From: Haplodiscus bocki
Lineage: Eukaryota
DNA length: 64,000 nucleotides
NCBI GenBank assembly: GCA_965655095.1
Contig: OZ296653.1
Location: 70,804,001-70,868,000, forward strand
Reading direction: 5' to 3'
The notes beneath the pieces are model-generated. The model ran no database searches, was not told where the DNA came from, and saw nothing but the letters and a program-made list of their open reading frames with translations. How positions within the stretch are numbered: the first letter of the stretch is position 1; every line of letters starts with the position of its first letter. Of this stretch, positions 1-64,000 are shown piece after piece. The translations under genes were made by a program, and so were the position numbers.

Positions 1-55
1 CATGCCTCTAGTCATGACTGAAATGTTCACAAACATTCTTTTCCTTTCATTTCAG

Positions 56-326
56 TTTTTCCAAAGCATGAAAAGAATTCCTATCGTTGGGAACAAAGTC
101 AACGATCGTTTTTGGTATGTTGATTCGCACAAAAAAACTCGAGTTGATTGATATCCCTACTTTTCTATTCTACATTTCGACGCAGCACATCTACTTACTC
201 TGACATTTACTTCTTACTAGTCCATGTTTCTGAAAGGAAAATGGCTTTCATGAGATCAGCAAAGCAGACGGAATAATGGCGGACGTTTCTCCACCCATGA
301 GTGAATTGCGGAAACAAATGTTCTAA
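56..326 (+). other. Possible last two exons of a host gene (56-114 and 237-326)
   Basis: Polypyrimidine+TTTCAG acceptor at 51-55, GTATGT donor at 115, AAG acceptor at 234-236. The joined frame is open (FPKHEKNSYRWEQSQRSFL|ENGFHEISKADGIMADVSPPMSELRKQMF*) to TAA at 324-326. No recognisable domain. Confidence 0.2.
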
Positions 327-559
327 ATCCTCGATGTTAACGCAGTGATGTGATAATTACGCGCTCAGTTTTCCGTGGGCGGTATGATCATACACCCTCT
401 CCGCCGCGACCGAGTTTTCACTGCTATGCGTATTCATTCCAATTTCATAACGGTTTTCTTTTAATTTTAGTTCAATTAATTTTCTTCGTTTATGATGGTC
501 ACGATTTAAAAGAACGCCACTAAACAATATTGGTACGCTTTGCAAAATCCTAAGAGGAG

Positions 560-830
560 AAGTAAAAAGACGGCCGGCCACCAGCGGCATATTTTTCGCA
601 CTCTAGCTTTGCAAAAGATACCTTTTAGAAGGATCAAAGTTTTTCAAAAAAACCTTCAGCAAATTTTGATAATTTTTCCAAAATTCTAAATTTTCTCTGA
701 TTTTTCGCGAAAAAACCTCACAATTGAGGTAGAAAAACAATTTTAGGAAATATTATCATTTGATACGAATTCTACAGCATATTTGCCACCTTTAGCGAGT
801 TTGAAAAAAGAACCGTCGAACATCGGAAAC
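560..830 (+). repeat. Copy of a short non-autonomous dispersed repeat (MITE/HINE-like family)
   Basis: Blocks such as gatacgaattctacagcatatttgccacctttagc and ccaccagcggcatatttttcgc are reverse-complement similar to 11850-12078 and 2200-2560. Confidence 0.6.
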
Positions 831-2114
831 TTTCACATCGGACACTGTAAGCGTAAACAAACGTTCGCGTACAGTGGATAACTTTCCTTCCATTTTAAAT
901 ATGGTCGCTAAATGAGGGTAGATCAGAGTGAGAAAGGATACTCCAAGAAAGCTCCTCAAAAAAGCTATCAGATGGTTATTTTATTTGCCAAAAGAAGTAC
1001 TTCAAAAGTGTAAAAAAATGGCGTCCCCAAATTGAGCGAATAAACTAGGCAAGCATTGCTTATTTCGATTAATTTTGAACACTTTCGTGAAAAGTCTTGA
1101 CAATGACGCAAGATAGCAAGAAACAATTTATATATCTTGTTAGTTTTGGTTATTTCCCAAAACTTCAATCTTCATCATTTTTAATCAAAACTTTCGGAAA
1201 AATGCAAAAACTAAGAAAATCTAATTTTAAAGTCCTATTTTAATACCTTGATTTTCAAACTTTAGTAAATTCAAGATGGATTCTGAAAGCTTTTGAAAAT
1301 TTTTCCACTGATGAGTGATATCAACGGTCACAGAAAAGTCAGAGACATCTAAAGATTAACCTCCAAAAAAAATTCAATGTTAGGAAATTTAAAGATGAAA
1401 AACGCATTTTCTACTTTTTGCTCTGTTCGTTGGAAATTTTTCAAACAAACATCATTCTAACCTTCCAAAACTTCTAAGAGCATTTTTTTTGCTACCTTTG
1501 TCCAAAATGATTATTCCCGAAGTTATTCGTGCTTAAAGGTGATGCTTTACTAGCGGCTAGTCGCATTCTTTTATATCATGACTGTATTTACCTCCTTCTG
1601 TCCCTGCTCTGCATTAAGTTCAGGTAACTAAGTGCCTAAAAATCAGTGAAACTTATTCTAGCCGGCACTTTTAATTTTGAGTAAATAAGCTCGACTAATA
1701 CAATACTTGATTTTTCTCATCGCGTATTCGACGATAATGAAGGGTCGATATTTTGCGTACTCCCAAAAGAACAGTGGACATGACCAAAAGCCGTATAATA
1801 CCAACACCGAGTACAAAAAACATATATTTTAAAGACAACACAGGCTCCTCTTATGAGTCTCGGCTCGGCGGAACAAAAATTGAAATGCCGCTCTAGAGAT
1901 TTTCATAAAGATCACCAAGAGGGATTTTTCTGTCAGTTTGAGACAAAAAATTTCAAACGAAGAATTGTGACATCTTTCTTGCATATTCTTGGAAAGCTTA
2001 TTTTTCAAAAAACATTACAGCCCCTCTTAAAGTATACAGAGCCCTGCGAATGGCCCCGACTCCAGTGATTCCCGGCTCGTTACTTCCGCTCATATTTCAT
2101 ACAGGAAGGAAAAT

Positions 2115-2565
2115 CATTCATTCATCATTCAGGTTTTTTTTACCTGAAATTCGCCAATTTCACAATAAGCAAAATTACACGCAAAATTTTTCTTTTTCGC
2201 CAAATTTTTTTCAATTCCACTAGAATGCGACTAATATAGTTTTTCCCACAAAAAAGTTTTTCTTGCCAGAATTTAGGCTTTTCGAAAAAAAATGGTAAAA
2301 ATGGTTTTACTGCAATTTTTTCATGTCAGCAATTTGTATCAAATTTACCGTAAAATGCGACTAATATAGCAATTTTCCCAAAGGTTGTTTTTCTGACCCA
2401 AATCTAGGGTTTTTGTTTACAAAAAATTGAGGAAAATAGTATCAATTGTTTGAGCTTTAAGGCAAACGGTCTGACATTTTGTGGTTTAAATTACAATTTT
2501 GTCGAAGTTTTCCCCTAAATTGTAGGGCGGAAATTATCCAGGAGTTTTCTGGGTGTCTTCTTGTT
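2115..2565 (-). repeat. Copy of the same dispersed repeat family
   Basis: Internal repeats tagaatgcgactaatatag / taaaatgcgactaatatag match tagaatgcgactgaaa at ~11755. The end aaattgtagggcggaaattat...cttgtt resembles 12036-12078. Confidence 0.55.
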
Positions 2566-4384
2566 TGTACTCCAAGTTATTACGATAATTCCCAGAAACA
2601 GAAGACAAATCCCAGAATTATTTCATGCCGCTAACAGGGCTCTGAGGCTGTGCTCGGAGGTAGTACAGTTGCAAAACTACCAAATTAGTAGTTTCCGACT
2701 TGTCACATTGTTTCGGCGGAGAAAACAAAGAGGGCCAAAAAATTGCAGAAACTTGAAACTTACAAGTCAACAAAAAGTAGCTGAGAGTCTTGTCGAGTTG
2801 AAGAACAAAACTGAAACCACTCGGTAACAAGGTCGCTGACACTTGGGTGCATTTTTCAAAAACAAATTCCGTCGATGCCACAAAATCTGGGAAAAAATGA
2901 AAACGTAAACGCGCAAAGTGCTTTGCAATGGGGTTGCAAAGATCAAAAGACACGCCGGACATGTACACTGCATGAGTTGAAAACTTCACTGCATGCGTAG
3001 GTGATTCGTTGCGAAAATCTGTCGCCCCAGAATGAACTGAAAATTTGGCGAAAAAGACCTTCCTGGCATTTATTGCAATCATTTGTCAAAGGAAGAAATG
3101 CAGTTTTTCGAAAAAACACACTGTGTAAGATTGCTTCTCCCACGGCTTTATTATAGAATTTCACACTGACCTACAGAAAACAACAAGAGGGCCGAAGGAA
3201 GAGATGAACATTTACACGAAGAAAGAGAAGTTTCCCAAAATTTTTTCGCTCAACTTTCGGCAGAAGTATATTTACACAATCTCCGAAAAATGGATCCGAA
3301 CTCAACGCTGTTTTCCGGACAAATTTTTGTAACCGAATTAACGCGGCACTTTGAAGTCGTTCAAAAACCCGCCAAGTTACACAAAATCTCCAAAGATGAA
3401 GATGAAAATCAACCTTGACGATCGTTTTGCGCCGAAAAAAAACTGATTAAATCGTTGAGCTGCGACATTGTCCAGTGGGCCCACGGACTTCAACCATTGT
3501 AGCAAAAAACGAATACAGCCATTTCCATTTCTTTATGTGGGAAGAAAGACCAAAAAACATGGAAATGTTGGTTTTTTGCCGCTGACACAATTGACTTTTT
3601 TCCCCAATTTTTTTCCCATATCTCCACCGAAAGTCATCCCATCCATCCAAATCAGTTAGGCATTCAGGAACATTGATTTGCCACCAATTCCACCAACATA
3701 GGAAGCCATAGTATGCGCATGGAAATGATGCTAGTCAAATTTCTTCATTTGCTCAGAAACTTCCAGCGTTTTTAGTTTATTTTCGCTATCAACTTCTGGA
3801 CAGAAAATTTCCGAACACCGAAGGTTAGGAATATGGTCATTTGCAACCTTGCCGCATAGGTTTTCGAAAAACTAGAATGCTCCAGCCAATACGCTCTGAG
3901 ATATAACGCTTGAAAATCAAGAAACGTAGAGGGCTTGTCCTAATTTGTCATAAGAAGTGAAATTGTAAAATGGCAAAAAGAGTATGGAAAAGAAAGAAAA
4001 ACGCCACTAGACGTTATCCAATTTTCCTTTCCATATATGAAACATGTTGAAAATTCCGCATTAGAATACATAAAACTAGCTTTGGCCGGAAAAAAACGAA
4101 TGTCCCATCCGAAAGTTCTCAAACAATAGAACCCTTGGGGGTCTCGGGCATCGCAAGCATTGAAAACCATAATGTAAACAAAATTCCATACTAAGATTTA
4201 GTGAAAAACGAAGTAACAGAAGGAAACTGCTAAACAAACATACATATGAAATGTCATTTTTTATATTAACCAAAAACATAGCTCAAATCTCCGTTTTAAT
4301 TCAGTTAGACAGCTACCCAGAATTTTTTTCAATGTCCTGAAGTTGAAAATTTAAGCAAAATGCCCAAAAAACGTGTGATAAAGA

Positions 4385-5480
4385 TACGAAGCGGAACTTT
4401 GCAACATATTCTAACTGGTCGGTTGAGATCACGGATAACGAATAACATTTGGAACCATGATAGCAGTTGTGATTGCCATTAAAAATACTACACCAATTGC
4501 GAAAATGTCCAATTGCGACCAGTACATGTCACAGGATCTCACTCGAGAAGTTGATATATCAATAATGCCTTTTTGATGTTACGCTAATTTCCCAATGTTT
4601 AAGAAGGAACAGTAAACACCACGAAAATGAAGTACCTGCACAGTCACAATCAAAAAACTGATATCAATCTTGCCTTTTAAGTTACGCCATTTTTCAGCTC
4701 AATGTTTGAAAATTCTGAAAAGCAAACAAAGTCAAAAAAGCTAGTGCCTGCCGCACCCTCTCAGATGCAAAACATTGATATGTAAATCATGTATTTCCAA
4801 GTAAGGGAACTGGCCACATGAACAAAACTTTACCAAATCAGTCAGGTAATTTAAAGTTACACCATTTTGCTGCTAAATGATTTATAGATTTGCACAGCAA
4901 ACAACTCGATAAACTAAACAGCACCTGTAAAAAATCCGTTTTTGACTATTTACACTAGATGATCGGGCTCTCTGATAAAGTCAAAAAAGACGCGTTTTTA
5001 ACCGGATAGAAAAACTGGGCATAATCCGTTTTCGATACAGTTTTTACCTTTCAATCAGAACGGGTGAGAAAGCCGAGAAATCAGGGCATCATAACTACTC
5101 GCTACTCAAACACGGCGAAAACCATTTCACACTTGAAACCCAGTCTGGTTCGCCAATATTATCCTCCAAAAAAACTGTCAACAAAGATCACCCTTCCTGG
5201 AGTTTAACTGACGCCTAGTGTAACATAAAGTACACAGTCGAAGCGGCACTTCGCAACAGATTCTGACTGCACAGTTCAGTTCAAAAATCCTGACAGACAT
5301 TTGAATGCAACATCGGAAAAATGATTGACACTCACACAATTATTACATCAACTGTCGATCAAACGTTTGTTAGAAAAAGTCGAATTGAGAAAAGTACTAA
5401 GTGTTTCGTACTCAAAAAATTAGTCTATCCATCATGTCCTTTTGGCTAGGCCATTTTACAACCTAGTGCACAAGAGATTA
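4385..5480 (+). repeat. Diverged copies of a second dispersed repeat family
   Basis: cgaagcggaactttgcaacatattct (4387), cgaagcggcacttcgcaacagattct (5239) and cgaagcggaacttcgcaacacattct (8476). aaaaatactacacc and tttgttagaaaa..tcgaattg are shared with 8590-8640. Confidence 0.55.
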
Positions 5481-6390
5481 CCGCAGTAAACAACTCCAAA
5501 ATGAATAGTTTACCGCCCACACATTTTTTATATTCAAAACACTGTTATGTCAAAAGTGACCTTTCTCGACGCTGTTGTTCATTTTTTCGCACCAATCTTC
5601 AGAAAATCAACACTTTCGAAAGCGCTAAAACAAGTACTAGGCAAATGACTCAGAAAAAGTTGTTTTTGACCGTTTACACGAGATGACCAGACACTCTGAT
5701 GACATCAACAAATGGAATCGTATTCAGCAGAGCAGATAATGAGCATCTACATTAAATTTTAGCGAGCGGACTGGCAAAAAATCAATCAATTGCTAAATAA
5801 AAACCTGAAAGATCAACTAAACTACCATTCCAGAAAGTGCAAGCCCATTCACCGAATCAAAATGAGAAGTTCTTGAGAACGGCTCCACGAAAAAAAAACA
5901 CCACCTTATTCAACACTTCATTAAAATCGAATTAATGAGTTGAGACGAATGCGGCCACGATGACAAGTGATCAGTTAACAACTGAGAAAAATAAATGGAG
6001 TAATAATTGGTATAGATCAACAGTGCGATAAAAAAATGGGAGGACAAATTAATTAATCACCAGAACATGTAGATTCAGCAAACGCTGGCACGAAAGGTTC
6101 GTGATGACACATTTTCAAGGAAGACAACGGTTACTCCCTTCACTGCGTTACCCTGCGCGCAGTACCCTGCGCACAACGAAAAACGTTAGTACAAAAAAAG
6201 GCTGAAAAAGTCAGAAATGTCATCGAAATCTTGGAACGCCTTCGATAAAATGCTACAGAAACTGGAAAACAGCACCCAAAAATAACAAAAAACGTTGCTC
6301 TTGCTGACAACGGGCAACAACTAATCAAAAAAAATTGAAACTACTTGACACCTGCAGCTGAAACTGATGTACCTTCTGGATACCTACACT

Positions 6391-8252
6391 CAGGGATCTT
6401 AAATAATGAAAGGTGTTTTGATTTAATGACATGAAAACTGCATTACATGAATGACCATGGCAGTACATTCACATTTAATGAATGCTCATTGGTCGGTTGA
6501 TGACATCAATAATTTCTAGGTCGAGCAACCAGGCTCTACAAAACAAAAGGCCATCGTTGGCTTTAAAAAGAAAAAAATAACAACAGTACACGTTGGTCCA
6601 TGCGATACTCAGCCTATTTCAGAGCTGTGTAATGTCTCAGTGTCTGCAATGCCGCAGAAAGAGACCGTGAAATTTTACTTCAAGCGAAACGCAGACACGA
6701 ATTATTACGAATGTCGGTGCAGAAAGGTTCGCAAACGAGACAGAACGCGGGGCCACAGAAATTTGATGGGGCACCTCACCAGAGACCATAAAGACTTTTT
6801 GGACGAATTTTGTCGAGAAAACAACAACACTTTTTCCACTTTTGGCGCGGGGAAAAAATCCCGAAAAGCCAAACAATTTACTCTCTGCTACACTGGCTGT
6901 TTATCGGACTACTAGTTCAACTTCTGTGAAAAAGAGGCAACACGAAAATCTTCCAACCTGAGAGACATCTCTTCGATAACTCTGACCAGTTATATGACCA
7001 AAACAGTGAGGCTCGTGGAAAAAAGAGATTGGAAAGCCCTCTCGGACAAATTTGCCTTGATGATCGATGGCTGGTCAGAAATGGGAAGTTCAACACATTA
7101 TGTTTGCGTTGATGCTTTTTTACAAGCAAAGCAGGTCAGACAAAGTACTTTTTATGGCTTTTGCGCCTCTGTTGGACGCAACTTCATACACCGAAGACAA
7201 CCATTTGGAAGTGCTACAATTCGTTTTGAGTGTTTACGAAAAGTCTATTGAGAACGTGAGCTTTATTGTTTGAAAAGAAAACTTGAACAAATCCATTGCA
7301 CGGAAAATGGGAAAACCAATGATAGGATGTAGTAGCTACTGTCTCAACCTCGCAGTGAGTCGACTAACCAAGAGTTTTCTGAAGAAAATGAGCTTGCGAA
7401 TAAACGTATGAAAAAGTTGTCAGCTCTGAAGCAATTTGCAATTCTGCGTCGAAAATGGAACCTCAGACGGGTTTCGAAAAACGAGACAAGCTGGTCTTCA
7501 ATTTTTTAGCACGTTACTTCGAGTTGAGGTGTTTTATTGATATCAAAGACCCTGAACTGCTACCTTATGTTCTCACACCTCAGAAGGAAAATCCAATTGA
7601 AAATTACCTGGAAGACTTGAAAATTTTTGAATCTGTTTCCAAGAAATTGCAAAACGAAAATAGCACGATGGAAAACGCAAGTATTCTATTTTCTGGCCTC
7701 TGCTGGAATTTTAAACAAATTATCCAAGTTTCAATAATTATTTGCAGCCTGACTAAAATATTGTGTTTTCGCCTCACTTTGACTCTGGAATTGTGAAAGT
7801 GATGAGAGGAGAAAGTGCAAATCGATCGGAAGAAGCAGCAGTTGGACTTTTTGAAAAATCAGAAGGATGCTCTTTTGTCGCAACAAATACCCCTGACTTT
7901 GCCGGGGAGCTTCTGCGAAATTCACAGAAAAACTCCAAGTATGAAGATTTATCTTAGATTTCGCCGACTTCGAATAAACTAGAAATATTTTTCAGCGAAG
8001 CGAAATACTCCTTGGGCAGTTACCACGACGTAATTTTCCCCCAAATACTCGAAGCTCAAATTTTTCTTCAGATGAATAAATGTTTTTGGTCAGTGGAAAC
8101 AATTCAGAAAGTGTTAAATCCAGATACGCAGTAAGAAGATTAATGTTGTCATTAATTTACAACAAGCGCATTTAATTATCGATAAGTTTCGTAGTTTACA
8201 TTTAATGAGGGATTCTCTTCATTATTAATGCATTTAATTATTATAAATCCCC
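6391..8252 (+). mobile_element. Complete hAT-superfamily DNA transposon (decayed)
   Basis: Perfect 8-bp TSD CCTACACT at 6383-6390 and 8253-8260. Imperfect TIRs cagggatcttaaataat / attattataaatcccc. Contains a transposase pseudogene. Confidence 0.9.
6640..8134 (+). pseudogene. hAT transposase pseudogene (BED Zn-finger, DDE core, C-terminal dimerisation motif)
   Basis: BED-like YECRCRKVRK...NLMGHLTRDH; KFALMIDGWS (first D); IGCSSYCLNLAV (CxxH-box, H mutated); FESVSKKLQ; ISPTSNKLEIFFSEAK (catalytic E region); LEAQIFLQMNKCFW. Several frameshifts and stops. Confidence 0.88.
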
Positions 8253-8469
8253 CCTACACTCTCAACGCAAACCCCAAAAATATCATATCGCCGTTACAAA
8301 ACGACTACACAAGCAAGTTCTTGATTAAAGATTGTGTAATTAAATTTCATATTGTATTTCATTGCTATTGTCAGGCGATGATGGCTTAATTTCATTCAAC
8401 GTAAGCTGCAGTATTTTCCGCTGACAAGCGTTTTCTTTAGGTTTCACCTCCAATTTCTAATACCAACAG

Positions 8470-8870
8470 CGAGGCGAAGCGGAACTTCGCAACACATTCT
8501 CAATGTCAGTTGAGATGAAAATTAAGAATTACACATCAAAGGTCGAGAGAAACATTTTTAAACACGATCGGAGATGATTGACAGTTCAAAAAATACTACA
8601 CCGGCTGTTAATCGAAAGTTTGTTAGAAAACCTCGAATTGCAACAAAAATTTATCACAGTGCCTCATACTTTAACATCTAATCAGTGAAGAATGCCTTAT
8701 TAGGTTTTGCATTTTGCAGCCTAATGTTCCAGACTAGAACAGTAATCAACGCGGAGATGAACAATATACCACCAAAAGTGTTTCACATTCATGACATAGA
8801 AGACATATTGATATGTAAAACATGATTTTTACGAGGATTTTGTTCACTTTTTTCAGATCAGATATTGACA
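8470..8870 (+). repeat. Copy of the second dispersed repeat family
   Basis: Similar to 4385-4800 and 5240-5480 (shared blocks above; also acatattgatatgtaaaacatg vs aacattgatatgtaaatcatg at ~4772). Confidence 0.55.
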
Positions 8871-10989
8871 AAATCAAAACTTTTTACAATGTGAGAATAA
8901 CCAACGAAATGTCTCAAAAAGGCCGTTTTTGATAGCTTTCACTATATCCATAAAAACAGGACAGGATAAAAGAGCCAAATCATACGCCGGTTTAAATTCA
9001 GTCAGAATGTGTAATAAATCCAGAAAAGGCATGTAATAAGTTTTATAGGAAGGTTGTTGACATCCATCTCTGAGCATCAGCAAAACTGAAATGACGTACA
9101 AATTACAAGATACCTTATAACACTGAGCCGTAGAAAAGAAACCTGAGAGATCTCGGTTTGAAGGCCTTTTGATTCTAGCAACTATTAAAGCCCTAAAAAC
9201 ACCACGAGTTGAGAACAGCTCAGAATGCGCGCTGCTCATCTGTCAGAATTTTGCGTATATGCAAAGTAAGGAGGTAGTACAAAAGTCTGGTTGAGGCTAC
9301 ACAAATTTGGGGTATATGCAAAAAGTTTTATGAAAGAGGTCCGTTTTGGTGACTCGAAAAATTTCGGATAAACCACAAACAAAATTATTTCTTACGGTTG
9401 AGAAAGCGATGCATTTTGCAAATTTTGGTATCACAAATTTTTTGGTGTTGATGGTCCCTTTCTCATTGAGGAAGAAATCAAGTTTCAAAATTACTTTAAC
9501 CTCTCACTCGAAACCAATTCTATACTAGCGATGAAAGATCCTTTTTCTCAAATCAAATGGCCAGAACAAACAGAAAACTTAACTGAACAATCAAAAAACT
9601 ATTAGTAAAAATCTTCAGCATAATAAAAAAAGGCGATGGTTAGTGAGAACAAATTTACAAAGTTCAATTTTTACAGTCACCTATCTATCTACAAGGTGTA
9701 TATATGTAGTGATAATTTGATCCAATTTTTTATACTTTACCGTGCATAAACATCAGTAGCATTTTTTACTGCGTATTCATAAATCGAATAATTTAAAAGC
9801 CGCTGCGGCCTTTTGAGCAAGACACTGCGCTTTCAAAAATTGTCAAAGTTTCTGACTTTCAGCGATACATTGAAAACGTAATAACAACCCATTTACGAAA
9901 TTTCAGCTGAAAGGAATTCCTAGTGTCGTCTTTTTGTCAAAATTTATCAAAATTGAGGGAAAATGTCATCTCAAAGGCGCAATGACGTTAAAAAAAATTC
10001 ATAGAAGACAGAAATACTTTCCACTGAACACAAAAGTGTCAGAAAAAAATGGAACCATTATTTGAGAAATGATATTGGAATGCTACATATACTTGCGCAA
10101 AACTCGAAATCAACTGAAAATCACAAGATATAGTAGAAACAAAAGATACTTAGAAAATTATCTGGTTTACAATGGTTCTTGGTTTAAACTTCTACGATAA
10201 TCGTTATAAAAGCTAAGAGATTCCGCATCTCTATGTATTCAGGTAGGAGGTTGATTTTGCATCACAACCTTTGAAGTTTTGAGGACCTTCTACTCCGTTT
10301 TTGAGCACCTTTCATGTACTGTCACGATGCCCCTCATCTACTAATCACTGTGACGGGCATGTGTGGGAAGGATAAGAGGAGAGGAAAAGATTTATTATTT
10401 TGGTTCTTATTTTCAGTCTCGTTTATAACGGTGCGTGACTAGTGCTCCGTTTGTTGTCTGAGTCAACACAACTGTTGCTGTGTAAAAATTTGAGTATTCA
10501 TTAAGTGCAGAGACTCAGAGGGGACTGATAACGAGATCTTTTGATCTGCTTTTCAACCAGCCCCGGGAATACTATCATGCACTTCCAAAAGAGCAAACTC
10601 AAGTTCCCTTTCCTGATATCGAAAGTCCTAAGTGTTCTACAGTGCTAACTATTACGGAATTCGACATTTTGATGCTGGAAGTTTTTTTTTAAAAGGATCA
10701 TTAAAAAAATACGGTAACTACTGGAAAATTAAATCGACAAGTCCAATATTAATTAGAAAAAAGCTAATAATGGCAGAAAACTTGAACTTGTTGAAGATTC
10801 CGCGCCTTTACATCTTCGGGTAAAACTGAAGCAGTTCTCATTGCGGTGTACAGTAGAGATCTTCTGATCTAATGGAGTGCTTGTTTTTTAAAAAAAATTT
10901 GGGGTCGGAACGTTAAATAGATTTTGAGCAGATCTACGGGTGGACCTACTTGAAGTTTCATAACAAAAAAGTTTGATTAGGTATGCTTT

Positions 10990-13900
10990 TTCGTGGCGTT
11001 TTGTCAATGGTCGCAGTACGAATTCCAGCAATTCATAAACATGGAAATCGTAAACAGTTAGGATTTGATTAAAAACAAACAGGTCTTCACAGAGGTCTCG
11101 TTTTGTCCACTAAAAAACCAGTTTCAAAATTTTCTTTCACAGGATGATTATAGGATTCAAATTGGTTCTACAACTACAGCCATACACCAGGACAACGAAC
11201 TTGATAATAGGATTTATTATAATAGATTATAATAAATGTTTTCTTGGTCTATAATGTCTAAGCTTACACACAATTCCATCCTGTTTCCCGAGTCTCTCCA
11301 CAACTGAATCAATGTGCGACCGAAAAGAAAGTTTAGAATCAATTGCTATTCCTAGAAATCTACAATTGGTAGTAGCACAAATGATTGCGTTACTAATGGA
11401 ATAAGGGTGTTGGAACAAATTTGAAGCACTAGAACCTATTGACATTTTAAAAGTCACTACCAGTTTAATTGCATTCTGTCAAATAAATGCATTCCATTGA
11501 ATCAAATGCTATGTTTTCAGTTACTTGATTTAAAGCAGTTACATTTGAATATTCAGCGAATAAAAACAATTCAGTGTGTTCTGCAACTTTGGGTAAGTTA
11601 TTTATCATTTTGCGCCAGATTCTTAAGAATCTTCCTCTCAAAGAGGTCCGTTTTTTTACCCGATGTTCCCCAATTGAGCTCGTATAAACGACTCAACATC
11701 GGTTTTTCACCTGTCTGACGTTTTTTCTTTCATCAAATTATAGCAAATTTGCCGTAGAATGCGACTGAAACAAGATTTCTCAAAACGTTCGGGGTTCTCT
11801 TTGTCAAAAAATCAATGGGTTTTTCCCAAAAAGTTTTGATTTTTTTTCAAAATTGCTAAAGGTAGCAAAGTTGCCTAAGAATGCGTATCGAATGGTATTA
11901 TTTAGAAATGTTTTTTTGCGCCCTGCATATGAGCTCTTTTTAACAACAAATTCAAGAAAATTTTGAGCGTTGGAAAAATTAAAAAAAAAATTCGACGAAA
12001 AAAACGTTCCCATCTGCTAAAAATGCATCATTGCCAAATTGGGAAGGCGCAAATTATGCGGCTGGTATCCAGTCATGTTGTATATTTTAGAAAGAGAAAT
12101 AGCCCTAAGATTGACCCCTGAGTAACACTATGAGATCTCGTCCTCCAATCTGAAGTTTTATCAACGAGCGGGACTTATTGTTGTCTATCAGATAGGTGAC
12201 TCACAAGCCAACTATAGCAGTTGCCATGCAACCCGTAGGTCTTCAATTTTTCCAATAAAAAAGAATGATCAATAGTATCAAAATCTTTCCGCAAACCAAG
12301 ACAAAAAATTCATGACAATTTCTATATTTTGTTCAGGTATTCAGTCCGTCAATTAAATAATAGCATCAACAGTACAGTGCATTCTCCTAGAACCAAATTA
12401 TTTGTCATGGAAAAGCTCAAAATTTTTCCCAGTTTGAGTAAAGTCTATGGTGCATAAGATTTTCAAAATATTTGCTCCAAACATTAAGGAGTGATATTGG
12501 CCGGTACTTGTCCTCGTGATCTTGAGCATTTTCATGACCTGGAGAACTACCTTAGCTTTTAAGAATGTCTGGAGAAACTCTCTGTGGAAAAGATTGATCG
12601 ATAAGATCAGTTATATAAGGAACAGTGATATTCCTCGTCCTCTTGACTATAGCGTAATGTAATTCATCGTTACCAGACGAAAACTTGTCTTCAAGAGATT
12701 CAATTAACGAACAAACTTCGCTGCAGTTTGTTCTTTATAGAAATATGCTATGATTTACCGCTTCTGGCAAAACAGGATTTACCTTTGGCAGATCCTGTGT
12801 AACAGAATAGCCGATAACAGTAAAATACTCTTTCAGCTGGCCAGCAATCCTTCGTAATAGGGTTCTGAATATTTGATTTCCAAGACTAGAGCGTGGGTAT
12901 TTGGTTGCTCGTTCGTTCTTGACCTCTGATTTCATTGCGCAATTCGTAAATATGCTCTAAGTTCCATACGAAACTGTCAAACATTCAAATAGTATAAATT
13001 TTTGGCCTTCTTAATTAATTTCTGTTCTCTGTCTATAGCGCTTGAAGTTTTGAAGAAACGCTTCATTAAACTGATTCTTTTTCCATTGCTTATGAACTAT
13101 GTTTCTTTTGCTGATTATTTTTTGATTGGATTAATAAGCAACGTCGGTAACTTGGAAGTTCGATTTAATTCTCTAAAATGGGCGATATCAAGTAAGCAAT
13201 TTTGGAGAACGGAAGCTTTGCTTGAGCGATCACCAGTTTTATGTCTCCACTGGCGTCAGAGAGCTCTTGTGAAAGCATCTGCGAGTACCGTTCCAATATC
13301 TGGGCCTTTTAGAGGAAGGAGAAAGCCCCATAGGATGAAAAATTGACTTCAGTCGTGTGTGCATCCCACGTAACTAGAAGAACTTAATGGTCGGAAAACT
13401 TTGTTGTTTGAGAACATTAACATTACAATCAATGTTTTAGGTTACAGCGTGACTAATTCAAGTTCGTGAAGTAGGTATTATTCCAGTAGGCGTATTTGAT
13501 ACCATCTTGAAGCATATTGCTTCAATGTCATTAAGATATTTCGACTTCAAGAATATATTCGGTATTACGTCCATGTTACAATCACCATCAATTATGGCGG
13601 GAACTTTTTCTGACGTTACGCTCTCTGAAAACTCATCAAAATTACGAGAAAAAAGCAATTTTGTTCTTTCTGGGTGGATTATAAATGGAAAGTAGTCTAT
13701 ACCAGAGCCCGCAGGCCTCGATAAGCAAAAAAGATCTGCTCAAACGGGCTTTCATGTTTGTATAAGATTGCCATTTTCTCGCACTTGCATGTTAGCAACT
13801 CCATAGCGGTTCAATCTTTTGCTAGCTTGGAATTCCGTATATCCGGCTAAGCGATTTTGATCAACAACATTTTTTTCTTAGTCATATTCCAAATAGAGTA

Positions 13901-14020
13901 CGAGAGGCGGAGACTCGATGCAAAATACTAGAGCTTCCAGGTCTTCTAAACGTTTATTCAAAGAATGTACGTTGAGACAAAGCAATGATCGAATATTGTC
14001 AAGTTTCTCAGGGTTTGTTA
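10990..14020 (-). pseudogene. LINE ORF2 pseudogene: AP endonuclease + reverse transcriptase
   Basis: EN: SLLCLNVHSLNK (~13970), IIDGDCNMD, TPTGIIPTSRT. RT: YRPISLLNV (~12495), LRKDFDTIDH (~12280), SVTQGSILGLFLF (~12110), INNLPKV...LFAEYS (FADD remnant, ~11560), FLGIAIDSKLSFRSHID. Many stops and frameshifts. Confidence 0.85.
11606..12078 (-). repeat. Dispersed-repeat copy inserted into the LINE RT
   Basis: Splits the RT motif between ...GLFLFLKY and INNLPK... Same family as 560-830 and 2115-2565. Confidence 0.65.
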
Positions 14021-14109
14021 CATTCGGTGGGTGGGCAGGTGATTCCTAGAAATCTCGGGCAGAAACACGACATTACATTCGAACTGTATTGTAGGAAAGA
14101 GCCACTTCC

Positions 14110-14940
14110 TTAAAATACTGGTACAGAATAGATTTTATTATCCTCTTTCCACACATAAAAAGTTGTGCCTACGCGTGCCCATGCCAAAAAACCCTGGGAA
14201 CACTCTTCAACATATTGAAGAATCAATTGTCTCTGCGGTTAAATCCTCGAATACTTTCACATTTACATATCCCATTTTGTTCGAAAGTACTTCCTTGTTC
14301 TTAAGGAATTTTAGTTTCCCAGTTCTTCCGGCAAAACGTAGAATGACTGGGCGTTCACCAACTTCGATAGAGAGGAATCTGTGGGCAACTAATATATCGT
14401 TTGAGCTAGTTTTGGCTTCATAAGCATCGGAGAGTTCTACAATTTTGTCGATTGTTTCGTCCACAGATTCATGTATCATTCGGCTGTGGTTATCAATGTT
14501 AGTCATTTGCTTCAGGCCAAGTATTCTGATAAGGTCTCGTCTATCATACCTTTCAGGGAGCCCCCATTCAGATAGCATCTTCAAAAGTTCATCATGTCGT
14601 GAATCTTCAATTTGTTGCTGAACCTCTTCCATGATTTGTCGTTTAGGCATTTTTATTTTTTACTGTATCAACGGTTTGATCAACTGTTGTGGCGAGCTCC
14701 TCAGATCTTGATTTACTTTGGGAACTACTTGACTGATTGTTTTCACCACAATTTTTGTGATTGGATTCATGATATTTTCCTCGATGGTGTCTCCGGGCGG
14801 TTGGTAAGTTCAATTCTCGTTCACTGTTTGGTCGCATATTTCATGGTTTCGGAGTTCGATCCATGAATCTCAGTTGCTGTGGCGCCTCAAATTCAGAAGT
14901 TTCTAGCTGCGACTGACTTTGCTCATTTGCTTCCATGCCT
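14110..14940 (-). pseudogene. LINE ORF1 pseudogene (coiled coil + L1-type RRM/CTD)
   Basis: ERYDRRDLIRILGL...DILVAHR...RPVILRF...VKVFEDLT in ORF 14207-14650, with frameshifted N- and C-terminal parts. Confidence 0.8.
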
Positions 14941-15329
14941 CGCTGGCTCATCCCCGAAATTACTTAACAAGTTTATCACAAGAATTAGGCTGTTGTTTTA
15001 TTTCATAAACAAGAAAATCTCCGAAGCTTTTATCTTTTCTACTTGCGGTGCCTTGCTTGCCTCGCAAACAAATGTGCGTTAATTCGATTAGCAAGGACTT
15101 GGGGGCGATAAAACAGGAATACATACGAAATATTCAATTATTCGGTCTAGAAAGCGAAAGGAAATGCGTTCACGTGAATCAAATTGCAACTGCGCCAAAT
15201 CGGGAACTGAGTCACCGAGACTGTACGCGAGGAAGGCGGAAATTATAGAATAGCAACAGTCTGGTCTTACAAAATTTGAATTAGCAGTTGCGTTCCACAA
15301 ATCAACATTTCAGAGGAAACATATAATTT

Positions 15330-15951
15330 TGTCATCAACGGAGTAATTCGGAACGTAAGTTTATCCCCGCCTACAGCATTAATTGCAAATTATGAATGAA
15401 TACACGATCAATTCTTAAAAATAGAAGAATATTGAATTGACCCAAAATAGGAAGTGCTACAAAATCAGCAAATTAAATGTAACTAATTGAGTGAATTTTT
15501 TGCAAAGACGAGAATGAAATAGAGACAAAATCTATCAGAAAAATATGGGAGCCATTGGAAACTAAAACAAATTTATGGGTGTTTACAATTTTAGAGCTTC
15601 CAGCTAGTGCAAACAGTGTGATATTTGCTCTTTCTAGCACTAAATCTGTTGTCATTACTTTTGTTAGATTTTAGGTTTAAATTCTCTTTTGTTCATTCAG
15701 CGATCAAGACATCAAGATCGAAGTGTGAGTCTGATCAGGAAAGTTTCCATGTAATTTCGCCTATAGTATCCACTCCGGTAACACGCAAATCGCAAGTCTA
15801 CAGAGACAGGTCTTTCGCGGTCCCCCTATTGGATCCGCGATCAAGATATCAAGATCAGCTGTGAGTTCAAACAGGGACACTACATGAGCTTTAGCATTTT
15901 ACAAAGTTCATATCTAATCAACACAACTACCATGCTCTAACGTCATCAACG
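15330..15951 (-). repeat. Putative 3' LTR of element A (~620 bp)
   Basis: On the minus strand a purine-rich tract (aaaataaaacgagaa, 15952-15966) is followed by (c/t)gttgatgac..., and the segment ends ...gttgatgaca at 15330. No second LTR is present in the window to confirm it. Confidence 0.5.
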
Positions 15952-16387
15952 TTCTCGTTTTATTTTAGAGTTTCAAATCACGCATGAGGCGAGAGCAGTT
16001 TTAAATTATTGAACTCTACTTTTCAGATTGTGTGTTTTCTGGATGCGGGTTCACCGAGTGGATTCCAACGAAGATCTCAGCAGTTTCAACGAAAAAGGGT
16101 GAGTTTCAGTAGTCAACTTTATTATTCTCAATCCGAAATATGTCCAAGAAGATTCGAAGTATAAAATGTTGAAAGTTTTGGCAGCACACAGCCATCAAGT
16201 TCAAAGAGGAGTCTTATATATTTGATAAATATAAAAATGCACTTACAGATTGAGTGATAGAAAAAAAAAGATTTCAGCTGAACAATCAAAAACAAAAAAT
16301 TCATGATTAAACAATTGAAAAGAAAAAAAATTCTGGTCCCTTTTCCAAAGACTGGAGCGGACCGCTTAAAAATGAGTGTTATTTATT

Positions 16388-18707
16388 TTATCCGGGATGC
16401 TGACCCGGGGGAGCCATTGTTGTCATGACATTGGCTTGAGAAGGCGCTCGGACGTAAATGACACCTTCTTGGTGAACAGTATCGTAAGAAGGGCATTGAA
16501 TTTGCTTGACTGCGGGGAACTTGTTGCTCCCTGAAATTACCATACTAATTTCTGAAGCAGTGCGTTTCAGACCGTGGCCTGCTGCATTTAAGGCAATGTT
16601 CGAAGCGGTTTCTCTTTCATCTGTCAACGTCGACAAAGAAATTGTGCGTTTGATTTTTTCTTCTCGTCCAGGGACAAGAGAATTTTTAGGACAAAATAAA
16701 CCGCACCATAAAGGTGTTTCGCGATGTTTGTGTTTATAACGATGATAGATACAGACAAAAAGCATATCAAGGACCATTGATCCCAAAAATGATATCAGAC
16801 TCATTAAGAGGGAATTCTTGATAGACAAATGAGAATCGAATTTTGTTGAGAGGGACGGACGCAGTTGAGTCATTTTTGAACTTATCAGACGGGCTATGTC
16901 CAAAAGCTTTTCCGAGTCTCGCATTTTAGGGCTGTCAATTAAATGCTCTCGGACTTCTTTCATCATTGCAATTCCAGCTGCCGATTTTGTCGAAAAGTCA
17001 ATCCAGAGTTGTTTCAACGGATCTGGGAATTTTACTTTAATTTTAATTGCCGGAAGCTGCTCGCAAGTACTCAGGTCCGATTTAATTTTGATGTGTGGAC
17101 CTACTGACTGCTTTCCACATTCCAGTGTGATAATGCAAATGCTGCAACCAGGATATTTGATGATTCCCGATGAAGTAGTTGAGGCGGTATCAGATTCAAA
17201 TAGAGTATAAGCAGTGGTTGCAGAAGTTATAAGCCAAACTCCAAATCCCAAGTTTCCTGCTATTTCCGTAGCTGGAAGGGCTATTTGTTCTGTATCGCAT
17301 ATCTGTAATGCTTCTCCGGTGCCTTTGAAGAAAAGAGTTGCTAAACAAGATCCATGTCCTGTTTCTGTGGCAATCATGTCTAGGCAGATTTGATACCGTG
17401 ATGATCCGATACATCGGGAAAGATCGTATTCTGTCAGATAGGCCGTTTCCATGTTATCTTCTGATATTGCTAAATATGGCGCTTCTAAATTCCATTTGAT
17501 GGCCAAGTCCGGTTCCAGTTGAGGCATAGGAACCGCAATTGAACGAAAAACCGTAAATGCAGTTTGTTTTGATGCCAAAGGAATTGCAGTTCGCATTACT
17601 AGTCCTTGGTCAACAGTAATGACATCTCTCAAAAGTCGCGACTCATAATAGGATATTATTTCATCCATTGGAATTGCTAAAGAACGTCTATCCTTGGAGC
17701 GATTTTGTTCCGCGGCGACGTTCTTTAGAATGGTCAAGAGCGATTGTCGAGGAACAAGCGACATTGGCAAATAATGGTTCAGAATCGGTTGAATTGAGTT
17801 CATCATATTAATACGGTACATGTAAATTGTGCCTCTATAACTTTTTATATTTGCGAAAGTAATAGCAAGCAATGAAGAAATAGTGTCATAATTGAAATTG
17901 ATCTGCTGGCGAGAGAAAAGTACCTGATCACAATCTCGTAAGACGTGAATATTGTCTTGAAAAATTTTAAAATGCTCTTCAATGAGTTGCCAGTTACGGT
18001 TTTGAACTTCAGCCATCTGCTTTTGAACTGATTTGATTGCAGCAAGTTCAGACGTAACTTTGTCGTTTACTTCGTTTCGTAATTTAAAAACATCTTCTCT
18101 TAAGGCTTCTGCAAAGTCAGCGAGTTTTGGAATATTTTCTGCATTCTTCTTGGATTTGTCATGGCAACAGCCAAAAATTCCTTTAATTCCACAGGTTCCT
18201 CCTCCAAGCGCCATTCCGGATCCAAATAATCCAACTGATGCAAGCGCCATCATTGCAAGAGGCGCTGCCCTCCGGGATCGATGAATATCCTGCGCTGCAG
18301 TTGCATCATAGTTTAAAAAAGATGCATCATAGTTTAAAAAGGAGCATTTATCTCTCCGCAAGGTTAACTTCGGTTTCAACTTGGTGAAGAAGCCAGTCAA
18401 CATCAAAGGTTGAGTCGTTTTTCGGAAAATTTGTCGAGCAATCCAAGTGACACTGCCAGCTAGGGGAAGCCCAGAGCTTTCCAAGTTTTTCTATGTAGGC
18501 ACCTAATTCAGCACGTAAGTCAAGTGCAAACTTTGGAAAGTGGACTAGAAAGTCAACGCTGATGAATTTTTCAGCCAGTAAAATTTTCGTAACATGGTTA
18601 AAGATGATGCCGTTTTCAAGTACTGCGCCTTGTGCTTGTTCTGGGAAGATATCCGAAGTCCATGTCACTTGATCCGTCAGAATTGTTGCAATGCATGTCG
18701 ATTGCAC
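16388..18707 (-). pseudogene. env: Envelope glycoprotein, class I fusion type (errantivirus/baculovirus-F/paramyxovirus-F-like), one frameshift near 18350
   Basis: N-terminal part from ORF 18348-18707, remainder from ORF 16388-18484. Furin site HRSRR, fusion peptide AAPLAMMALASVGLFGSGMALGG, heptad region, Cys-rich ectodomain (CIGSSRYQIC, SCLATLFF, GCSICIITLECG), TM SLLMSLISFLGSMVLDMLFVCIY, basic stop-transfer and cytoplasmic tail. A 21-bp duplication gives SFLNYDA x2. Confidence 0.85.
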
Positions 18708-19506
18708 TGAAAACGAAAAAGTTTGGTAAGCGTCCGAAAAAAAAATTGTCCATTGAAAAGAAGAGTATAAGTGGAGTTGGAGTCTTGTGTAGCTAACATC
18801 TTTTTGTAGGGTTTTTGCGTCTTTTGATTTTGAGGTACTTCGTAAGATTTGGCTTTGTAGTTATACAGTGCTCTTGTTGCCACCCCAAAAGGTTAAGCGT
18901 GTCCAAGTTCTTCCGAGATTTTCAGAGACTTCGAACAAAATGTGTTTTACTAAGCACGTCGCCGGCCTTGTGGTCAAATGCTGTGTGGATAAGAGTTGTA
19001 TCGGAGATGTCTGTGTCCTACAGATGATAGAGATGTGTCGCGATCCAGAGGTTGTCTTTGAGGGCGAAAGTGAACACAACGACTATGCGTGGATACAAAT
19101 GATGGTTATCGTTGGCCTTCTGCTACTTTATGTAGGGAAGCGCATTATGCATTAAATGAAGATGGCAGCAGCTGAAAAATTTTTGAGATGCCAGTTTATT
19201 CTGTAGTTTTGTTGGATTACAGAAGTCAGTCAGATTTGTATGATAGTTAATGTTAGTTAAATGTTTCGCCGTTGTTAACAGTTGTCGCTTCGTCCATGGG
19301 AGAGAGAACACCTGCTAAATGGTTGAAATGCAACAAAACCAATTGTTTCTACTTTTCAAATAAATTTGGAATTGCGGTACTTAACCGTGCTTCTGTCAGT
19401 CATAGGCAACAAGAAGGTTAGTTTATCATCAAGATTCGTCATAATTTTCTTTTGTGGAGATTTTGGGTTATCAAACCTAAGAAACTGCGAGCAGTTGGGT
19501 TTTCAA

Positions 19507-20611
19507 ATGGAGACTAGAGCAGATTACTACAAGAAGTCCTGTATTGCCGAGATTATCAATGAACAAAATTTGGTAAAATTGGGGTGGGTTCCCGTACCTT
19601 CCATAGATGGAAGCAATTGTTACTCCTGGGCAGATATCACGGCTAAAATGAAAAACAATGGGCTTTCGGCTGTTGTTCGCGATGACTGGGCGAGTGAGCC
19701 AGTCGTAATTAGAAATCAACGGCTTGTCACTGTGGATGCCAATTTTCTCAAAAATATATCCTGCGTAAAATCTGGCGTTCGAATGATATTAAATGTCAGA
19801 AAAAATTGGAAATTCGACTGCGCAGATCGAGTTTATGGACCTATTTCAAGCTTGGATCAAACTTTACTGCTGGGTCAAGTGCTTGGTCATTTAATTTGGA
19901 CGGCTTGATAACGTATTCAATGCCAAGAACATTAACATTAACGAAGCTGGATGGGATATTTTCATTTGGTCCCTGGTTCACAGCAGGTCATGTAGAAACT
20001 GAGGGTGATGATAGTATTACTTATGCGCCAATTGGAAAAAAAAATTGATGTTGATCGCAAAACGTGCAAGAGCCTCCCAGCGATTAGAGGCCTTATTCAC
20101 TTCATGGAAAGCTATCTCAGAACTGCTATCCAAGCCTCCTGCGAGAGTTATGCGAGAAAATGTCAGGTTCTTTATATCCAGCCCTGATGCATTAATGGTA
20201 CAGCCTTCCCTTTGTGCTCATTGTGTGAATACTTTTAAGGACGGGCCAGCCCTGGTAGTTGGTTTTGAGGGAAAAGATGAGGCTGATCCCAAAAAACGGA
20301 CTCAGGTCATCAATTATTATGCTACTGGTCTTGGTGTGGAGAGGAGGGAAGTATTGTTTAGAAAATATTCTTACAAACAATCTCTCGCGGGTCTAATCAC
20401 ATCTAAAGGGACCAAAACATCCCTCTTCGAGCATCTCGAGTGCTTCCAATATGATGGTGTTTATGGACAAGCTTCTACCCCAAGGAAGGCAAAAGTAAAG
20501 TGTCCAAAATCGAAAACGGAGAATGCTCTTTCTGCCTCGTATCAGAGTAAAATATCAGCAAAAAGTTTCAAAGGAAAAGGGTATGCGTTGTTTTTGCTCA
20601 CAAAAAAATGA
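19507..20611 (+). pseudogene. JmjC-domain 2OG-Fe(II) oxygenase (histone-demethylase-like), antisense cargo gene of element A, two frameshifts
   Basis: Joining ORFs 19366-19908, 19806-20048 and 20045-20611 gives GIFSFGPWF-T-AG-H-V-E-TEGDDSITYAPIG-K-K-LMLIA ... FFISSPDALMVQPSLCA-H-CVNTF..PALVVG. HxE at 19989-19997, distal His at 20219-20221, Thr at -3 and Lys at +17 from the first His. Confidence 0.8.
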
Positions 20612-21108
20612 AGTTGTTTAATATGTATTAAACAAATTAGGTTTGTCCTTAGCGCAATTGGCTAAATGGCTGGCTGCTTTATTCGACCAATTTAGAGCTG
20701 TTAGTAACAACCCAAGATAGACAAAATTTTGATGTTTTCATGTGCTAAGGCTGGTTTTCATGGGCACTAATTATTGATATAAGCCTACACAATCACAAAT
20801 TGTTGTTCTGAACAGCTATCCAGGTAAGTTGGATGCTTAGTGTCACAAAAAAACCCCAAATTTCACTTAAGTACTTCAAGGTAACGGAATATTCACCCTT
20901 GAGGGATATAGGTTTCATGGTTTATTGGAAGAGACTGTCAGTTTTCAATCTAGGACGTTCCCCAAAAGTGTAAGCGTAAAGCTACAATCATTTCTAGTAT
21001 CGTGTTTTTCTATGGCTCGTACTATATCTGACAAATTCCAGATGAAGTTTTTACATTATCCTCGAAGTGGCAAATTGCTAAGTGTTCTCGCTTGGCGTGT
21101 GTCTGTAT

Positions 21109-21109
<1 letters not shown>

Positions 21110-21143
<34 letters not shown>
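21110..21143 (+). repeat. (GA)n microsatellite
   Basis: Direct inspection. Confidence 0.95.
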
Positions 21144-21146
<3 letters not shown>

Positions 21147-21468
21147 TACGTCAATTAGAAGGGGACCTTCCTGCGTCACAACCGTATCGTGGCCGATTTT
21201 TGAATTTCTTCCAAAAAGTTGAAAAAGCTTAGTTTCAAATTTTTTTTGTTGTTTGCTAGTCGAGTTTTGACCTAGAAGTCCATAGTTGAACCTATGGTTC
21301 TTCACGTCTACAAAAGTTGAGAAGAGAAAAAGGAACGAGAAACGAAGCTCAAATTATCAAGGACATTGCGTCTGGAATAACTATTTTGTCCAGTTATACA
21401 TTGAGTTAGTTTTTCCGTGATATGAAATTTTTGAAAGTTGTATTTACTATGACTTGTTGAAACATTGG

Positions 21469-21946
21469 TTATGCAGTGACTCTTGGTCCCAAATCCTCCA
21501 TCCAAAACATTAAGGCTACCAGTTCTAGATCCTCCAAGGGTTGATATTGTGCGGTTTCAAGCAGGGAGTTCCATTCAATTGTGTCGGGATAGAGATAAAG
21601 ATCATCAGTTTGTGTTGAGAAATGAATGTCATGTGCCACGCTACAAGACTGCAAAGAATAAATTGCGCCTCTGTGGCTGATCTTCCTCAATTAGCCATTG
21701 TACAAATTGCTCGAGGCGGGCCGAGTCAGCAAATTGACTTGCCGAATCAATCAATGCTCTCCATTCGATTGTGTGAGGAACAATTTTCATTATTTCGTGG
21801 ATCAAGATTTGATGCTGATAGCGCTGTGTATACAACACAAGTCTAGGAGGCTGCAAAAATGCTCGATCAATATGTTTGATGGTAACGCTATCGAAGATTT
21901 CACAGGTCAAAACTCGATGAGCGAATGGCCAATATAGATTATGCAT
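21469..21946 (-). pseudogene. Accessory ORF of element A between pol and JmjC/env, unknown function, frameshifted
   Basis: ORFs 21641-21946 and 21469-21690 overlap in the element sense and read as globular protein. Preceded by a branch-point/acceptor-like actaac...aatcag. Confidence 0.45.
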
Positions 21947-22279
21947 CGTTGCAACTGATTTTAGCGTTAGTTAATTTCAAATGTGAAGTAGGCGTCCTTT
22001 TGATTGACTACTGATAAGAATCTTAATTAGTTAGTTTGCCAGACGGCTGGCGCCAATGAACTGATAAGAATTCAAACAAATACGTCAATCTTTTGGTGAC
22101 AGTTCAGAGTTCGGTGTGTCACTTCTATTTGGGTTATCAAGGGGGCGGATTTTGCAGTAACCCTTCAAAAGCTAACTCGCGAGCAGTGCACATATGGAAT
22201 AATCTTCTAATTGTTTCTTTGTCCCTATCGTACTCTTCAGGAATTATCAAATTTTCATTCAATGGATTGCTGTGCCATT

Positions 22280-22715
22280 TTCGTAAAAAAAGTTTTACAC
22301 AAGTTCCACTGTGTCCAAATATGTGAATTATGTCAGCCAGTACTTTTGTCCATTCGAGTTTGTCTCATCCACACCCAATTTGCGGTAAGCTAATTTCTGT
22401 TATTCCGTGTTCTAACATGTGACTTTTCATTCGACATAGGCTTTTATTTAAATTTCGGTAAGCAGGCTTATCATTGCTATGTCCTTTTGTCACTAAGTTA
22501 TATATCCAGTTCTGTCTTTGGTAAGAAAAAAGTGCTATAAGAGAACCTGGCTCTAAAAACATGTTTCTTTGTCGAATGTCTTTCAAATCAGTAAACAATC
22601 TCAAAAAATGTGTAGCCATGCCTGCTGCCAGTGCTAAATCAGATGATACGCAATGTCCAAAATTAGTGTTAGGGTTTTCGAACAGATCTTGTAAAATTTC
22701 AGTATTTGGTGGGAG
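22280..22715 (-). pseudogene. TARG1/OARD1 (C6orf130)-type macrodomain at the C-terminus of element A pol
   Basis: LQDLFENPNTNFGHCVSSDLALAAGMATHF...WIYNLVTKGHSNDKPAYRNLNKSLCRMKSHMLEHGITEISLPQIGCG*DKLEWTKV...IF...CVKLF. Closely follows TARG1 (HCISED..MGAGIA; YYLITK..KPTYENL.KSLEAMKSH..GVTDLSMPRIGCGLDRLQW). One in-frame stop. Confidence 0.9.
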
Positions 22716-23282
22716 TAAAATACTTTCAGTGTCATTAGAAATTTGGTTGAAATGGAATTTAGGCGGATGGACATCAGAAGAGGATGGCGGTTGACCTCTA
22801 TTCGATCGAATTGGATAACGGTTTTTCAGAATCGATTTTCACGGTATTTGCGTTAGATTTGGAGCTGAGGATGTTGAATTAACTAGTTTTTGTCGCGTAG
22901 TAGATGCGATGTTCCGTAACATAGTTCTTTTCGTGTCTACTGACGGTGGAGTCGTGGCTTGTTGCTCAAGATACGCATAATAACGCTTTTTCGTTAAGTC
23001 TTGTCGCGACAGAATTCCGCGATGATATTCATATTGATCAAAGCGAATTCTCTGCGATGCTGCAGTGGTTGATTGTGCACTGCTACTTTTTATCGGTATC
23101 CGAGATTGTCTAGTTTTTGCTTGTGGTCCAACATTTCTGTTCTAGGCAATGATATTTCTTGATTTGGGTTTGGTTTAGGAGACACACCGGGCTCAGGACT
23201 GTCAAAGTGTACCTGGACTGGAGCCGCTGGTTGAACAGGCTCTGGAAAGAGCTGATTTTCAACCTCTTCAATTGGAGTTGGT

Positions 23283-25630
23283 TCAGGTGCGGGTTGTAGT
23301 GATTGGAATGGTCCAACTAGGTTTATTTGCATCATGTCTCCCGGAAAAAGTTGTTCGGATGAAATTGGTTGAAGTGGTGGATGCAATTGTTTTGACTCTT
23401 TTGAGAGTCGAGCAAGAAAGACAATTCTTGATGTAGTCAGTCAAATATTCTGAAAATCTAGGAAAATAGAATCGTTTGCGAAACTCTTCCGCTGTTCTAA
23501 CAATACCAAGATGTCCTCCGGTGGGAGAATTATGTATTCTGTAAATGACTTCTTTTCGCAAATGTTTCGCAACGCAAACTTGTGAGTGTGATATTTTTCC
23601 AATATCGTCAAAAAATTGTCGCACTAAAATCCCTTTTAGTATCTGTAGTCTCAGCAAATGTTTATGATACTTTTTGAGTTCAAATGAAGCATGAGTCAGG
23701 TCATCAGTACATCCAATTTCAATCCAAACCATTACTTTTCTAATCACTGGATCTTTTTTCCGTTCCTCTTGGATATTCAAAGCTGTAGCGTTTGTCTTTG
23801 AAGTTTCAAAGCAGTTCAAAGGATCATTTTGTTGAATTGAATTGATTTCTGGTGCACGTTTTAGGAGAAAACCTTCTGAAATGGTATCTTTTGATGCAGA
23901 TGCCAAGAGATCAGTCAAATGAGGAATTAGGTTTTGTAAGGCATGATTTGAGTTAATGATGTTTATAAGATTTTCTGATAAACTGTCAGGCTGAGGTTCT
24001 ACTTGTTCTGGTTGATCAGATTCTATTGCTAACATCGAGGCATCAGGAGTTTTCGCTTTCATGTCTATCTCAATTTCTTTCATTGGGATGGATTCGTGAA
24101 GTTGTAGCTCCAACCTTTGAGTTGGATCGGTTTGCATTCGCGATAGAAAATCTGCTGCGGCATTTGCGAGACCAGGAAAGTGTGCAAGAACTATATTGTA
24201 GGCAATGACTCTGTCCATGAAATTCCACAATGCTGGATGAAATGACTTTGATTGAAAAAAACTCGTCAAGCTTTTGTCTGTTAAGATAATTACTGGTTTT
24301 TCAGCTCCCCAAATGAAGTGAGAGAAATACTCTAGCGCAAAGCAGAGAGCTAGAAATTCTTTGCAATACGTAGACATTTTTAATTGACTTGCATTACAAA
24401 ACTGTGATCCGTAAGATACAGGTGCGTATGCGTGTTTTTTCTTTCCGTCTTTTGTTCTAGGTAGTCTTCAATCATTAAGACAAATCCGCTACTATAACAA
24501 GTTGCTCACACAGAATTACATACTGTTCTCCTGGTTTTGCTAAACGTAAGATAGTTTCAGTTGCTTTGAGCAAATCTTTATATTGTCAAAACTTTCCAAA
24601 TGTTCATCTTGCAGAATAAATTCTACATCTTTTCTGAGTAATTTGTACCATGGCATCAGGTTTTGTGCTAGATTAGGAAGAAATGAGCGGAAAAATAATG
24701 TAAACCCAACTAATCTTTTCACTTGTTTTACAGTAGCTGGAAGTTTTATTGTATTCAGAAACTTTTGAATTTTTTCTTTCTCTGGTTGAAGTCCTTTTGG
24801 TGATATCGTATTGCCAAGAAAATTTATTGAAGGCATTCCAAATTCACATTTATGAGGTGTCAATCTTAATCCTGACTTTCTAAGGCAATCAAAGATTTGT
24901 TTCAATGTGGGTACCATTTGTTCAAATGTCTCCACTCCGCATCCGATAAATTGTGTACATATGTTGGCTGCTAGACAGGAATCTAGATAAGATCTGACAA
25001 ATGAGCTAAATCCTGTCACTGATTTGTTTGATCCTTAAGCTAATCTCGTGTAGGCGTATGTTCTTGAGGCAAAATTAAACGAAAGTAGTTGCACTGATAA
25101 GGGGTCTGCCATTTGTACAGAGTGATAAGCTTGAGAGCAATCTAACTTTGTAAACAAAGTCTTTCCTGGAAAGTGATGAACGGCGTCTGTCATGTTTGAT
25201 ATCGGAAAAACATTGTTACTGTAATCATTCCGAAGGAGATGATTAACTCGTCTAAGATCAATCAAAATTCTCAATTTCCCTGATGACTGACGTTGAGCAA
25301 ATATGGGACTACAATATTTAGAATTTGGGAGGAGCCTCACGATACCATAATATTGCATGAGGGCAAGTTCAACTAAGATTTCATCTCTCAAATGAATTGG
25401 TGTTGGTGGACTTTGAACGTAAACTGGTAAATCATGCGCTGGAGTCAATTTGACTTTCAATTCAGTATTATAGCCAACATCAAATCTATGTTTTGCAAAA
25501 ATATCATTATAATCAACTAATAATTCTTGCATTTCTTGAATCTGTTTTGCTGTCAGAGCAGATTTTGACCAATCAAATTGCTTTAAAAATGTTTCTCAAT
25601 CTCCGGAATTCTGTTGAGGATCTAAAGTAT
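23283..25630 (-). pseudogene. pol: Element A pol pseudogene: RT, RNase H, integrase Zn-finger (core deleted)
   Basis: RT: KLRILIDLRRVN, FTKLDCSQAYH, LTPHKCEF..INFLG; the YxDD site is damaged. RH: YCKEFLAL..ALEYFSHF, ANAAADFLSR. IN: IHNSPTGGHLGIVRT...CLSC, then MMQINLVGPF joined directly to a Pro-rich tail. Confidence 0.92.
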
Positions 25631-25671
25631 CTCTTTGTTATCCCGCGAAAAGCGGGATATTGCAATCACCT

Positions 25672-25713
25672 TCGTGTGTTTGTTTGTTTGTCTGTTTGTT
25701 TGTTTGTTTGTTA
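25672..25713 (+). repeat. (GTTT)n microsatellite in the Helentron 5' region
   Basis: Direct inspection; typical of Helentron/DINE-1-like ends. Confidence 0.9.
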
Positions 25714-25871
25714 GCAGGATTTCTCATAAACTACTGGTCGGATTTTGGTGAAATTTGATGAGTAGGGAGGTAATGATCATAGGAAGACCGAGTTCAAAGT
25801 TGGGCGTGATCCGGATTGAAATCCGGATCTGAGATCCGGATCAATGTTTCTCATAAACTACAGGTCGGATT

Positions 25872-26050
25872 TTTTATGCTGCAACTAGGAAACGATGATG
25901 TCAGCACAAAACAGCTGACTATGCAATTTCATGTATGTTGCAAGTATAAAACGATGATGTCAGCATAAAACAGCTGATTATGCAATTTCATTTCTGCTGC
26001 AAGTATGAAACGGTGATGTCAGCATAAAAAAATCTGACTGTGCAATATAT
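25872..26050 (+). repeat. 59-bp tandem repeat x3
   Basis: aacgatgatgtcagca at 25891 and 25950; aacggtgatgtcagca at 26009. Confidence 0.9.
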
Positions 26051-26170
26051 GTGATGATGTCATCATTAAATACGCCTGGTTTCCACTTTTTGAATCCTAT
26101 ATATTTATCGTGGAATGCACCAATGTATCATTTGCAACTTGAACACACTAAGAAGACAACACAGCCAGTC

Positions 26171-29100
26171 ATGCCGAGAATCAAATCCAGAAGCTCTTCA
26201 CAAAGAAGAAAACAGAGTGCTGACTGTATGAGGAAACAACGCAGTCTTGAAACAGAACAGCAAACCGAAACACGCCTTGCTTCAGCTAGAGATGCTGTTA
26301 GAAAAAGGAGAGAATCAGAGAGTCTTGAAAGTGCAGAGAGACGCCGTTCTTCTGTTCGTCATGGAATGCAAAAACGCAGAGCAGAAGAAAGCCCAGAATC
26401 TACTGACAGACGCCGTGCTTCTGTCCGCCGCGGAATGCAGAGACAGAGCAGAAGAAAGCCCAGAATCGATCGACAGACGCTGTGCTTCTGATCGCCAAAC
26501 ACAGCAGAAACACAGAGCAGAAGAAAAGCCCAGAATCTACTGACAGACGCCGCGCTTCTGTCCGCCGCGGAATGCAGAAGCACAGAGCAGAAGAAAGCCC
26601 AGAATCTAACGACAGACGCCGCGCTTCTGTCCGCCGTGGAATGCAGACACACAGAGCAGAAGAAAGCCCAGAATCTACCGACAGACGCCGTGCTTCTGTC
26701 CGCCACGGAATGCAGAAACACAGAGCAGAAGAAAGCCTAGAATCTACCAACAGACGCCGTGCGTCAAACAAGCAGAGAATGGAAAACAACAGAGCGGCAA
26801 ATACAGCAAAAGATACCACACTTCAAGAATGCCGACAGATATTCTTATCCAAAGTATCAGAAGGTCCCATTTACGCATGCTGTTCTTGCCTTCGCTTGCA
26901 CTACCGGTCATCGGGCGTTCACATGAAAACAGAGAAGTACAAAGCAGCACCATCTACAGCCAAAATTCTGAAGACGAAAGATCATCCAATGACACATGAT
27001 GCAACCTGGATATGCAACACGTGCAATAATGCGCTCAAAGCAGGACGATTGCCGACACAGTCCTGGGCCAATGACCTGCAGCTGGATGATATTCCCCCAG
27101 CGCTTCAAGGTTTGCGGCCGCTTGAGATACGTCTCATCAGCCAACGCATTCCCTTTATGAAGCTTGCAGCACTGCCCAGAGGAGGACAGAAGGCGATACA
27201 TGGAAGTGCAGTCAACGTCCCATCAAAGCTGCAGTCTATTACCACATTGCTGCCACGACTTCCTGAAACGGCTGAGGTCTTTGCCCTCAAACTGAAACGG
27301 AAACTCGCTTATAAGGGGCATTACATGTATGAATAGGTCCGACCAAAACACGTTACGGACGCACTTATCTGGCTGAAACAACACAATCCCCTGTACAAGG
27401 ACATCGAGATCTGTGACGACTGGGAGAAGCAGTGGCGAGAAGGTGATGGTGACCTGTGGGAGGCCACCAAACTCTGTGATGACGACATGGAAACTGAGGA
27501 GGTCACTGAGGACGCTGTGACGGATCTGCCGCCTCCAATACCCATTGGACATGACTATCAAGGAATTGTGTGCCTGGCTCGAAGAAATGGATTTGGAGTC
27601 CACAATGTTCCTGGTGATGGCAACTGTTTCTTCCACGCAGTCTCCGCCTCCCTTTCATCAGCTGGAGTACAGCCTGTCGGTGGCTTAGAACTCCGAGAAC
27701 GACTTATTCACCATCTCCAGACGACAAATGACAAAAATGAATACATGGGATTTCTTCAGGCCCCGGCGAATTTTCAAGCTCTGCTTCCAGCGTCACCCAC
27801 AAAACAACAGAGTCAGCTGTATGAGTCATATAGCAGAGCCTTGATCAACGGAGAATGGGCCGACAACCTCGCAGTCCAGGCCCTTGCTGACATGCTGAAC
27901 ATTAACATTCGTGTCATCAACACCATCTCCCCCGACTGGATACATCATATTCAACCACGACAAGGGAGCTCGGATAACACGGTGTTTGTCGGGCTCATAG
28001 GAGAACAGCATTACGTGGCTCTGGAAAGAAAAGAACATGAAAACGAAGCTGGAAACTCGGAACGAGATAGACGACAACAGATTCAAGATGAAGAAGACCG
28101 AGTAGCTTTTGAAGAGACCAGCAAGCTCCGCGGTGTTCCTTATGATACTCTGCTGCAGGAGGAACAGCTTCAGGAGGGCGACACCGTGTACTCTGTCGCC
28201 CCAGGGGAGTATCAGAAGCCGCGTCCGTTTTTGACTGACGATCTCTTTGAGGAACTGGCGAATCCAACTAAATACCCCTATGGCCGTGGAGGATTTTCCA
28301 GAAAAAGAGAAAAGAACATCACTGTCCGAAAGTATTTCAACCAACGATTGCTACATAAGGACGGCCGATTTGCAAAAGCTATTGACTATCTCTTGGCGGC
28401 TCAATATGCTGTGGAGGCCAAACAGGTGAGAGATGACCTCCAGATATCGCTTCGGCAGACACGAGGACAAACCTTTCAGAACAGACGACTGACTGCTGGT
28501 CTCATGAGATGCTCTGACACCGTACAAGCAATGATCCGAACTGACACAGCATTTAAATTCCTAAAAAACGTTCTTGGATCTCCAGCTTACTGGAATACCG
28601 TTCTGCTTGATTTGCTTGCTATGGTGAGACAACTCGGAATGCCGACGTGGTTCCTCACCCTGTCGGCTGCAGACATGCAGTGGCCTGAGGTTATCCAAAG
28701 CATTGCCTTCCAGTATGGGAAAAGTCTCTCACCCGAAGATGTCAAAAATTGACCTGGGCAGAGAAGTGTAGCTGGCTGCGTTGCAACCCTGTCGTCGCAG
28801 CGAGTCACGTCCAGCATCGTGTAAATATTTTCTTCAAGGATTTTCTGGGAGGAAAAGCGAATCCGATCGGGAAACTGAAAGACTACATGATCAGGATCGA
28901 GTTCCAGGCTCGTAGCTCCCCGCACGCCCATACCATCCTCTGGATTGAAGATGCTCCTGAGCTCGGTGTTCAGTCCGACGAGGAAGTTGCTGCATTCATC
29001 AACGAGCACCAGACGTGTGCCATCCCAGACGATGATCAGGACCTGAAAACCCTTGTGATGTCTGTCCACAGACATGTCCACTCGTCCACCTGCAGGCGAT

Positions 29101-29183
29101 CGGGATACTGTAGATTCCATTTTCCCCATGCACCAAGCAGAGAAACGATGATCGCTCCACCATCAGATGAGGACCCAGAAATC
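26171..29183 (+). pseudogene. Helentron Rep pseudogene: STPR-like repeats, Cys-rich/DUF6570-like domain, OTU protease, HUH Rep
   Basis: GPIYACCSC...WICNTC...LEIRLISQRIPFMK; OTU VPGDGNCFFHAV...EWADNLAVQALA...EQHYVAL; Rep GSPAYW..DLLAMVRQLGMPTWFLTLSAAD and HUH motif IEFQARSSPHAHTILW; HVHSSTC..CRFHFP. Stops at ~27334 and ~28750 plus frameshifts. Confidence 0.9.
26250..26790 (+). repeat. 69-bp coding tandem repeat (23-aa STPR-like units)
   Basis: ESPESTDRRRASVRRGMQKHRAE repeated about 7 times; period 69 bp (e.g. 26521/26590/26659). Confidence 0.9.
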
Positions 29184-30643
29184 CTAATGTGTCCATAAAT
29201 CGATTCTCAATGTATCCAGTGGAAATCATGTTATCAACGAAAAAAATTAATTGTGCAGACCAAGTAAGCATAGCTGCCAGTATCCTTCTTAATATTTGAA
29301 CACACGATGAGTTTTTGTGAAAACTTCTCTGGGGCAATCCAAGAAGCGGCATTACTCAGGACACTGTCCCACAAATCGCTGAGTTCACTTCGAGTGTACA
29401 TCCCTGCATCTTATGATCCAAGAAAGAAAAGAACAGCTACTGGTGGGAATTTTTTTAGGTCCAAAAACTGCGAGTCTATCCTGGTGTACAATGCTAGGTG
29501 TGAAGGGGTACCACGTCTTTTTGGTAGATATCGAATTAGAAAAGATTATTATTTCGGTCGGAACAACTCTGGACGCGTGATAGGAGCGACAAATTGGGCC
29601 TTCATAGAGAATAGGTGATCGATTATAACATCGATTCATGGTGTGAAGAGCAAAATGAACTAGCGGACAATGATATGGCCATGCCAAGCTGCCATCAGTT
29701 TCGAGCAACATTGATAGGTTTCCAGTATGCATATGGCATGCCAGGTGAGGACTTTGAAGTGATAGCATGAGAATCTTTAGACTTGGGTTCGTTCTCGGTC
29801 GCACTGATTTTTCGGAGGCTTGAAGAATTCGTGAGCTTTGGAAGAAAAGATAGTCTAATTTTGTCCACGTGAGGATTTCATGAACCATATTCAAATAGGC
29901 GTCTTCAACGCTTTGTGAACTGCTGGTTTGAGGTCGTAGGAACAAATTTCAGCCAAACCATTTTGTTCTTTTGGTGCTATATACTGTAGGAGTCGGGTCG
30001 CCGCGAAGTTTTCCTCGCTAAGATTTCTACCAGATATAATAAGGAAACATCCGTGAAAAATGTCATGCATAGTGGTAGGATAGACATCCACAGGTTAGCC
30101 ACAAAATTTCTAGGGGTTGTTTTTGACTTCAAACAAAATCTAGTGATCGAGTTTTCACTGCTGACAATAAAATACATTGTTCCTTGTTTGACCATATTGA
30201 CGTATTCGGTGCGAAGCATTGACAGGACACAATTTTTGAAGTAGTCCGATATGTAGGCTTAGAGATCCAGTGAAGTTGTTTCACACCCCAACTCTTCCAG
30301 GGCAATGGTAAAACTTGTGCTGAAAAGGAAAAATTCTTCCATTAGACATTATGACCTCAAGAGTTGTTGTTGCATATGGAGAAGGAAGGTGTCACGGGGA
30401 GCCAGCTCGTTTTCTTCCAGAGATTGCAGTTATCGTCACAAGTGGATTCAGATGGTTTTATGACAGGGTTCTTCATGTCATCGCTGAAAGTTGGAGAAAA
30501 ATCCAGCAAAAAATCTCTGCCTTTGGAAAGCTTTCGGCATTGCTCTGGGGAAGGGACCATATCACTTGTAATCCCAGCAATAGTGTGGTCAATGCTACTG
30601 TGATCATAATGTCCATTTGTCTCGCTGGTGTTGTTATCGCCAT
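29184..30643 (-). pseudogene. env: Envelope glycoprotein, class III type (chuvirus G / herpes gB-like), decayed and lacking its TM end
   Basis: Signal peptide MAITTPARQMDIMITVALTTLLLGLQVIWSLP from ATG 30643. TKLDYLFFQSSRILQASE...ILMLSLQSPHLACHMHTGNLSMLLETDGSLAWPYHCPLVH..HTMNRCYNRSPILYEG resembles the P..A....G......G......C..V.......CY..lP pattern of chuviral G as I recall it. Also WYPFTPSIVHQD and DAGMYTRSELSDLW. Confidence 0.65.
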
Positions 30644-31399
30644 TTTGTGGTATTTAGCTCCTTTCGAAAAAGTTTGGTATAGAGGGTTACCTCCTTCCGG
30701 CTGATCTCTAGTTCATCGGGTTTAACATGGAGTGGTCGTACCGGGTTCAGAGCATAAAGTGTGTTTTCCGTCATTGCAACGAAGTCCAAGAAAAATTGAG
30801 ACTCTTGGCAACCTGCTATACCTCTACAGCTAGGCTATAAGCAACTTCGGAACAGAGCACGAGGATTTGAAAAAAAATACCGTAATCGCAGGGGTCCGCA
30901 GTGGAAGTTCCATCTGTGGATTATTTCAGAGGGACTAGCTATCAGGAGTAAGCGAAACAAAAGACAAAAGCTTCGTCACCGGGTTCACCAGTGGAAGTTC
31001 TATCATTTCAAAGAAATGCCAATTGAAAATGCCGTGTAATGAAACCGGCGCTTTCAGGGCACTAACACAAAGTGGCGGAAAAAATTTTACAACAGTAGCT
31101 CCACTACTGTAAAAACGACGTCGAGAAATTTGTAAAGGGCGCCGGATTAGGACCGGTATCCCCAAAAAAACGAGAAATTGAGAAGATTGAAAATAACTCA
31201 CCTCCACAATTGTGTTTCATAAATTGTAGCTTGCTTTATTACGCTTCAAACTTGCTGTATGGTCGTCAGAGACCGATGATTGACAGTGTCGAATGAGTTC
31301 TTTAACTAAGAGTCTGGTCAGAGGAGTATTGTGAAGAAAAATTGTGTAATCTTGCAGGGCTGATTAGACGTTTGTTAACTCTTCACCCCCTGATTGGAT

Positions 31400-32536
31400 T
31401 GGCAGTTTTGAGATCTCAAATTGCAGTTGCCTCAAACTATTGATGCAGACTATTTGTTGCTATATCGATTGGGTCAGATACTTCGCTCCACTCAATTTCT
31501 CTAATTTCAAGTTTTTGCTTGTGGCAGGATGTTGCCAGAGGCATTTAATATTGAGTTGAAATGTCAAAAGGATCGACAAGAGCGTGTAGCATGTTGATGT
31601 GTGACACCTCGTTAAATTGTCCCGGGGTCTTGTCTATAGATTCCAAAAAAGCGTCCCAGCTTTGGTTTTCCCGTTTGTCCGAAGTTCTGAAGATCTTTAA
31701 GGTCACAAACAGCTTAGCGATCTCTACAGTTCGGAATTTTACGGAAAGTGGAATTAACGCCAGTAGATTCTCAGCGACCAATATTCTGACTCAGAGTGGG
31801 CTTCCGTCAGGAATACAAAAGATTGTAATGAAGTGCTCTTCTTGTAGAGAAACTGGTGACCACTTGCAGCGAATATGAGGTCTCGAATGTGATTTGTTAT
31901 CACTAAATCGTTGTACAGTGATTCCTTTGGGTTCATCCACGTTATAATTCAGGTTTCTTCCATCGAGATAGTCTGGTACATGCTCACAGATCGAGTTCGT
32001 GGAAGCTTTTTGAAAAGGTTTTCAACGAAGGCAAACTTTGTCGATTCCTGAGGGCAGGGAAAACTTTCTCTCAAATTCAAAATTTTGTATCTATTTTCTT
32101 GTGAGATTGTAAGTTGAGCAGGTAACGAAATATAGTTTGTCTCTGATGTCAGGAAGGACAGATGTCATCCAAAACCTTGTCTTGACTCCTTATTGTGACT
32201 GATAGGGGTTTTTTAAAGAGGGCTTCGACAAATGAACCATGAGAGTAACCAGGGGTGCAGATGAAGGTTCTTATCCGTTCGTCGGTGGTAGATTCGGAGA
32301 GCACTTTGAATTCTTTTGGTACGTTGTTGTAAATCAAACTCAAGATGATATGGTGTTGATTGCAAATGTTGGTAAATGTTGAGAAGAGTGAGAAGAGCGA
32401 GCTTCTTGTTGCCGCCAACGATTTCCCTTAAAAAGTAAAGGTCTGAAGAGAGATTGCACAATTGAGAGAAGTTTGCCAAATCAGAAGAACACTTGTACAC
32501 CTCTTCGATTCCTGCTTCAGTTTCAGTACGAATCAT
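31400..32536 (-). pseudogene. Element B sense accessory ORF remnants, unknown function
   Basis: Protein-like fragments in ORFs 32213-32536, 31754-31936 and 31545-31781, lying between pol and env. Confidence 0.35.
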
Positions 32537-32986
32537 AGTTGTTGACTTGGACGTTAGCTCAATTTGTTAAAATGATTTGACTGTCCGTCAAGCTTTATAT
32601 ACATCGGATCGTAGCAAATCTGAGGGTAGTGCGATCCAGCTATTTCAATGCTTTTCGACGTATTTATCACGTATACATTTCACTCATATAAAAAGGCTTC
32701 TTTCAGGCAAAAAACTAAATGAGATGAAGAAAAGCTTAAGAAAAATCAGATTTCAAAAAAATCATCGGTCAATTCGATTTCTATTCTTCCCACCCTCTTA
32801 GTTTCCTTCGCTCTGCTACACTTACCGTAGTAGCGCCCTCAGGAGAAGATACAGGTGTCATGTTGGTAGGGTATGCGTAGGGCAAGGTTGGGGTAGGGAG
32901 GCAATAGAAAAGTTATAGCAAGGCCAATGTAGTCGGGCTAACAGTAGGGAGGTCGTCGTTCAGTACGTAATTAAATGTTTTCGCAG

Positions 32987-33460
32987 GATCGAACAAGTCG
33001 AGCAAGAGGAAGTTATTCTAGAAGGAGTTGTAGGTGCTCCAGTAGAGGAGTGTCTAGGGTCACCCCCGTGGATGAACAGCAAGCAGCCCCCGACTGTGGG
33101 TATCGATATTCAAGTTGGGCTCGATATGGAGAATGAGGAGCCACCCGGGTCACCACCACCACAGAGTCTCTGTCGACAGCATTGTCCGACGACGGAGAGC
33201 AATTCAAGAAATTCTATGATCGGGCCGAGCTAGTTTTATCGAAAAACCGGATGGAGAACACAAGAACAATGAAGGGCGGGGTCGGCAACCAGGTCATGGA
33301 GATCTTAATCTCCCACAATCTGGAAACAATCTTGCGAGTAGTGTATGGCTCACAATGGGAGTCAAAGTGTCTGCGTGGAGAGGGAATGCCGCTGGCTCAG
33401 TTGGATGCCTATGTGTCGGGGTACGCTGATCTGACTGGTTTCCAGAGACCGGGGCGATAG
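32987..33460 (+). pseudogene. Element B antisense accessory ORF (acidic/Pro-rich N-terminal part + helical domain), frameshifted
   Basis: Acceptor-like tgttttcgcag at ~32976-32986, then IEQVEQEEVILEG...EEPPGSPPP shifting into ORF 33182-33460 (SDDGEQFKKFYDRAELVL...LETILRVVYGSQW). Confidence 0.35.
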
Positions 33461-34739
33461 ACCGTTCCCAGTATGGACAGCAGCGGAGCTCCGGTCTCAA
33501 TCGGCGTAGCTTAGACCGGAGGCCTCCTTGAGATCGAATTGGCCTCCGGGCCTCCTTCTGTTCTGTTCGTCAGGGGCGTTTCAGACCCACGGCGGCTTTT
33601 ATTTTATATCTTCTTTTCCCAGGTATGTGGTAAACTTTGGGATTGCACAAAATATACAAAAAAATATGAAAAAGATTTACAAAGTCGAACGGACCGAATA
33701 AAACGCAGAGACGGAAGAGTTGACCGAATTGACTGATTCATTATCAGAACTTTCAAAAACAAGGTAATGAAAAAAATAGGAAGGCAAACGGGTAGGGAGA
33801 TAAGGTAATTCTTCAGGGAGAGAAACAGAAGATGAAAGGGAATCGTGGCGTAGGAGTTCGTAAAGACTCGCCATAGCTTTGGAATCAAAGTAAACTTGGT
33901 GGTTAGATAGGCTTGTGACAGCCAGTTTCGAGTTGATCGGTGAGATAGGTGTAACAAATACACGCACAATGTTGGTGGCATAGCTCCAAAAAAATTTTGG
34001 CGAGTAGTGATGGGTAATAAATCAAGCTTTACCATTCAGTTGGAACATGCCAAACTGCAGCTGCGATAAACCTTGTGGCATTGGGGCAGGGTTATCTGGA
34101 AGACAGGAAAAATGAAACGCAGGACATAGATAATAAAGGCCGGAATTACGAAAGAAGCGATAGAATATAAAAACATGAACTTTTAGAATTTATAGACCTG
34201 GCGACTCTGAGTACGAAGCAGACTGTGGGTCAAGATGACCAGGCTGCGAACGGTTGTATTTGGCTTCGTTGTTGCTGAATATACAACTACTGTTCATATA
34301 TTGTTGAATTGGAATTAGTGGTCCGTTAAGTGAATTTGGAAGAGGACTGTTACGTGAAGTTGATGGTGAGAGAGAGGGCTGAGGATGGTGCAAATCCTCA
34401 GGAGCAACTGGAAATGCTGGTGAAAGAGCCTGAGTGCAGTTAACTGCGGTATCACTATTCGTATTGCGGACTCATTTCCTTCGAGGTGCAGTAGGAATAG
34501 GACGTAAAGGCTCGATAGGCAATGGAAGGGAAATCTGCATGCTAGGTTATTCTGGGTTGTTGAACTTCTTAACTCGTTCCATAAATCTCTCCTGGAAATT
34601 GCCACGGCGTTTGTCCATAGGTATATACTCTTCAATCATAGGGGAAGAGTTTCTTTTTTCCGAAATTACTCGCGTAAGTGGCTACGGTGTACAGTTTCCA
34701 TTATCCTAGCTCGTTGTCATCTTCTATCTGATAGGTTAG

Positions 34740-37150
34740 ATTTTACTCATCCATTGATTGAAAACGGGTCTAAGTCGTCGTTGCTGAGTCTTTTGACTTT
34801 TAGTTAGAGCCTGACGGTGATTCTCGTGAAGTACTTTCTCGCCTACCGCGAGGTGTTGTCCCAACTTGAAGGGACTCCTGTAGGCGTGTGATCTAGCTGT
34901 TTGTTCTCCACATCGCTCGAAGGTAGCGGAGTATATTCGTTTAAAATCGCGTTCTGGCTCCAGAAGGACATGAGAAAGTTGAGGTCCCGGTTGGTTTTCT
35001 AGTAACTGCTTTTTCATCGTGTTTTCACTGCCAATGCGAAGGGAGATCATTGCAAAGCTCTGAACACCAAAATTTGTTTGTAGCGACAGATCCCAAGTTT
35101 CCAAGATATTGGAATTTGGGGTTCTGTGCAGAACACAAAGTCAAAGCGTGTTTTTCCGGTGGATCAGTTTATACTCGTGTTATGAGCAAAGGCAAACTTG
35201 GGAGCTAAAGACCAGTTGTTTCCGGCGTCATTCAAGAAAGTTCGCCAATATCGGGCGATAAGCTGATTCTGTGTTTCGACCTCACTATTGGTCCAAACAA
35301 AAAGTGTCGTTTGCGGTCGCAGAGTGATTCCCAATTCTTTACACCAATTGATGAAGTCGGTATCGATAAAAGCAGTGCCTCGATCGTGTACAAGAGACTG
35401 GGTGATTCCAAGAAAAGGTATCCATTTCTCGACAAGAGAATGTAGTTTGTGCCCCTGTGTAAGTAACAGGTAAAACCATCAAAAAGCAAGCAAAGGCATC
35501 AATAACCAAAAGGCACAGCAGCAGCCTATTGCTTGGGGGATGATGAGGTCCTTTTTTATCAACATGGATTGTTCAAAATGATAATGTTTCCATTTGCCAT
35601 TCTTCCTGAGGACCTTCAATTCTATGTTTAGGCTTGGGTTCGTTGTTCTGATATGTGAGGCAGTCAGCAGTGAGTGCATAAATCCAGTCGAACATACCGC
35701 ATCAATAGTAGAATCTCTTTGCATTATTGTACGTTTTCGACGCACTCACATGTCAACCCGTCTCGTTGTAGTGGCCAAGTCTGAAAAAAGCTAGGAAAAG
35801 TGATATTTGGTAGGAAAATTCCCAGATGTTCGTCTTCCAATTTATCGGAGGGTTCGTTGCAGCACAGAAGTTTTCTTGCTTCTTCAATCAGATTTCGATC
35901 CACTTCTTGTCAAAAACGGCGAGCTCTCTAGTTTGTTGCATTCCAAGAACGCGCAGTGCCAAGAAATGGGCATTTAATTTGTTCAGCCAATATCGTAGAT
36001 ATATCAAAATCGACTAATTTAGCAACGTCCTCTAGTTTCGTTATCAAAGCCCTGGTATCCAATTGAAGGCATTCTGTAGCTGCGAGTGTCTTTTTGGCTA
36101 AGGAAGCGTCATTTTCACCCGAAAGAGTCGAGGGATGTATTAGCTGTGGAATGTCGGTAGTTGTCAGACTTCAAGTTTAGTTCGCATATCAGGCTGTCTT
36201 CGTCGTCATCCGTGACTGCGTCGACAACATCGGTGAGATTATCATTGGCTTGGTCGAGTTCGTCTGCAGTTTTGAGAGAGTTGATTGAGCTATAGGTGGG
36301 TTCAAATTCTTCAACTGAACGTAGAGACGGAGAAGGAAGAGAGCACAGACATGGGGATCGGTTGATTGTCCTACCCATCAGAAAACAATCGACAGCCAAT
36401 GGAAGCGCAGCTATTGGGAACTCATTGCTCGGACTGTTCAACGTGAAGTTTTCACCATCTTTGTATAATCAAAGGACCTTCTTGTCTTCTTGTTGACAAT
36501 GGAGCGGATAAAATACACTGCAAAAGTCGTTTGGGTTGAAATTGTGGTGGATTCGGTAGACTACTGGAGTACCATGTTCGTTGTAGAACTCTATATCTCC
36601 TGGTATTTTCTTGTATTGTAGCTGCCGCTTCAGTTATTCTTCTAGAGTCACATTTCGACTTAAGATGTCCGAGAAAGCAAAAATCGATCCGGGCGTCCAA
36701 ATGAGTTTGAGATTTTGGAATTTCGCAAAGATAACTTGGTACCTGAAGAATCGGTGTGATAGCTGTCCTTTGCGTCCCCACAAATAGAGAACAGGTTTAT
36801 GATCACAACAGAATTACATTGGGAAAAGGGAGCCAACGATGTAATGCTCGTAGGTTTGCAGCGCTGACACAATTCCATGAAATTCCCTGTGGACAAAAGG
36901 CATTTTTTGTTCGGCTTTGTCAGAAATAATAGAGTTGATTGAGACTAAACTCTTGCCTTCAGGGAATTGTATCTATAAACAGCCGGTTCCAGCGTCAGAA
37001 GTGTCCACATGAATATGGGAGTAAAGACTGAATATTACAGAGAGAATAGTGTCTCCACTGATTCTGTCTTTGACTGATTGAAAGAGCTTCTCGTAATCCT
37101 ATGTCCAGTGAAAAGTGGTTGAATCTTTGATCAGATCGTAGAATGACAGA
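34740..37150 (-). pseudogene. pol: Element B pol pseudogene (RT connection, RNase H, integrase)
   Basis: FYDLIKDSTTFHWT, HIHVDTSDAGTG, SALQTYEHYIVG, CDHKPVLYLW, KTYNNAKRFYY..MFDWI..LTADC, ITQSLVHDRGTAF..WCKELGITL..WTNSEVETQN. Many lesions. Confidence 0.85.
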
Positions 37151-37194
37151 CCATCTACGAGGAGACTTTTAATTGACAGTTCTTTTCGGCTCTC

Positions 37195-38030
37195 TCAATT
37201 TCCGATATTCCGAAAAAAAGGCATTGGTGTGTTGATCGAATATATCTTCGGTGTTGAATTTTTATTTACCAGAGCCCTATTGTAGTTTTTACAGGAAAAT
37301 GCTCACGTGGATTTTTGCGAAAATCACAAGTTCCGATCCCAGTTTTTCAATGCACCTAACTTCTACTTTTCTACTTTTTATTCGATGAATGATGATGGTT
37401 TTTGCAGATTTTTTCTCCGCATCAGTGCCGACCCAACAATTCAGATGCATGGTTGTTTTTTTCTGGACTGTGAACTCAAAGGTTGATGTCAATACTTGTC
37501 TTGAATTTTAATCATGATCATGAAAAACTAGCCGGGCGGTGTGTCCGACCTTGAACGGCCTGGCGCAAAGCGCGGCTATTTTTTGAGCCCGAATTTTATT
37601 CAGTGCTCGAGATCGGTCTTTTGCAGCGATAACACCTTAGGTGGTTTTATATAAAATTATAAATGCTTCAGAATGGGTAAATGTAACTGTTTGATTCAAT
37701 GAATGTCAACATTCATTTCTTTTCGACTCCCTTAATTTCCGTTATTCAGACAAAATGGCACTGGTATGTTGATCGAACATACCAATAGTGTAGACGTTTT
37801 GTTCACCAGAGCTCCTTGTAATTTTTAATGGAAAATCTTTCTGTCGGTTTTTGAGAAAAATGAATCACAAGTTCTATTCTAAGTTTCCCAGTGCATTCTA
37901 GCTTGAACATTTTGATCGAAGAATGATGATGCTTTGTCCAGGTTTTTTCTCCGCATCAACACCGACTTCATGCAGGTGCATGGGTAGTTTTTTTCTGGAC
38001 CTTGAACTTCAAGGTTGATGTCGACACTTG
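37195..38030 (+). repeat. Diverged tandem duplication (period ~540 bp)
   Basis: ggcattggtgtgttgatcgaa / ggcactggtatgttgatcgaa; aatcacaagttc; ttttttctccgcatca; ttttttctggac..tgaact..aaggttgatgtc, each in both 37200-37500 and 37735-38030. Confidence 0.7.
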
Positions 38031-39149
38031 TACTGCATTTCAACCTGATAACGAAAAAATAGCGGGGTTTTACATCAGGTGCAAATGTTTTGGCAGAAAG
38101 CCTCGCTCTTTTTTGGAACCGAAGTTTTTTTGCACTCGTCACCTTACGGATGACGCCGACTTGGGACGTTACCCAGCTTGTTAAAAAGATGTGTGGTTTC
38201 TAAAGTATCTCTGTGCTAGCCGGGCTTCTTGTTTGACATTCAAAACACAATTTTCAATTTCGAGATCGAATAGGCGTTCACTCGATTATTTCCAATCTTC
38301 ATATACTGTATTCTAATTAATTTCCGCAATATTAGTTATTTGACTGAAGCGAATTTTGGATTAGTTGCAATTAGATTTATTTGAGCAGCAACATCGTGAA
38401 ATAGATTAATGTGAATTGCTGGATGTGGCCGGCATTTACGTTGATCAGGAAAGTTATACCCATGAAGAGATGAGCGAGAAGCGTTGTACACTATTCACGA
38501 GCTACTTCAAATTATGATTTCTCATTAGTTCGTGCGTTGATTAGGTGAGAATATTGTTCGATGTGCAAGACCTGATGTACGCAACTCTGGCGACAGAGTC
38601 GAGATGTGCAATGATTTGGTTTAACGAAGAGGTGCTGACCGTGGAGATGATTTGGTACAACTTCCGACACAAACTTGGGAGTGTGTTCGTGGAGCCGGAA
38701 GAGGAGCTGCCCAAGCAGGTGTCCCCGCTCCTTCTGCCGGTGGCGGTGGAGACTGCGATCAGGATAAAGTTATCGCCTTCTGTGCAAGTAAATACCAATT
38801 ACTTTTTGTTTTACATCCTGACCAAATAAGGTCTTCGGTTTTTTTTCAGAGCTTATGTTCTTGTTGATTTCCAGAAAAAAACTACCCACAAAACTTGAAT
38901 CGAAATACCAGAAATATTCAAATTCCATTCAACTGCATTAGATAAAGAGAAAAATGTTCCGAGAAACCTTCAAATTGCTGACATCTGACTCCAGTGACGA
39001 CTGCGTGCTTGGAGGATCAGAGTGAGTCGATCAACTTTTCTTTGATTAACTGTTTTCCGGAAAAAAATTCCGATACAACTTCCTGCCGCCAGAAAAAAAG
39101 CAGAGGACAACGGCTGTGACTATGAACACCGGTATGTTTTCAACTGTTC

Positions 39150-42100
39150 AGAACAACACTGCCTGCTGAAGAAGAGGCGATTATTCGGCCAACCAGGAAG
39201 AGTGGGACCAACTGATGGCCAACAAGCCGCCTTGCTACCTTTTTAGCGCAGCAGCTACAGTAAACACGTAGATTGCTTCAGAATACACACTTTGGTAGAG
39301 AAATATCTTGAAAGATTTAACACTTGGTGCAAACTTTTCCAATTTAAAAAGCAACGAGGTAACAATCAAAAAGAAGACAACCAGCTCCAGCGATGGCACC
39401 CTTTCGCCAATGGGAACAAACTCGGCGGAAGAGTTAGTTTGAGAGAAAAATTCCTGGAAAAAGAAAATAAACCACGTTTACTGAAAAGTGTTATCGGATG
39501 ACTGTTCCAGGTGAACAAGTAAAGCGGTACCGAAAAAATCCAAAGTCACATCTACTGCCGCTTCCTACAAAACGAAGCGAAAGACGTGGGATCGTTAGAT
39601 TATTGAAACAGAAAAAACATAGTGAGACAAACTTAATTGAAATTTAAATGCTTTTGGAGCACTACAGTCGACTGTTTGATATGACTGAAGGACATTACCA
39701 AAAACAACACAAAGCGCCTTTCAAAAGACAAGCATTAGACATTTAGCCAAACCGACAAAAAGCTGAGCTGTTGCTTCAGTCTCTCCCAATAGTTTTCAAG
39801 TGGCAAAAAGCGACCGAAACTTGTTTCCACGATACTAGATTGCCGCAAAGTGTATGGGAGAAGAAATGATTAAAAACAGCACAGCGAAGAGTTAGTGAGA
39901 GTGACCAACAGAAGAGAGCTGATACTCTCAATGTTATATGTTGTTTCCTGCCGAATCCAATTGTTGGCAGTTTTCACTAGAAATTAATCCTGAGATAAAG
40001 TTCATCAAGTAACGACTCGCTCTGATTTTGCCTCAATTCGATACTTTTTTCAACAGATGCTGATGAACTCAGTGAATTTAACCATACTGCCAAGTTCAGC
40101 ACGCATCTGAGGAAGTATAAGGAGAACCGAAGGCGGTTGCGTGAACAGAACAAGGTGCTCAAAGGTACACGGAGAGCTAGCTGAACCTGCTTGAACGCCT
40201 TCAGTCGTTGATCAAACTTCCGCAAGGATTCACTGATATGACAGAGTTTCCTTCGATCATAGAGTCTCTAAAAACAATACACGCCCCCAAAGCCATCTGC
40301 ATGTAGCGCGAGGCATAATTGAGTTCGTTGACTTCCTCGTTGAGGATGTCGGTCCAGACGGCCCAAGCAAAAGGCAAAATGCCCCATCCTGCCATCTTGG
40401 AAGAAAATAGAGAAAAACATCGTCAGGTGTGGAAGATTACCGCGAAAACGGCAGTAAAAACAGAAAATACTCGACAGGTACGAGCAGCTAAACTACCGCC
40501 GAGCTTAAAACTGTGAAGGTAAAGCTGCTCAAGCTGTTGGAAGACTTGCTGGAGAAAGCCCTGAGGAGAGAACAGCCTCAACGAGGAGGATTAAAGGTTG
40601 GTAATAAAATGCCTTATCTGCGTACTTCCATTCAGAACACCCTGCCGCAGCTCAACGGCCATTCATGTCAAGTTAGAGGACAACCGTCAAATGGTGAAAA
40701 TAGCAGATATTCTCATCTTTGATTGAATCATCCTTCTGCAGTATTTGTTTTCTCGCTTCAGAGGTGAAAAGATGTCACAGACCATCCAGCCGATAACGGA
40801 ACAGATTACGGACACCAATAAGATCTATAGTAAGGAAGGGAGAAGGTTTTGATGCACTTTGACGAACCTGCAGCAACAAAAGTTAATGGATGTGGGCCAC
40901 ACTGTCGTTGTGAAGAGAACCAAAGACAAGACTGTGAAAAAACCGGACAAGAAATATCTCTACCATCCACTCATTAAGCTGAGTGAGAAACCCAACAGCC
41001 AGTCCCCGAAAAATTTCACTCGGGATATTCGCCGGACACTGAATAAGGAGACTATTTTTTACTCGACAGCATCCAGGAAGCGCATGCATGAAGCATTGAG
41101 TTGTCAAGTTGTCTAACGCAAAAGAAAATGTGGCCATCAACAAAGACAGGGGCCACATACAGCCAATTGTCCATGGCTTCCAAGAGGAAGTCAACAAGAA
41201 GTCTAAAGCGTTGTTGGTTTCCAACCTCATTGGTTAGGAGCTGAGAGCAAGTCACAAACAAACCACGCAAAGATTATGTGCAGTAAAATGGTTTTCGAAC
41301 ACTCTCACGAACTGTTTTGTTGTTCCACAGCGAAAACAAGGCAATAGAATGGCAGTCTTCTCCCTCAACCCTACCACAATCTTGAGTAACTGCTAATGTT
41401 CTTCACCACAATTTTGATACAAAATTTCCCTATTCCAGAACTTTGAGTTCGAAGCTGCTTTTGAGCAGTTCGTTTGGACCATAAGACGTTTCTTTTCATA
41501 AAAGTCACAAAACACGAAGCTTGAAAATTGAATATCGAAAATAATCGAAAAAAGATTTCAACACTCCCATCAATTATCTGCTTCTTTTAGCACAAAAAAT
41601 TGGCCTTGCAGAGGCCTTCTCATTCGTCCACTCTGCAACAACCTTCTGCAGCAGCTATTATCTCTGTACAAAGTTTCTGAAACGAATTTATCCAAAGTTC
41701 CTGGTAAATGTTTTTTGTGCTTGAGCTCCTCGCTTCCATGAATTGATTATAACTCCATAATTGCAATAAAAATATGCTTACGAACCGTTCACCAGCCGTC
41801 TTGATTGCCCACAAATTGCAAGTGCCGTTAGTTTATTTGTTTTTTCTGGCAATTTTCCTTTCAAAACGAATGTTTCTAACTTAATTACTTGTTCAGATTT
41901 CGATAACGACAACTCCGCGTGAGAAGACAACTCAGCAGCAAATGAAAGTGTTATTGAACGTCAGACAGAAAAAGGTGGTTGTATATTTAACGTTTCTCTT
42001 CGAAAGATATAGTACCGTTTTGTGTTTCAGTCGTTCCACTCCGTTTCTGAAAGTGGAGACGAAACTGTAAGTTTCTAGAACAGACATACATTCAAAGGAA

Positions 42101-43360
42101 TATGAAAACTTTCTTTTTCTCCTCGTTCTATTTCACTTCTATTATTTTTTTTCATATTCCATAACAGTAAACCAAAGAGCCCTCGAAGGAAGAAGAAGCG
42201 GACAGTGTACGTCAAAGGGAAAGACTAGGCATCAACAAAAAAATGGCTGAAGAAGTCGATCAAAAATTAAAAAATTGCAACCTCTGAATTTTACCATTTT
42301 TGAAGAAAAGCATTCAATTTTCATTCCAGTAAAAGCCAACTGAACCACGTTTAAGACGCTTGAGACGACAGCAGAGACGTTGAAAGATTAACTCTGCAAG
42401 AAGCGGGCACTTCGCCGACCAGGATCTGCTGCAGTACCTGATATTGTAATCAACTTGGTATCTGGGATGTTCCTCGTGGAAATGGAGCGGGCATTACATA
42501 CTTAAAGAAGCTCCAGACCGTTTCTGTCCTCAAGTGTGTGACAAACTGGCGAGGCATTAGTTCCGAAAGTTGAGAGAATGGAAGAAGAAAAAAATCGAGT
42601 CGGAAGGATGGTTTAAACGGGACATTCCTTTTCATGAACTGCTTGAACTAAAGATAAACCCTATAATTTTCAAGAACTCCACGCTCAAACATTTCATGTT
42701 TTCTTTTTTGTTCCTTTGAACGAGTGATCTACTGATAACATACCAATCGGAACATACTTCATTTTGTGCAGGAGAGACTGTTCGCCAAGGAAGTCTCTCA
42801 ACATCCGATGACATTAATATTGAGTTCATGAACCGGGACCGTGAAGGGATGCAGGTCCGGCTGATAGATGAGCAGAAGGGCCGGGGTCTTGATGCGACCA
42901 GAGCTTCGAAAAAGAAGAATTTCTCCTACTTTATAGAAGAAAACGACTCTTCAAAGAGGATTAAGAACAGCGATTGGCGGTTAGAAAAGACAAAACCCTA
43001 CTTTGTGAAATGTTCAAAAAATAAGGTCTTCAATATTCAAAAAAAATCAATAAGTACATACATCTACAAGGATCGGAGAGGGTCTTTGTACATCAACGCT
43101 TCAGACGAAGACGCAGGGCTGGCGCGCTTCATGAATGACAACATATACCTCAAAAAGTTACCGCCAAACCCTACCGGGACAAGAAGTTGGAGATTTTCGT
43201 CCCGAAAAAATTCGAAAGCTGTGCGATTCAAAAAATATATATTCTTTTCCAGCTGGCCCGCTTCACGTCAAGCTTGTTGCCCTGTGAGATATTCTCAAGG
43301 ACGACGAAGTTGTATACAATTATGAGGGCGACAATTTGTCTTCGCGAAAAAAGAACTATC
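39150..43360 (+). pseudogene. Array gene copy 1 (different or absent 5' exons): Zn-finger / tyrosine-recombinase-like / SET
   Basis: Same motifs as copy 2; SET region 42828-43350. Confidence 0.6.
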
Positions 43361-43540
43361 TCAAGTTACATTTTTCTCTTCGCTTATAAAGGAATATGAA
43401 ATGCAGTCTTTTAGGCCGCAGACGGGAATGATTCAGGATAACAGGTACGCTGATTATCTGAGACTATTGCGAGAAAATTGAAGTTGAAACTTACTCATTC
43501 TGCTTCGCAAGTCGTGATCTTTTGGAGGTTGATAAACACC

Positions 43541-46500
43541 ATGCCAACCGAGCACGTTTTAATTTCGAGCTCAACGTTAATTTCTCCCAACAAGGATTTG
43601 CCGCCGTCTGGGGACACTGAGTGAGTTTTTAGTGTAACCTTTTCGAGCCATAATCAGATAAATCCTTCAGAGTCTTTTTTGCTTAATGCCTAATTGTTTG
43701 GGTATACTGGGTTCCTTCTTATGGGAACACCGTTGAACTCACAGTCAGTCGAGTTGCGGCGAGCGATTGATTCCTAATGTTATTTCAGGGGATCGGAGAA
43801 GAATTCTGCGATTAATGATTTAATCAGAATCTATACAGGATCAAAGAATAGCTGTGTTTTGCCGATTGAGCAGGTGATTTAATTTCGCACAGTCTTTTCT
43901 ATATCCAAGAATGATCAGAAAACAAAGCTTGTTTCTTTTTGCAGTCAAATTACCCAATGCAAGAGGTGCTACTGCGGAGGAGAATCCGTGTGATCCTCCG
44001 CCTTTCTTGTTGTCTTCGGCCGAACTTCAGTGAGCTTCTTGTATCCTGTTTAAAGAGGCTTTATCACGCTCACCAGATAAGAAAACTGTTGTTCAGTCTG
44101 ACCTGTTCATTTTGTTATCTTCAGCCTTCTTTCAATTCATCAGATTACTCAAGAACTCGTCGTGTTCATGATAGAAGGAGCGTTTATTTCAATTTCAAAC
44201 TTTCAGGGGTTCGAGGAGTAATTCAACAGTTGACAATACTCCTCATGTCAACTTCCCCAATGATGGCGAAGTCTAGTTGTTTTTAATTCGTTGAGAAAGA
44301 GCTCTAAGTCTACACTACGCGTTTTTGACATCCATCAATTACTTAGAAATCTTGCGTTTCCATTTTCCAATGATAGAGACTAGCTGAAGTCAAAACACTG
44401 TCGGGGAAGCGCCCAATGCGATAGCAGTTGTTTGATTCTCCATCTTCGCTCGAACTTCAATGAGTTTTCTGCACCCTGCTCAAACACTCATCGTTTAAAT
44501 GTTCACAATAGTAAAACTTTGGAGCCTTTTCTCGTCTCTTCTTGAGGTAAAATGTGCCTTCTTATGGAATCACTAATCAAATCCCAATTAGTGGAATCCA
44601 AGGAAGGTTTGTTACAGAATTTTCAAGTTTCGGATAACTCGAAACAGTCAAAATGAGAGAAGTGAGATTCATCAAGACAGATAGCGCAGATAGCGAAGCA
44701 ACGGCTGAACGGGAAGACATTGACGACAGGTACAAGTTCAATAGGGTAAATTTCACTTTTCTGTAAAAAAAACGTATTTTTTCAGTCAATTCCCTAACCT
44801 CAGTGCGGAAGAGGACTCTGCTGTTAACGCACACAATCCCCCGCTGTCATCATGGAGCACGTGGAACTAGAGTCAAGAGTCTGAAGATCAGGTTATAGAG
44901 TTGGTGTTTTTGCAGCGTCACAGAGCCTTCCAATTCAAGTCAAGGATTCGAAGGCCGATGAATATTCTCGAGTCATCTGTGTTGGAGGACATTTCGACCT
45001 GCAACTCAGCAGCTAGAGGGTAATGATTTTCCTACCATGATTGGAGGGAAATCTTAATTTCGGGTTCAATTGTACAATTGATTTTTAGGGCAACCAAAAA
45101 CAGCCAGAAGACCCAGAGATAGGCAGTCGAAAAGGAAGGGTTAGTAGGAACAATTTAATTAAATTATTTGGAATCATTTACGGGATTAATGAAAAAAAAT
45201 CGACTTCAGAAATTCGAAGCAGAGCGCCGCGTGCAGAAGCCGACTACAGCAGAGGACAACATCATCGCCTCAGTTAGTCAATATGTCTCGACTCTGCTCC
45301 CAAAGAGGATGAATATTGAGTTCGTTTATTACCTTAATGGCTTTCTGAAACAATGGCTGTGACTAAGAACACCGGTATGTTTTCAACTGTTCAGAACAAC
45401 ACTGCCTGCTGAAGAAGAGGCGATTATTCGGCCAACCAGGAAGAGTGGGACCAACTGATGGCCAACAAGCCGCCTTGCTACCTTTTTAGCGCAGCAGCTA
45501 CAGTAAACACGTAGATTGCTTCAGAATACACACTTTGGTAGAGAGATATCTTGAAAGATTTAACACTTGGTGCAAACTTTTCCAATTTAAAAAGCAACGA
45601 GGTAACAATCAAAAAGAAGACAACCAGCTCCAGCGATGGCACCCTTTCGCCAATGGGAACAAACTCGGCGGAAGAGTTAGTTTGAGAGAAAAATTCCTGA
45701 AAAAAGAAAATAAACCACGTTTACTGAAAAGTGTTATCGGATGACTGTTCCAGGTGAGCAAGTAAAGCGGTACCGAAAAAAATCCAAAGTCACATCTACT
45801 GCCGCTTCCTACAAAACGAAGCGAAAGACGTGGGATCGTTAGATTATTGAAACAGAAAAAACATAGTGAGACAAACTTAATTGAAATTTAAATGCTTTTG
45901 GAGCACTACAGTCGACTGTTTGATATGACTGAAGGACATTACCAAAAACAACACAAAGCGTCTTTCAAAAGACAAGCATTAGACATTTAGCCAAACCGAC
46001 AAAAAGCTGAGCTGTTGCTTCAGTCTCTCCCAATAGTTTTCAAGTGGCAAAAAGCGACCGAAAATTGTTTCCACGATACTAGATTGCCGCAAAGTGTATG
46101 GGAGAAGAAATGATTAAAAACAGCGCAGCGAAGAGTAAGTGAGAGTGACCAACAGAAGAAAGCTGAAGCTCTCAATGTTATATGTTGTTTCCTGCCGAAT
46201 CCAATTGTTGGCAGTTTTCACTAGAAATTAATCCTGAGATAAAGTTCATCAAGTGACGACTCGCTCTGATTTTGCCTCAATTCGATACTTTTCTCAACAG
46301 ATGCTGATGAACTCAGTGAATTTAACAATACTGCCAAGTTCAGCACGCATCTGAGGAAGTATAAGGAGAACCGAAGGCGGTTGCGTGAACAGAACAAGGT
46401 GCTCAAAGGTACACGGAGAGCTAGCTGAACCTGCTTGAACGCCTTCAGTCGTTGATCAAACTTCCGCAAGGATTCACTGATATGACAGAGTTTCCTTCGA

Positions 46501-49500
46501 TCATAGAGTCTCTAAAAACAATACACGCCCCCAAAGCCATCTGCATGTAGCGCGAGGCATAATTGAGTTCGTTGACTTCCTCGTTGAGGATGTCGGTCCA
46601 GACGGCCCAAGCAAAAGGCAAAATGCCCCATCCTGCCATCTTGGAAGAAAATAGAGAAAAACATCGTCAGGTGTGGAAGATTACCGCGAAAACGGCAGTA
46701 AAAACAGAAAATACTCGACAGGTACGAGCAGCTAAACTACCGCCGAGCTTAAAACTCTGAAGGTAAAGCTGCTCAAGCTGTTGGAAGACTTGCTGGAGAA
46801 AGCCCTGAGGAGAGAACAGCCTCAACGAGGAGGATTAAAGGTTGGTAATAAAATGCCTTATCTGCGTATTTCCATTTCGAACACCCTGCCGCAGCTCAAC
46901 GGCCATTCACGTCAAGTTAGAGGACAACCGCCAAATGGTCAAAATCGCAGATAATCTCATCCCTGAGTGAATCATCCTTCTGCAGTTTTTGTTCTCTCGC
47001 TTCAGAGGTGAAAAGATGTCACAGACCATCCAGCGGATAACGGAACAGATGACGGACACCAATAAGATCTATAGTAAGGAAGGGAGAAGGTTTTGATGCA
47101 CTTTGATGAACATGCAGCTACAAAAGTTAATGGATGTGGGCCACACTGTCGTTGTGAAGAGAACCAAAGACAAGACTGTGAAAAAACCGGACAAGAAATA
47201 TCTCTATCATCCACTCATTAAGCTGAGTGAGAAACCCAACAGCCAGTCCCCGGAAAATTTCACTCGGGATATTCGCCGGACACTGAATAAAGAGACTATT
47301 TTTTACTCGACAGCATCCAGGAAGCGCATGCATAAAGCATTGAGTTGTCAAGTTGTCTAACGCAAAAGAAAATGTGGCCATCAACAAAGACAGGGGCCAC
47401 ATACAGCCAATTGTCCATGGCTTCCAAGAGGAAGTCAACAAGAAGTCTAAAGCGTTGTTGGTTTCCAACCTCATTGGTTAGGAGCTGAGAGCAAGTCACA
47501 AACAAACCACGCAAAGATTATGTGCAGTAAAATGGTTTTCGAACACTCTCACGAACTGTTTTGTTGTTCCACAGCGAAAACAAGGCAATAGAATGGCAGT
47601 CTTCTCCCTCAACCCTACCACAATCTTGAGTAACTGCTAATGTTCTTCACCACAATTTTGATACAAAATTTCCCTATTCCAGAACTTTGAGTTCGAAGCT
47701 GCTTTTGAGCAGTTCGTTTGGACCATAAGACGTTTCTTTTCATAAAAGTCACAAAACACGAAGCTTGAAAATTGAATATCGAAAATAATCGAAAAAAGAT
47801 TTCAACACTCCCATCAATTATCTGCTTCTTTTAGCACAAAAAATTGGCCTTGCAGAGGCCTTCTCATTCGTCCACTCTGCAACAACCTTCTGCAGCAGCT
47901 ATTATCTCTGTACAAAGTTTCTGAAACGAATTTATCCAAAGTTCCTGGTAAATGTTTTTTGTGCTTGAGCTCCTCGCTTCCATGAATTGATTATAACTCC
48001 ATAATTGCAATAAAAATATGCTTACGAACCGTTCACCAGCCGTCTTGATTGCCCACAAATTGCAAGTGCCGTTAGTTTATTTGTTTTTTCTGGCAATTTT
48101 CCTTTCAAAACGAATGTTTCTAACTTAATTACTTGTTCAGATTTCGATAACGACAACTCCGCGTGAGAAGACAACTCAGCAGCAAATGAAAGTGTTATTG
48201 AACGTCAGACAGAAAAAGGTGGTTGTATATTTAACGTTTCTCTTCGAAAGATATAGTACCGTTTTGTGTTTCAGTCGTTCCACTCCGTTTCTGAAAGTGG
48301 AGACGAAACTGTAAGTTTCTAGAACAGACATACATTCAAAGGAATATGAAAACTTTCTTTTTCTCCTCGTTCTATTCCACTTCTATTATTTTTTTTCATA
48401 TTCCATAACAGTAAACCAAAGAGCCCTCGAAGGAAGAAGAAGCGGACAGTGTACGTCAAAGGGAAAGACTAGGCATCAACAAAAAAATGGCTGAAGAAGT
48501 CGATCAAAAATTAAAAAATTGCAACCTCTGAATTTTACCATTTTTGAAGAAAAGCATTCAATTTTCATTCCAGTAAAAGCCAACTGAACCACGTTTAAGA
48601 CGCTTGAGACGACAGCAGAGACGTTGAAAGATTAACTCTGCAAGAAGCGGGCACTTCGCCGACCAGGATCTGCTGCAGTACCTGATATTGTAATCAACTT
48701 GGTATCTGGGAGGTTCCTCGTGGAAATGGAGCGGGCATTACGTACTTAAAGAAGCTCCAGACCGTTTCTGTCCTCAAGTGTGTGACAAACTGGCGAGGCG
48801 TCAGTTCCGAAAGTTGAGAGAATGGAAGAAGAAAAAAATCGAGTCGGAAGGATGGTTTAAACGGGACATTCCTTTTCATGAACTGCTTGAACTAAAGATA
48901 AACCCTATAATTTTCAAGAACTCCACGCTCAAACATTTCATGTTTTCTTTTTTGTTCCTTTGAACGAGTGATCTACTGATAACATACCAATCGGAACATA
49001 CTTCATTTTGTGCAGGAGAGACTGTTCGCCAAGGAAGTCTCTCAACATCCGATGACATTAATATTGAGTTCATGAACCGGGACCGTGAGGGGATGCAGGT
49101 CCGGCTGATAGATGAGCAGAAGGGCCGGGGTCTTGATGCGACCAGAGCTTCGAAAAAGAAGAATTTCTCCTATTTTATAGAAGAAAACGACTCTTCAAAG
49201 AGGATTAAGAACAGCGATTGGCGGTTAGAAAAGACAAAACCCTACTTTGTGAAATGTTCAGAAAATAAGGTCTTGAATATTCAAAAAAATCAATAAGTAC
49301 ATACATCTACAAGGATCGGAGAGGTTCTTTGTACATCAACGCTTCAGACGAAGACGCAGGGCTGGCGCGCTTCATGAATGACAACATATAACTCAAAATT
49401 TACCGCCAAACTCTACCGGGACAAGAACAGTTGGAGATTTTCGTCCCGAAAAATTTCGAAAGCTGTGCGATTAAAAAAATATATATTCTTTTCCAGCTGG

Positions 49501-49605
49501 CACTCTTCACGTCAAGCTTGTTGCGCTGCGAGATATTCTCAAGGACGACGAAGTTGTATACAATTATGAGGGCGACAATTTGTCTTCGCGAAAAAAGAAC
49601 TATCT
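43541..49605 (+). pseudogene. Array gene copy 2: multi-exon decayed gene with low-complexity N-terminal exons, C2H2-like fingers, tyrosine-recombinase-like region and C-terminal SET8/KMT5A-like SET domain
   Basis: Many short GT-AG introns (e.g. gtgagt...ccttcag, gtaagt...taacag, gttgga...ttccag). SET: EGMQVRLIDEQKGRGLDATR..EF..Y, YINASDEDAGLARFMNDNIYNSKFTAK, LHVKLVALRDILKDDEVVYNYEGD. YR-like: VARGIIEFVDFL, PFRTPCRSSTAIHVKLED, STASRK, DRGH. SET call is strong; the YR call and gene start are tentative. Confidence 0.65.
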
Positions 49606-49784
49606 CAAGTTACATTTTTTTCTTCGCTTATAAAAGAATATGAAATGCAGTCTTTTAGGCCGCAGACGGAAATGATTCAGAATAACAGGTACGCTGATTA
49701 TCTGAGACTATTGCGAGAAAATTGAAGTTGAAACTTACTCATTCTGCTTCGCAAGTCGTGATCTTTTGGAGGTTGATAAACAGC

Positions 49785-52700
49785 ATGCCAACCGAGCACG
49801 TTTTAATTTCGAGCTCAACGTTAAGTTCTCCCAACAAGGATTTGCCGCCGTCTGGGGACACTGAGTGAGTTTTTAGTGTAACCTTTTCGAGCCATAATCA
49901 GATAAATCCTTCAGAGTCTTTTTTGCTTAATGCTTAATTGTTTGGGTATATTGGGTTCCTTTTTATGGGAACACCGTTGAACTCACAGTCAGTCGAGTTG
50001 CGGCGAGCGATTGATTCCTAATGTTATTTCAGGGGATCGGAGAAGAATTCTGCGATTAATGATTTAATCAGAATCTATACAGGATCAAAGAATAGCTGTG
50101 TTTTGCCGATTGAGCAGGTGATTTAATTTCGCACAGTCTTTTCTATATCCAAGAATGATCAGAAAACAAAGCTTGTTTCTTTTTGCAGTCAAATTACCCA
50201 ATGCAAGAGGTGCTACTGCGGAGGAGAAACCGTGTGATCCTCCGCCTTTCTTGTTGTCTTCGGCCGAACTTCAGTGAGCTTCTTGTATCCTGTTTAAAGA
50301 GGCTTTATCACGCTCACCAGATAAGAAAACTGTTGTTCAGTCTGACCTGTTCATTTTGTTATCTTCAGCCTTCTTTCAATTCATCAGATTACTCAAGAAC
50401 TCGTCGTGTTCATGATAGAAGGAGCGTTTATTTCAATTTCAAACTTTCAGGGGTTCGAGGAGTAATTCAACAGTTGACAATACTCCTCATGTCAACTTCC
50501 CCAATGATGGCGAAGTCTAGTTGTTTTTAATTCGTTGAGAAAGAGCTCTAAGTCTACACTACGCGTTTTTGACATCCATCAATTACTTAGAAATCTTGCG
50601 TTTCCATTTTCCAATGATAGAGACTAGCTGAAGTCAAAACACTGTCGGGGAAGCGCCCAATGCGATAGCAGTTGTTTGATTCTCCATCTTCGCCCGAACT
50701 TCAGTGAGTTTTCTGCACCCTGCTCAAACACTCATCGTTTAAATGTTCACAATAGTAAAACTTCGGAGTCTTTTCTCGTCTCTTTTTGAGGTAAAATGTG
50801 CCTTCTTATGGAATCACTAATCAAATCCCAATTAGTGGGATCCAAGGAAGGTTTGTTACAGAATTTTCAAGTTTCGGATAACTCGAAACAGTCAAAATGA
50901 GAGAAGTGAGATTCATCAAGACAGATAGCGCAGATAGCGAAGCAACGGCTGAACGGGAAGACATTGACGACAGGTACAAGTTCAATAAGGTAAATTTCAT
51001 TTTTCTGTAAAAAAAACGTATTTTTTCAGTCAATTCCCTAACCTCAGTGCGGAAGAGGACTCTGCTGTTAACGCACACAATCCCCCGCTGTCATCATGGA
51101 GCACGTGGAACTAGAGTCAAGAGTTTGAAGATCAGGTTATAGAGTTGGTGTTTTTGCAGCGTCACAGAGCCTTCCAATTCAAGTCAAGGATTCGAAGGCC
51201 GATGAATATTCTCGAGTCATCTGTGTTGGAGGACATTTCGACCTGCAACTCAGCAGCTAGAGGTAATCATTTTCCTACCATGATTGGAGGGAAATCTTAA
51301 TTTCGGGTTCAATTGTACAATTGATTTTTAGGGCAACCAAAAACAGCCAGAAGACCCAGAGATAGGCAGTCGAAAAGGAAGGGTTAGTAGGAACAATTTA
51401 ATTAAATTATTTGGAATCATTTACGGGATTAATGAAAAAAAATCGACTTCAGAAATTCGAAGCAGAGCGCCGCGTGCAGAAGCCGACTACAGCAGAGGAC
51501 AACATCATCGCCTCAGTTAGTCAATATGTCTCGACTCTGCTCCCAAAGAGGATGAATATTGAGTTCGTTTATTACCTTAATGGCTTTCTGAAACAATGGC
51601 TGTGACTAAGAACACCGGTATGTTTTCAACTGTTCAGAACAACACTGCCTGCTGAAGAAGAGGCGATTATTCGGCCAACCAGGAAGAGTGGGACCAACTG
51701 ATGGCCAACAAGCCGCCTTGCTACCTTTTTAGCGCAGCAGCTACAGTAAACACGTAGATTGCTTCAGAATACACACTTTGGTAGAGAAATATCTTGAAAG
51801 ATTTAACACTTGGTGCAAACTTTTCCAATTTAAAAAGCAACGAGGTAACAATCAAAAAGAAGACAACCAGCTCCAGCGATGGCACCCTTTCGCCAATGGG
51901 AACAAACTCGGCGGAAGAGTTAGTTTGAGAGAAAAATTCCTGGAAAAAGAAAATAAACCACGTTTACTGAAAAGTGTTATCGGATGACTGTTCCAGGTGA
52001 ACAAGTAAAGCGGTACCGAAAAAAATCCAAAGTCACATCTACTGCCGCTTCCTACAAAACGAAGCGAAAGACGTGGGATCGTTAGATTATTGAAACAGAA
52101 AAAACATAGTGAGACAAACTTAATTGAAATTTAAATGCTTTTGGAGCACTACAGTCGACTGTTTGATATGACTGAAGGACATTACCAAAAACAACACAAA
52201 GCGCCTTTCAAAAGACAAGCATTAGACATTTAGCCAAACCGACAAAAAGCTGAGCTGTTGCTTCAGTCTCTCCCAATAGTTTTCAAGTGGCAAAAAGCGA
52301 CCGAAAATTGTTTCCACGATACTAGATTGCCGCAAATTGTATGGGAGAAGAAATGATTAAAAACAGCACAGCGAAGAGTAAGTGAGAGTGACCAACAGAA
52401 GAAAGCTGAAGCTCTCAATGTTATATGTTGTTTCCTGCCGAATCCAATTGTTGGCAGTTTTCACTAGAAATTAATCCTGAGATAAAGTTCATCAAGTGAC
52501 GACTCGCTCTGATTTTGCCTCAATTCGATACTTTTCTCAACAGATGCTGATGAACTCAGTGAATTTAACAATACTGCCAAGTTCAGCACGCATCTGAGGA
52601 AGTATAAGGAGAACCGAAGGCGGTTGCGTGAACAGAACAAGGTGCTCAAAGGTACACGGAGAGCTAGCTGAACCAGCTTGAACGCCTTCAGTCGTTGATC

Positions 52701-55700
52701 AAACTTCCGCAAGGATTCACTGATATGACAGAGTTTCCTTCGATCATAGAGTCTCTAAAAACAATAGACGCCCCCAAAGCCATCTGCATGTAGCGCGAGG
52801 CATAATTGAGTTCGTTGACTTCCTCGTTGAGGATGTCGGTCCAGACGGCCCAAACAAAAGGCAAAATGCCCCATCCTGCCATCTTGGAAGAAAATAGAGA
52901 AAAACATCGTCAGGTGTGGAAGATTACCGCGAAAACGGCAGTAAAAACAGAAAATACTCGACAGGTACGAGCAGCTAAACTACCGCCGAGCTTAAAACTC
53001 TGAAGGTAAAGCTGCTCAAGCTGTTGGAAGACTTGCTGGAGAAAGCCCTGAGGAGAGAACAGCCTCAACGAGGAGGATTAAAGGTTGGTAATAAAATGCC
53101 TTATCTGCGTACTTCCATTTCGAACACCCTGCCGCAGCTCAACGGCCATTCACGTCAAGTTAGAGGACAACCGCCAAATGGTCAAAATCGCAGATAATCT
53201 CATCCTTGATTGAATCATCCTTCTGCAGTATTTGTTTTCTCGCTTCAGAGGTGAAAAGATGTCACAGACCATCCAGCCGATAACGGAACAGATTACGGAC
53301 AACAATAAGATCTATAGTAAGGAAGGGAGAAGGTTTTGATGCACTTTGACGAACCTGCAGCTACAAAAGTTAATGGATGTGGCCCACACTGTCGTTGTGA
53401 AGAGAACCAAAGACAAGACTGTGAAAAAACCGGACAAGAAATATCTCTACCATCCACTCATTAAGCTGAGTGAGAAACCCAACAGCCAGTCCCCGAAAAA
53501 TTTCACTCGGGATATTCGCCGGACACTGAATAAGGAGACTATTTTTCACTCGACAGCATCCAGGAAGCGCATGCATAAAGCATTGAGTTGTCAAGTTGTC
53601 TAACGCAAAAGAAAATGTGGCCATCAACAAAGACAGGGGCCACATACAGCCAATTGTCCATGGCTTCCAAGAGGAAGTCAACAAGAAGTCTAAAGCGTTG
53701 TTGGTTTCCAACCTCATTGGTTAGGAGCTGAGAGCAAGTCACAAAGAAACCACGCAAAGATTAGGTGCAGTAAAATGGCTTTGGAACACTCTCACGAACT
53801 GTTTTGTTGTTCCACAGCGAAAACACGGCAATAGAATGGCAGTCTTCTCCCTCAACCCAACCACAATCTTGAGTAACTGCTAATGTTCTTCACCACAATT
53901 TTGATACAAAATTTCCCTATTCCAGAACTTTGAGTTCGAAACTGCTTTTGAGCAGTTCGTTTGGACCATAAGACGCTTCTTTTCATAAAAGTCACAAAAC
54001 ACGAAGCTTCAAAATTGAATATCGAAAATAATCGAAATAAGATTTCAACACTCCCATCAATTATCTGCTTCTTTTAGCACGAAAAAATGGCCCTGCAGAG
54101 GCCTTCTCATCCGTCCACTCTGCAACAACCTTCTGCAGCAGCTATTATCTCTCTACAAAGTTTCTGAAACGAATTTATCCAAAAATCCTGGTAAATGGTT
54201 TTTGTGCTTGAACTCCTCGCTTCCATGAATTGATTATAACTCCATAATTGCAATAAAAATATGCATACGAACCGTTCACCAGCCGTCTTGATTGCCCACA
54301 AATTGCAAGTGCCGTTAGTTTAATTGTTTTTTCCGGCAATTTTCCTTTCAAAACGAATGTTTCTAACTTAATTACTTGTTCAGATTTCGATGACGACAAC
54401 TCCGCGTGAGAAGACAACTCAGCAGCAAATGAAAGTGTTATTGAACGTCAGACAGAAAAAGGTGGTTGTATATTTAACGTTTTCCGAAAGATATAGTACC
54501 GTTTTGTGTTTCAGTCGTTCCACTCCGTTTCTGAAAGTGGAGACGAAACTGTAAGTTTCTAGAACAGACATACATTCAAAGGAATATGAAAACTTTCTTT
54601 TTCTCCTCGTTCTATTTCACTTCTATTATTTTTTTCATATTCCATAACAGTAAACCAAAGAGCCCTCGAAAGAAGAAGAAGCGGACAGTGTACGTCAAAG
54701 GGAAAGACTAGGCATCAACAAAAAATGGCTGAAGAAGTCGATCAAAAATTAAAAAATTGCAACCTCTGAATTTTACCAATTTTGAAGAAAAGCATTCAAT
54801 TTTCATTCCAGTAAAAGCCAACTGAACCACGTTTAAGACGCTTGAGACGACAGCAGAGACGTTGAAAGATTAACTCTGCAAGAAGCGGGCACTTCGCCGA
54901 CCAGGATCTGCTGCAGTACCTGATATTGTAATCAACTTGGTATCTGAGTTGTTCCTCGTGGAATTGGAGGGGCATTACGTACTTAAGGAAGCTCCAGACC
55001 GTTTCTGTCCTCAAGTGTGTGACAAACTGGCGAGGCGTCATTTCCGAAAGTTGAGAGAATGGAAGAAGAAAAAAATCGAGTCGGAAGGATGGTTTAAACG
55101 GGACATTCCTTTTCATGAACTGCTTGAACTAAAGATAAACGCTATAATTTTCAAGAACTCCACGCTCAAACATTTCATGTTTTCTTTTTTGTTGCTTCGA
55201 ACGAGCGATCTACTGATAACATACCAATCGGAACATACTTCATTTTGTGCAGGAGAGACTGTTCGCCAAGGAAGTCTCTCAACATCCGATGACATTAATA
55301 TTGAGTTCATGAACCGGGACCGTGAGGGGATGCAGGTCCGGCTGATAGATGAGCAGAAGGTCCGGGGTCTTGATGCGACCAGAGGTTCGAAAAAGAAGAA
55401 TTTCTCCTATTTTATAAAGAAAACGACTCTTCAAAGAGGATTAAGAAAAGCGATTGGCGGTTAGAAAAGACAAAACACTACTTTGTGAAATGTTCAAAAA
55501 ATAAGGTATTGAATATTCAAAAAAAATCAATCAGTACATACATCTACAAGGATCGGAGAGGGTCTTTGTACATCAACGCTTCAGACGAAGACGCGCTTCA
55601 TTAATGACAACATATAACTCAAAAAGTTACCGCCAAACCCTACCGGGACAAGAACAGTTGGAGATTTTCGTCCCGAAAAATTTCGAAAGCTGTGCGATTC

Positions 55701-55835
55701 AAAAAATATATATTCTTTTCCAGCTGGCCCTCTTCACGTCAAGCTTGTTGCGCTGCGAGATATTCTCAAGGACGACGAAGTTGTATACAATTATGAGGGC
55801 GACAATTTGTCTTCGCGAAAAAAGAACTATCTCAA
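49785..55835 (+). pseudogene. Array gene copy 3
   Basis: As copy 2. Has a small deletion removing part of GLAR in the SET domain (~55593) and a longer open frame 54937-55464. Confidence 0.62.
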
Positions 55836-56010
55836 GTTACATTTTTTCTTCGCTTATAAAAGAATATGAAATGCAGTCTTTTAGGCCGCAGACGGGAATG
55901 ATTCAGGATAACAGGTACGCTGTTTATCTGAGACTATTGCGAGAAAATTGAAGTTGAAACTTACTCATTCTGCTTCGCAAGTCGTGATCTTTTGGAGGTT
56001 GATAAACACC

Positions 56011-59000
56011 ATGCCAACCCAGCACGTTTTAATTTCGAGCTCAACGTTAGTTTCTCCCAACAAGGATTTGCCGCTGTCTGGGGACACTGAGTGAGTTTTT
56101 AGTGTAACCTTTTCGAGCCATAATCAGATAAATCCTTCAGAGTCTTTTTTGCTTAATGCTTAATTGTTTGGGTATATTGGGTTCCTTCTTATGGGAACAC
56201 CGTTGAACTCACAGTCAGTCGAGTTGCGACGAGCGATTGATTCCTAATGTTATTTCAGGGGATCGGAGAAGAATTCTGCGATTAATGATTTAATCAGAAT
56301 CTATACAGGATCAAAGAATAGCTGTGTTTTGCTGATTGAGCAGGTGATTTAATTTCGCACAGTCTTTTCTATATCCAACAATGATCAGAAAACAAAGCTT
56401 GTTTCTTTTTGCAGTCAAATTACCCAATGCAAAAGGTGCTACTGCGGAGGAGAATCCGTGTGATCCTCCGCCTTTCTTGTTGTCTTCGGCCGAACTTCAG
56501 TGAGTTTCTTGTATCCTGTTTAAAGAGGCTTTATCACGCTCACCAGATAAGAAAACTGTTGTTCAGTCTGACCTGTTCATTTTGTTATCTTCAGCCTTCT
56601 TTCAATTCATCAGATTACTCAAGAACTCGTTGTGTTCATGATAGAAGGAGCGTTTATTTCAATTTCAAACTTTCAGGGGTTCGAGGAGTAATTCAACAGT
56701 TGACAAAACTCCTCATGTCAACTTCCCCAATGATGGCGAAGTCTAGTTGTTTTTAATTCGTTGAGAAAGAGCTCTAAGTCTACACTACGCGTTTTTGACA
56801 TCCACCAATTACTTAGAAATCTTGTGCTTCCATTTTCCAATGATAGAGACTAGCTGAAGTCAAAACACTGTCGAGGAAGCGCCCAATGCGATAGCAGTTG
56901 TTTGATTCTCCATCTTCGCCCGAACTTCAGTGAGTTTTCTGCACCCTGCTCAAACACTCATCGTTTAAATGTTCACAATAGTAAAACTTCGGAGTCTTTT
57001 CTCGTCTCTTTTTGAGGTAAAATGTGCCTTCTTATGGAATCACTAATCAAATCCCAATTAGTGGGATCCAAGGAAGGTTTGTTACAGAATTTTCAAGTTT
57101 CGGATAACTCGAAACAGTCAAAATGAGAGAAGTGAGATTCATCAAGACAGATAGCGCAGATAGCGAAGCAACGGCTGAACGGGAAGACATTGACGACAGG
57201 TACAAGTTCAATAAGGTAAATTTCACTTTTCTGTAAAAAACGTATTTTTTCAGTCAATTCCATAACCTCAGTGCGGAAGAGGACTCTGCTGTTAACGCAA
57301 ACAATCCCCCGCTGTCACCAGGGAGCACGTGGAACTAGAGTCAAGAGTCTGAAGATCAGGTTATAGAGTTGGCGTTTTTGCAGCGTCACAGAGCCTTCCA
57401 ATTCAAGTCAAGGATTCGAAGGCCGATGAATATTCTCGAGTCATCTGTGTTGGAGGACATTTCGACCTGCAACTCAGCAGCTAGAGGGTAATCATTTTCC
57501 TACCATGATTGGAGGGAAACCTTAATTTCGGGTTCAATTGTACAATTGATTTTTAGGGCAACCAGTAACAGCCAGAAGACCCAGAGATAGGCAGTCGAAA
57601 AGGAAGGGTTAGTAGGAACATTTCAATTAGATTATTTGGAATCATTTACGGGATTAATGAAAAAAAAATCGACTTCAGAAATTCGAAGCAGAGCGCCGCG
57701 TGCAGAAGCCAACTACAGCAGAGGACAACATCATCGCCTCAGTTAGTCAATATGTCTCGACTCTGCTCCCAAAGAGGATGAATATTGAGTTCGTTTATTA
57801 CCTTAATGGCTTTCTGAAACAATGGCTGTGACTAAGAACACCGGTATGTTTTCAACTGTTCAGAACAACACTGCCTGCTGAAGAAGAGGCCATTATTCGG
57901 CCAACCAGGAAGAGTGGGACCAACTGATGGCCAACAAGCCGCCTTGCTACCTTTTTAGCGCAGCAGCTACAGTAAACACGTAGATTGCTTCAGAATACAC
58001 ACTTTGGTATAGAAATATCTTGAAAGATTTAACACTTGGTGCAAACTTTTCCAATTTAAAAAGCAACGAGGTAACAATCAAAAAGAAGACAACCAGCTCC
58101 AGCGATGGCACCCTTTCGCCAATGGGAACAAACTCGGCGGAAGAGTCAGTTTGAGAGAAAAATTCCTGGAAAAAGAAAATAAACCACGTTTACTGAAAAG
58201 TGTTATCGGATGACTGTTCCAGGTGAACAAGTAAAGCGGTACCGAAAAAAAATCCAAAGTCACATCTACTGCCGCTTACTACAAAACGAAGCGAAAGACG
58301 TGGGATCGTTAGATTATTGAAACAGAAAAAACATAGTGAGACAAACTTAATTGAAATTTAAATGCTTTTGCAGCACTACAGTCGACTGTTTGATATGACT
58401 GAAGGACATTACCAAAAACAACACAAAGCGTCTTTCAAAAGACAAGCATTAGACATTTAGCCAAACCGACAAAAAGCTGAGCTGTTGCTTCAGTCTCTCC
58501 CAATAGTTTTCAAGTGGCAAAAAGCGACCGAAAATTGTTTCCACGATACTAGATTGCCGCAAAGTGTATGGGAGAAGAAATGATTAAAAACAGCACAGCG
58601 AAGAGTAAGTGAGAGTGACCAACAGAAGAAAGCAGAAGCTCTCAATGTTATATGTTGTTTCCTGCCGAATCCAATTGTTGGCAGTTTTCACTAGAACTTA
58701 ATCCTAAGTTCATCAAGTAACGACTCGCTCTGATTCTGCCTCAATTCGATACTTTTTTCAACAGATGCTGATGAACTCAGTAAATTTAACCATACTGCCA
58801 AGTTCAGCACGCATCTGAGGAAGTATAAGGAGAACCGAAGGCGGTTGCGTGAACAAAACAAGGTGCTCAAAGGTACACGGAGAGCTAGCTGAACCTGCTT
58901 GAACGCCTTCAGTCGTTGATCAAACTTCCGCAAGGATTCACTGATATGACAGAGTTTCCTTCGATCATAGAGTCTCTAAAAACAATACACGCCCCCAAAG

Positions 59001-59697
59001 CCATCTGCATGTAGCGCGAGGCATAATTGAGTTCGTTGACTTCCTCGTTGAGGATGTCGGTCCAGACGGCCCAAACAAAAGGCAAAATGCCCCATCCTGC
59101 CATCTTGGAAGAAAATAGAGAAAAACATCGTCAGGTGTGGAAGATTACCGCGAAAACGGCAGTAAAAACAGAAAATACTCGACAGGTACGAGCAGCTAAA
59201 CTACCGCCGAGCTTAAAACTGTGAAGGTAAAGCTGCTCAAGCTGTTGGAAGACTTGCTGGAGAAAGCCCTGAGGAGAGAACAGCCCCAACGAGGAGGATT
59301 AAAGGTTGGTAATAAAATGCCTTATCTGCGTACTTCCATTTAGAACACCCTGCCGCAGCTCAACAGCCAATCATGTCAAGTTAGAGCACTGTTGCCAAAT
59401 GGTCAAAACGGCAGATAAAAGCAGCTAATTCCTCCTGCTTAAGCCCACCAAGTCCTTTGGCAGAAAGAAGTCAGTTTACCACCAAACACTTCACATACTG
59501 CTCCTGAACACTTCCCCTCCCAAAAAAATTCAGATGGATCAAAGCAGCTTTTATGTGATAAAGCCATTTTCAAAGTTGAATCTCATCGTTGATTGAATCA
59601 TCCTTCTGCAGTTTTTGTTTTATCGCTTCAGAGGTGAAAAATGTCACAGACCAACCAGCGGATAACGGAACAGATGACGGGCACCAATAAGATCTAT
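56011..59697 (+). pseudogene. Array gene copy 4, 3'-truncated within the YR-like region
   Basis: Similarity ends at ...aataagatctat (~59697). Contains ~160 bp (59417-59579) absent from copies 1-3. Confidence 0.55.
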
Positions 59698-59950
59698 GAC
59701 AATGCCAAGAGTCAACAAATATCAAGAATGCAGAATTATTAAACAACGTTAAACTTAAACATGACTTAACTTGAATTCAATACGCGCATATTTTAACCAC
59801 TTAATCGGTGCTTTTTATAATTAAAGAACCCACTTCTCCGATGCTTTAAATAAAAATATGCGGTCACGTCGCTATTGATGGCAACATTTCATCACGCCAG
59901 CCACTTCAGAAGACTATCTAAAATTATTCTCCTGACGAAACAGCTTCTGT

Positions 59951-60836
59951 TGTGGAGAAGACCGCCACAAATCACGACAACGGACGTCAGCAAAAAAGGC
60001 CGCCAACTCAACTACGAACGTCAAATTGCACCAGTTTGATTAAATTTAGCAGACACCAAATTTTAGTTACTTACAGAATTAGTAACTATCAACTGCTTTC
60101 AAGATCAAAATTATTTCTTCAAAAGCCTACTACAAAATTTCGTCCGCGCTTCGAACTTACAGCAGTTGAAACATTAATAGTAACTTTTGGGACGATTCCC
60201 TGACAACTATCCCAAAAAAAGTATAATTCTGGAGCATGTCAGCCAGATCATGCACCAGACAATGACCAGTAAATTAATGCTGATCACGCTGAGCATGACG
60301 AGCAGAGTATAAAAGACAGCATCGTTACATCTCTGCTTTTAGACACCCCTTTTTGAAGTTCAAGAAACTCAACTGCGCTGTTCTTTTTGGCTTTTTGATT
60401 TCAAATTTTTTGAAAGATTTTCTTTTGACGTTAGACGTCTTTGCAATTCAGACAAAAATTTAAACAAAGCACAATTTCTTTTTTCCGCTCTTTTGTTGAA
60501 ATTCGACCGAACCAACTATTCACAGAACACCCCAGAAGAATCAACCACACCCTCTGACCAACCAAACCCACATCCACACCAACCTTCGATCATAATGTCG
60601 TGAGTTCCATTGTTATTAGTTAAATAAGTTTTATCCTTTGTAAAACGTAATATTTGCTTAGCTTATATTTTAACGAAAAGAAATATTCAACCAACTTCAT
60701 AATTTTGTTTCTTTCACTTTCATCATAGCAAGCTATAAACAGATCAAATTTTTAGTAGCCATAAAGTAGTCAAAACTACTTTCTCAATTCAATAGTAGTA
60801 GAGTATTCCCAGACTTACTACTAATAAATTTATATA
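59951..60836 (+). repeat. LTR-like segment, possibly an older LTR interrupted by element C
   Basis: Starts TGTGGAGAAGACCGCC after a compositional break. Has short tandem motifs, a TATA-like gagtataaaa (~60306) and AATAAA-like signals. No partner LTR in the window. Confidence 0.35.
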
Positions 60837-61345
60837 CGTGACGAGAACCAGAAACACGCATTCGAAAGAAAATCAAAGAAAGATGAAATTTGTTCAGAGC
60901 TTGCTAGAATTTGAGAAGATAAAGTCAGAACCACCCACCAGTAATCGAGATTATAAAATTTTAGAACTAAGAAACAACTCGTTTGCATAGAGTTGATACT
61001 AGTTTTTGAAATTACTCTATATTAGAAGGACCAATATAAGTAGAAGCCGGCTTAGGTCGCTGGTCCACCAGGGGCTGAAAGTTGTGAGCCCAGTAGTGGT
61101 AAGGAACCAACGTAGCATCTCCCTGTCTCGAACCAAGTAGAACCTGGAAGGTCTGCAGTATTGACTAATGCCTGGTTGTGATCTGGACACTGCACACTTA
61201 TACCAGACAGTGTAGAGTGATTTCTTTAATATACGTATTTAAGAAAGAATAAAATTCAGCCACCACTATTCAATATAATAAGAATAAGCTACGCGAACAA
61301 AACCATTCAAAAATATTCACCACTCATAAATGCAAACACGTCACA
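60837..61345 (+). repeat. 5' LTR of element C (left boundary tentative)
   Basis: Ends ...acgtcaca at 61345, just before the PBS. The candidate start (c/t)gtgacg is its inverted complement. AATAAA at ~61248. Confidence 0.55.
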
Positions 61346-61349
61346 AAAA

Positions 61350-61367
61350 TGGTGACAAGGGTGGGAT
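61350..61367 (+). promoter_or_regulatory. Primer binding site, tRNA-Leu-like
   Basis: TGGTGACAAGGGTGGGAT, 4 nt after the LTR end; resembles Leu-tRNA PBS sequences of the TGGTGxCAGxxGTGGGAT type. Confidence 0.7.
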
Positions 61368-61699
61368 CTGACTTTCTCCTTCTTTTGTTTTTTGTGTGTT
61401 TTTGGTAAAACGTAAAACTGTTTAATTCTCAAACCTTCAGTCGCCAGTACAAAGTGAGTGGTACAACTTTGACGCCGAACGGTTGCCTTCACGAACGGTC
61501 GCTCTCAAAGCAACTTAAAATTAAAACTACTTGTTTCGCTCTTGAGAAGAGCTGGTTAATAAAAGAAAAAGAAGTTGGTTGAACAAAACTCTAAGACAGT
61601 GCGCGTTTGTTTAAATTCTCAAATAAAATTTAAACAGTAAGTGTTTGTTTAAACTTAGAGTTAAAATTCGGTAAGATCTAAGAACGTTTTTGCTCAAAA

Positions 61700-63037
61700 A
61701 TGGCGTCGTCAACCCCCACATCAAGAAGCGGATCACCACGAGGCGGTGGTGGCGGCTGACCCGGATCAGGATCAGGTGGCGGCGGACCCGGATAAGGATC
61801 AGGTGGCGGCGGGCCCGGATCAGGATCAGGTAGCGGCGTTTCAGTTTCTCTCACTCTTCTCTCACCGGCCGCACCAAGCACGTCAACGGCCGCCGCCAGC
61901 GCAGTTTTTTCGGCCCTCCCGTCGTGTTTAATGCCAGAAGATTTCACCGGCGAAGGAGATTTTGAAGATTACTTACAAAAATTCACAACAACAGCAAAAC
62001 TTTCACGATGGCATACAGCCACAACTGATAACCGACCGAACTATTTTGCACTAAGACTCAAAGGAAATGCCCTGCATTTCTATACAACACTCACGGTAGC
62101 ACAACAGAATTTTGACCAGTTAATAGCAGCTTTTCGTACCACTTACACAACAAGTGTTGAAGTTCTTAAAGCAAAGTTGAAAGCTGCTCGGCAGCAACCA
62201 AACCAAACAATCGCCGCGTTTCTTTCTGATGTTCGAACACTTGCTAGGAGAGTTTATAGGGGACAACCCCTCATCGAAGAACAAATGGTCCTTACTAGTT
62301 TCATCGAAGGTCTTCATGATGCACAGCTCAGATGGGAACATCGAAAAAGTAAACCAGCCAGTCCGGATGCCGCTCTGGCCCTTGCAGTCGAACTGCATGC
62401 TTTCATGGAAATGGATCCCAGTCTTAGAAGTGGATCTCAGGTCGCAGTAAACATGGTTTCAGCCACTCCACCCCAGCCATTGATGGCAACAGCATCCACC
62501 TCACAAGATGATATGATGGGAACATTAATACAAACAATCCGACAAGAAATTCAAAAAGCATTACCACAAACAAATCAAAACTCTTCGAATTCATGTTCAA
62601 GTAGTACCGACGGTCGTTCAGTTCGCTTTAATAGTCCCGGACCAAACAGACAAAGTGCAAATACAAACCAAAATCAAAATTACAGAAATTCAAACAACAA
62701 TAGCAACCGATACCACAATAACAACCAAAACAATAGATACAACAACAGCGGCAATCAGCAAAACAACAGATACAACAATAATCGCAATACACCAAATCAG
62801 CAACAAAACAGAAATAACACAAATCAACAACCATGTAGGCATTGTAACAGAACAAATCACCAGTCCAGAGATTGTCAAGCTTGTTTTAATTGCGGAAGAC
62901 TGCGACATATGTCTCGCGAATGTAGAGCACCACGACAAAACCAAAACAATAGACAACAAAATTCGAATGATAACCAAAACTCGCGAAATTTCAATCAAGG
63001 CCGCAACACAAATGCCTCTCAGCAACAAAAACTTTAA
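61700..63037 (+). CDS. gag: Gag polyprotein (two in-frame stops in the N-terminal Gly/Ser repeat; open from 61931)
   Basis: ATG 61700 is in frame with ORF 61931-63037. Capsid-like PEDFTGEGDFEDYLQKF...LKGNAL, QQPNQTIAAF, FIEGL. Asn/Gln-rich linker. Knuckles CRHCNRTNHQSRDC and CFNCGRLRHMSREC. Confidence 0.88.
61746..61832 (+). repeat. 27-bp tandem repeat x3 (GGGGPGSGS) in the gag N-terminus
   Basis: ggtggcggcggacccggatcaggatca variants. Confidence 0.9.
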
Positions 63038-63091
63038 ACTAGACCAGTCTACGTCCCAGGGTCAACACGTAGACGACACTAATGAAGGCCC
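63033..63091 (+). promoter_or_regulatory. -1 ribosomal frameshift signal (slippery heptamer + stem/pseudoknot)
   Basis: TTTAAAC 63033-63039 followed by TAG; perfect stem GTCTACGT (63047-54) / ACGTAGAC (63067-74); loop GGGTC can pair with GGCCC (63087-91). Confidence 0.75.
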
Positions 63092-64000
63092 ACTCACTCA
63101 GCTTCTCAATTCCGTTGTGGATCATCGAAGTTTGTATGTACAGATTTCAACTTTGAACAAACAGGTAGAAGCCGTTTGCGATAGTGGAGCGAGCGTGTCG
63201 TGTCTTAGCGAAAAACTTTTCAATCAAATCAATGAAAATCATCAAGTCAAAATACAGCCAAGTACATCAAGACTCAGCAGCGCAGATCAGATTCCCATTC
63301 AAATTAAAGGCACAGTATCCGTACCAATCAAAATAGGTCCCAAAAGGTACGAGAATAAATTTTACGTCTTAATAGAAGCAGCATCAGATTGTTTACTGGG
63401 ACTTGATTTTGTTCAAACGAATAAATGTGATGCACTATTTTTAGAAAGAAAATTGAAAAATGATAGAAATACATTGGTCCCTCTTTACAGAAAACAATTT
63501 TCGTTCGACGAAAAGCAAGTTTATAGAGTAGTGGCATTAGAGAAAGTCTCAATACCACCACAACATGATATGATTGTGCCCGGCACAATTCCCGGTTGGA
63601 AAGCGCCACCAGTAGCGAGAGTCGCTTTGTTTGAACCGCATGAGCGTTTCATAAATAATGAAAATCAAATAGCACAGGATGCATTGTTTAGTTTTGAAAA
63701 AGGAACAGTTCCTATCACAATAGCCAATACAAATGATGAAGTTTTAACAATTTACAAAGATACAACATTTGGATCGTCCCAACTGGTATCAGATCGTTTG
63801 ATACAAGAAACAAATCAGAAACAAAAGAAAATTTATAATGAAGTGGATCCCAAGTACGACTTGGAGAATGTAAAGAAAGCAATTAGTGAAGAAATAAACA
63901 ATAACTGCAGCGCCGATTTTAGAAATCTAATAGATGACTACAGTGATATTTTTTCAATCAACCAATGGGACCTTGGAAAGTGCGATGCGACTAGTCATAG
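63033..64000 (+). CDS. pol: Pol N-terminus: retropepsin protease and linker, open to the window end
   Basis: VEAVCDSGASVSCL (active site), CLLGLDF, continuing to FRNLIDDYSDIFS..WDLGKC just upstream of RT. Confidence 0.9.

What the first reader, a model, noticed from the sequence alone, without database searches (positions are those of the whole stretch)
39099..59697. 20-kb head-to-tail array of a spliced Zn-finger / tyrosine-recombinase-like / SET8-like gene: candidate undescribed YR element
Seen: each 6.24-kb unit holds one multi-intron gene ending in a clear SET domain (KGRG..ATR, GLARFMND, LVALRDI..DEVVYNY). Upstream are C2H2-like remnants (HYQKQH, CRKVYGRRND), a core-binding-like helix (VARGIIEFVDFL) and YR-like motifs (PFRTPCRSS, STASRK, DRGH). 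No TIRs or LTRs seen. Knowledge: Crypton-type YR transposons have introns, lack TIRs and are thought to move via circles; SET8/KMT5A writes H4K20me1. Inference: a YR DNA element carrying its own histone methyltransferase, with the tandem form arising from circle multimers or unequal crossing-over. I could not locate the catalytic Tyr, and shared stops suggest amplification after decay.
Basis: partly seen in the sequence, partly recalled or inferred. Interest (0 to 1): 0.8.

Follow-up and report, generated by a model that had tools for sequence, protein, structure and literature searches.

The report
Dead tandem SET-recombinase transposon copies
The 20-kb array is four head-to-tail, already broken copies of a rare mobile-element gene that joins a histone-methyltransferase-like SET domain, zinc fingers and a tyrosine recombinase; the family is real and unusual, but this locus is an inactive relic.

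Summary
The array is real: window 39107-59697, period about 6243 bp, copies 97.5-98.2% identical. It continues 27 kb downstream, past an LTR-retrotransposon insertion, for 3.58 units in all.

Each unit holds decayed exons of one gene. The true order is SET, then zinc fingers, then tyrosine recombinase (YR), then a C-terminal exon.

The recombinase reading holds. Intact relatives give a confident model (pLDDT 85) whose top 50 PDB matches are all tyrosine recombinases or type IB topoisomerases (Z 10-12). Arg, His and Tyr are invariant.

The SET domain is closest to KMT5A, but its NHS histidine is Asp in all 12 members checked.

In another organism's assembly the family is a 7.8-kb dispersed repeat. 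It is 99.5% identical between contigs, has sharp ends and sits in (TAC)n microsatellites. That fits Repbase's microsatellite-targeting CryptonV group, which I could not compare directly.

The window copies are dead. They share seven stops and frameshifts, and Gln replaces the catalytic Tyr. The array edge is 6-9% diverged, so I favour growth and homogenisation by host recombination over circle multimers.

The scan has noted this family twice before, on other DNA of this genome.

The parts
39107..59697 (+). Head-to-tail array inside the window, 3.3 units of about 6243 bp. It resumes outside the window at C6:70890654-70892595, giving 3.58 units in all.
39107..42742 (+). Copy A. It is 5'-truncated: no SET exons and no linker exon. 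It holds zinc-finger remnants, the core-binding exon, the catalytic exon and the C-terminal exon.
42743..48986 (+). Copy B, a full unit in gene phase: SET exons, linker, zinc fingers, recombinase, C-terminal exon.
48987..55223 (+). Copy C, a full unit in gene phase.
55224..59697 (+). Copy D. It keeps 160 bp (59419-59578) that copies A-C have lost. It is cut at 59697 by an LTR-element insertion.
49040..49247 (+). SET exon 1 of copy C (KGRG motif). The equivalent in copy B is about 42796-43003.
49269..49388 (+). SET exon 2 of copy C (GLARFMND, with Asp where SET enzymes have the NHS His). It ends in a stop. Copy B equivalent: 43026-43145.
49496..49600 (+). SET exon 3 of copy C (LVALRDI..EVVYNY). 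Copy B: 43252-43356, with a TGA. Copy D: 55723-55827.
51444..51587 (+). Linker exon shared with the C11 paralog. Also at 45201-45344 and 57670-57813.
45937..46130 (+). Remnants of two C2H2-like zinc fingers (HYQKQH, CRKVYGRRND). Also at about 39693-39885, 52180-52372 and 58407-58600.
46330..46961 (+). Core-binding exon ending in the Arg-I motif (PFRTPCRSS). It has seven shared stops or frameshifts. Also at 40083-40699, 52573-53198 and 58791-59503.
46989..47478 (+). Catalytic exon: NKIY Lys, STASRK Arg-II, DRGH His. It has a frameshift. The Tyr column reads Gln at about 47425-47427. Also at 40745-41235 and 53232-53722. Copy D holds only 59579-59697.
48606..48860 (+). C-terminal exon (..LREWKK..G.F). 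Also at 42362-42499 and 54844-55086. The next SET exon follows within about 170 bp.
59698..64000 (+). Start of a 27-kb inserted block. It opens with an LTR retrotransposon: LTR 59698-61235, 99.7% identical to its partner 12.5 kb on; gag-like ORF 61931-63037. The block is flanked by GATCTA on both sides.

Best explanation
The array is a cluster of four head-to-tail, inactivated copies of a Crypton-type DNA transposon gene. In intact relatives this gene encodes one protein with four parts: an N-terminal KMT5A-like SET domain, two or more C2H2-like zinc fingers, a two-domain tyrosine recombinase, and a short conserved C-terminal module.

Inferred mechanism for active members. The recombinase excises the element and integrates it site-specifically into (TAC)n microsatellites. 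The zinc fingers and SET domain probably help in target or chromatin recognition, or mark chromatin at the element.

At this locus the gene is dead. I think a resident copy, or a pair of copies, was multiplied and kept similar by the host's own unequal crossing-over and gene conversion. Later an LTR retrotransposon split the last copy.

Shown: the array, the homology, the fold, the conserved catalytic residues in relatives, the mobility signature in a relative, and the decay here. Inferred: the transposition mechanism, the role of SET, and how the array grew.
For: Array and phase:
- define the array and its phase.
- SET exons lie 2-3 kb upstream of the recombinase exons on the same strand at C485, C57, C7, C9, C12, C2 and C11.

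Fusion:
- Full-length predicted proteins P0007 (1124 aa, one intronless ORF at L038:6172-9606) and P0015 (1367 aa) carry Pfam SET at the N-terminus (E about 1e-14).
- The same proteins carry the recombinase-like domain at the C-terminus.

Recombinase:
- The 19-sequence alignment A4 has invariant R335, H361 and Y370, and near-invariant K255.
- The AlphaFold model has pLDDT 85.1 and pTM 0.73.
- All top 50 Foldseek PDB hits are XerH, Cre, XerA, TelA, lambda Int, Flp or topoisomerase IB, with probability about 1.0.
- VIA Z is 10-12.4 with 250-290 residues aligned; Cre aligns at 4.6 A over 275 residues.
- Phage_integrase is the only Pfam family hit by more than one member: 4 of 19, best E 2e-4.
- The best PDB profile hit is XerA, in register.

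SET:
- The 14 best PDB sequence hits are KMT5A/SETD8, E about 1e-8.

Mobility in a relative:
- The P0016 cluster has 14 members above 90% identity. All five I looked up lie on different contigs of one ENA sample.
- L040:3861-11678 matches L041:3862-11678 at 99.55%, with unrelated flanks.
- The ends lie in (TAC)n, with an imperfect 23-bp terminal inverted repeat.
- A second related element follows head to tail in L042.
- No reverse transcriptase lies inside the element.

Selection:
- dN/dS is 0.05-0.21 between intact paralogs.

Decay here:
- Seven identical stops in all four copies.
- A frameshift in the catalytic exon, and Gln in the Tyr column.

Array history:
- Copy D is 99% identical to the others at its 5' end and falls to about 91% at the 3' edge.
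- Copies A-C share a 160-bp deletion.
- Arrays of partial units exist elsewhere: C2:13161417-13173804 with a 4.29-kb period and SET exons only, and C1:8762015-8794951.
Against: - No copy of this particular 6.24-kb unit exists elsewhere in the genome, apart from the split-off piece. The nearest paralog (C11) is only about 66% identical in DNA and lacks SET exons within 20 kb. Mobility of this lineage is therefore inferred from relatives.
- No (TAC)n, terminal repeats or target duplications are found at the array ends or unit junctions.
- The dispersed paralogs in this genome carry a 5' tandem-repeat region of about 365 bp period and a 3' satellite of about 180 bp. The window unit has neither.
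- The paralogs are old (35-50% amino-acid identity), have introns and are under purifying selection. That also fits a host gene family.
- His-II of the recombinase pentad is Ser/Thr, and the SET NHS His is Asp. Neither enzymatic activity is proven.
- No profile similarity to a resident CryptonA recombinase.
Confidence: 0.7

Rival explanations
1. Host gene family. The SET-zinc-finger-recombinase genes of this genome would be domesticated or never-mobile 'KMT5A-like' chromatin genes that expand by ordinary tandem and segmental duplication. The window array would simply be a set of duplicated pseudogenes of such a gene.
For: - Canonical GT-AG introns at conserved positions in paralogs.
- dN/dS of 0.05-0.21 over long divergence.
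- Paralogs only 35-50% identical, with no near-identical dispersed copies found in this genome.
- Local clusters on C2, C11, C1 and C397.
- A paper treats expanded N-terminal-SET KMT5A-like genes of Hydractinia, Hydra and sea urchin as embryonically activated host genes (PMC10368294). I did not show that those genes are this family.
Against: - In another organism the same architecture is a 7.8-kb dispersed repeat at 99.5% identity, with sharp ends in (TAC)n and unrelated flanks.
- Many copies in this genome are riddled with stops.
- The family is very rare and patchy: 47 representatives among 1.84 billion.
- The full catalytic Arg/Lys/Arg/His/Tyr set is conserved, which a domesticated DNA-binding remnant such as DUF3504 usually loses (PMC3212892).
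Confidence: 0.15
2. The head-to-tail array was created by the recombinase itself, either by integration of a circular multimer or by repeated integration of circles at the junction of a resident copy.
For: - The array's right end (unit position 3637, equivalent to window 48986) falls 23 bp after the C-terminal reading frame closes. The next SET exon starts within about 90 bp, so the unit is essentially the gene with no spacer.
- The total is a non-integer 3.58 units, as expected for whole elements plus one 5'-truncated copy.
- In the active relative two elements sit head to tail, sharing a TAC junction (L042).
Against: - All four copies share the same seven stops and the frameshifts. Either a dead template was copied or conversion spread the defects.
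- Divergence is graded, about 1% at copy D's 5' end rising to about 9% at the 3' edge, not star-like.
- No microsatellite, terminal inverted repeat or subterminal repeats at the unit junction.
- Partial-unit arrays of the same family elsewhere show that host duplication acts on these loci.
Confidence: 0.12
3. Assembly artefact: one copy wrongly expanded into several.
For: None specific. Tandem repeats of 6 kb are a known assembly hazard.
Against: - Copies differ by 1-2.5%, by private indels (an 11-bp and a 17-bp length difference in copy 3) and by the 160-bp segment private to copy D.
- Independent short-read contigs from two samples carry the variant letters of the other copies. Depth is about 2-2.6 times that of the unique segment.
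Confidence: 0.02

Closest known systems
CryptonV (Repbase group; Kapitonov and Jurka, Repbase Reports 2012, cited in PMC8869645)
   Same: [quoted passage not shown] The active relative found here sits in (TAC)n on both sides. Earlier notes of this scan report (AGT)n/(TAG)n targets, the same repeat on the other strand or in another register, in this genome.
   Different: I could not obtain any CryptonV sequence or its protein description. Sequence membership, and whether CryptonV is known to carry SET, are both untested. The window copies have no microsatellite flanks and are dead.
CryptonA / DUF3504 elements (Kojima and Jurka 2011, PMC3212892)
   Same: YR-only DNA transposons of animals with no terminal repeats. 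They may contain introns.
   Different: No profile similarity to a resident, apparently young CryptonA family: hhalign probability 0.1-0.2. CryptonA proteins have no SET or zinc-finger part. Here His-II is Ser/Thr.
KMT5A / SETD8 / PR-Set7 (H4K20 mono-methyltransferase)
   Same: It is the best PDB sequence match of the family's SET domain. The ELxYDY tyrosines are kept.
   Different: SET is N-terminal rather than C-terminal. The NHS His is Asp in 12 of 12 members. SET is fused to a recombinase. Activity and substrate are unknown.
Expanded 'KMT5A-like' genes with N-terminal SET in Hydractinia, Hydra and sea urchin (PMC10368294)
   Same: N-terminal SETD8-type SET plus a long conserved C-terminal part, in many divergent copies per genome.
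   Different: The paper mentions no recombinase or transposon nature for them. I could not fetch those proteins, so identity with this family is a lead only.
SETMAR (primate SET + mariner transposase fusion)
   Same: A SET domain joined to a transposition enzyme in one protein.
   Different: SETMAR, from my own knowledge, is a host gene that captured a DDD transposase. Here the fusion is carried by the element itself and the enzyme is a tyrosine recombinase.

Membership tests
Tyrosine recombinase / type IB topoisomerase superfamily | Two-domain fold: helical core-binding domain plus catalytic domain | tested here: met
   Model of P0007:555-966 has pLDDT 85. The top 50 Foldseek hits are all from this superfamily. 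Z is 10-12.4 over 250-290 residues spanning both domains. Tested on an intact relative. The window exons are homologous to it by tblastn: E 1e-25 for the core-binding exon and 1e-15 for the catalytic exon.
Tyrosine recombinase / type IB topoisomerase superfamily | Catalytic residues Arg-I, Lys, His-II, Arg-II, His/Trp-III and the Tyr nucleophile | tested here: inconclusive
   Across the family, Arg-II, His-III and Tyr are invariant, Lys is near-invariant and Arg-I is conserved. His-II is Ser/Thr. In the window copies Tyr is Gln and the exon is frameshifted, so the feature is not met in the window itself.
Tyrosine recombinase / type IB topoisomerase superfamily | Match to Pfam Phage_integrase (PF00589) above the curated cut-off | tested here: not met
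   Only 4 of 19 members match, best E 2e-4. No hit at E<=0.01 for 10 proteins with the domain, nine of them long models. The PDB profile hit to XerA has E 0.11.
Crypton (YR DNA transposon) | Element encodes a tyrosine recombinase but no reverse transcriptase, and has no LTRs | tested here: met
   The 7.8-kb repeat L040:3861-11678 contains only the SET, 182-aa and 738-aa ORFs plus small ORFs. No RVT hit lies inside it. The window unit has no LTR or terminal inverted repeat.
Crypton (YR DNA transposon) | Dispersed copies with defined, shared ends in unrelated flanks | tested here: inconclusive
   Met for the relative in ENA sample ERZ25074608. Not met for the window's own unit, which occurs only at this locus.
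Crypton (YR DNA transposon) | Sequence relatedness of the recombinase to described Crypton recombinases (CryptonA/DUF3504) | tested here: not met
   hhalign of A4 against four resident DUF3504 copies, and against a 430-aa CryptonA ORF, gives probability 0.1-0.2. The templates have low diversity, so this is a weak test.
CryptonV (Repbase) | Target-specific insertion into microsatellites | tested here: inconclusive
   (TAC)n lies on both sides of the element in L039, L040, L041 and L043. No (TAC)n or (GTA)n is found in the window or in eight paralog loci of this genome.
CryptonV (Repbase) | Sequence similarity to Repbase CryptonV consensus proteins | not testable with these tools
   Repbase Reports and its sequences are not held. 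Only the citation in PMC8869645 was read.
SET-domain lysine methyltransferase, KMT5A-like | SET domain (Pfam PF00856) closest to KMT5A | tested here: met
   P0007 and P0015 match with E about 1e-14. The 14 best PDB hits are KMT5A/SETD8. The last SET exon of the window reaches only E 0.027-0.05, below the cut-off.
SET-domain lysine methyltransferase, KMT5A-like | Intact cofactor-pocket NHS/C motif | tested here: not met
   The motif reads GLARY(I/M)ND in 12 of 12 family members and RFMND in the window. KMT5A has RLINHS in the aligned position.

The most novel reading that the evidence does not exclude
SET-zinc-finger-recombinase elements would be a separate, essentially unpublished clade of eukaryotic tyrosine-recombinase transposons. 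They would write or read a chromatin mark at their own (micro)satellite targets through a variant ND-type SET domain. Many 'expanded KMT5A-like methyltransferase genes' annotated in invertebrate genomes would then be their proteins. Recurrent head-to-tail arrays such as this one would be a footprint of recombinase-mediated integration next to resident copies.
Probability: 0.15. Interest if true: 0.75.

Novelty: new member of a known kind. Interest (0 to 1): 0.4.

Why it matters
This locus is a relic and matters little on its own. The family behind it is worth noting for three reasons.

- It is one of very few cases where a eukaryotic transposon carries a histone-methyltransferase-type domain fused to its own recombinase.
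- It targets simple repeats.
- It is so rare in sequence databases (47 cluster representatives among 1.84 billion) that standard domain scans see only 'SET'. Genome annotations may therefore list such transposon proteins as extra KMT5A-like chromatin enzymes, which could mislead studies of H4K20 methylation in invertebrates.

The window also gives a clean example of concerted evolution in a tandem array of a dead element.

Tried and rejected
- Pfam on ten stop-free window exons: only a sub-threshold SET hit on the last SET exon.
- phmmer of the window SET exon 1 against PDB: nothing.
- Profile of the core-binding exon (A2) against PDB: no recombinase hit, only chance-level rows.
- Pfam on paralog exons: chance hits only.
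- The search for homologous proteins with P0007 residues 560-960: six unnamed ENA proteins, so no names or taxa.
- The listing of cluster members: no names.
- The look-up of sequencing runs: organism coded, no RNA run.
- Exact search of this genome for the relative's terminus motif next to (TAC)4: no match.
- Search for (TAC)n/(GTA)n in the window and eight paralog loci: none.
- Search for the paralogs' 5' repeat and 3' satellite in the window: none, and the two are not the same repeat.
- The P0016 lineage is not present at high identity in this genome.
- Literature searches for SET plus tyrosine recombinase plus transposon found only general reviews.
- I considered vertebrate DUF3504 genes as an explanation for the PF12012 hits. 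I rejected it because the copies are 96-98% identical to each other.
- The spliced (joined-exon) protein of the window gene or of its paralogs was not built or searched.
Full report
**1. The observation**

Self-comparison of the window shows a head-to-tail array from 39107 with a period of 6243-6244 bp (6226 for the third unit). Identity between units is 98.2, 97.7 and 97.5%. The window contains no N.

The last unit carries 160 bases (59419-59578) that the other three lack.

A search of the whole genome (1.5 Gb; the window is C6:70804001-70868000) finds one more piece of the unit. It lies 27 kb downstream at C6:70890654-70892595, is 94% identical, and covers unit positions 1716-3637.

That piece begins where copy 4 stops, and the hexamer GATCTA is present on both sides. 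The intervening block starts with an LTR retrotransposon whose 1538-bp LTRs are 99.7% identical. It has a gag-like ORF at 61931-63037. So the last copy was split by a later insertion, and the array is 3.58 units long.

Short-read contigs of two samples reproduce the copy-4-specific segment without a difference. Array-internal contigs are at about 2-2.6 times its depth. The array is therefore not an assembly error.

**2. Gene order**

The SET-like exons and the putative recombinase exons were used separately as queries on the genome. They gave about 33 and about 70 matches.

At C485, C57, C7, C9, C12, C2 and C11 the SET exons lie 2-3 kb upstream of the recombinase exons on the same strand. Intact-looking paralogs fetched from eight loci share one exon plan:
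- SET exons 1-3
- an acidic/serine-rich linker
- an exon with two C2H2-like fingers
- an exon of about 240 aa ending in ..RNACRxSSAIyI..EH
- an exon of about 165 aa with NKNY..EG, FNSTxYRKK.QT and GHxxxTxxxY
- an exon of about 85 aa at the C-terminus

The introns have canonical GT-AG ends.

Mapping these exons on the window gives, for the second full unit:
- SET 49040-49600
- linker 51444-51587
- finger remnants 52180-52372
- core-binding exon 52573-53198
- catalytic exon 53232-53722
- C-terminal exon 54844-55086

The gene starts with SET.

Only about 170 bp or less separates the end of one gene copy from the SET exon of the next.

Every search was made exon by exon by reference.

**3. Is the middle part a tyrosine recombinase?**

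Pfam sees nothing in the window exons or in the paralog exons.

A profile of six intact catalytic exons (A3) was searched against 1.84 billion cluster representatives. It found only 47 proteins at E<=0.001, all unnamed ENA predictions.

Two full-length models have a Pfam SET domain at the N-terminus (E about 1e-14) and the A3 domain near the C-terminus. They are P0007 (1124 aa) and P0015 (1367 aa). P0007 is a single intronless ORF (L038:6172-9606). So the fusion is not a gene-prediction accident of this genome.

In a 19-sequence alignment of the region (A4), the only invariant columns are an Arg, a His and a Tyr. These sit in the positions of Arg-II, His-III and the nucleophile. The hairpin Lys is near-invariant and Arg-I is conserved. 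His-II is Ser or Thr.

Structural evidence:
- AlphaFold2 on A4 gave a confident model: mean pLDDT 85.1, pTM 0.73.
- Its 50 best Foldseek matches in the PDB are XerH, Cre, XerA, TelA, lambda integrase, Flp, topoisomerase IB or a mycobacteriophage integrase. All have probability about 1.0, although the best E is only 2.8e-3.
- Re-alignment gave Z 10-12.4 with 250-290 residues across both domains. Cre aligns at 4.6 A over 275 residues.

Sequence-level support:
- Phage_integrase is the only Pfam family hit by more than one A4 member: 4 of 19, best E 2e-4.
- The best PDB profile hit of the catalytic exon is XerA, with GH and Y in register, E 0.11.

I conclude that the family has the tyrosine-recombinase fold and a near-complete active site.

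The window exons are homologous to it: tblastn E 1e-25 for the core-binding exon and 1e-15 for the catalytic exon.
- VARGIIEF: core-binding domain
- PFRTPCRSS: Arg-I
- STASRK: Arg-II
- DRGH: His-III

**4. The SET domain**

The SET region of P0007 matches KMT5A/SETD8 chains first (14 best rows, E about 1e-8), ahead of MLL, SET1 and EZH2.

In all 12 family members inspected, and in the window, the NHS/C motif reads ND (GLARY(I/M)ND). The YDY tyrosines are kept. The substitution is conserved, so it is a family trait rather than decay. Methyltransferase activity is therefore unproven.

**5. Transposon or host gene?**

The cluster of P0016 has 14 members above 90% identity. The five I looked up all lie in one ENA sample on different contigs.

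- DNA comparison shows a 7.8-kb unit, L040:3861-11678 matching L041:3862-11678 at 99.55%. The same ends occur in L039, and the flanks are unrelated and LINE-rich.
- The body starts TGTAGCCAGACTCTGAAAAAGG and ends CCTTTTTCGGACCGAGACTACAG. This is an imperfect 23-bp inverted repeat.
- (TAC)n lies on both sides.
- In L042 a second, related element follows head to tail across ..GACTAC|TAG|TGTAGCC...
- No reverse transcriptase lies inside the unit.

This is the signature of a site-specific DNA transposon.

A paper by Kojima states that some CryptonV families are inserted specifically in microsatellites (PMC8869645). It describes CryptonV as a YR-encoding DNA transposon lineage, reported from cnidarians in Repbase Reports 2012. 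I could not obtain those sequences, so membership is likely but untested.

A resident CryptonA family (DUF3504, copies 96-98% identical) shows no profile similarity to A4.

This scan has already reported the same kind of element twice on other DNA of this genome, with (TAG)n/(AGT)n targets. My (TAC)n result is the same repeat read on the other strand, and I reached it before reading those notes.

Within this genome the picture is older:
- Paralogs are 35-50% identical in protein.
- About a dozen have open core-binding exons and many are full of stops.
- dN/dS between intact pairs is 0.05-0.21.

Purifying selection fits both active element lineages and domesticated genes. That is the main rival reading.

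A PLoS Genetics paper describes many divergent KMT5A-like genes in Hydractinia, Hydra and sea urchin, with N-terminal SET and a conserved long C-terminal part. It treats them as host genes and does not mention a recombinase (PMC10368294). They may be this family. I could not test that.

**6. State and history of the window array**

All four copies share the same seven stops in the core-binding exon reading. Individual SET exons carry further stops.

Identity of copy D to the others is 99% in its first 800 bp and falls to about 91% in the last 600 bp of the array. Copies A-C are 98-100% alike along most of the unit and share the 160-bp deletion.

That graded, mosaic pattern with a diverged edge is what unequal crossing-over and gene conversion produce in an old array. 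It also means that shared stops could have been spread by conversion, and do not by themselves prove amplification after decay.

Points in favour of a recombinase-made array:
- The right end falls 23 bp after the C-terminal frame closes.
- The unit has no spacer.
- The number of units is not an integer.

Points against:
- There is no microsatellite or terminal repeat at the junctions.
- The 5' tandem-repeat region and 3' 180-bp satellite that flank the dispersed paralogs are absent.
- Arrays of partial units of the same family exist elsewhere: a 4.29-kb SET-only period on C2 and partial core-binding units on C1.

I therefore favour host recombination. I put it at about 0.6 against 0.12-0.2 for a recombinase-made array.

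The nearest paralog (C11:81646574) has the linker, fingers, recombinase and C-terminal exons but no SET within 20 kb.

**7. Verdict**

The element is probably not undescribed, and the locus is an inactive, host-amplified relic.

Novelty: a new member of a known kind, Crypton-type and probably CryptonV. The SET fusion is little documented in the literature I could search.

Interest is moderate. It rests on the family rather than on this array.

Noticed in passing
window 59698-64000 and on to C6:70890653: A 27-kb inserted block splits the last array copy. It is bounded by TG..CA and a GATCTA duplication. It starts with a 14-kb LTR retrotransposon (LTRs 1538 bp, 99.7% identical; gag-like ORF 61931-63037). 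The family is highly repeated, with contig depth in the thousands.
   Followed up: partly
L030:1-3557, L031:1-3319, L032:13-3420, L036:1-2009, L037:1-1158: A satellite of about 180 bp abuts the 3' end of most dispersed SET-recombinase paralogs, within a few codons of the stop in L032. A different tandem repeat of about 365 bp lies upstream of their SET exon and is better conserved than the coding sequence. These could be subterminal parts of the element or its preferred target.
   Followed up: partly
L044-L047 (C3:73251082, C10:29324901, C7:83584639, C10:83037448): A separate, apparently young CryptonA family. Its DUF3504 regions are 96-98% identical on different chromosomes. One 430-aa ORF has an intact HxxR...GH...Y.
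   Followed up: partly
G000 C2:13161417-13173804; C1:8762015-8794951; C397; C11:82136291-82173556: Other local arrays of partial units of the same family: a SET-only 4.29-kb period on C2, and N-terminal core-binding pieces every 5-6 kb on C1.
   Followed up: no
L042:11600-16617: In the other organism two related elements lie head to tail, joined across TAC|TAG. The second encodes a 1094-aa SET-containing ORF.
   Followed up: partly
L038:1-19606: The intronless 1144-aa SET-recombinase ORF of P0007 sits between short satellites (173-177 bp and 350 bp). It lies inside a 12.3-kb repeated block whose 438-aa ORF is cut off at the upstream side of the element.
   Followed up: partly
L035:524-1922: The C11:821 paralog is broken downstream by foreign DNA carrying ORFs of 241 and 187 aa. 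The first has a GPSECGKS P-loop. It was not identified.
   Followed up: no
window 25875-26762: Tandem repeats of 59 bp (2.9 copies) and 69 bp (6.2 copies), in a GC-richer stretch upstream of the array.
   Followed up: no
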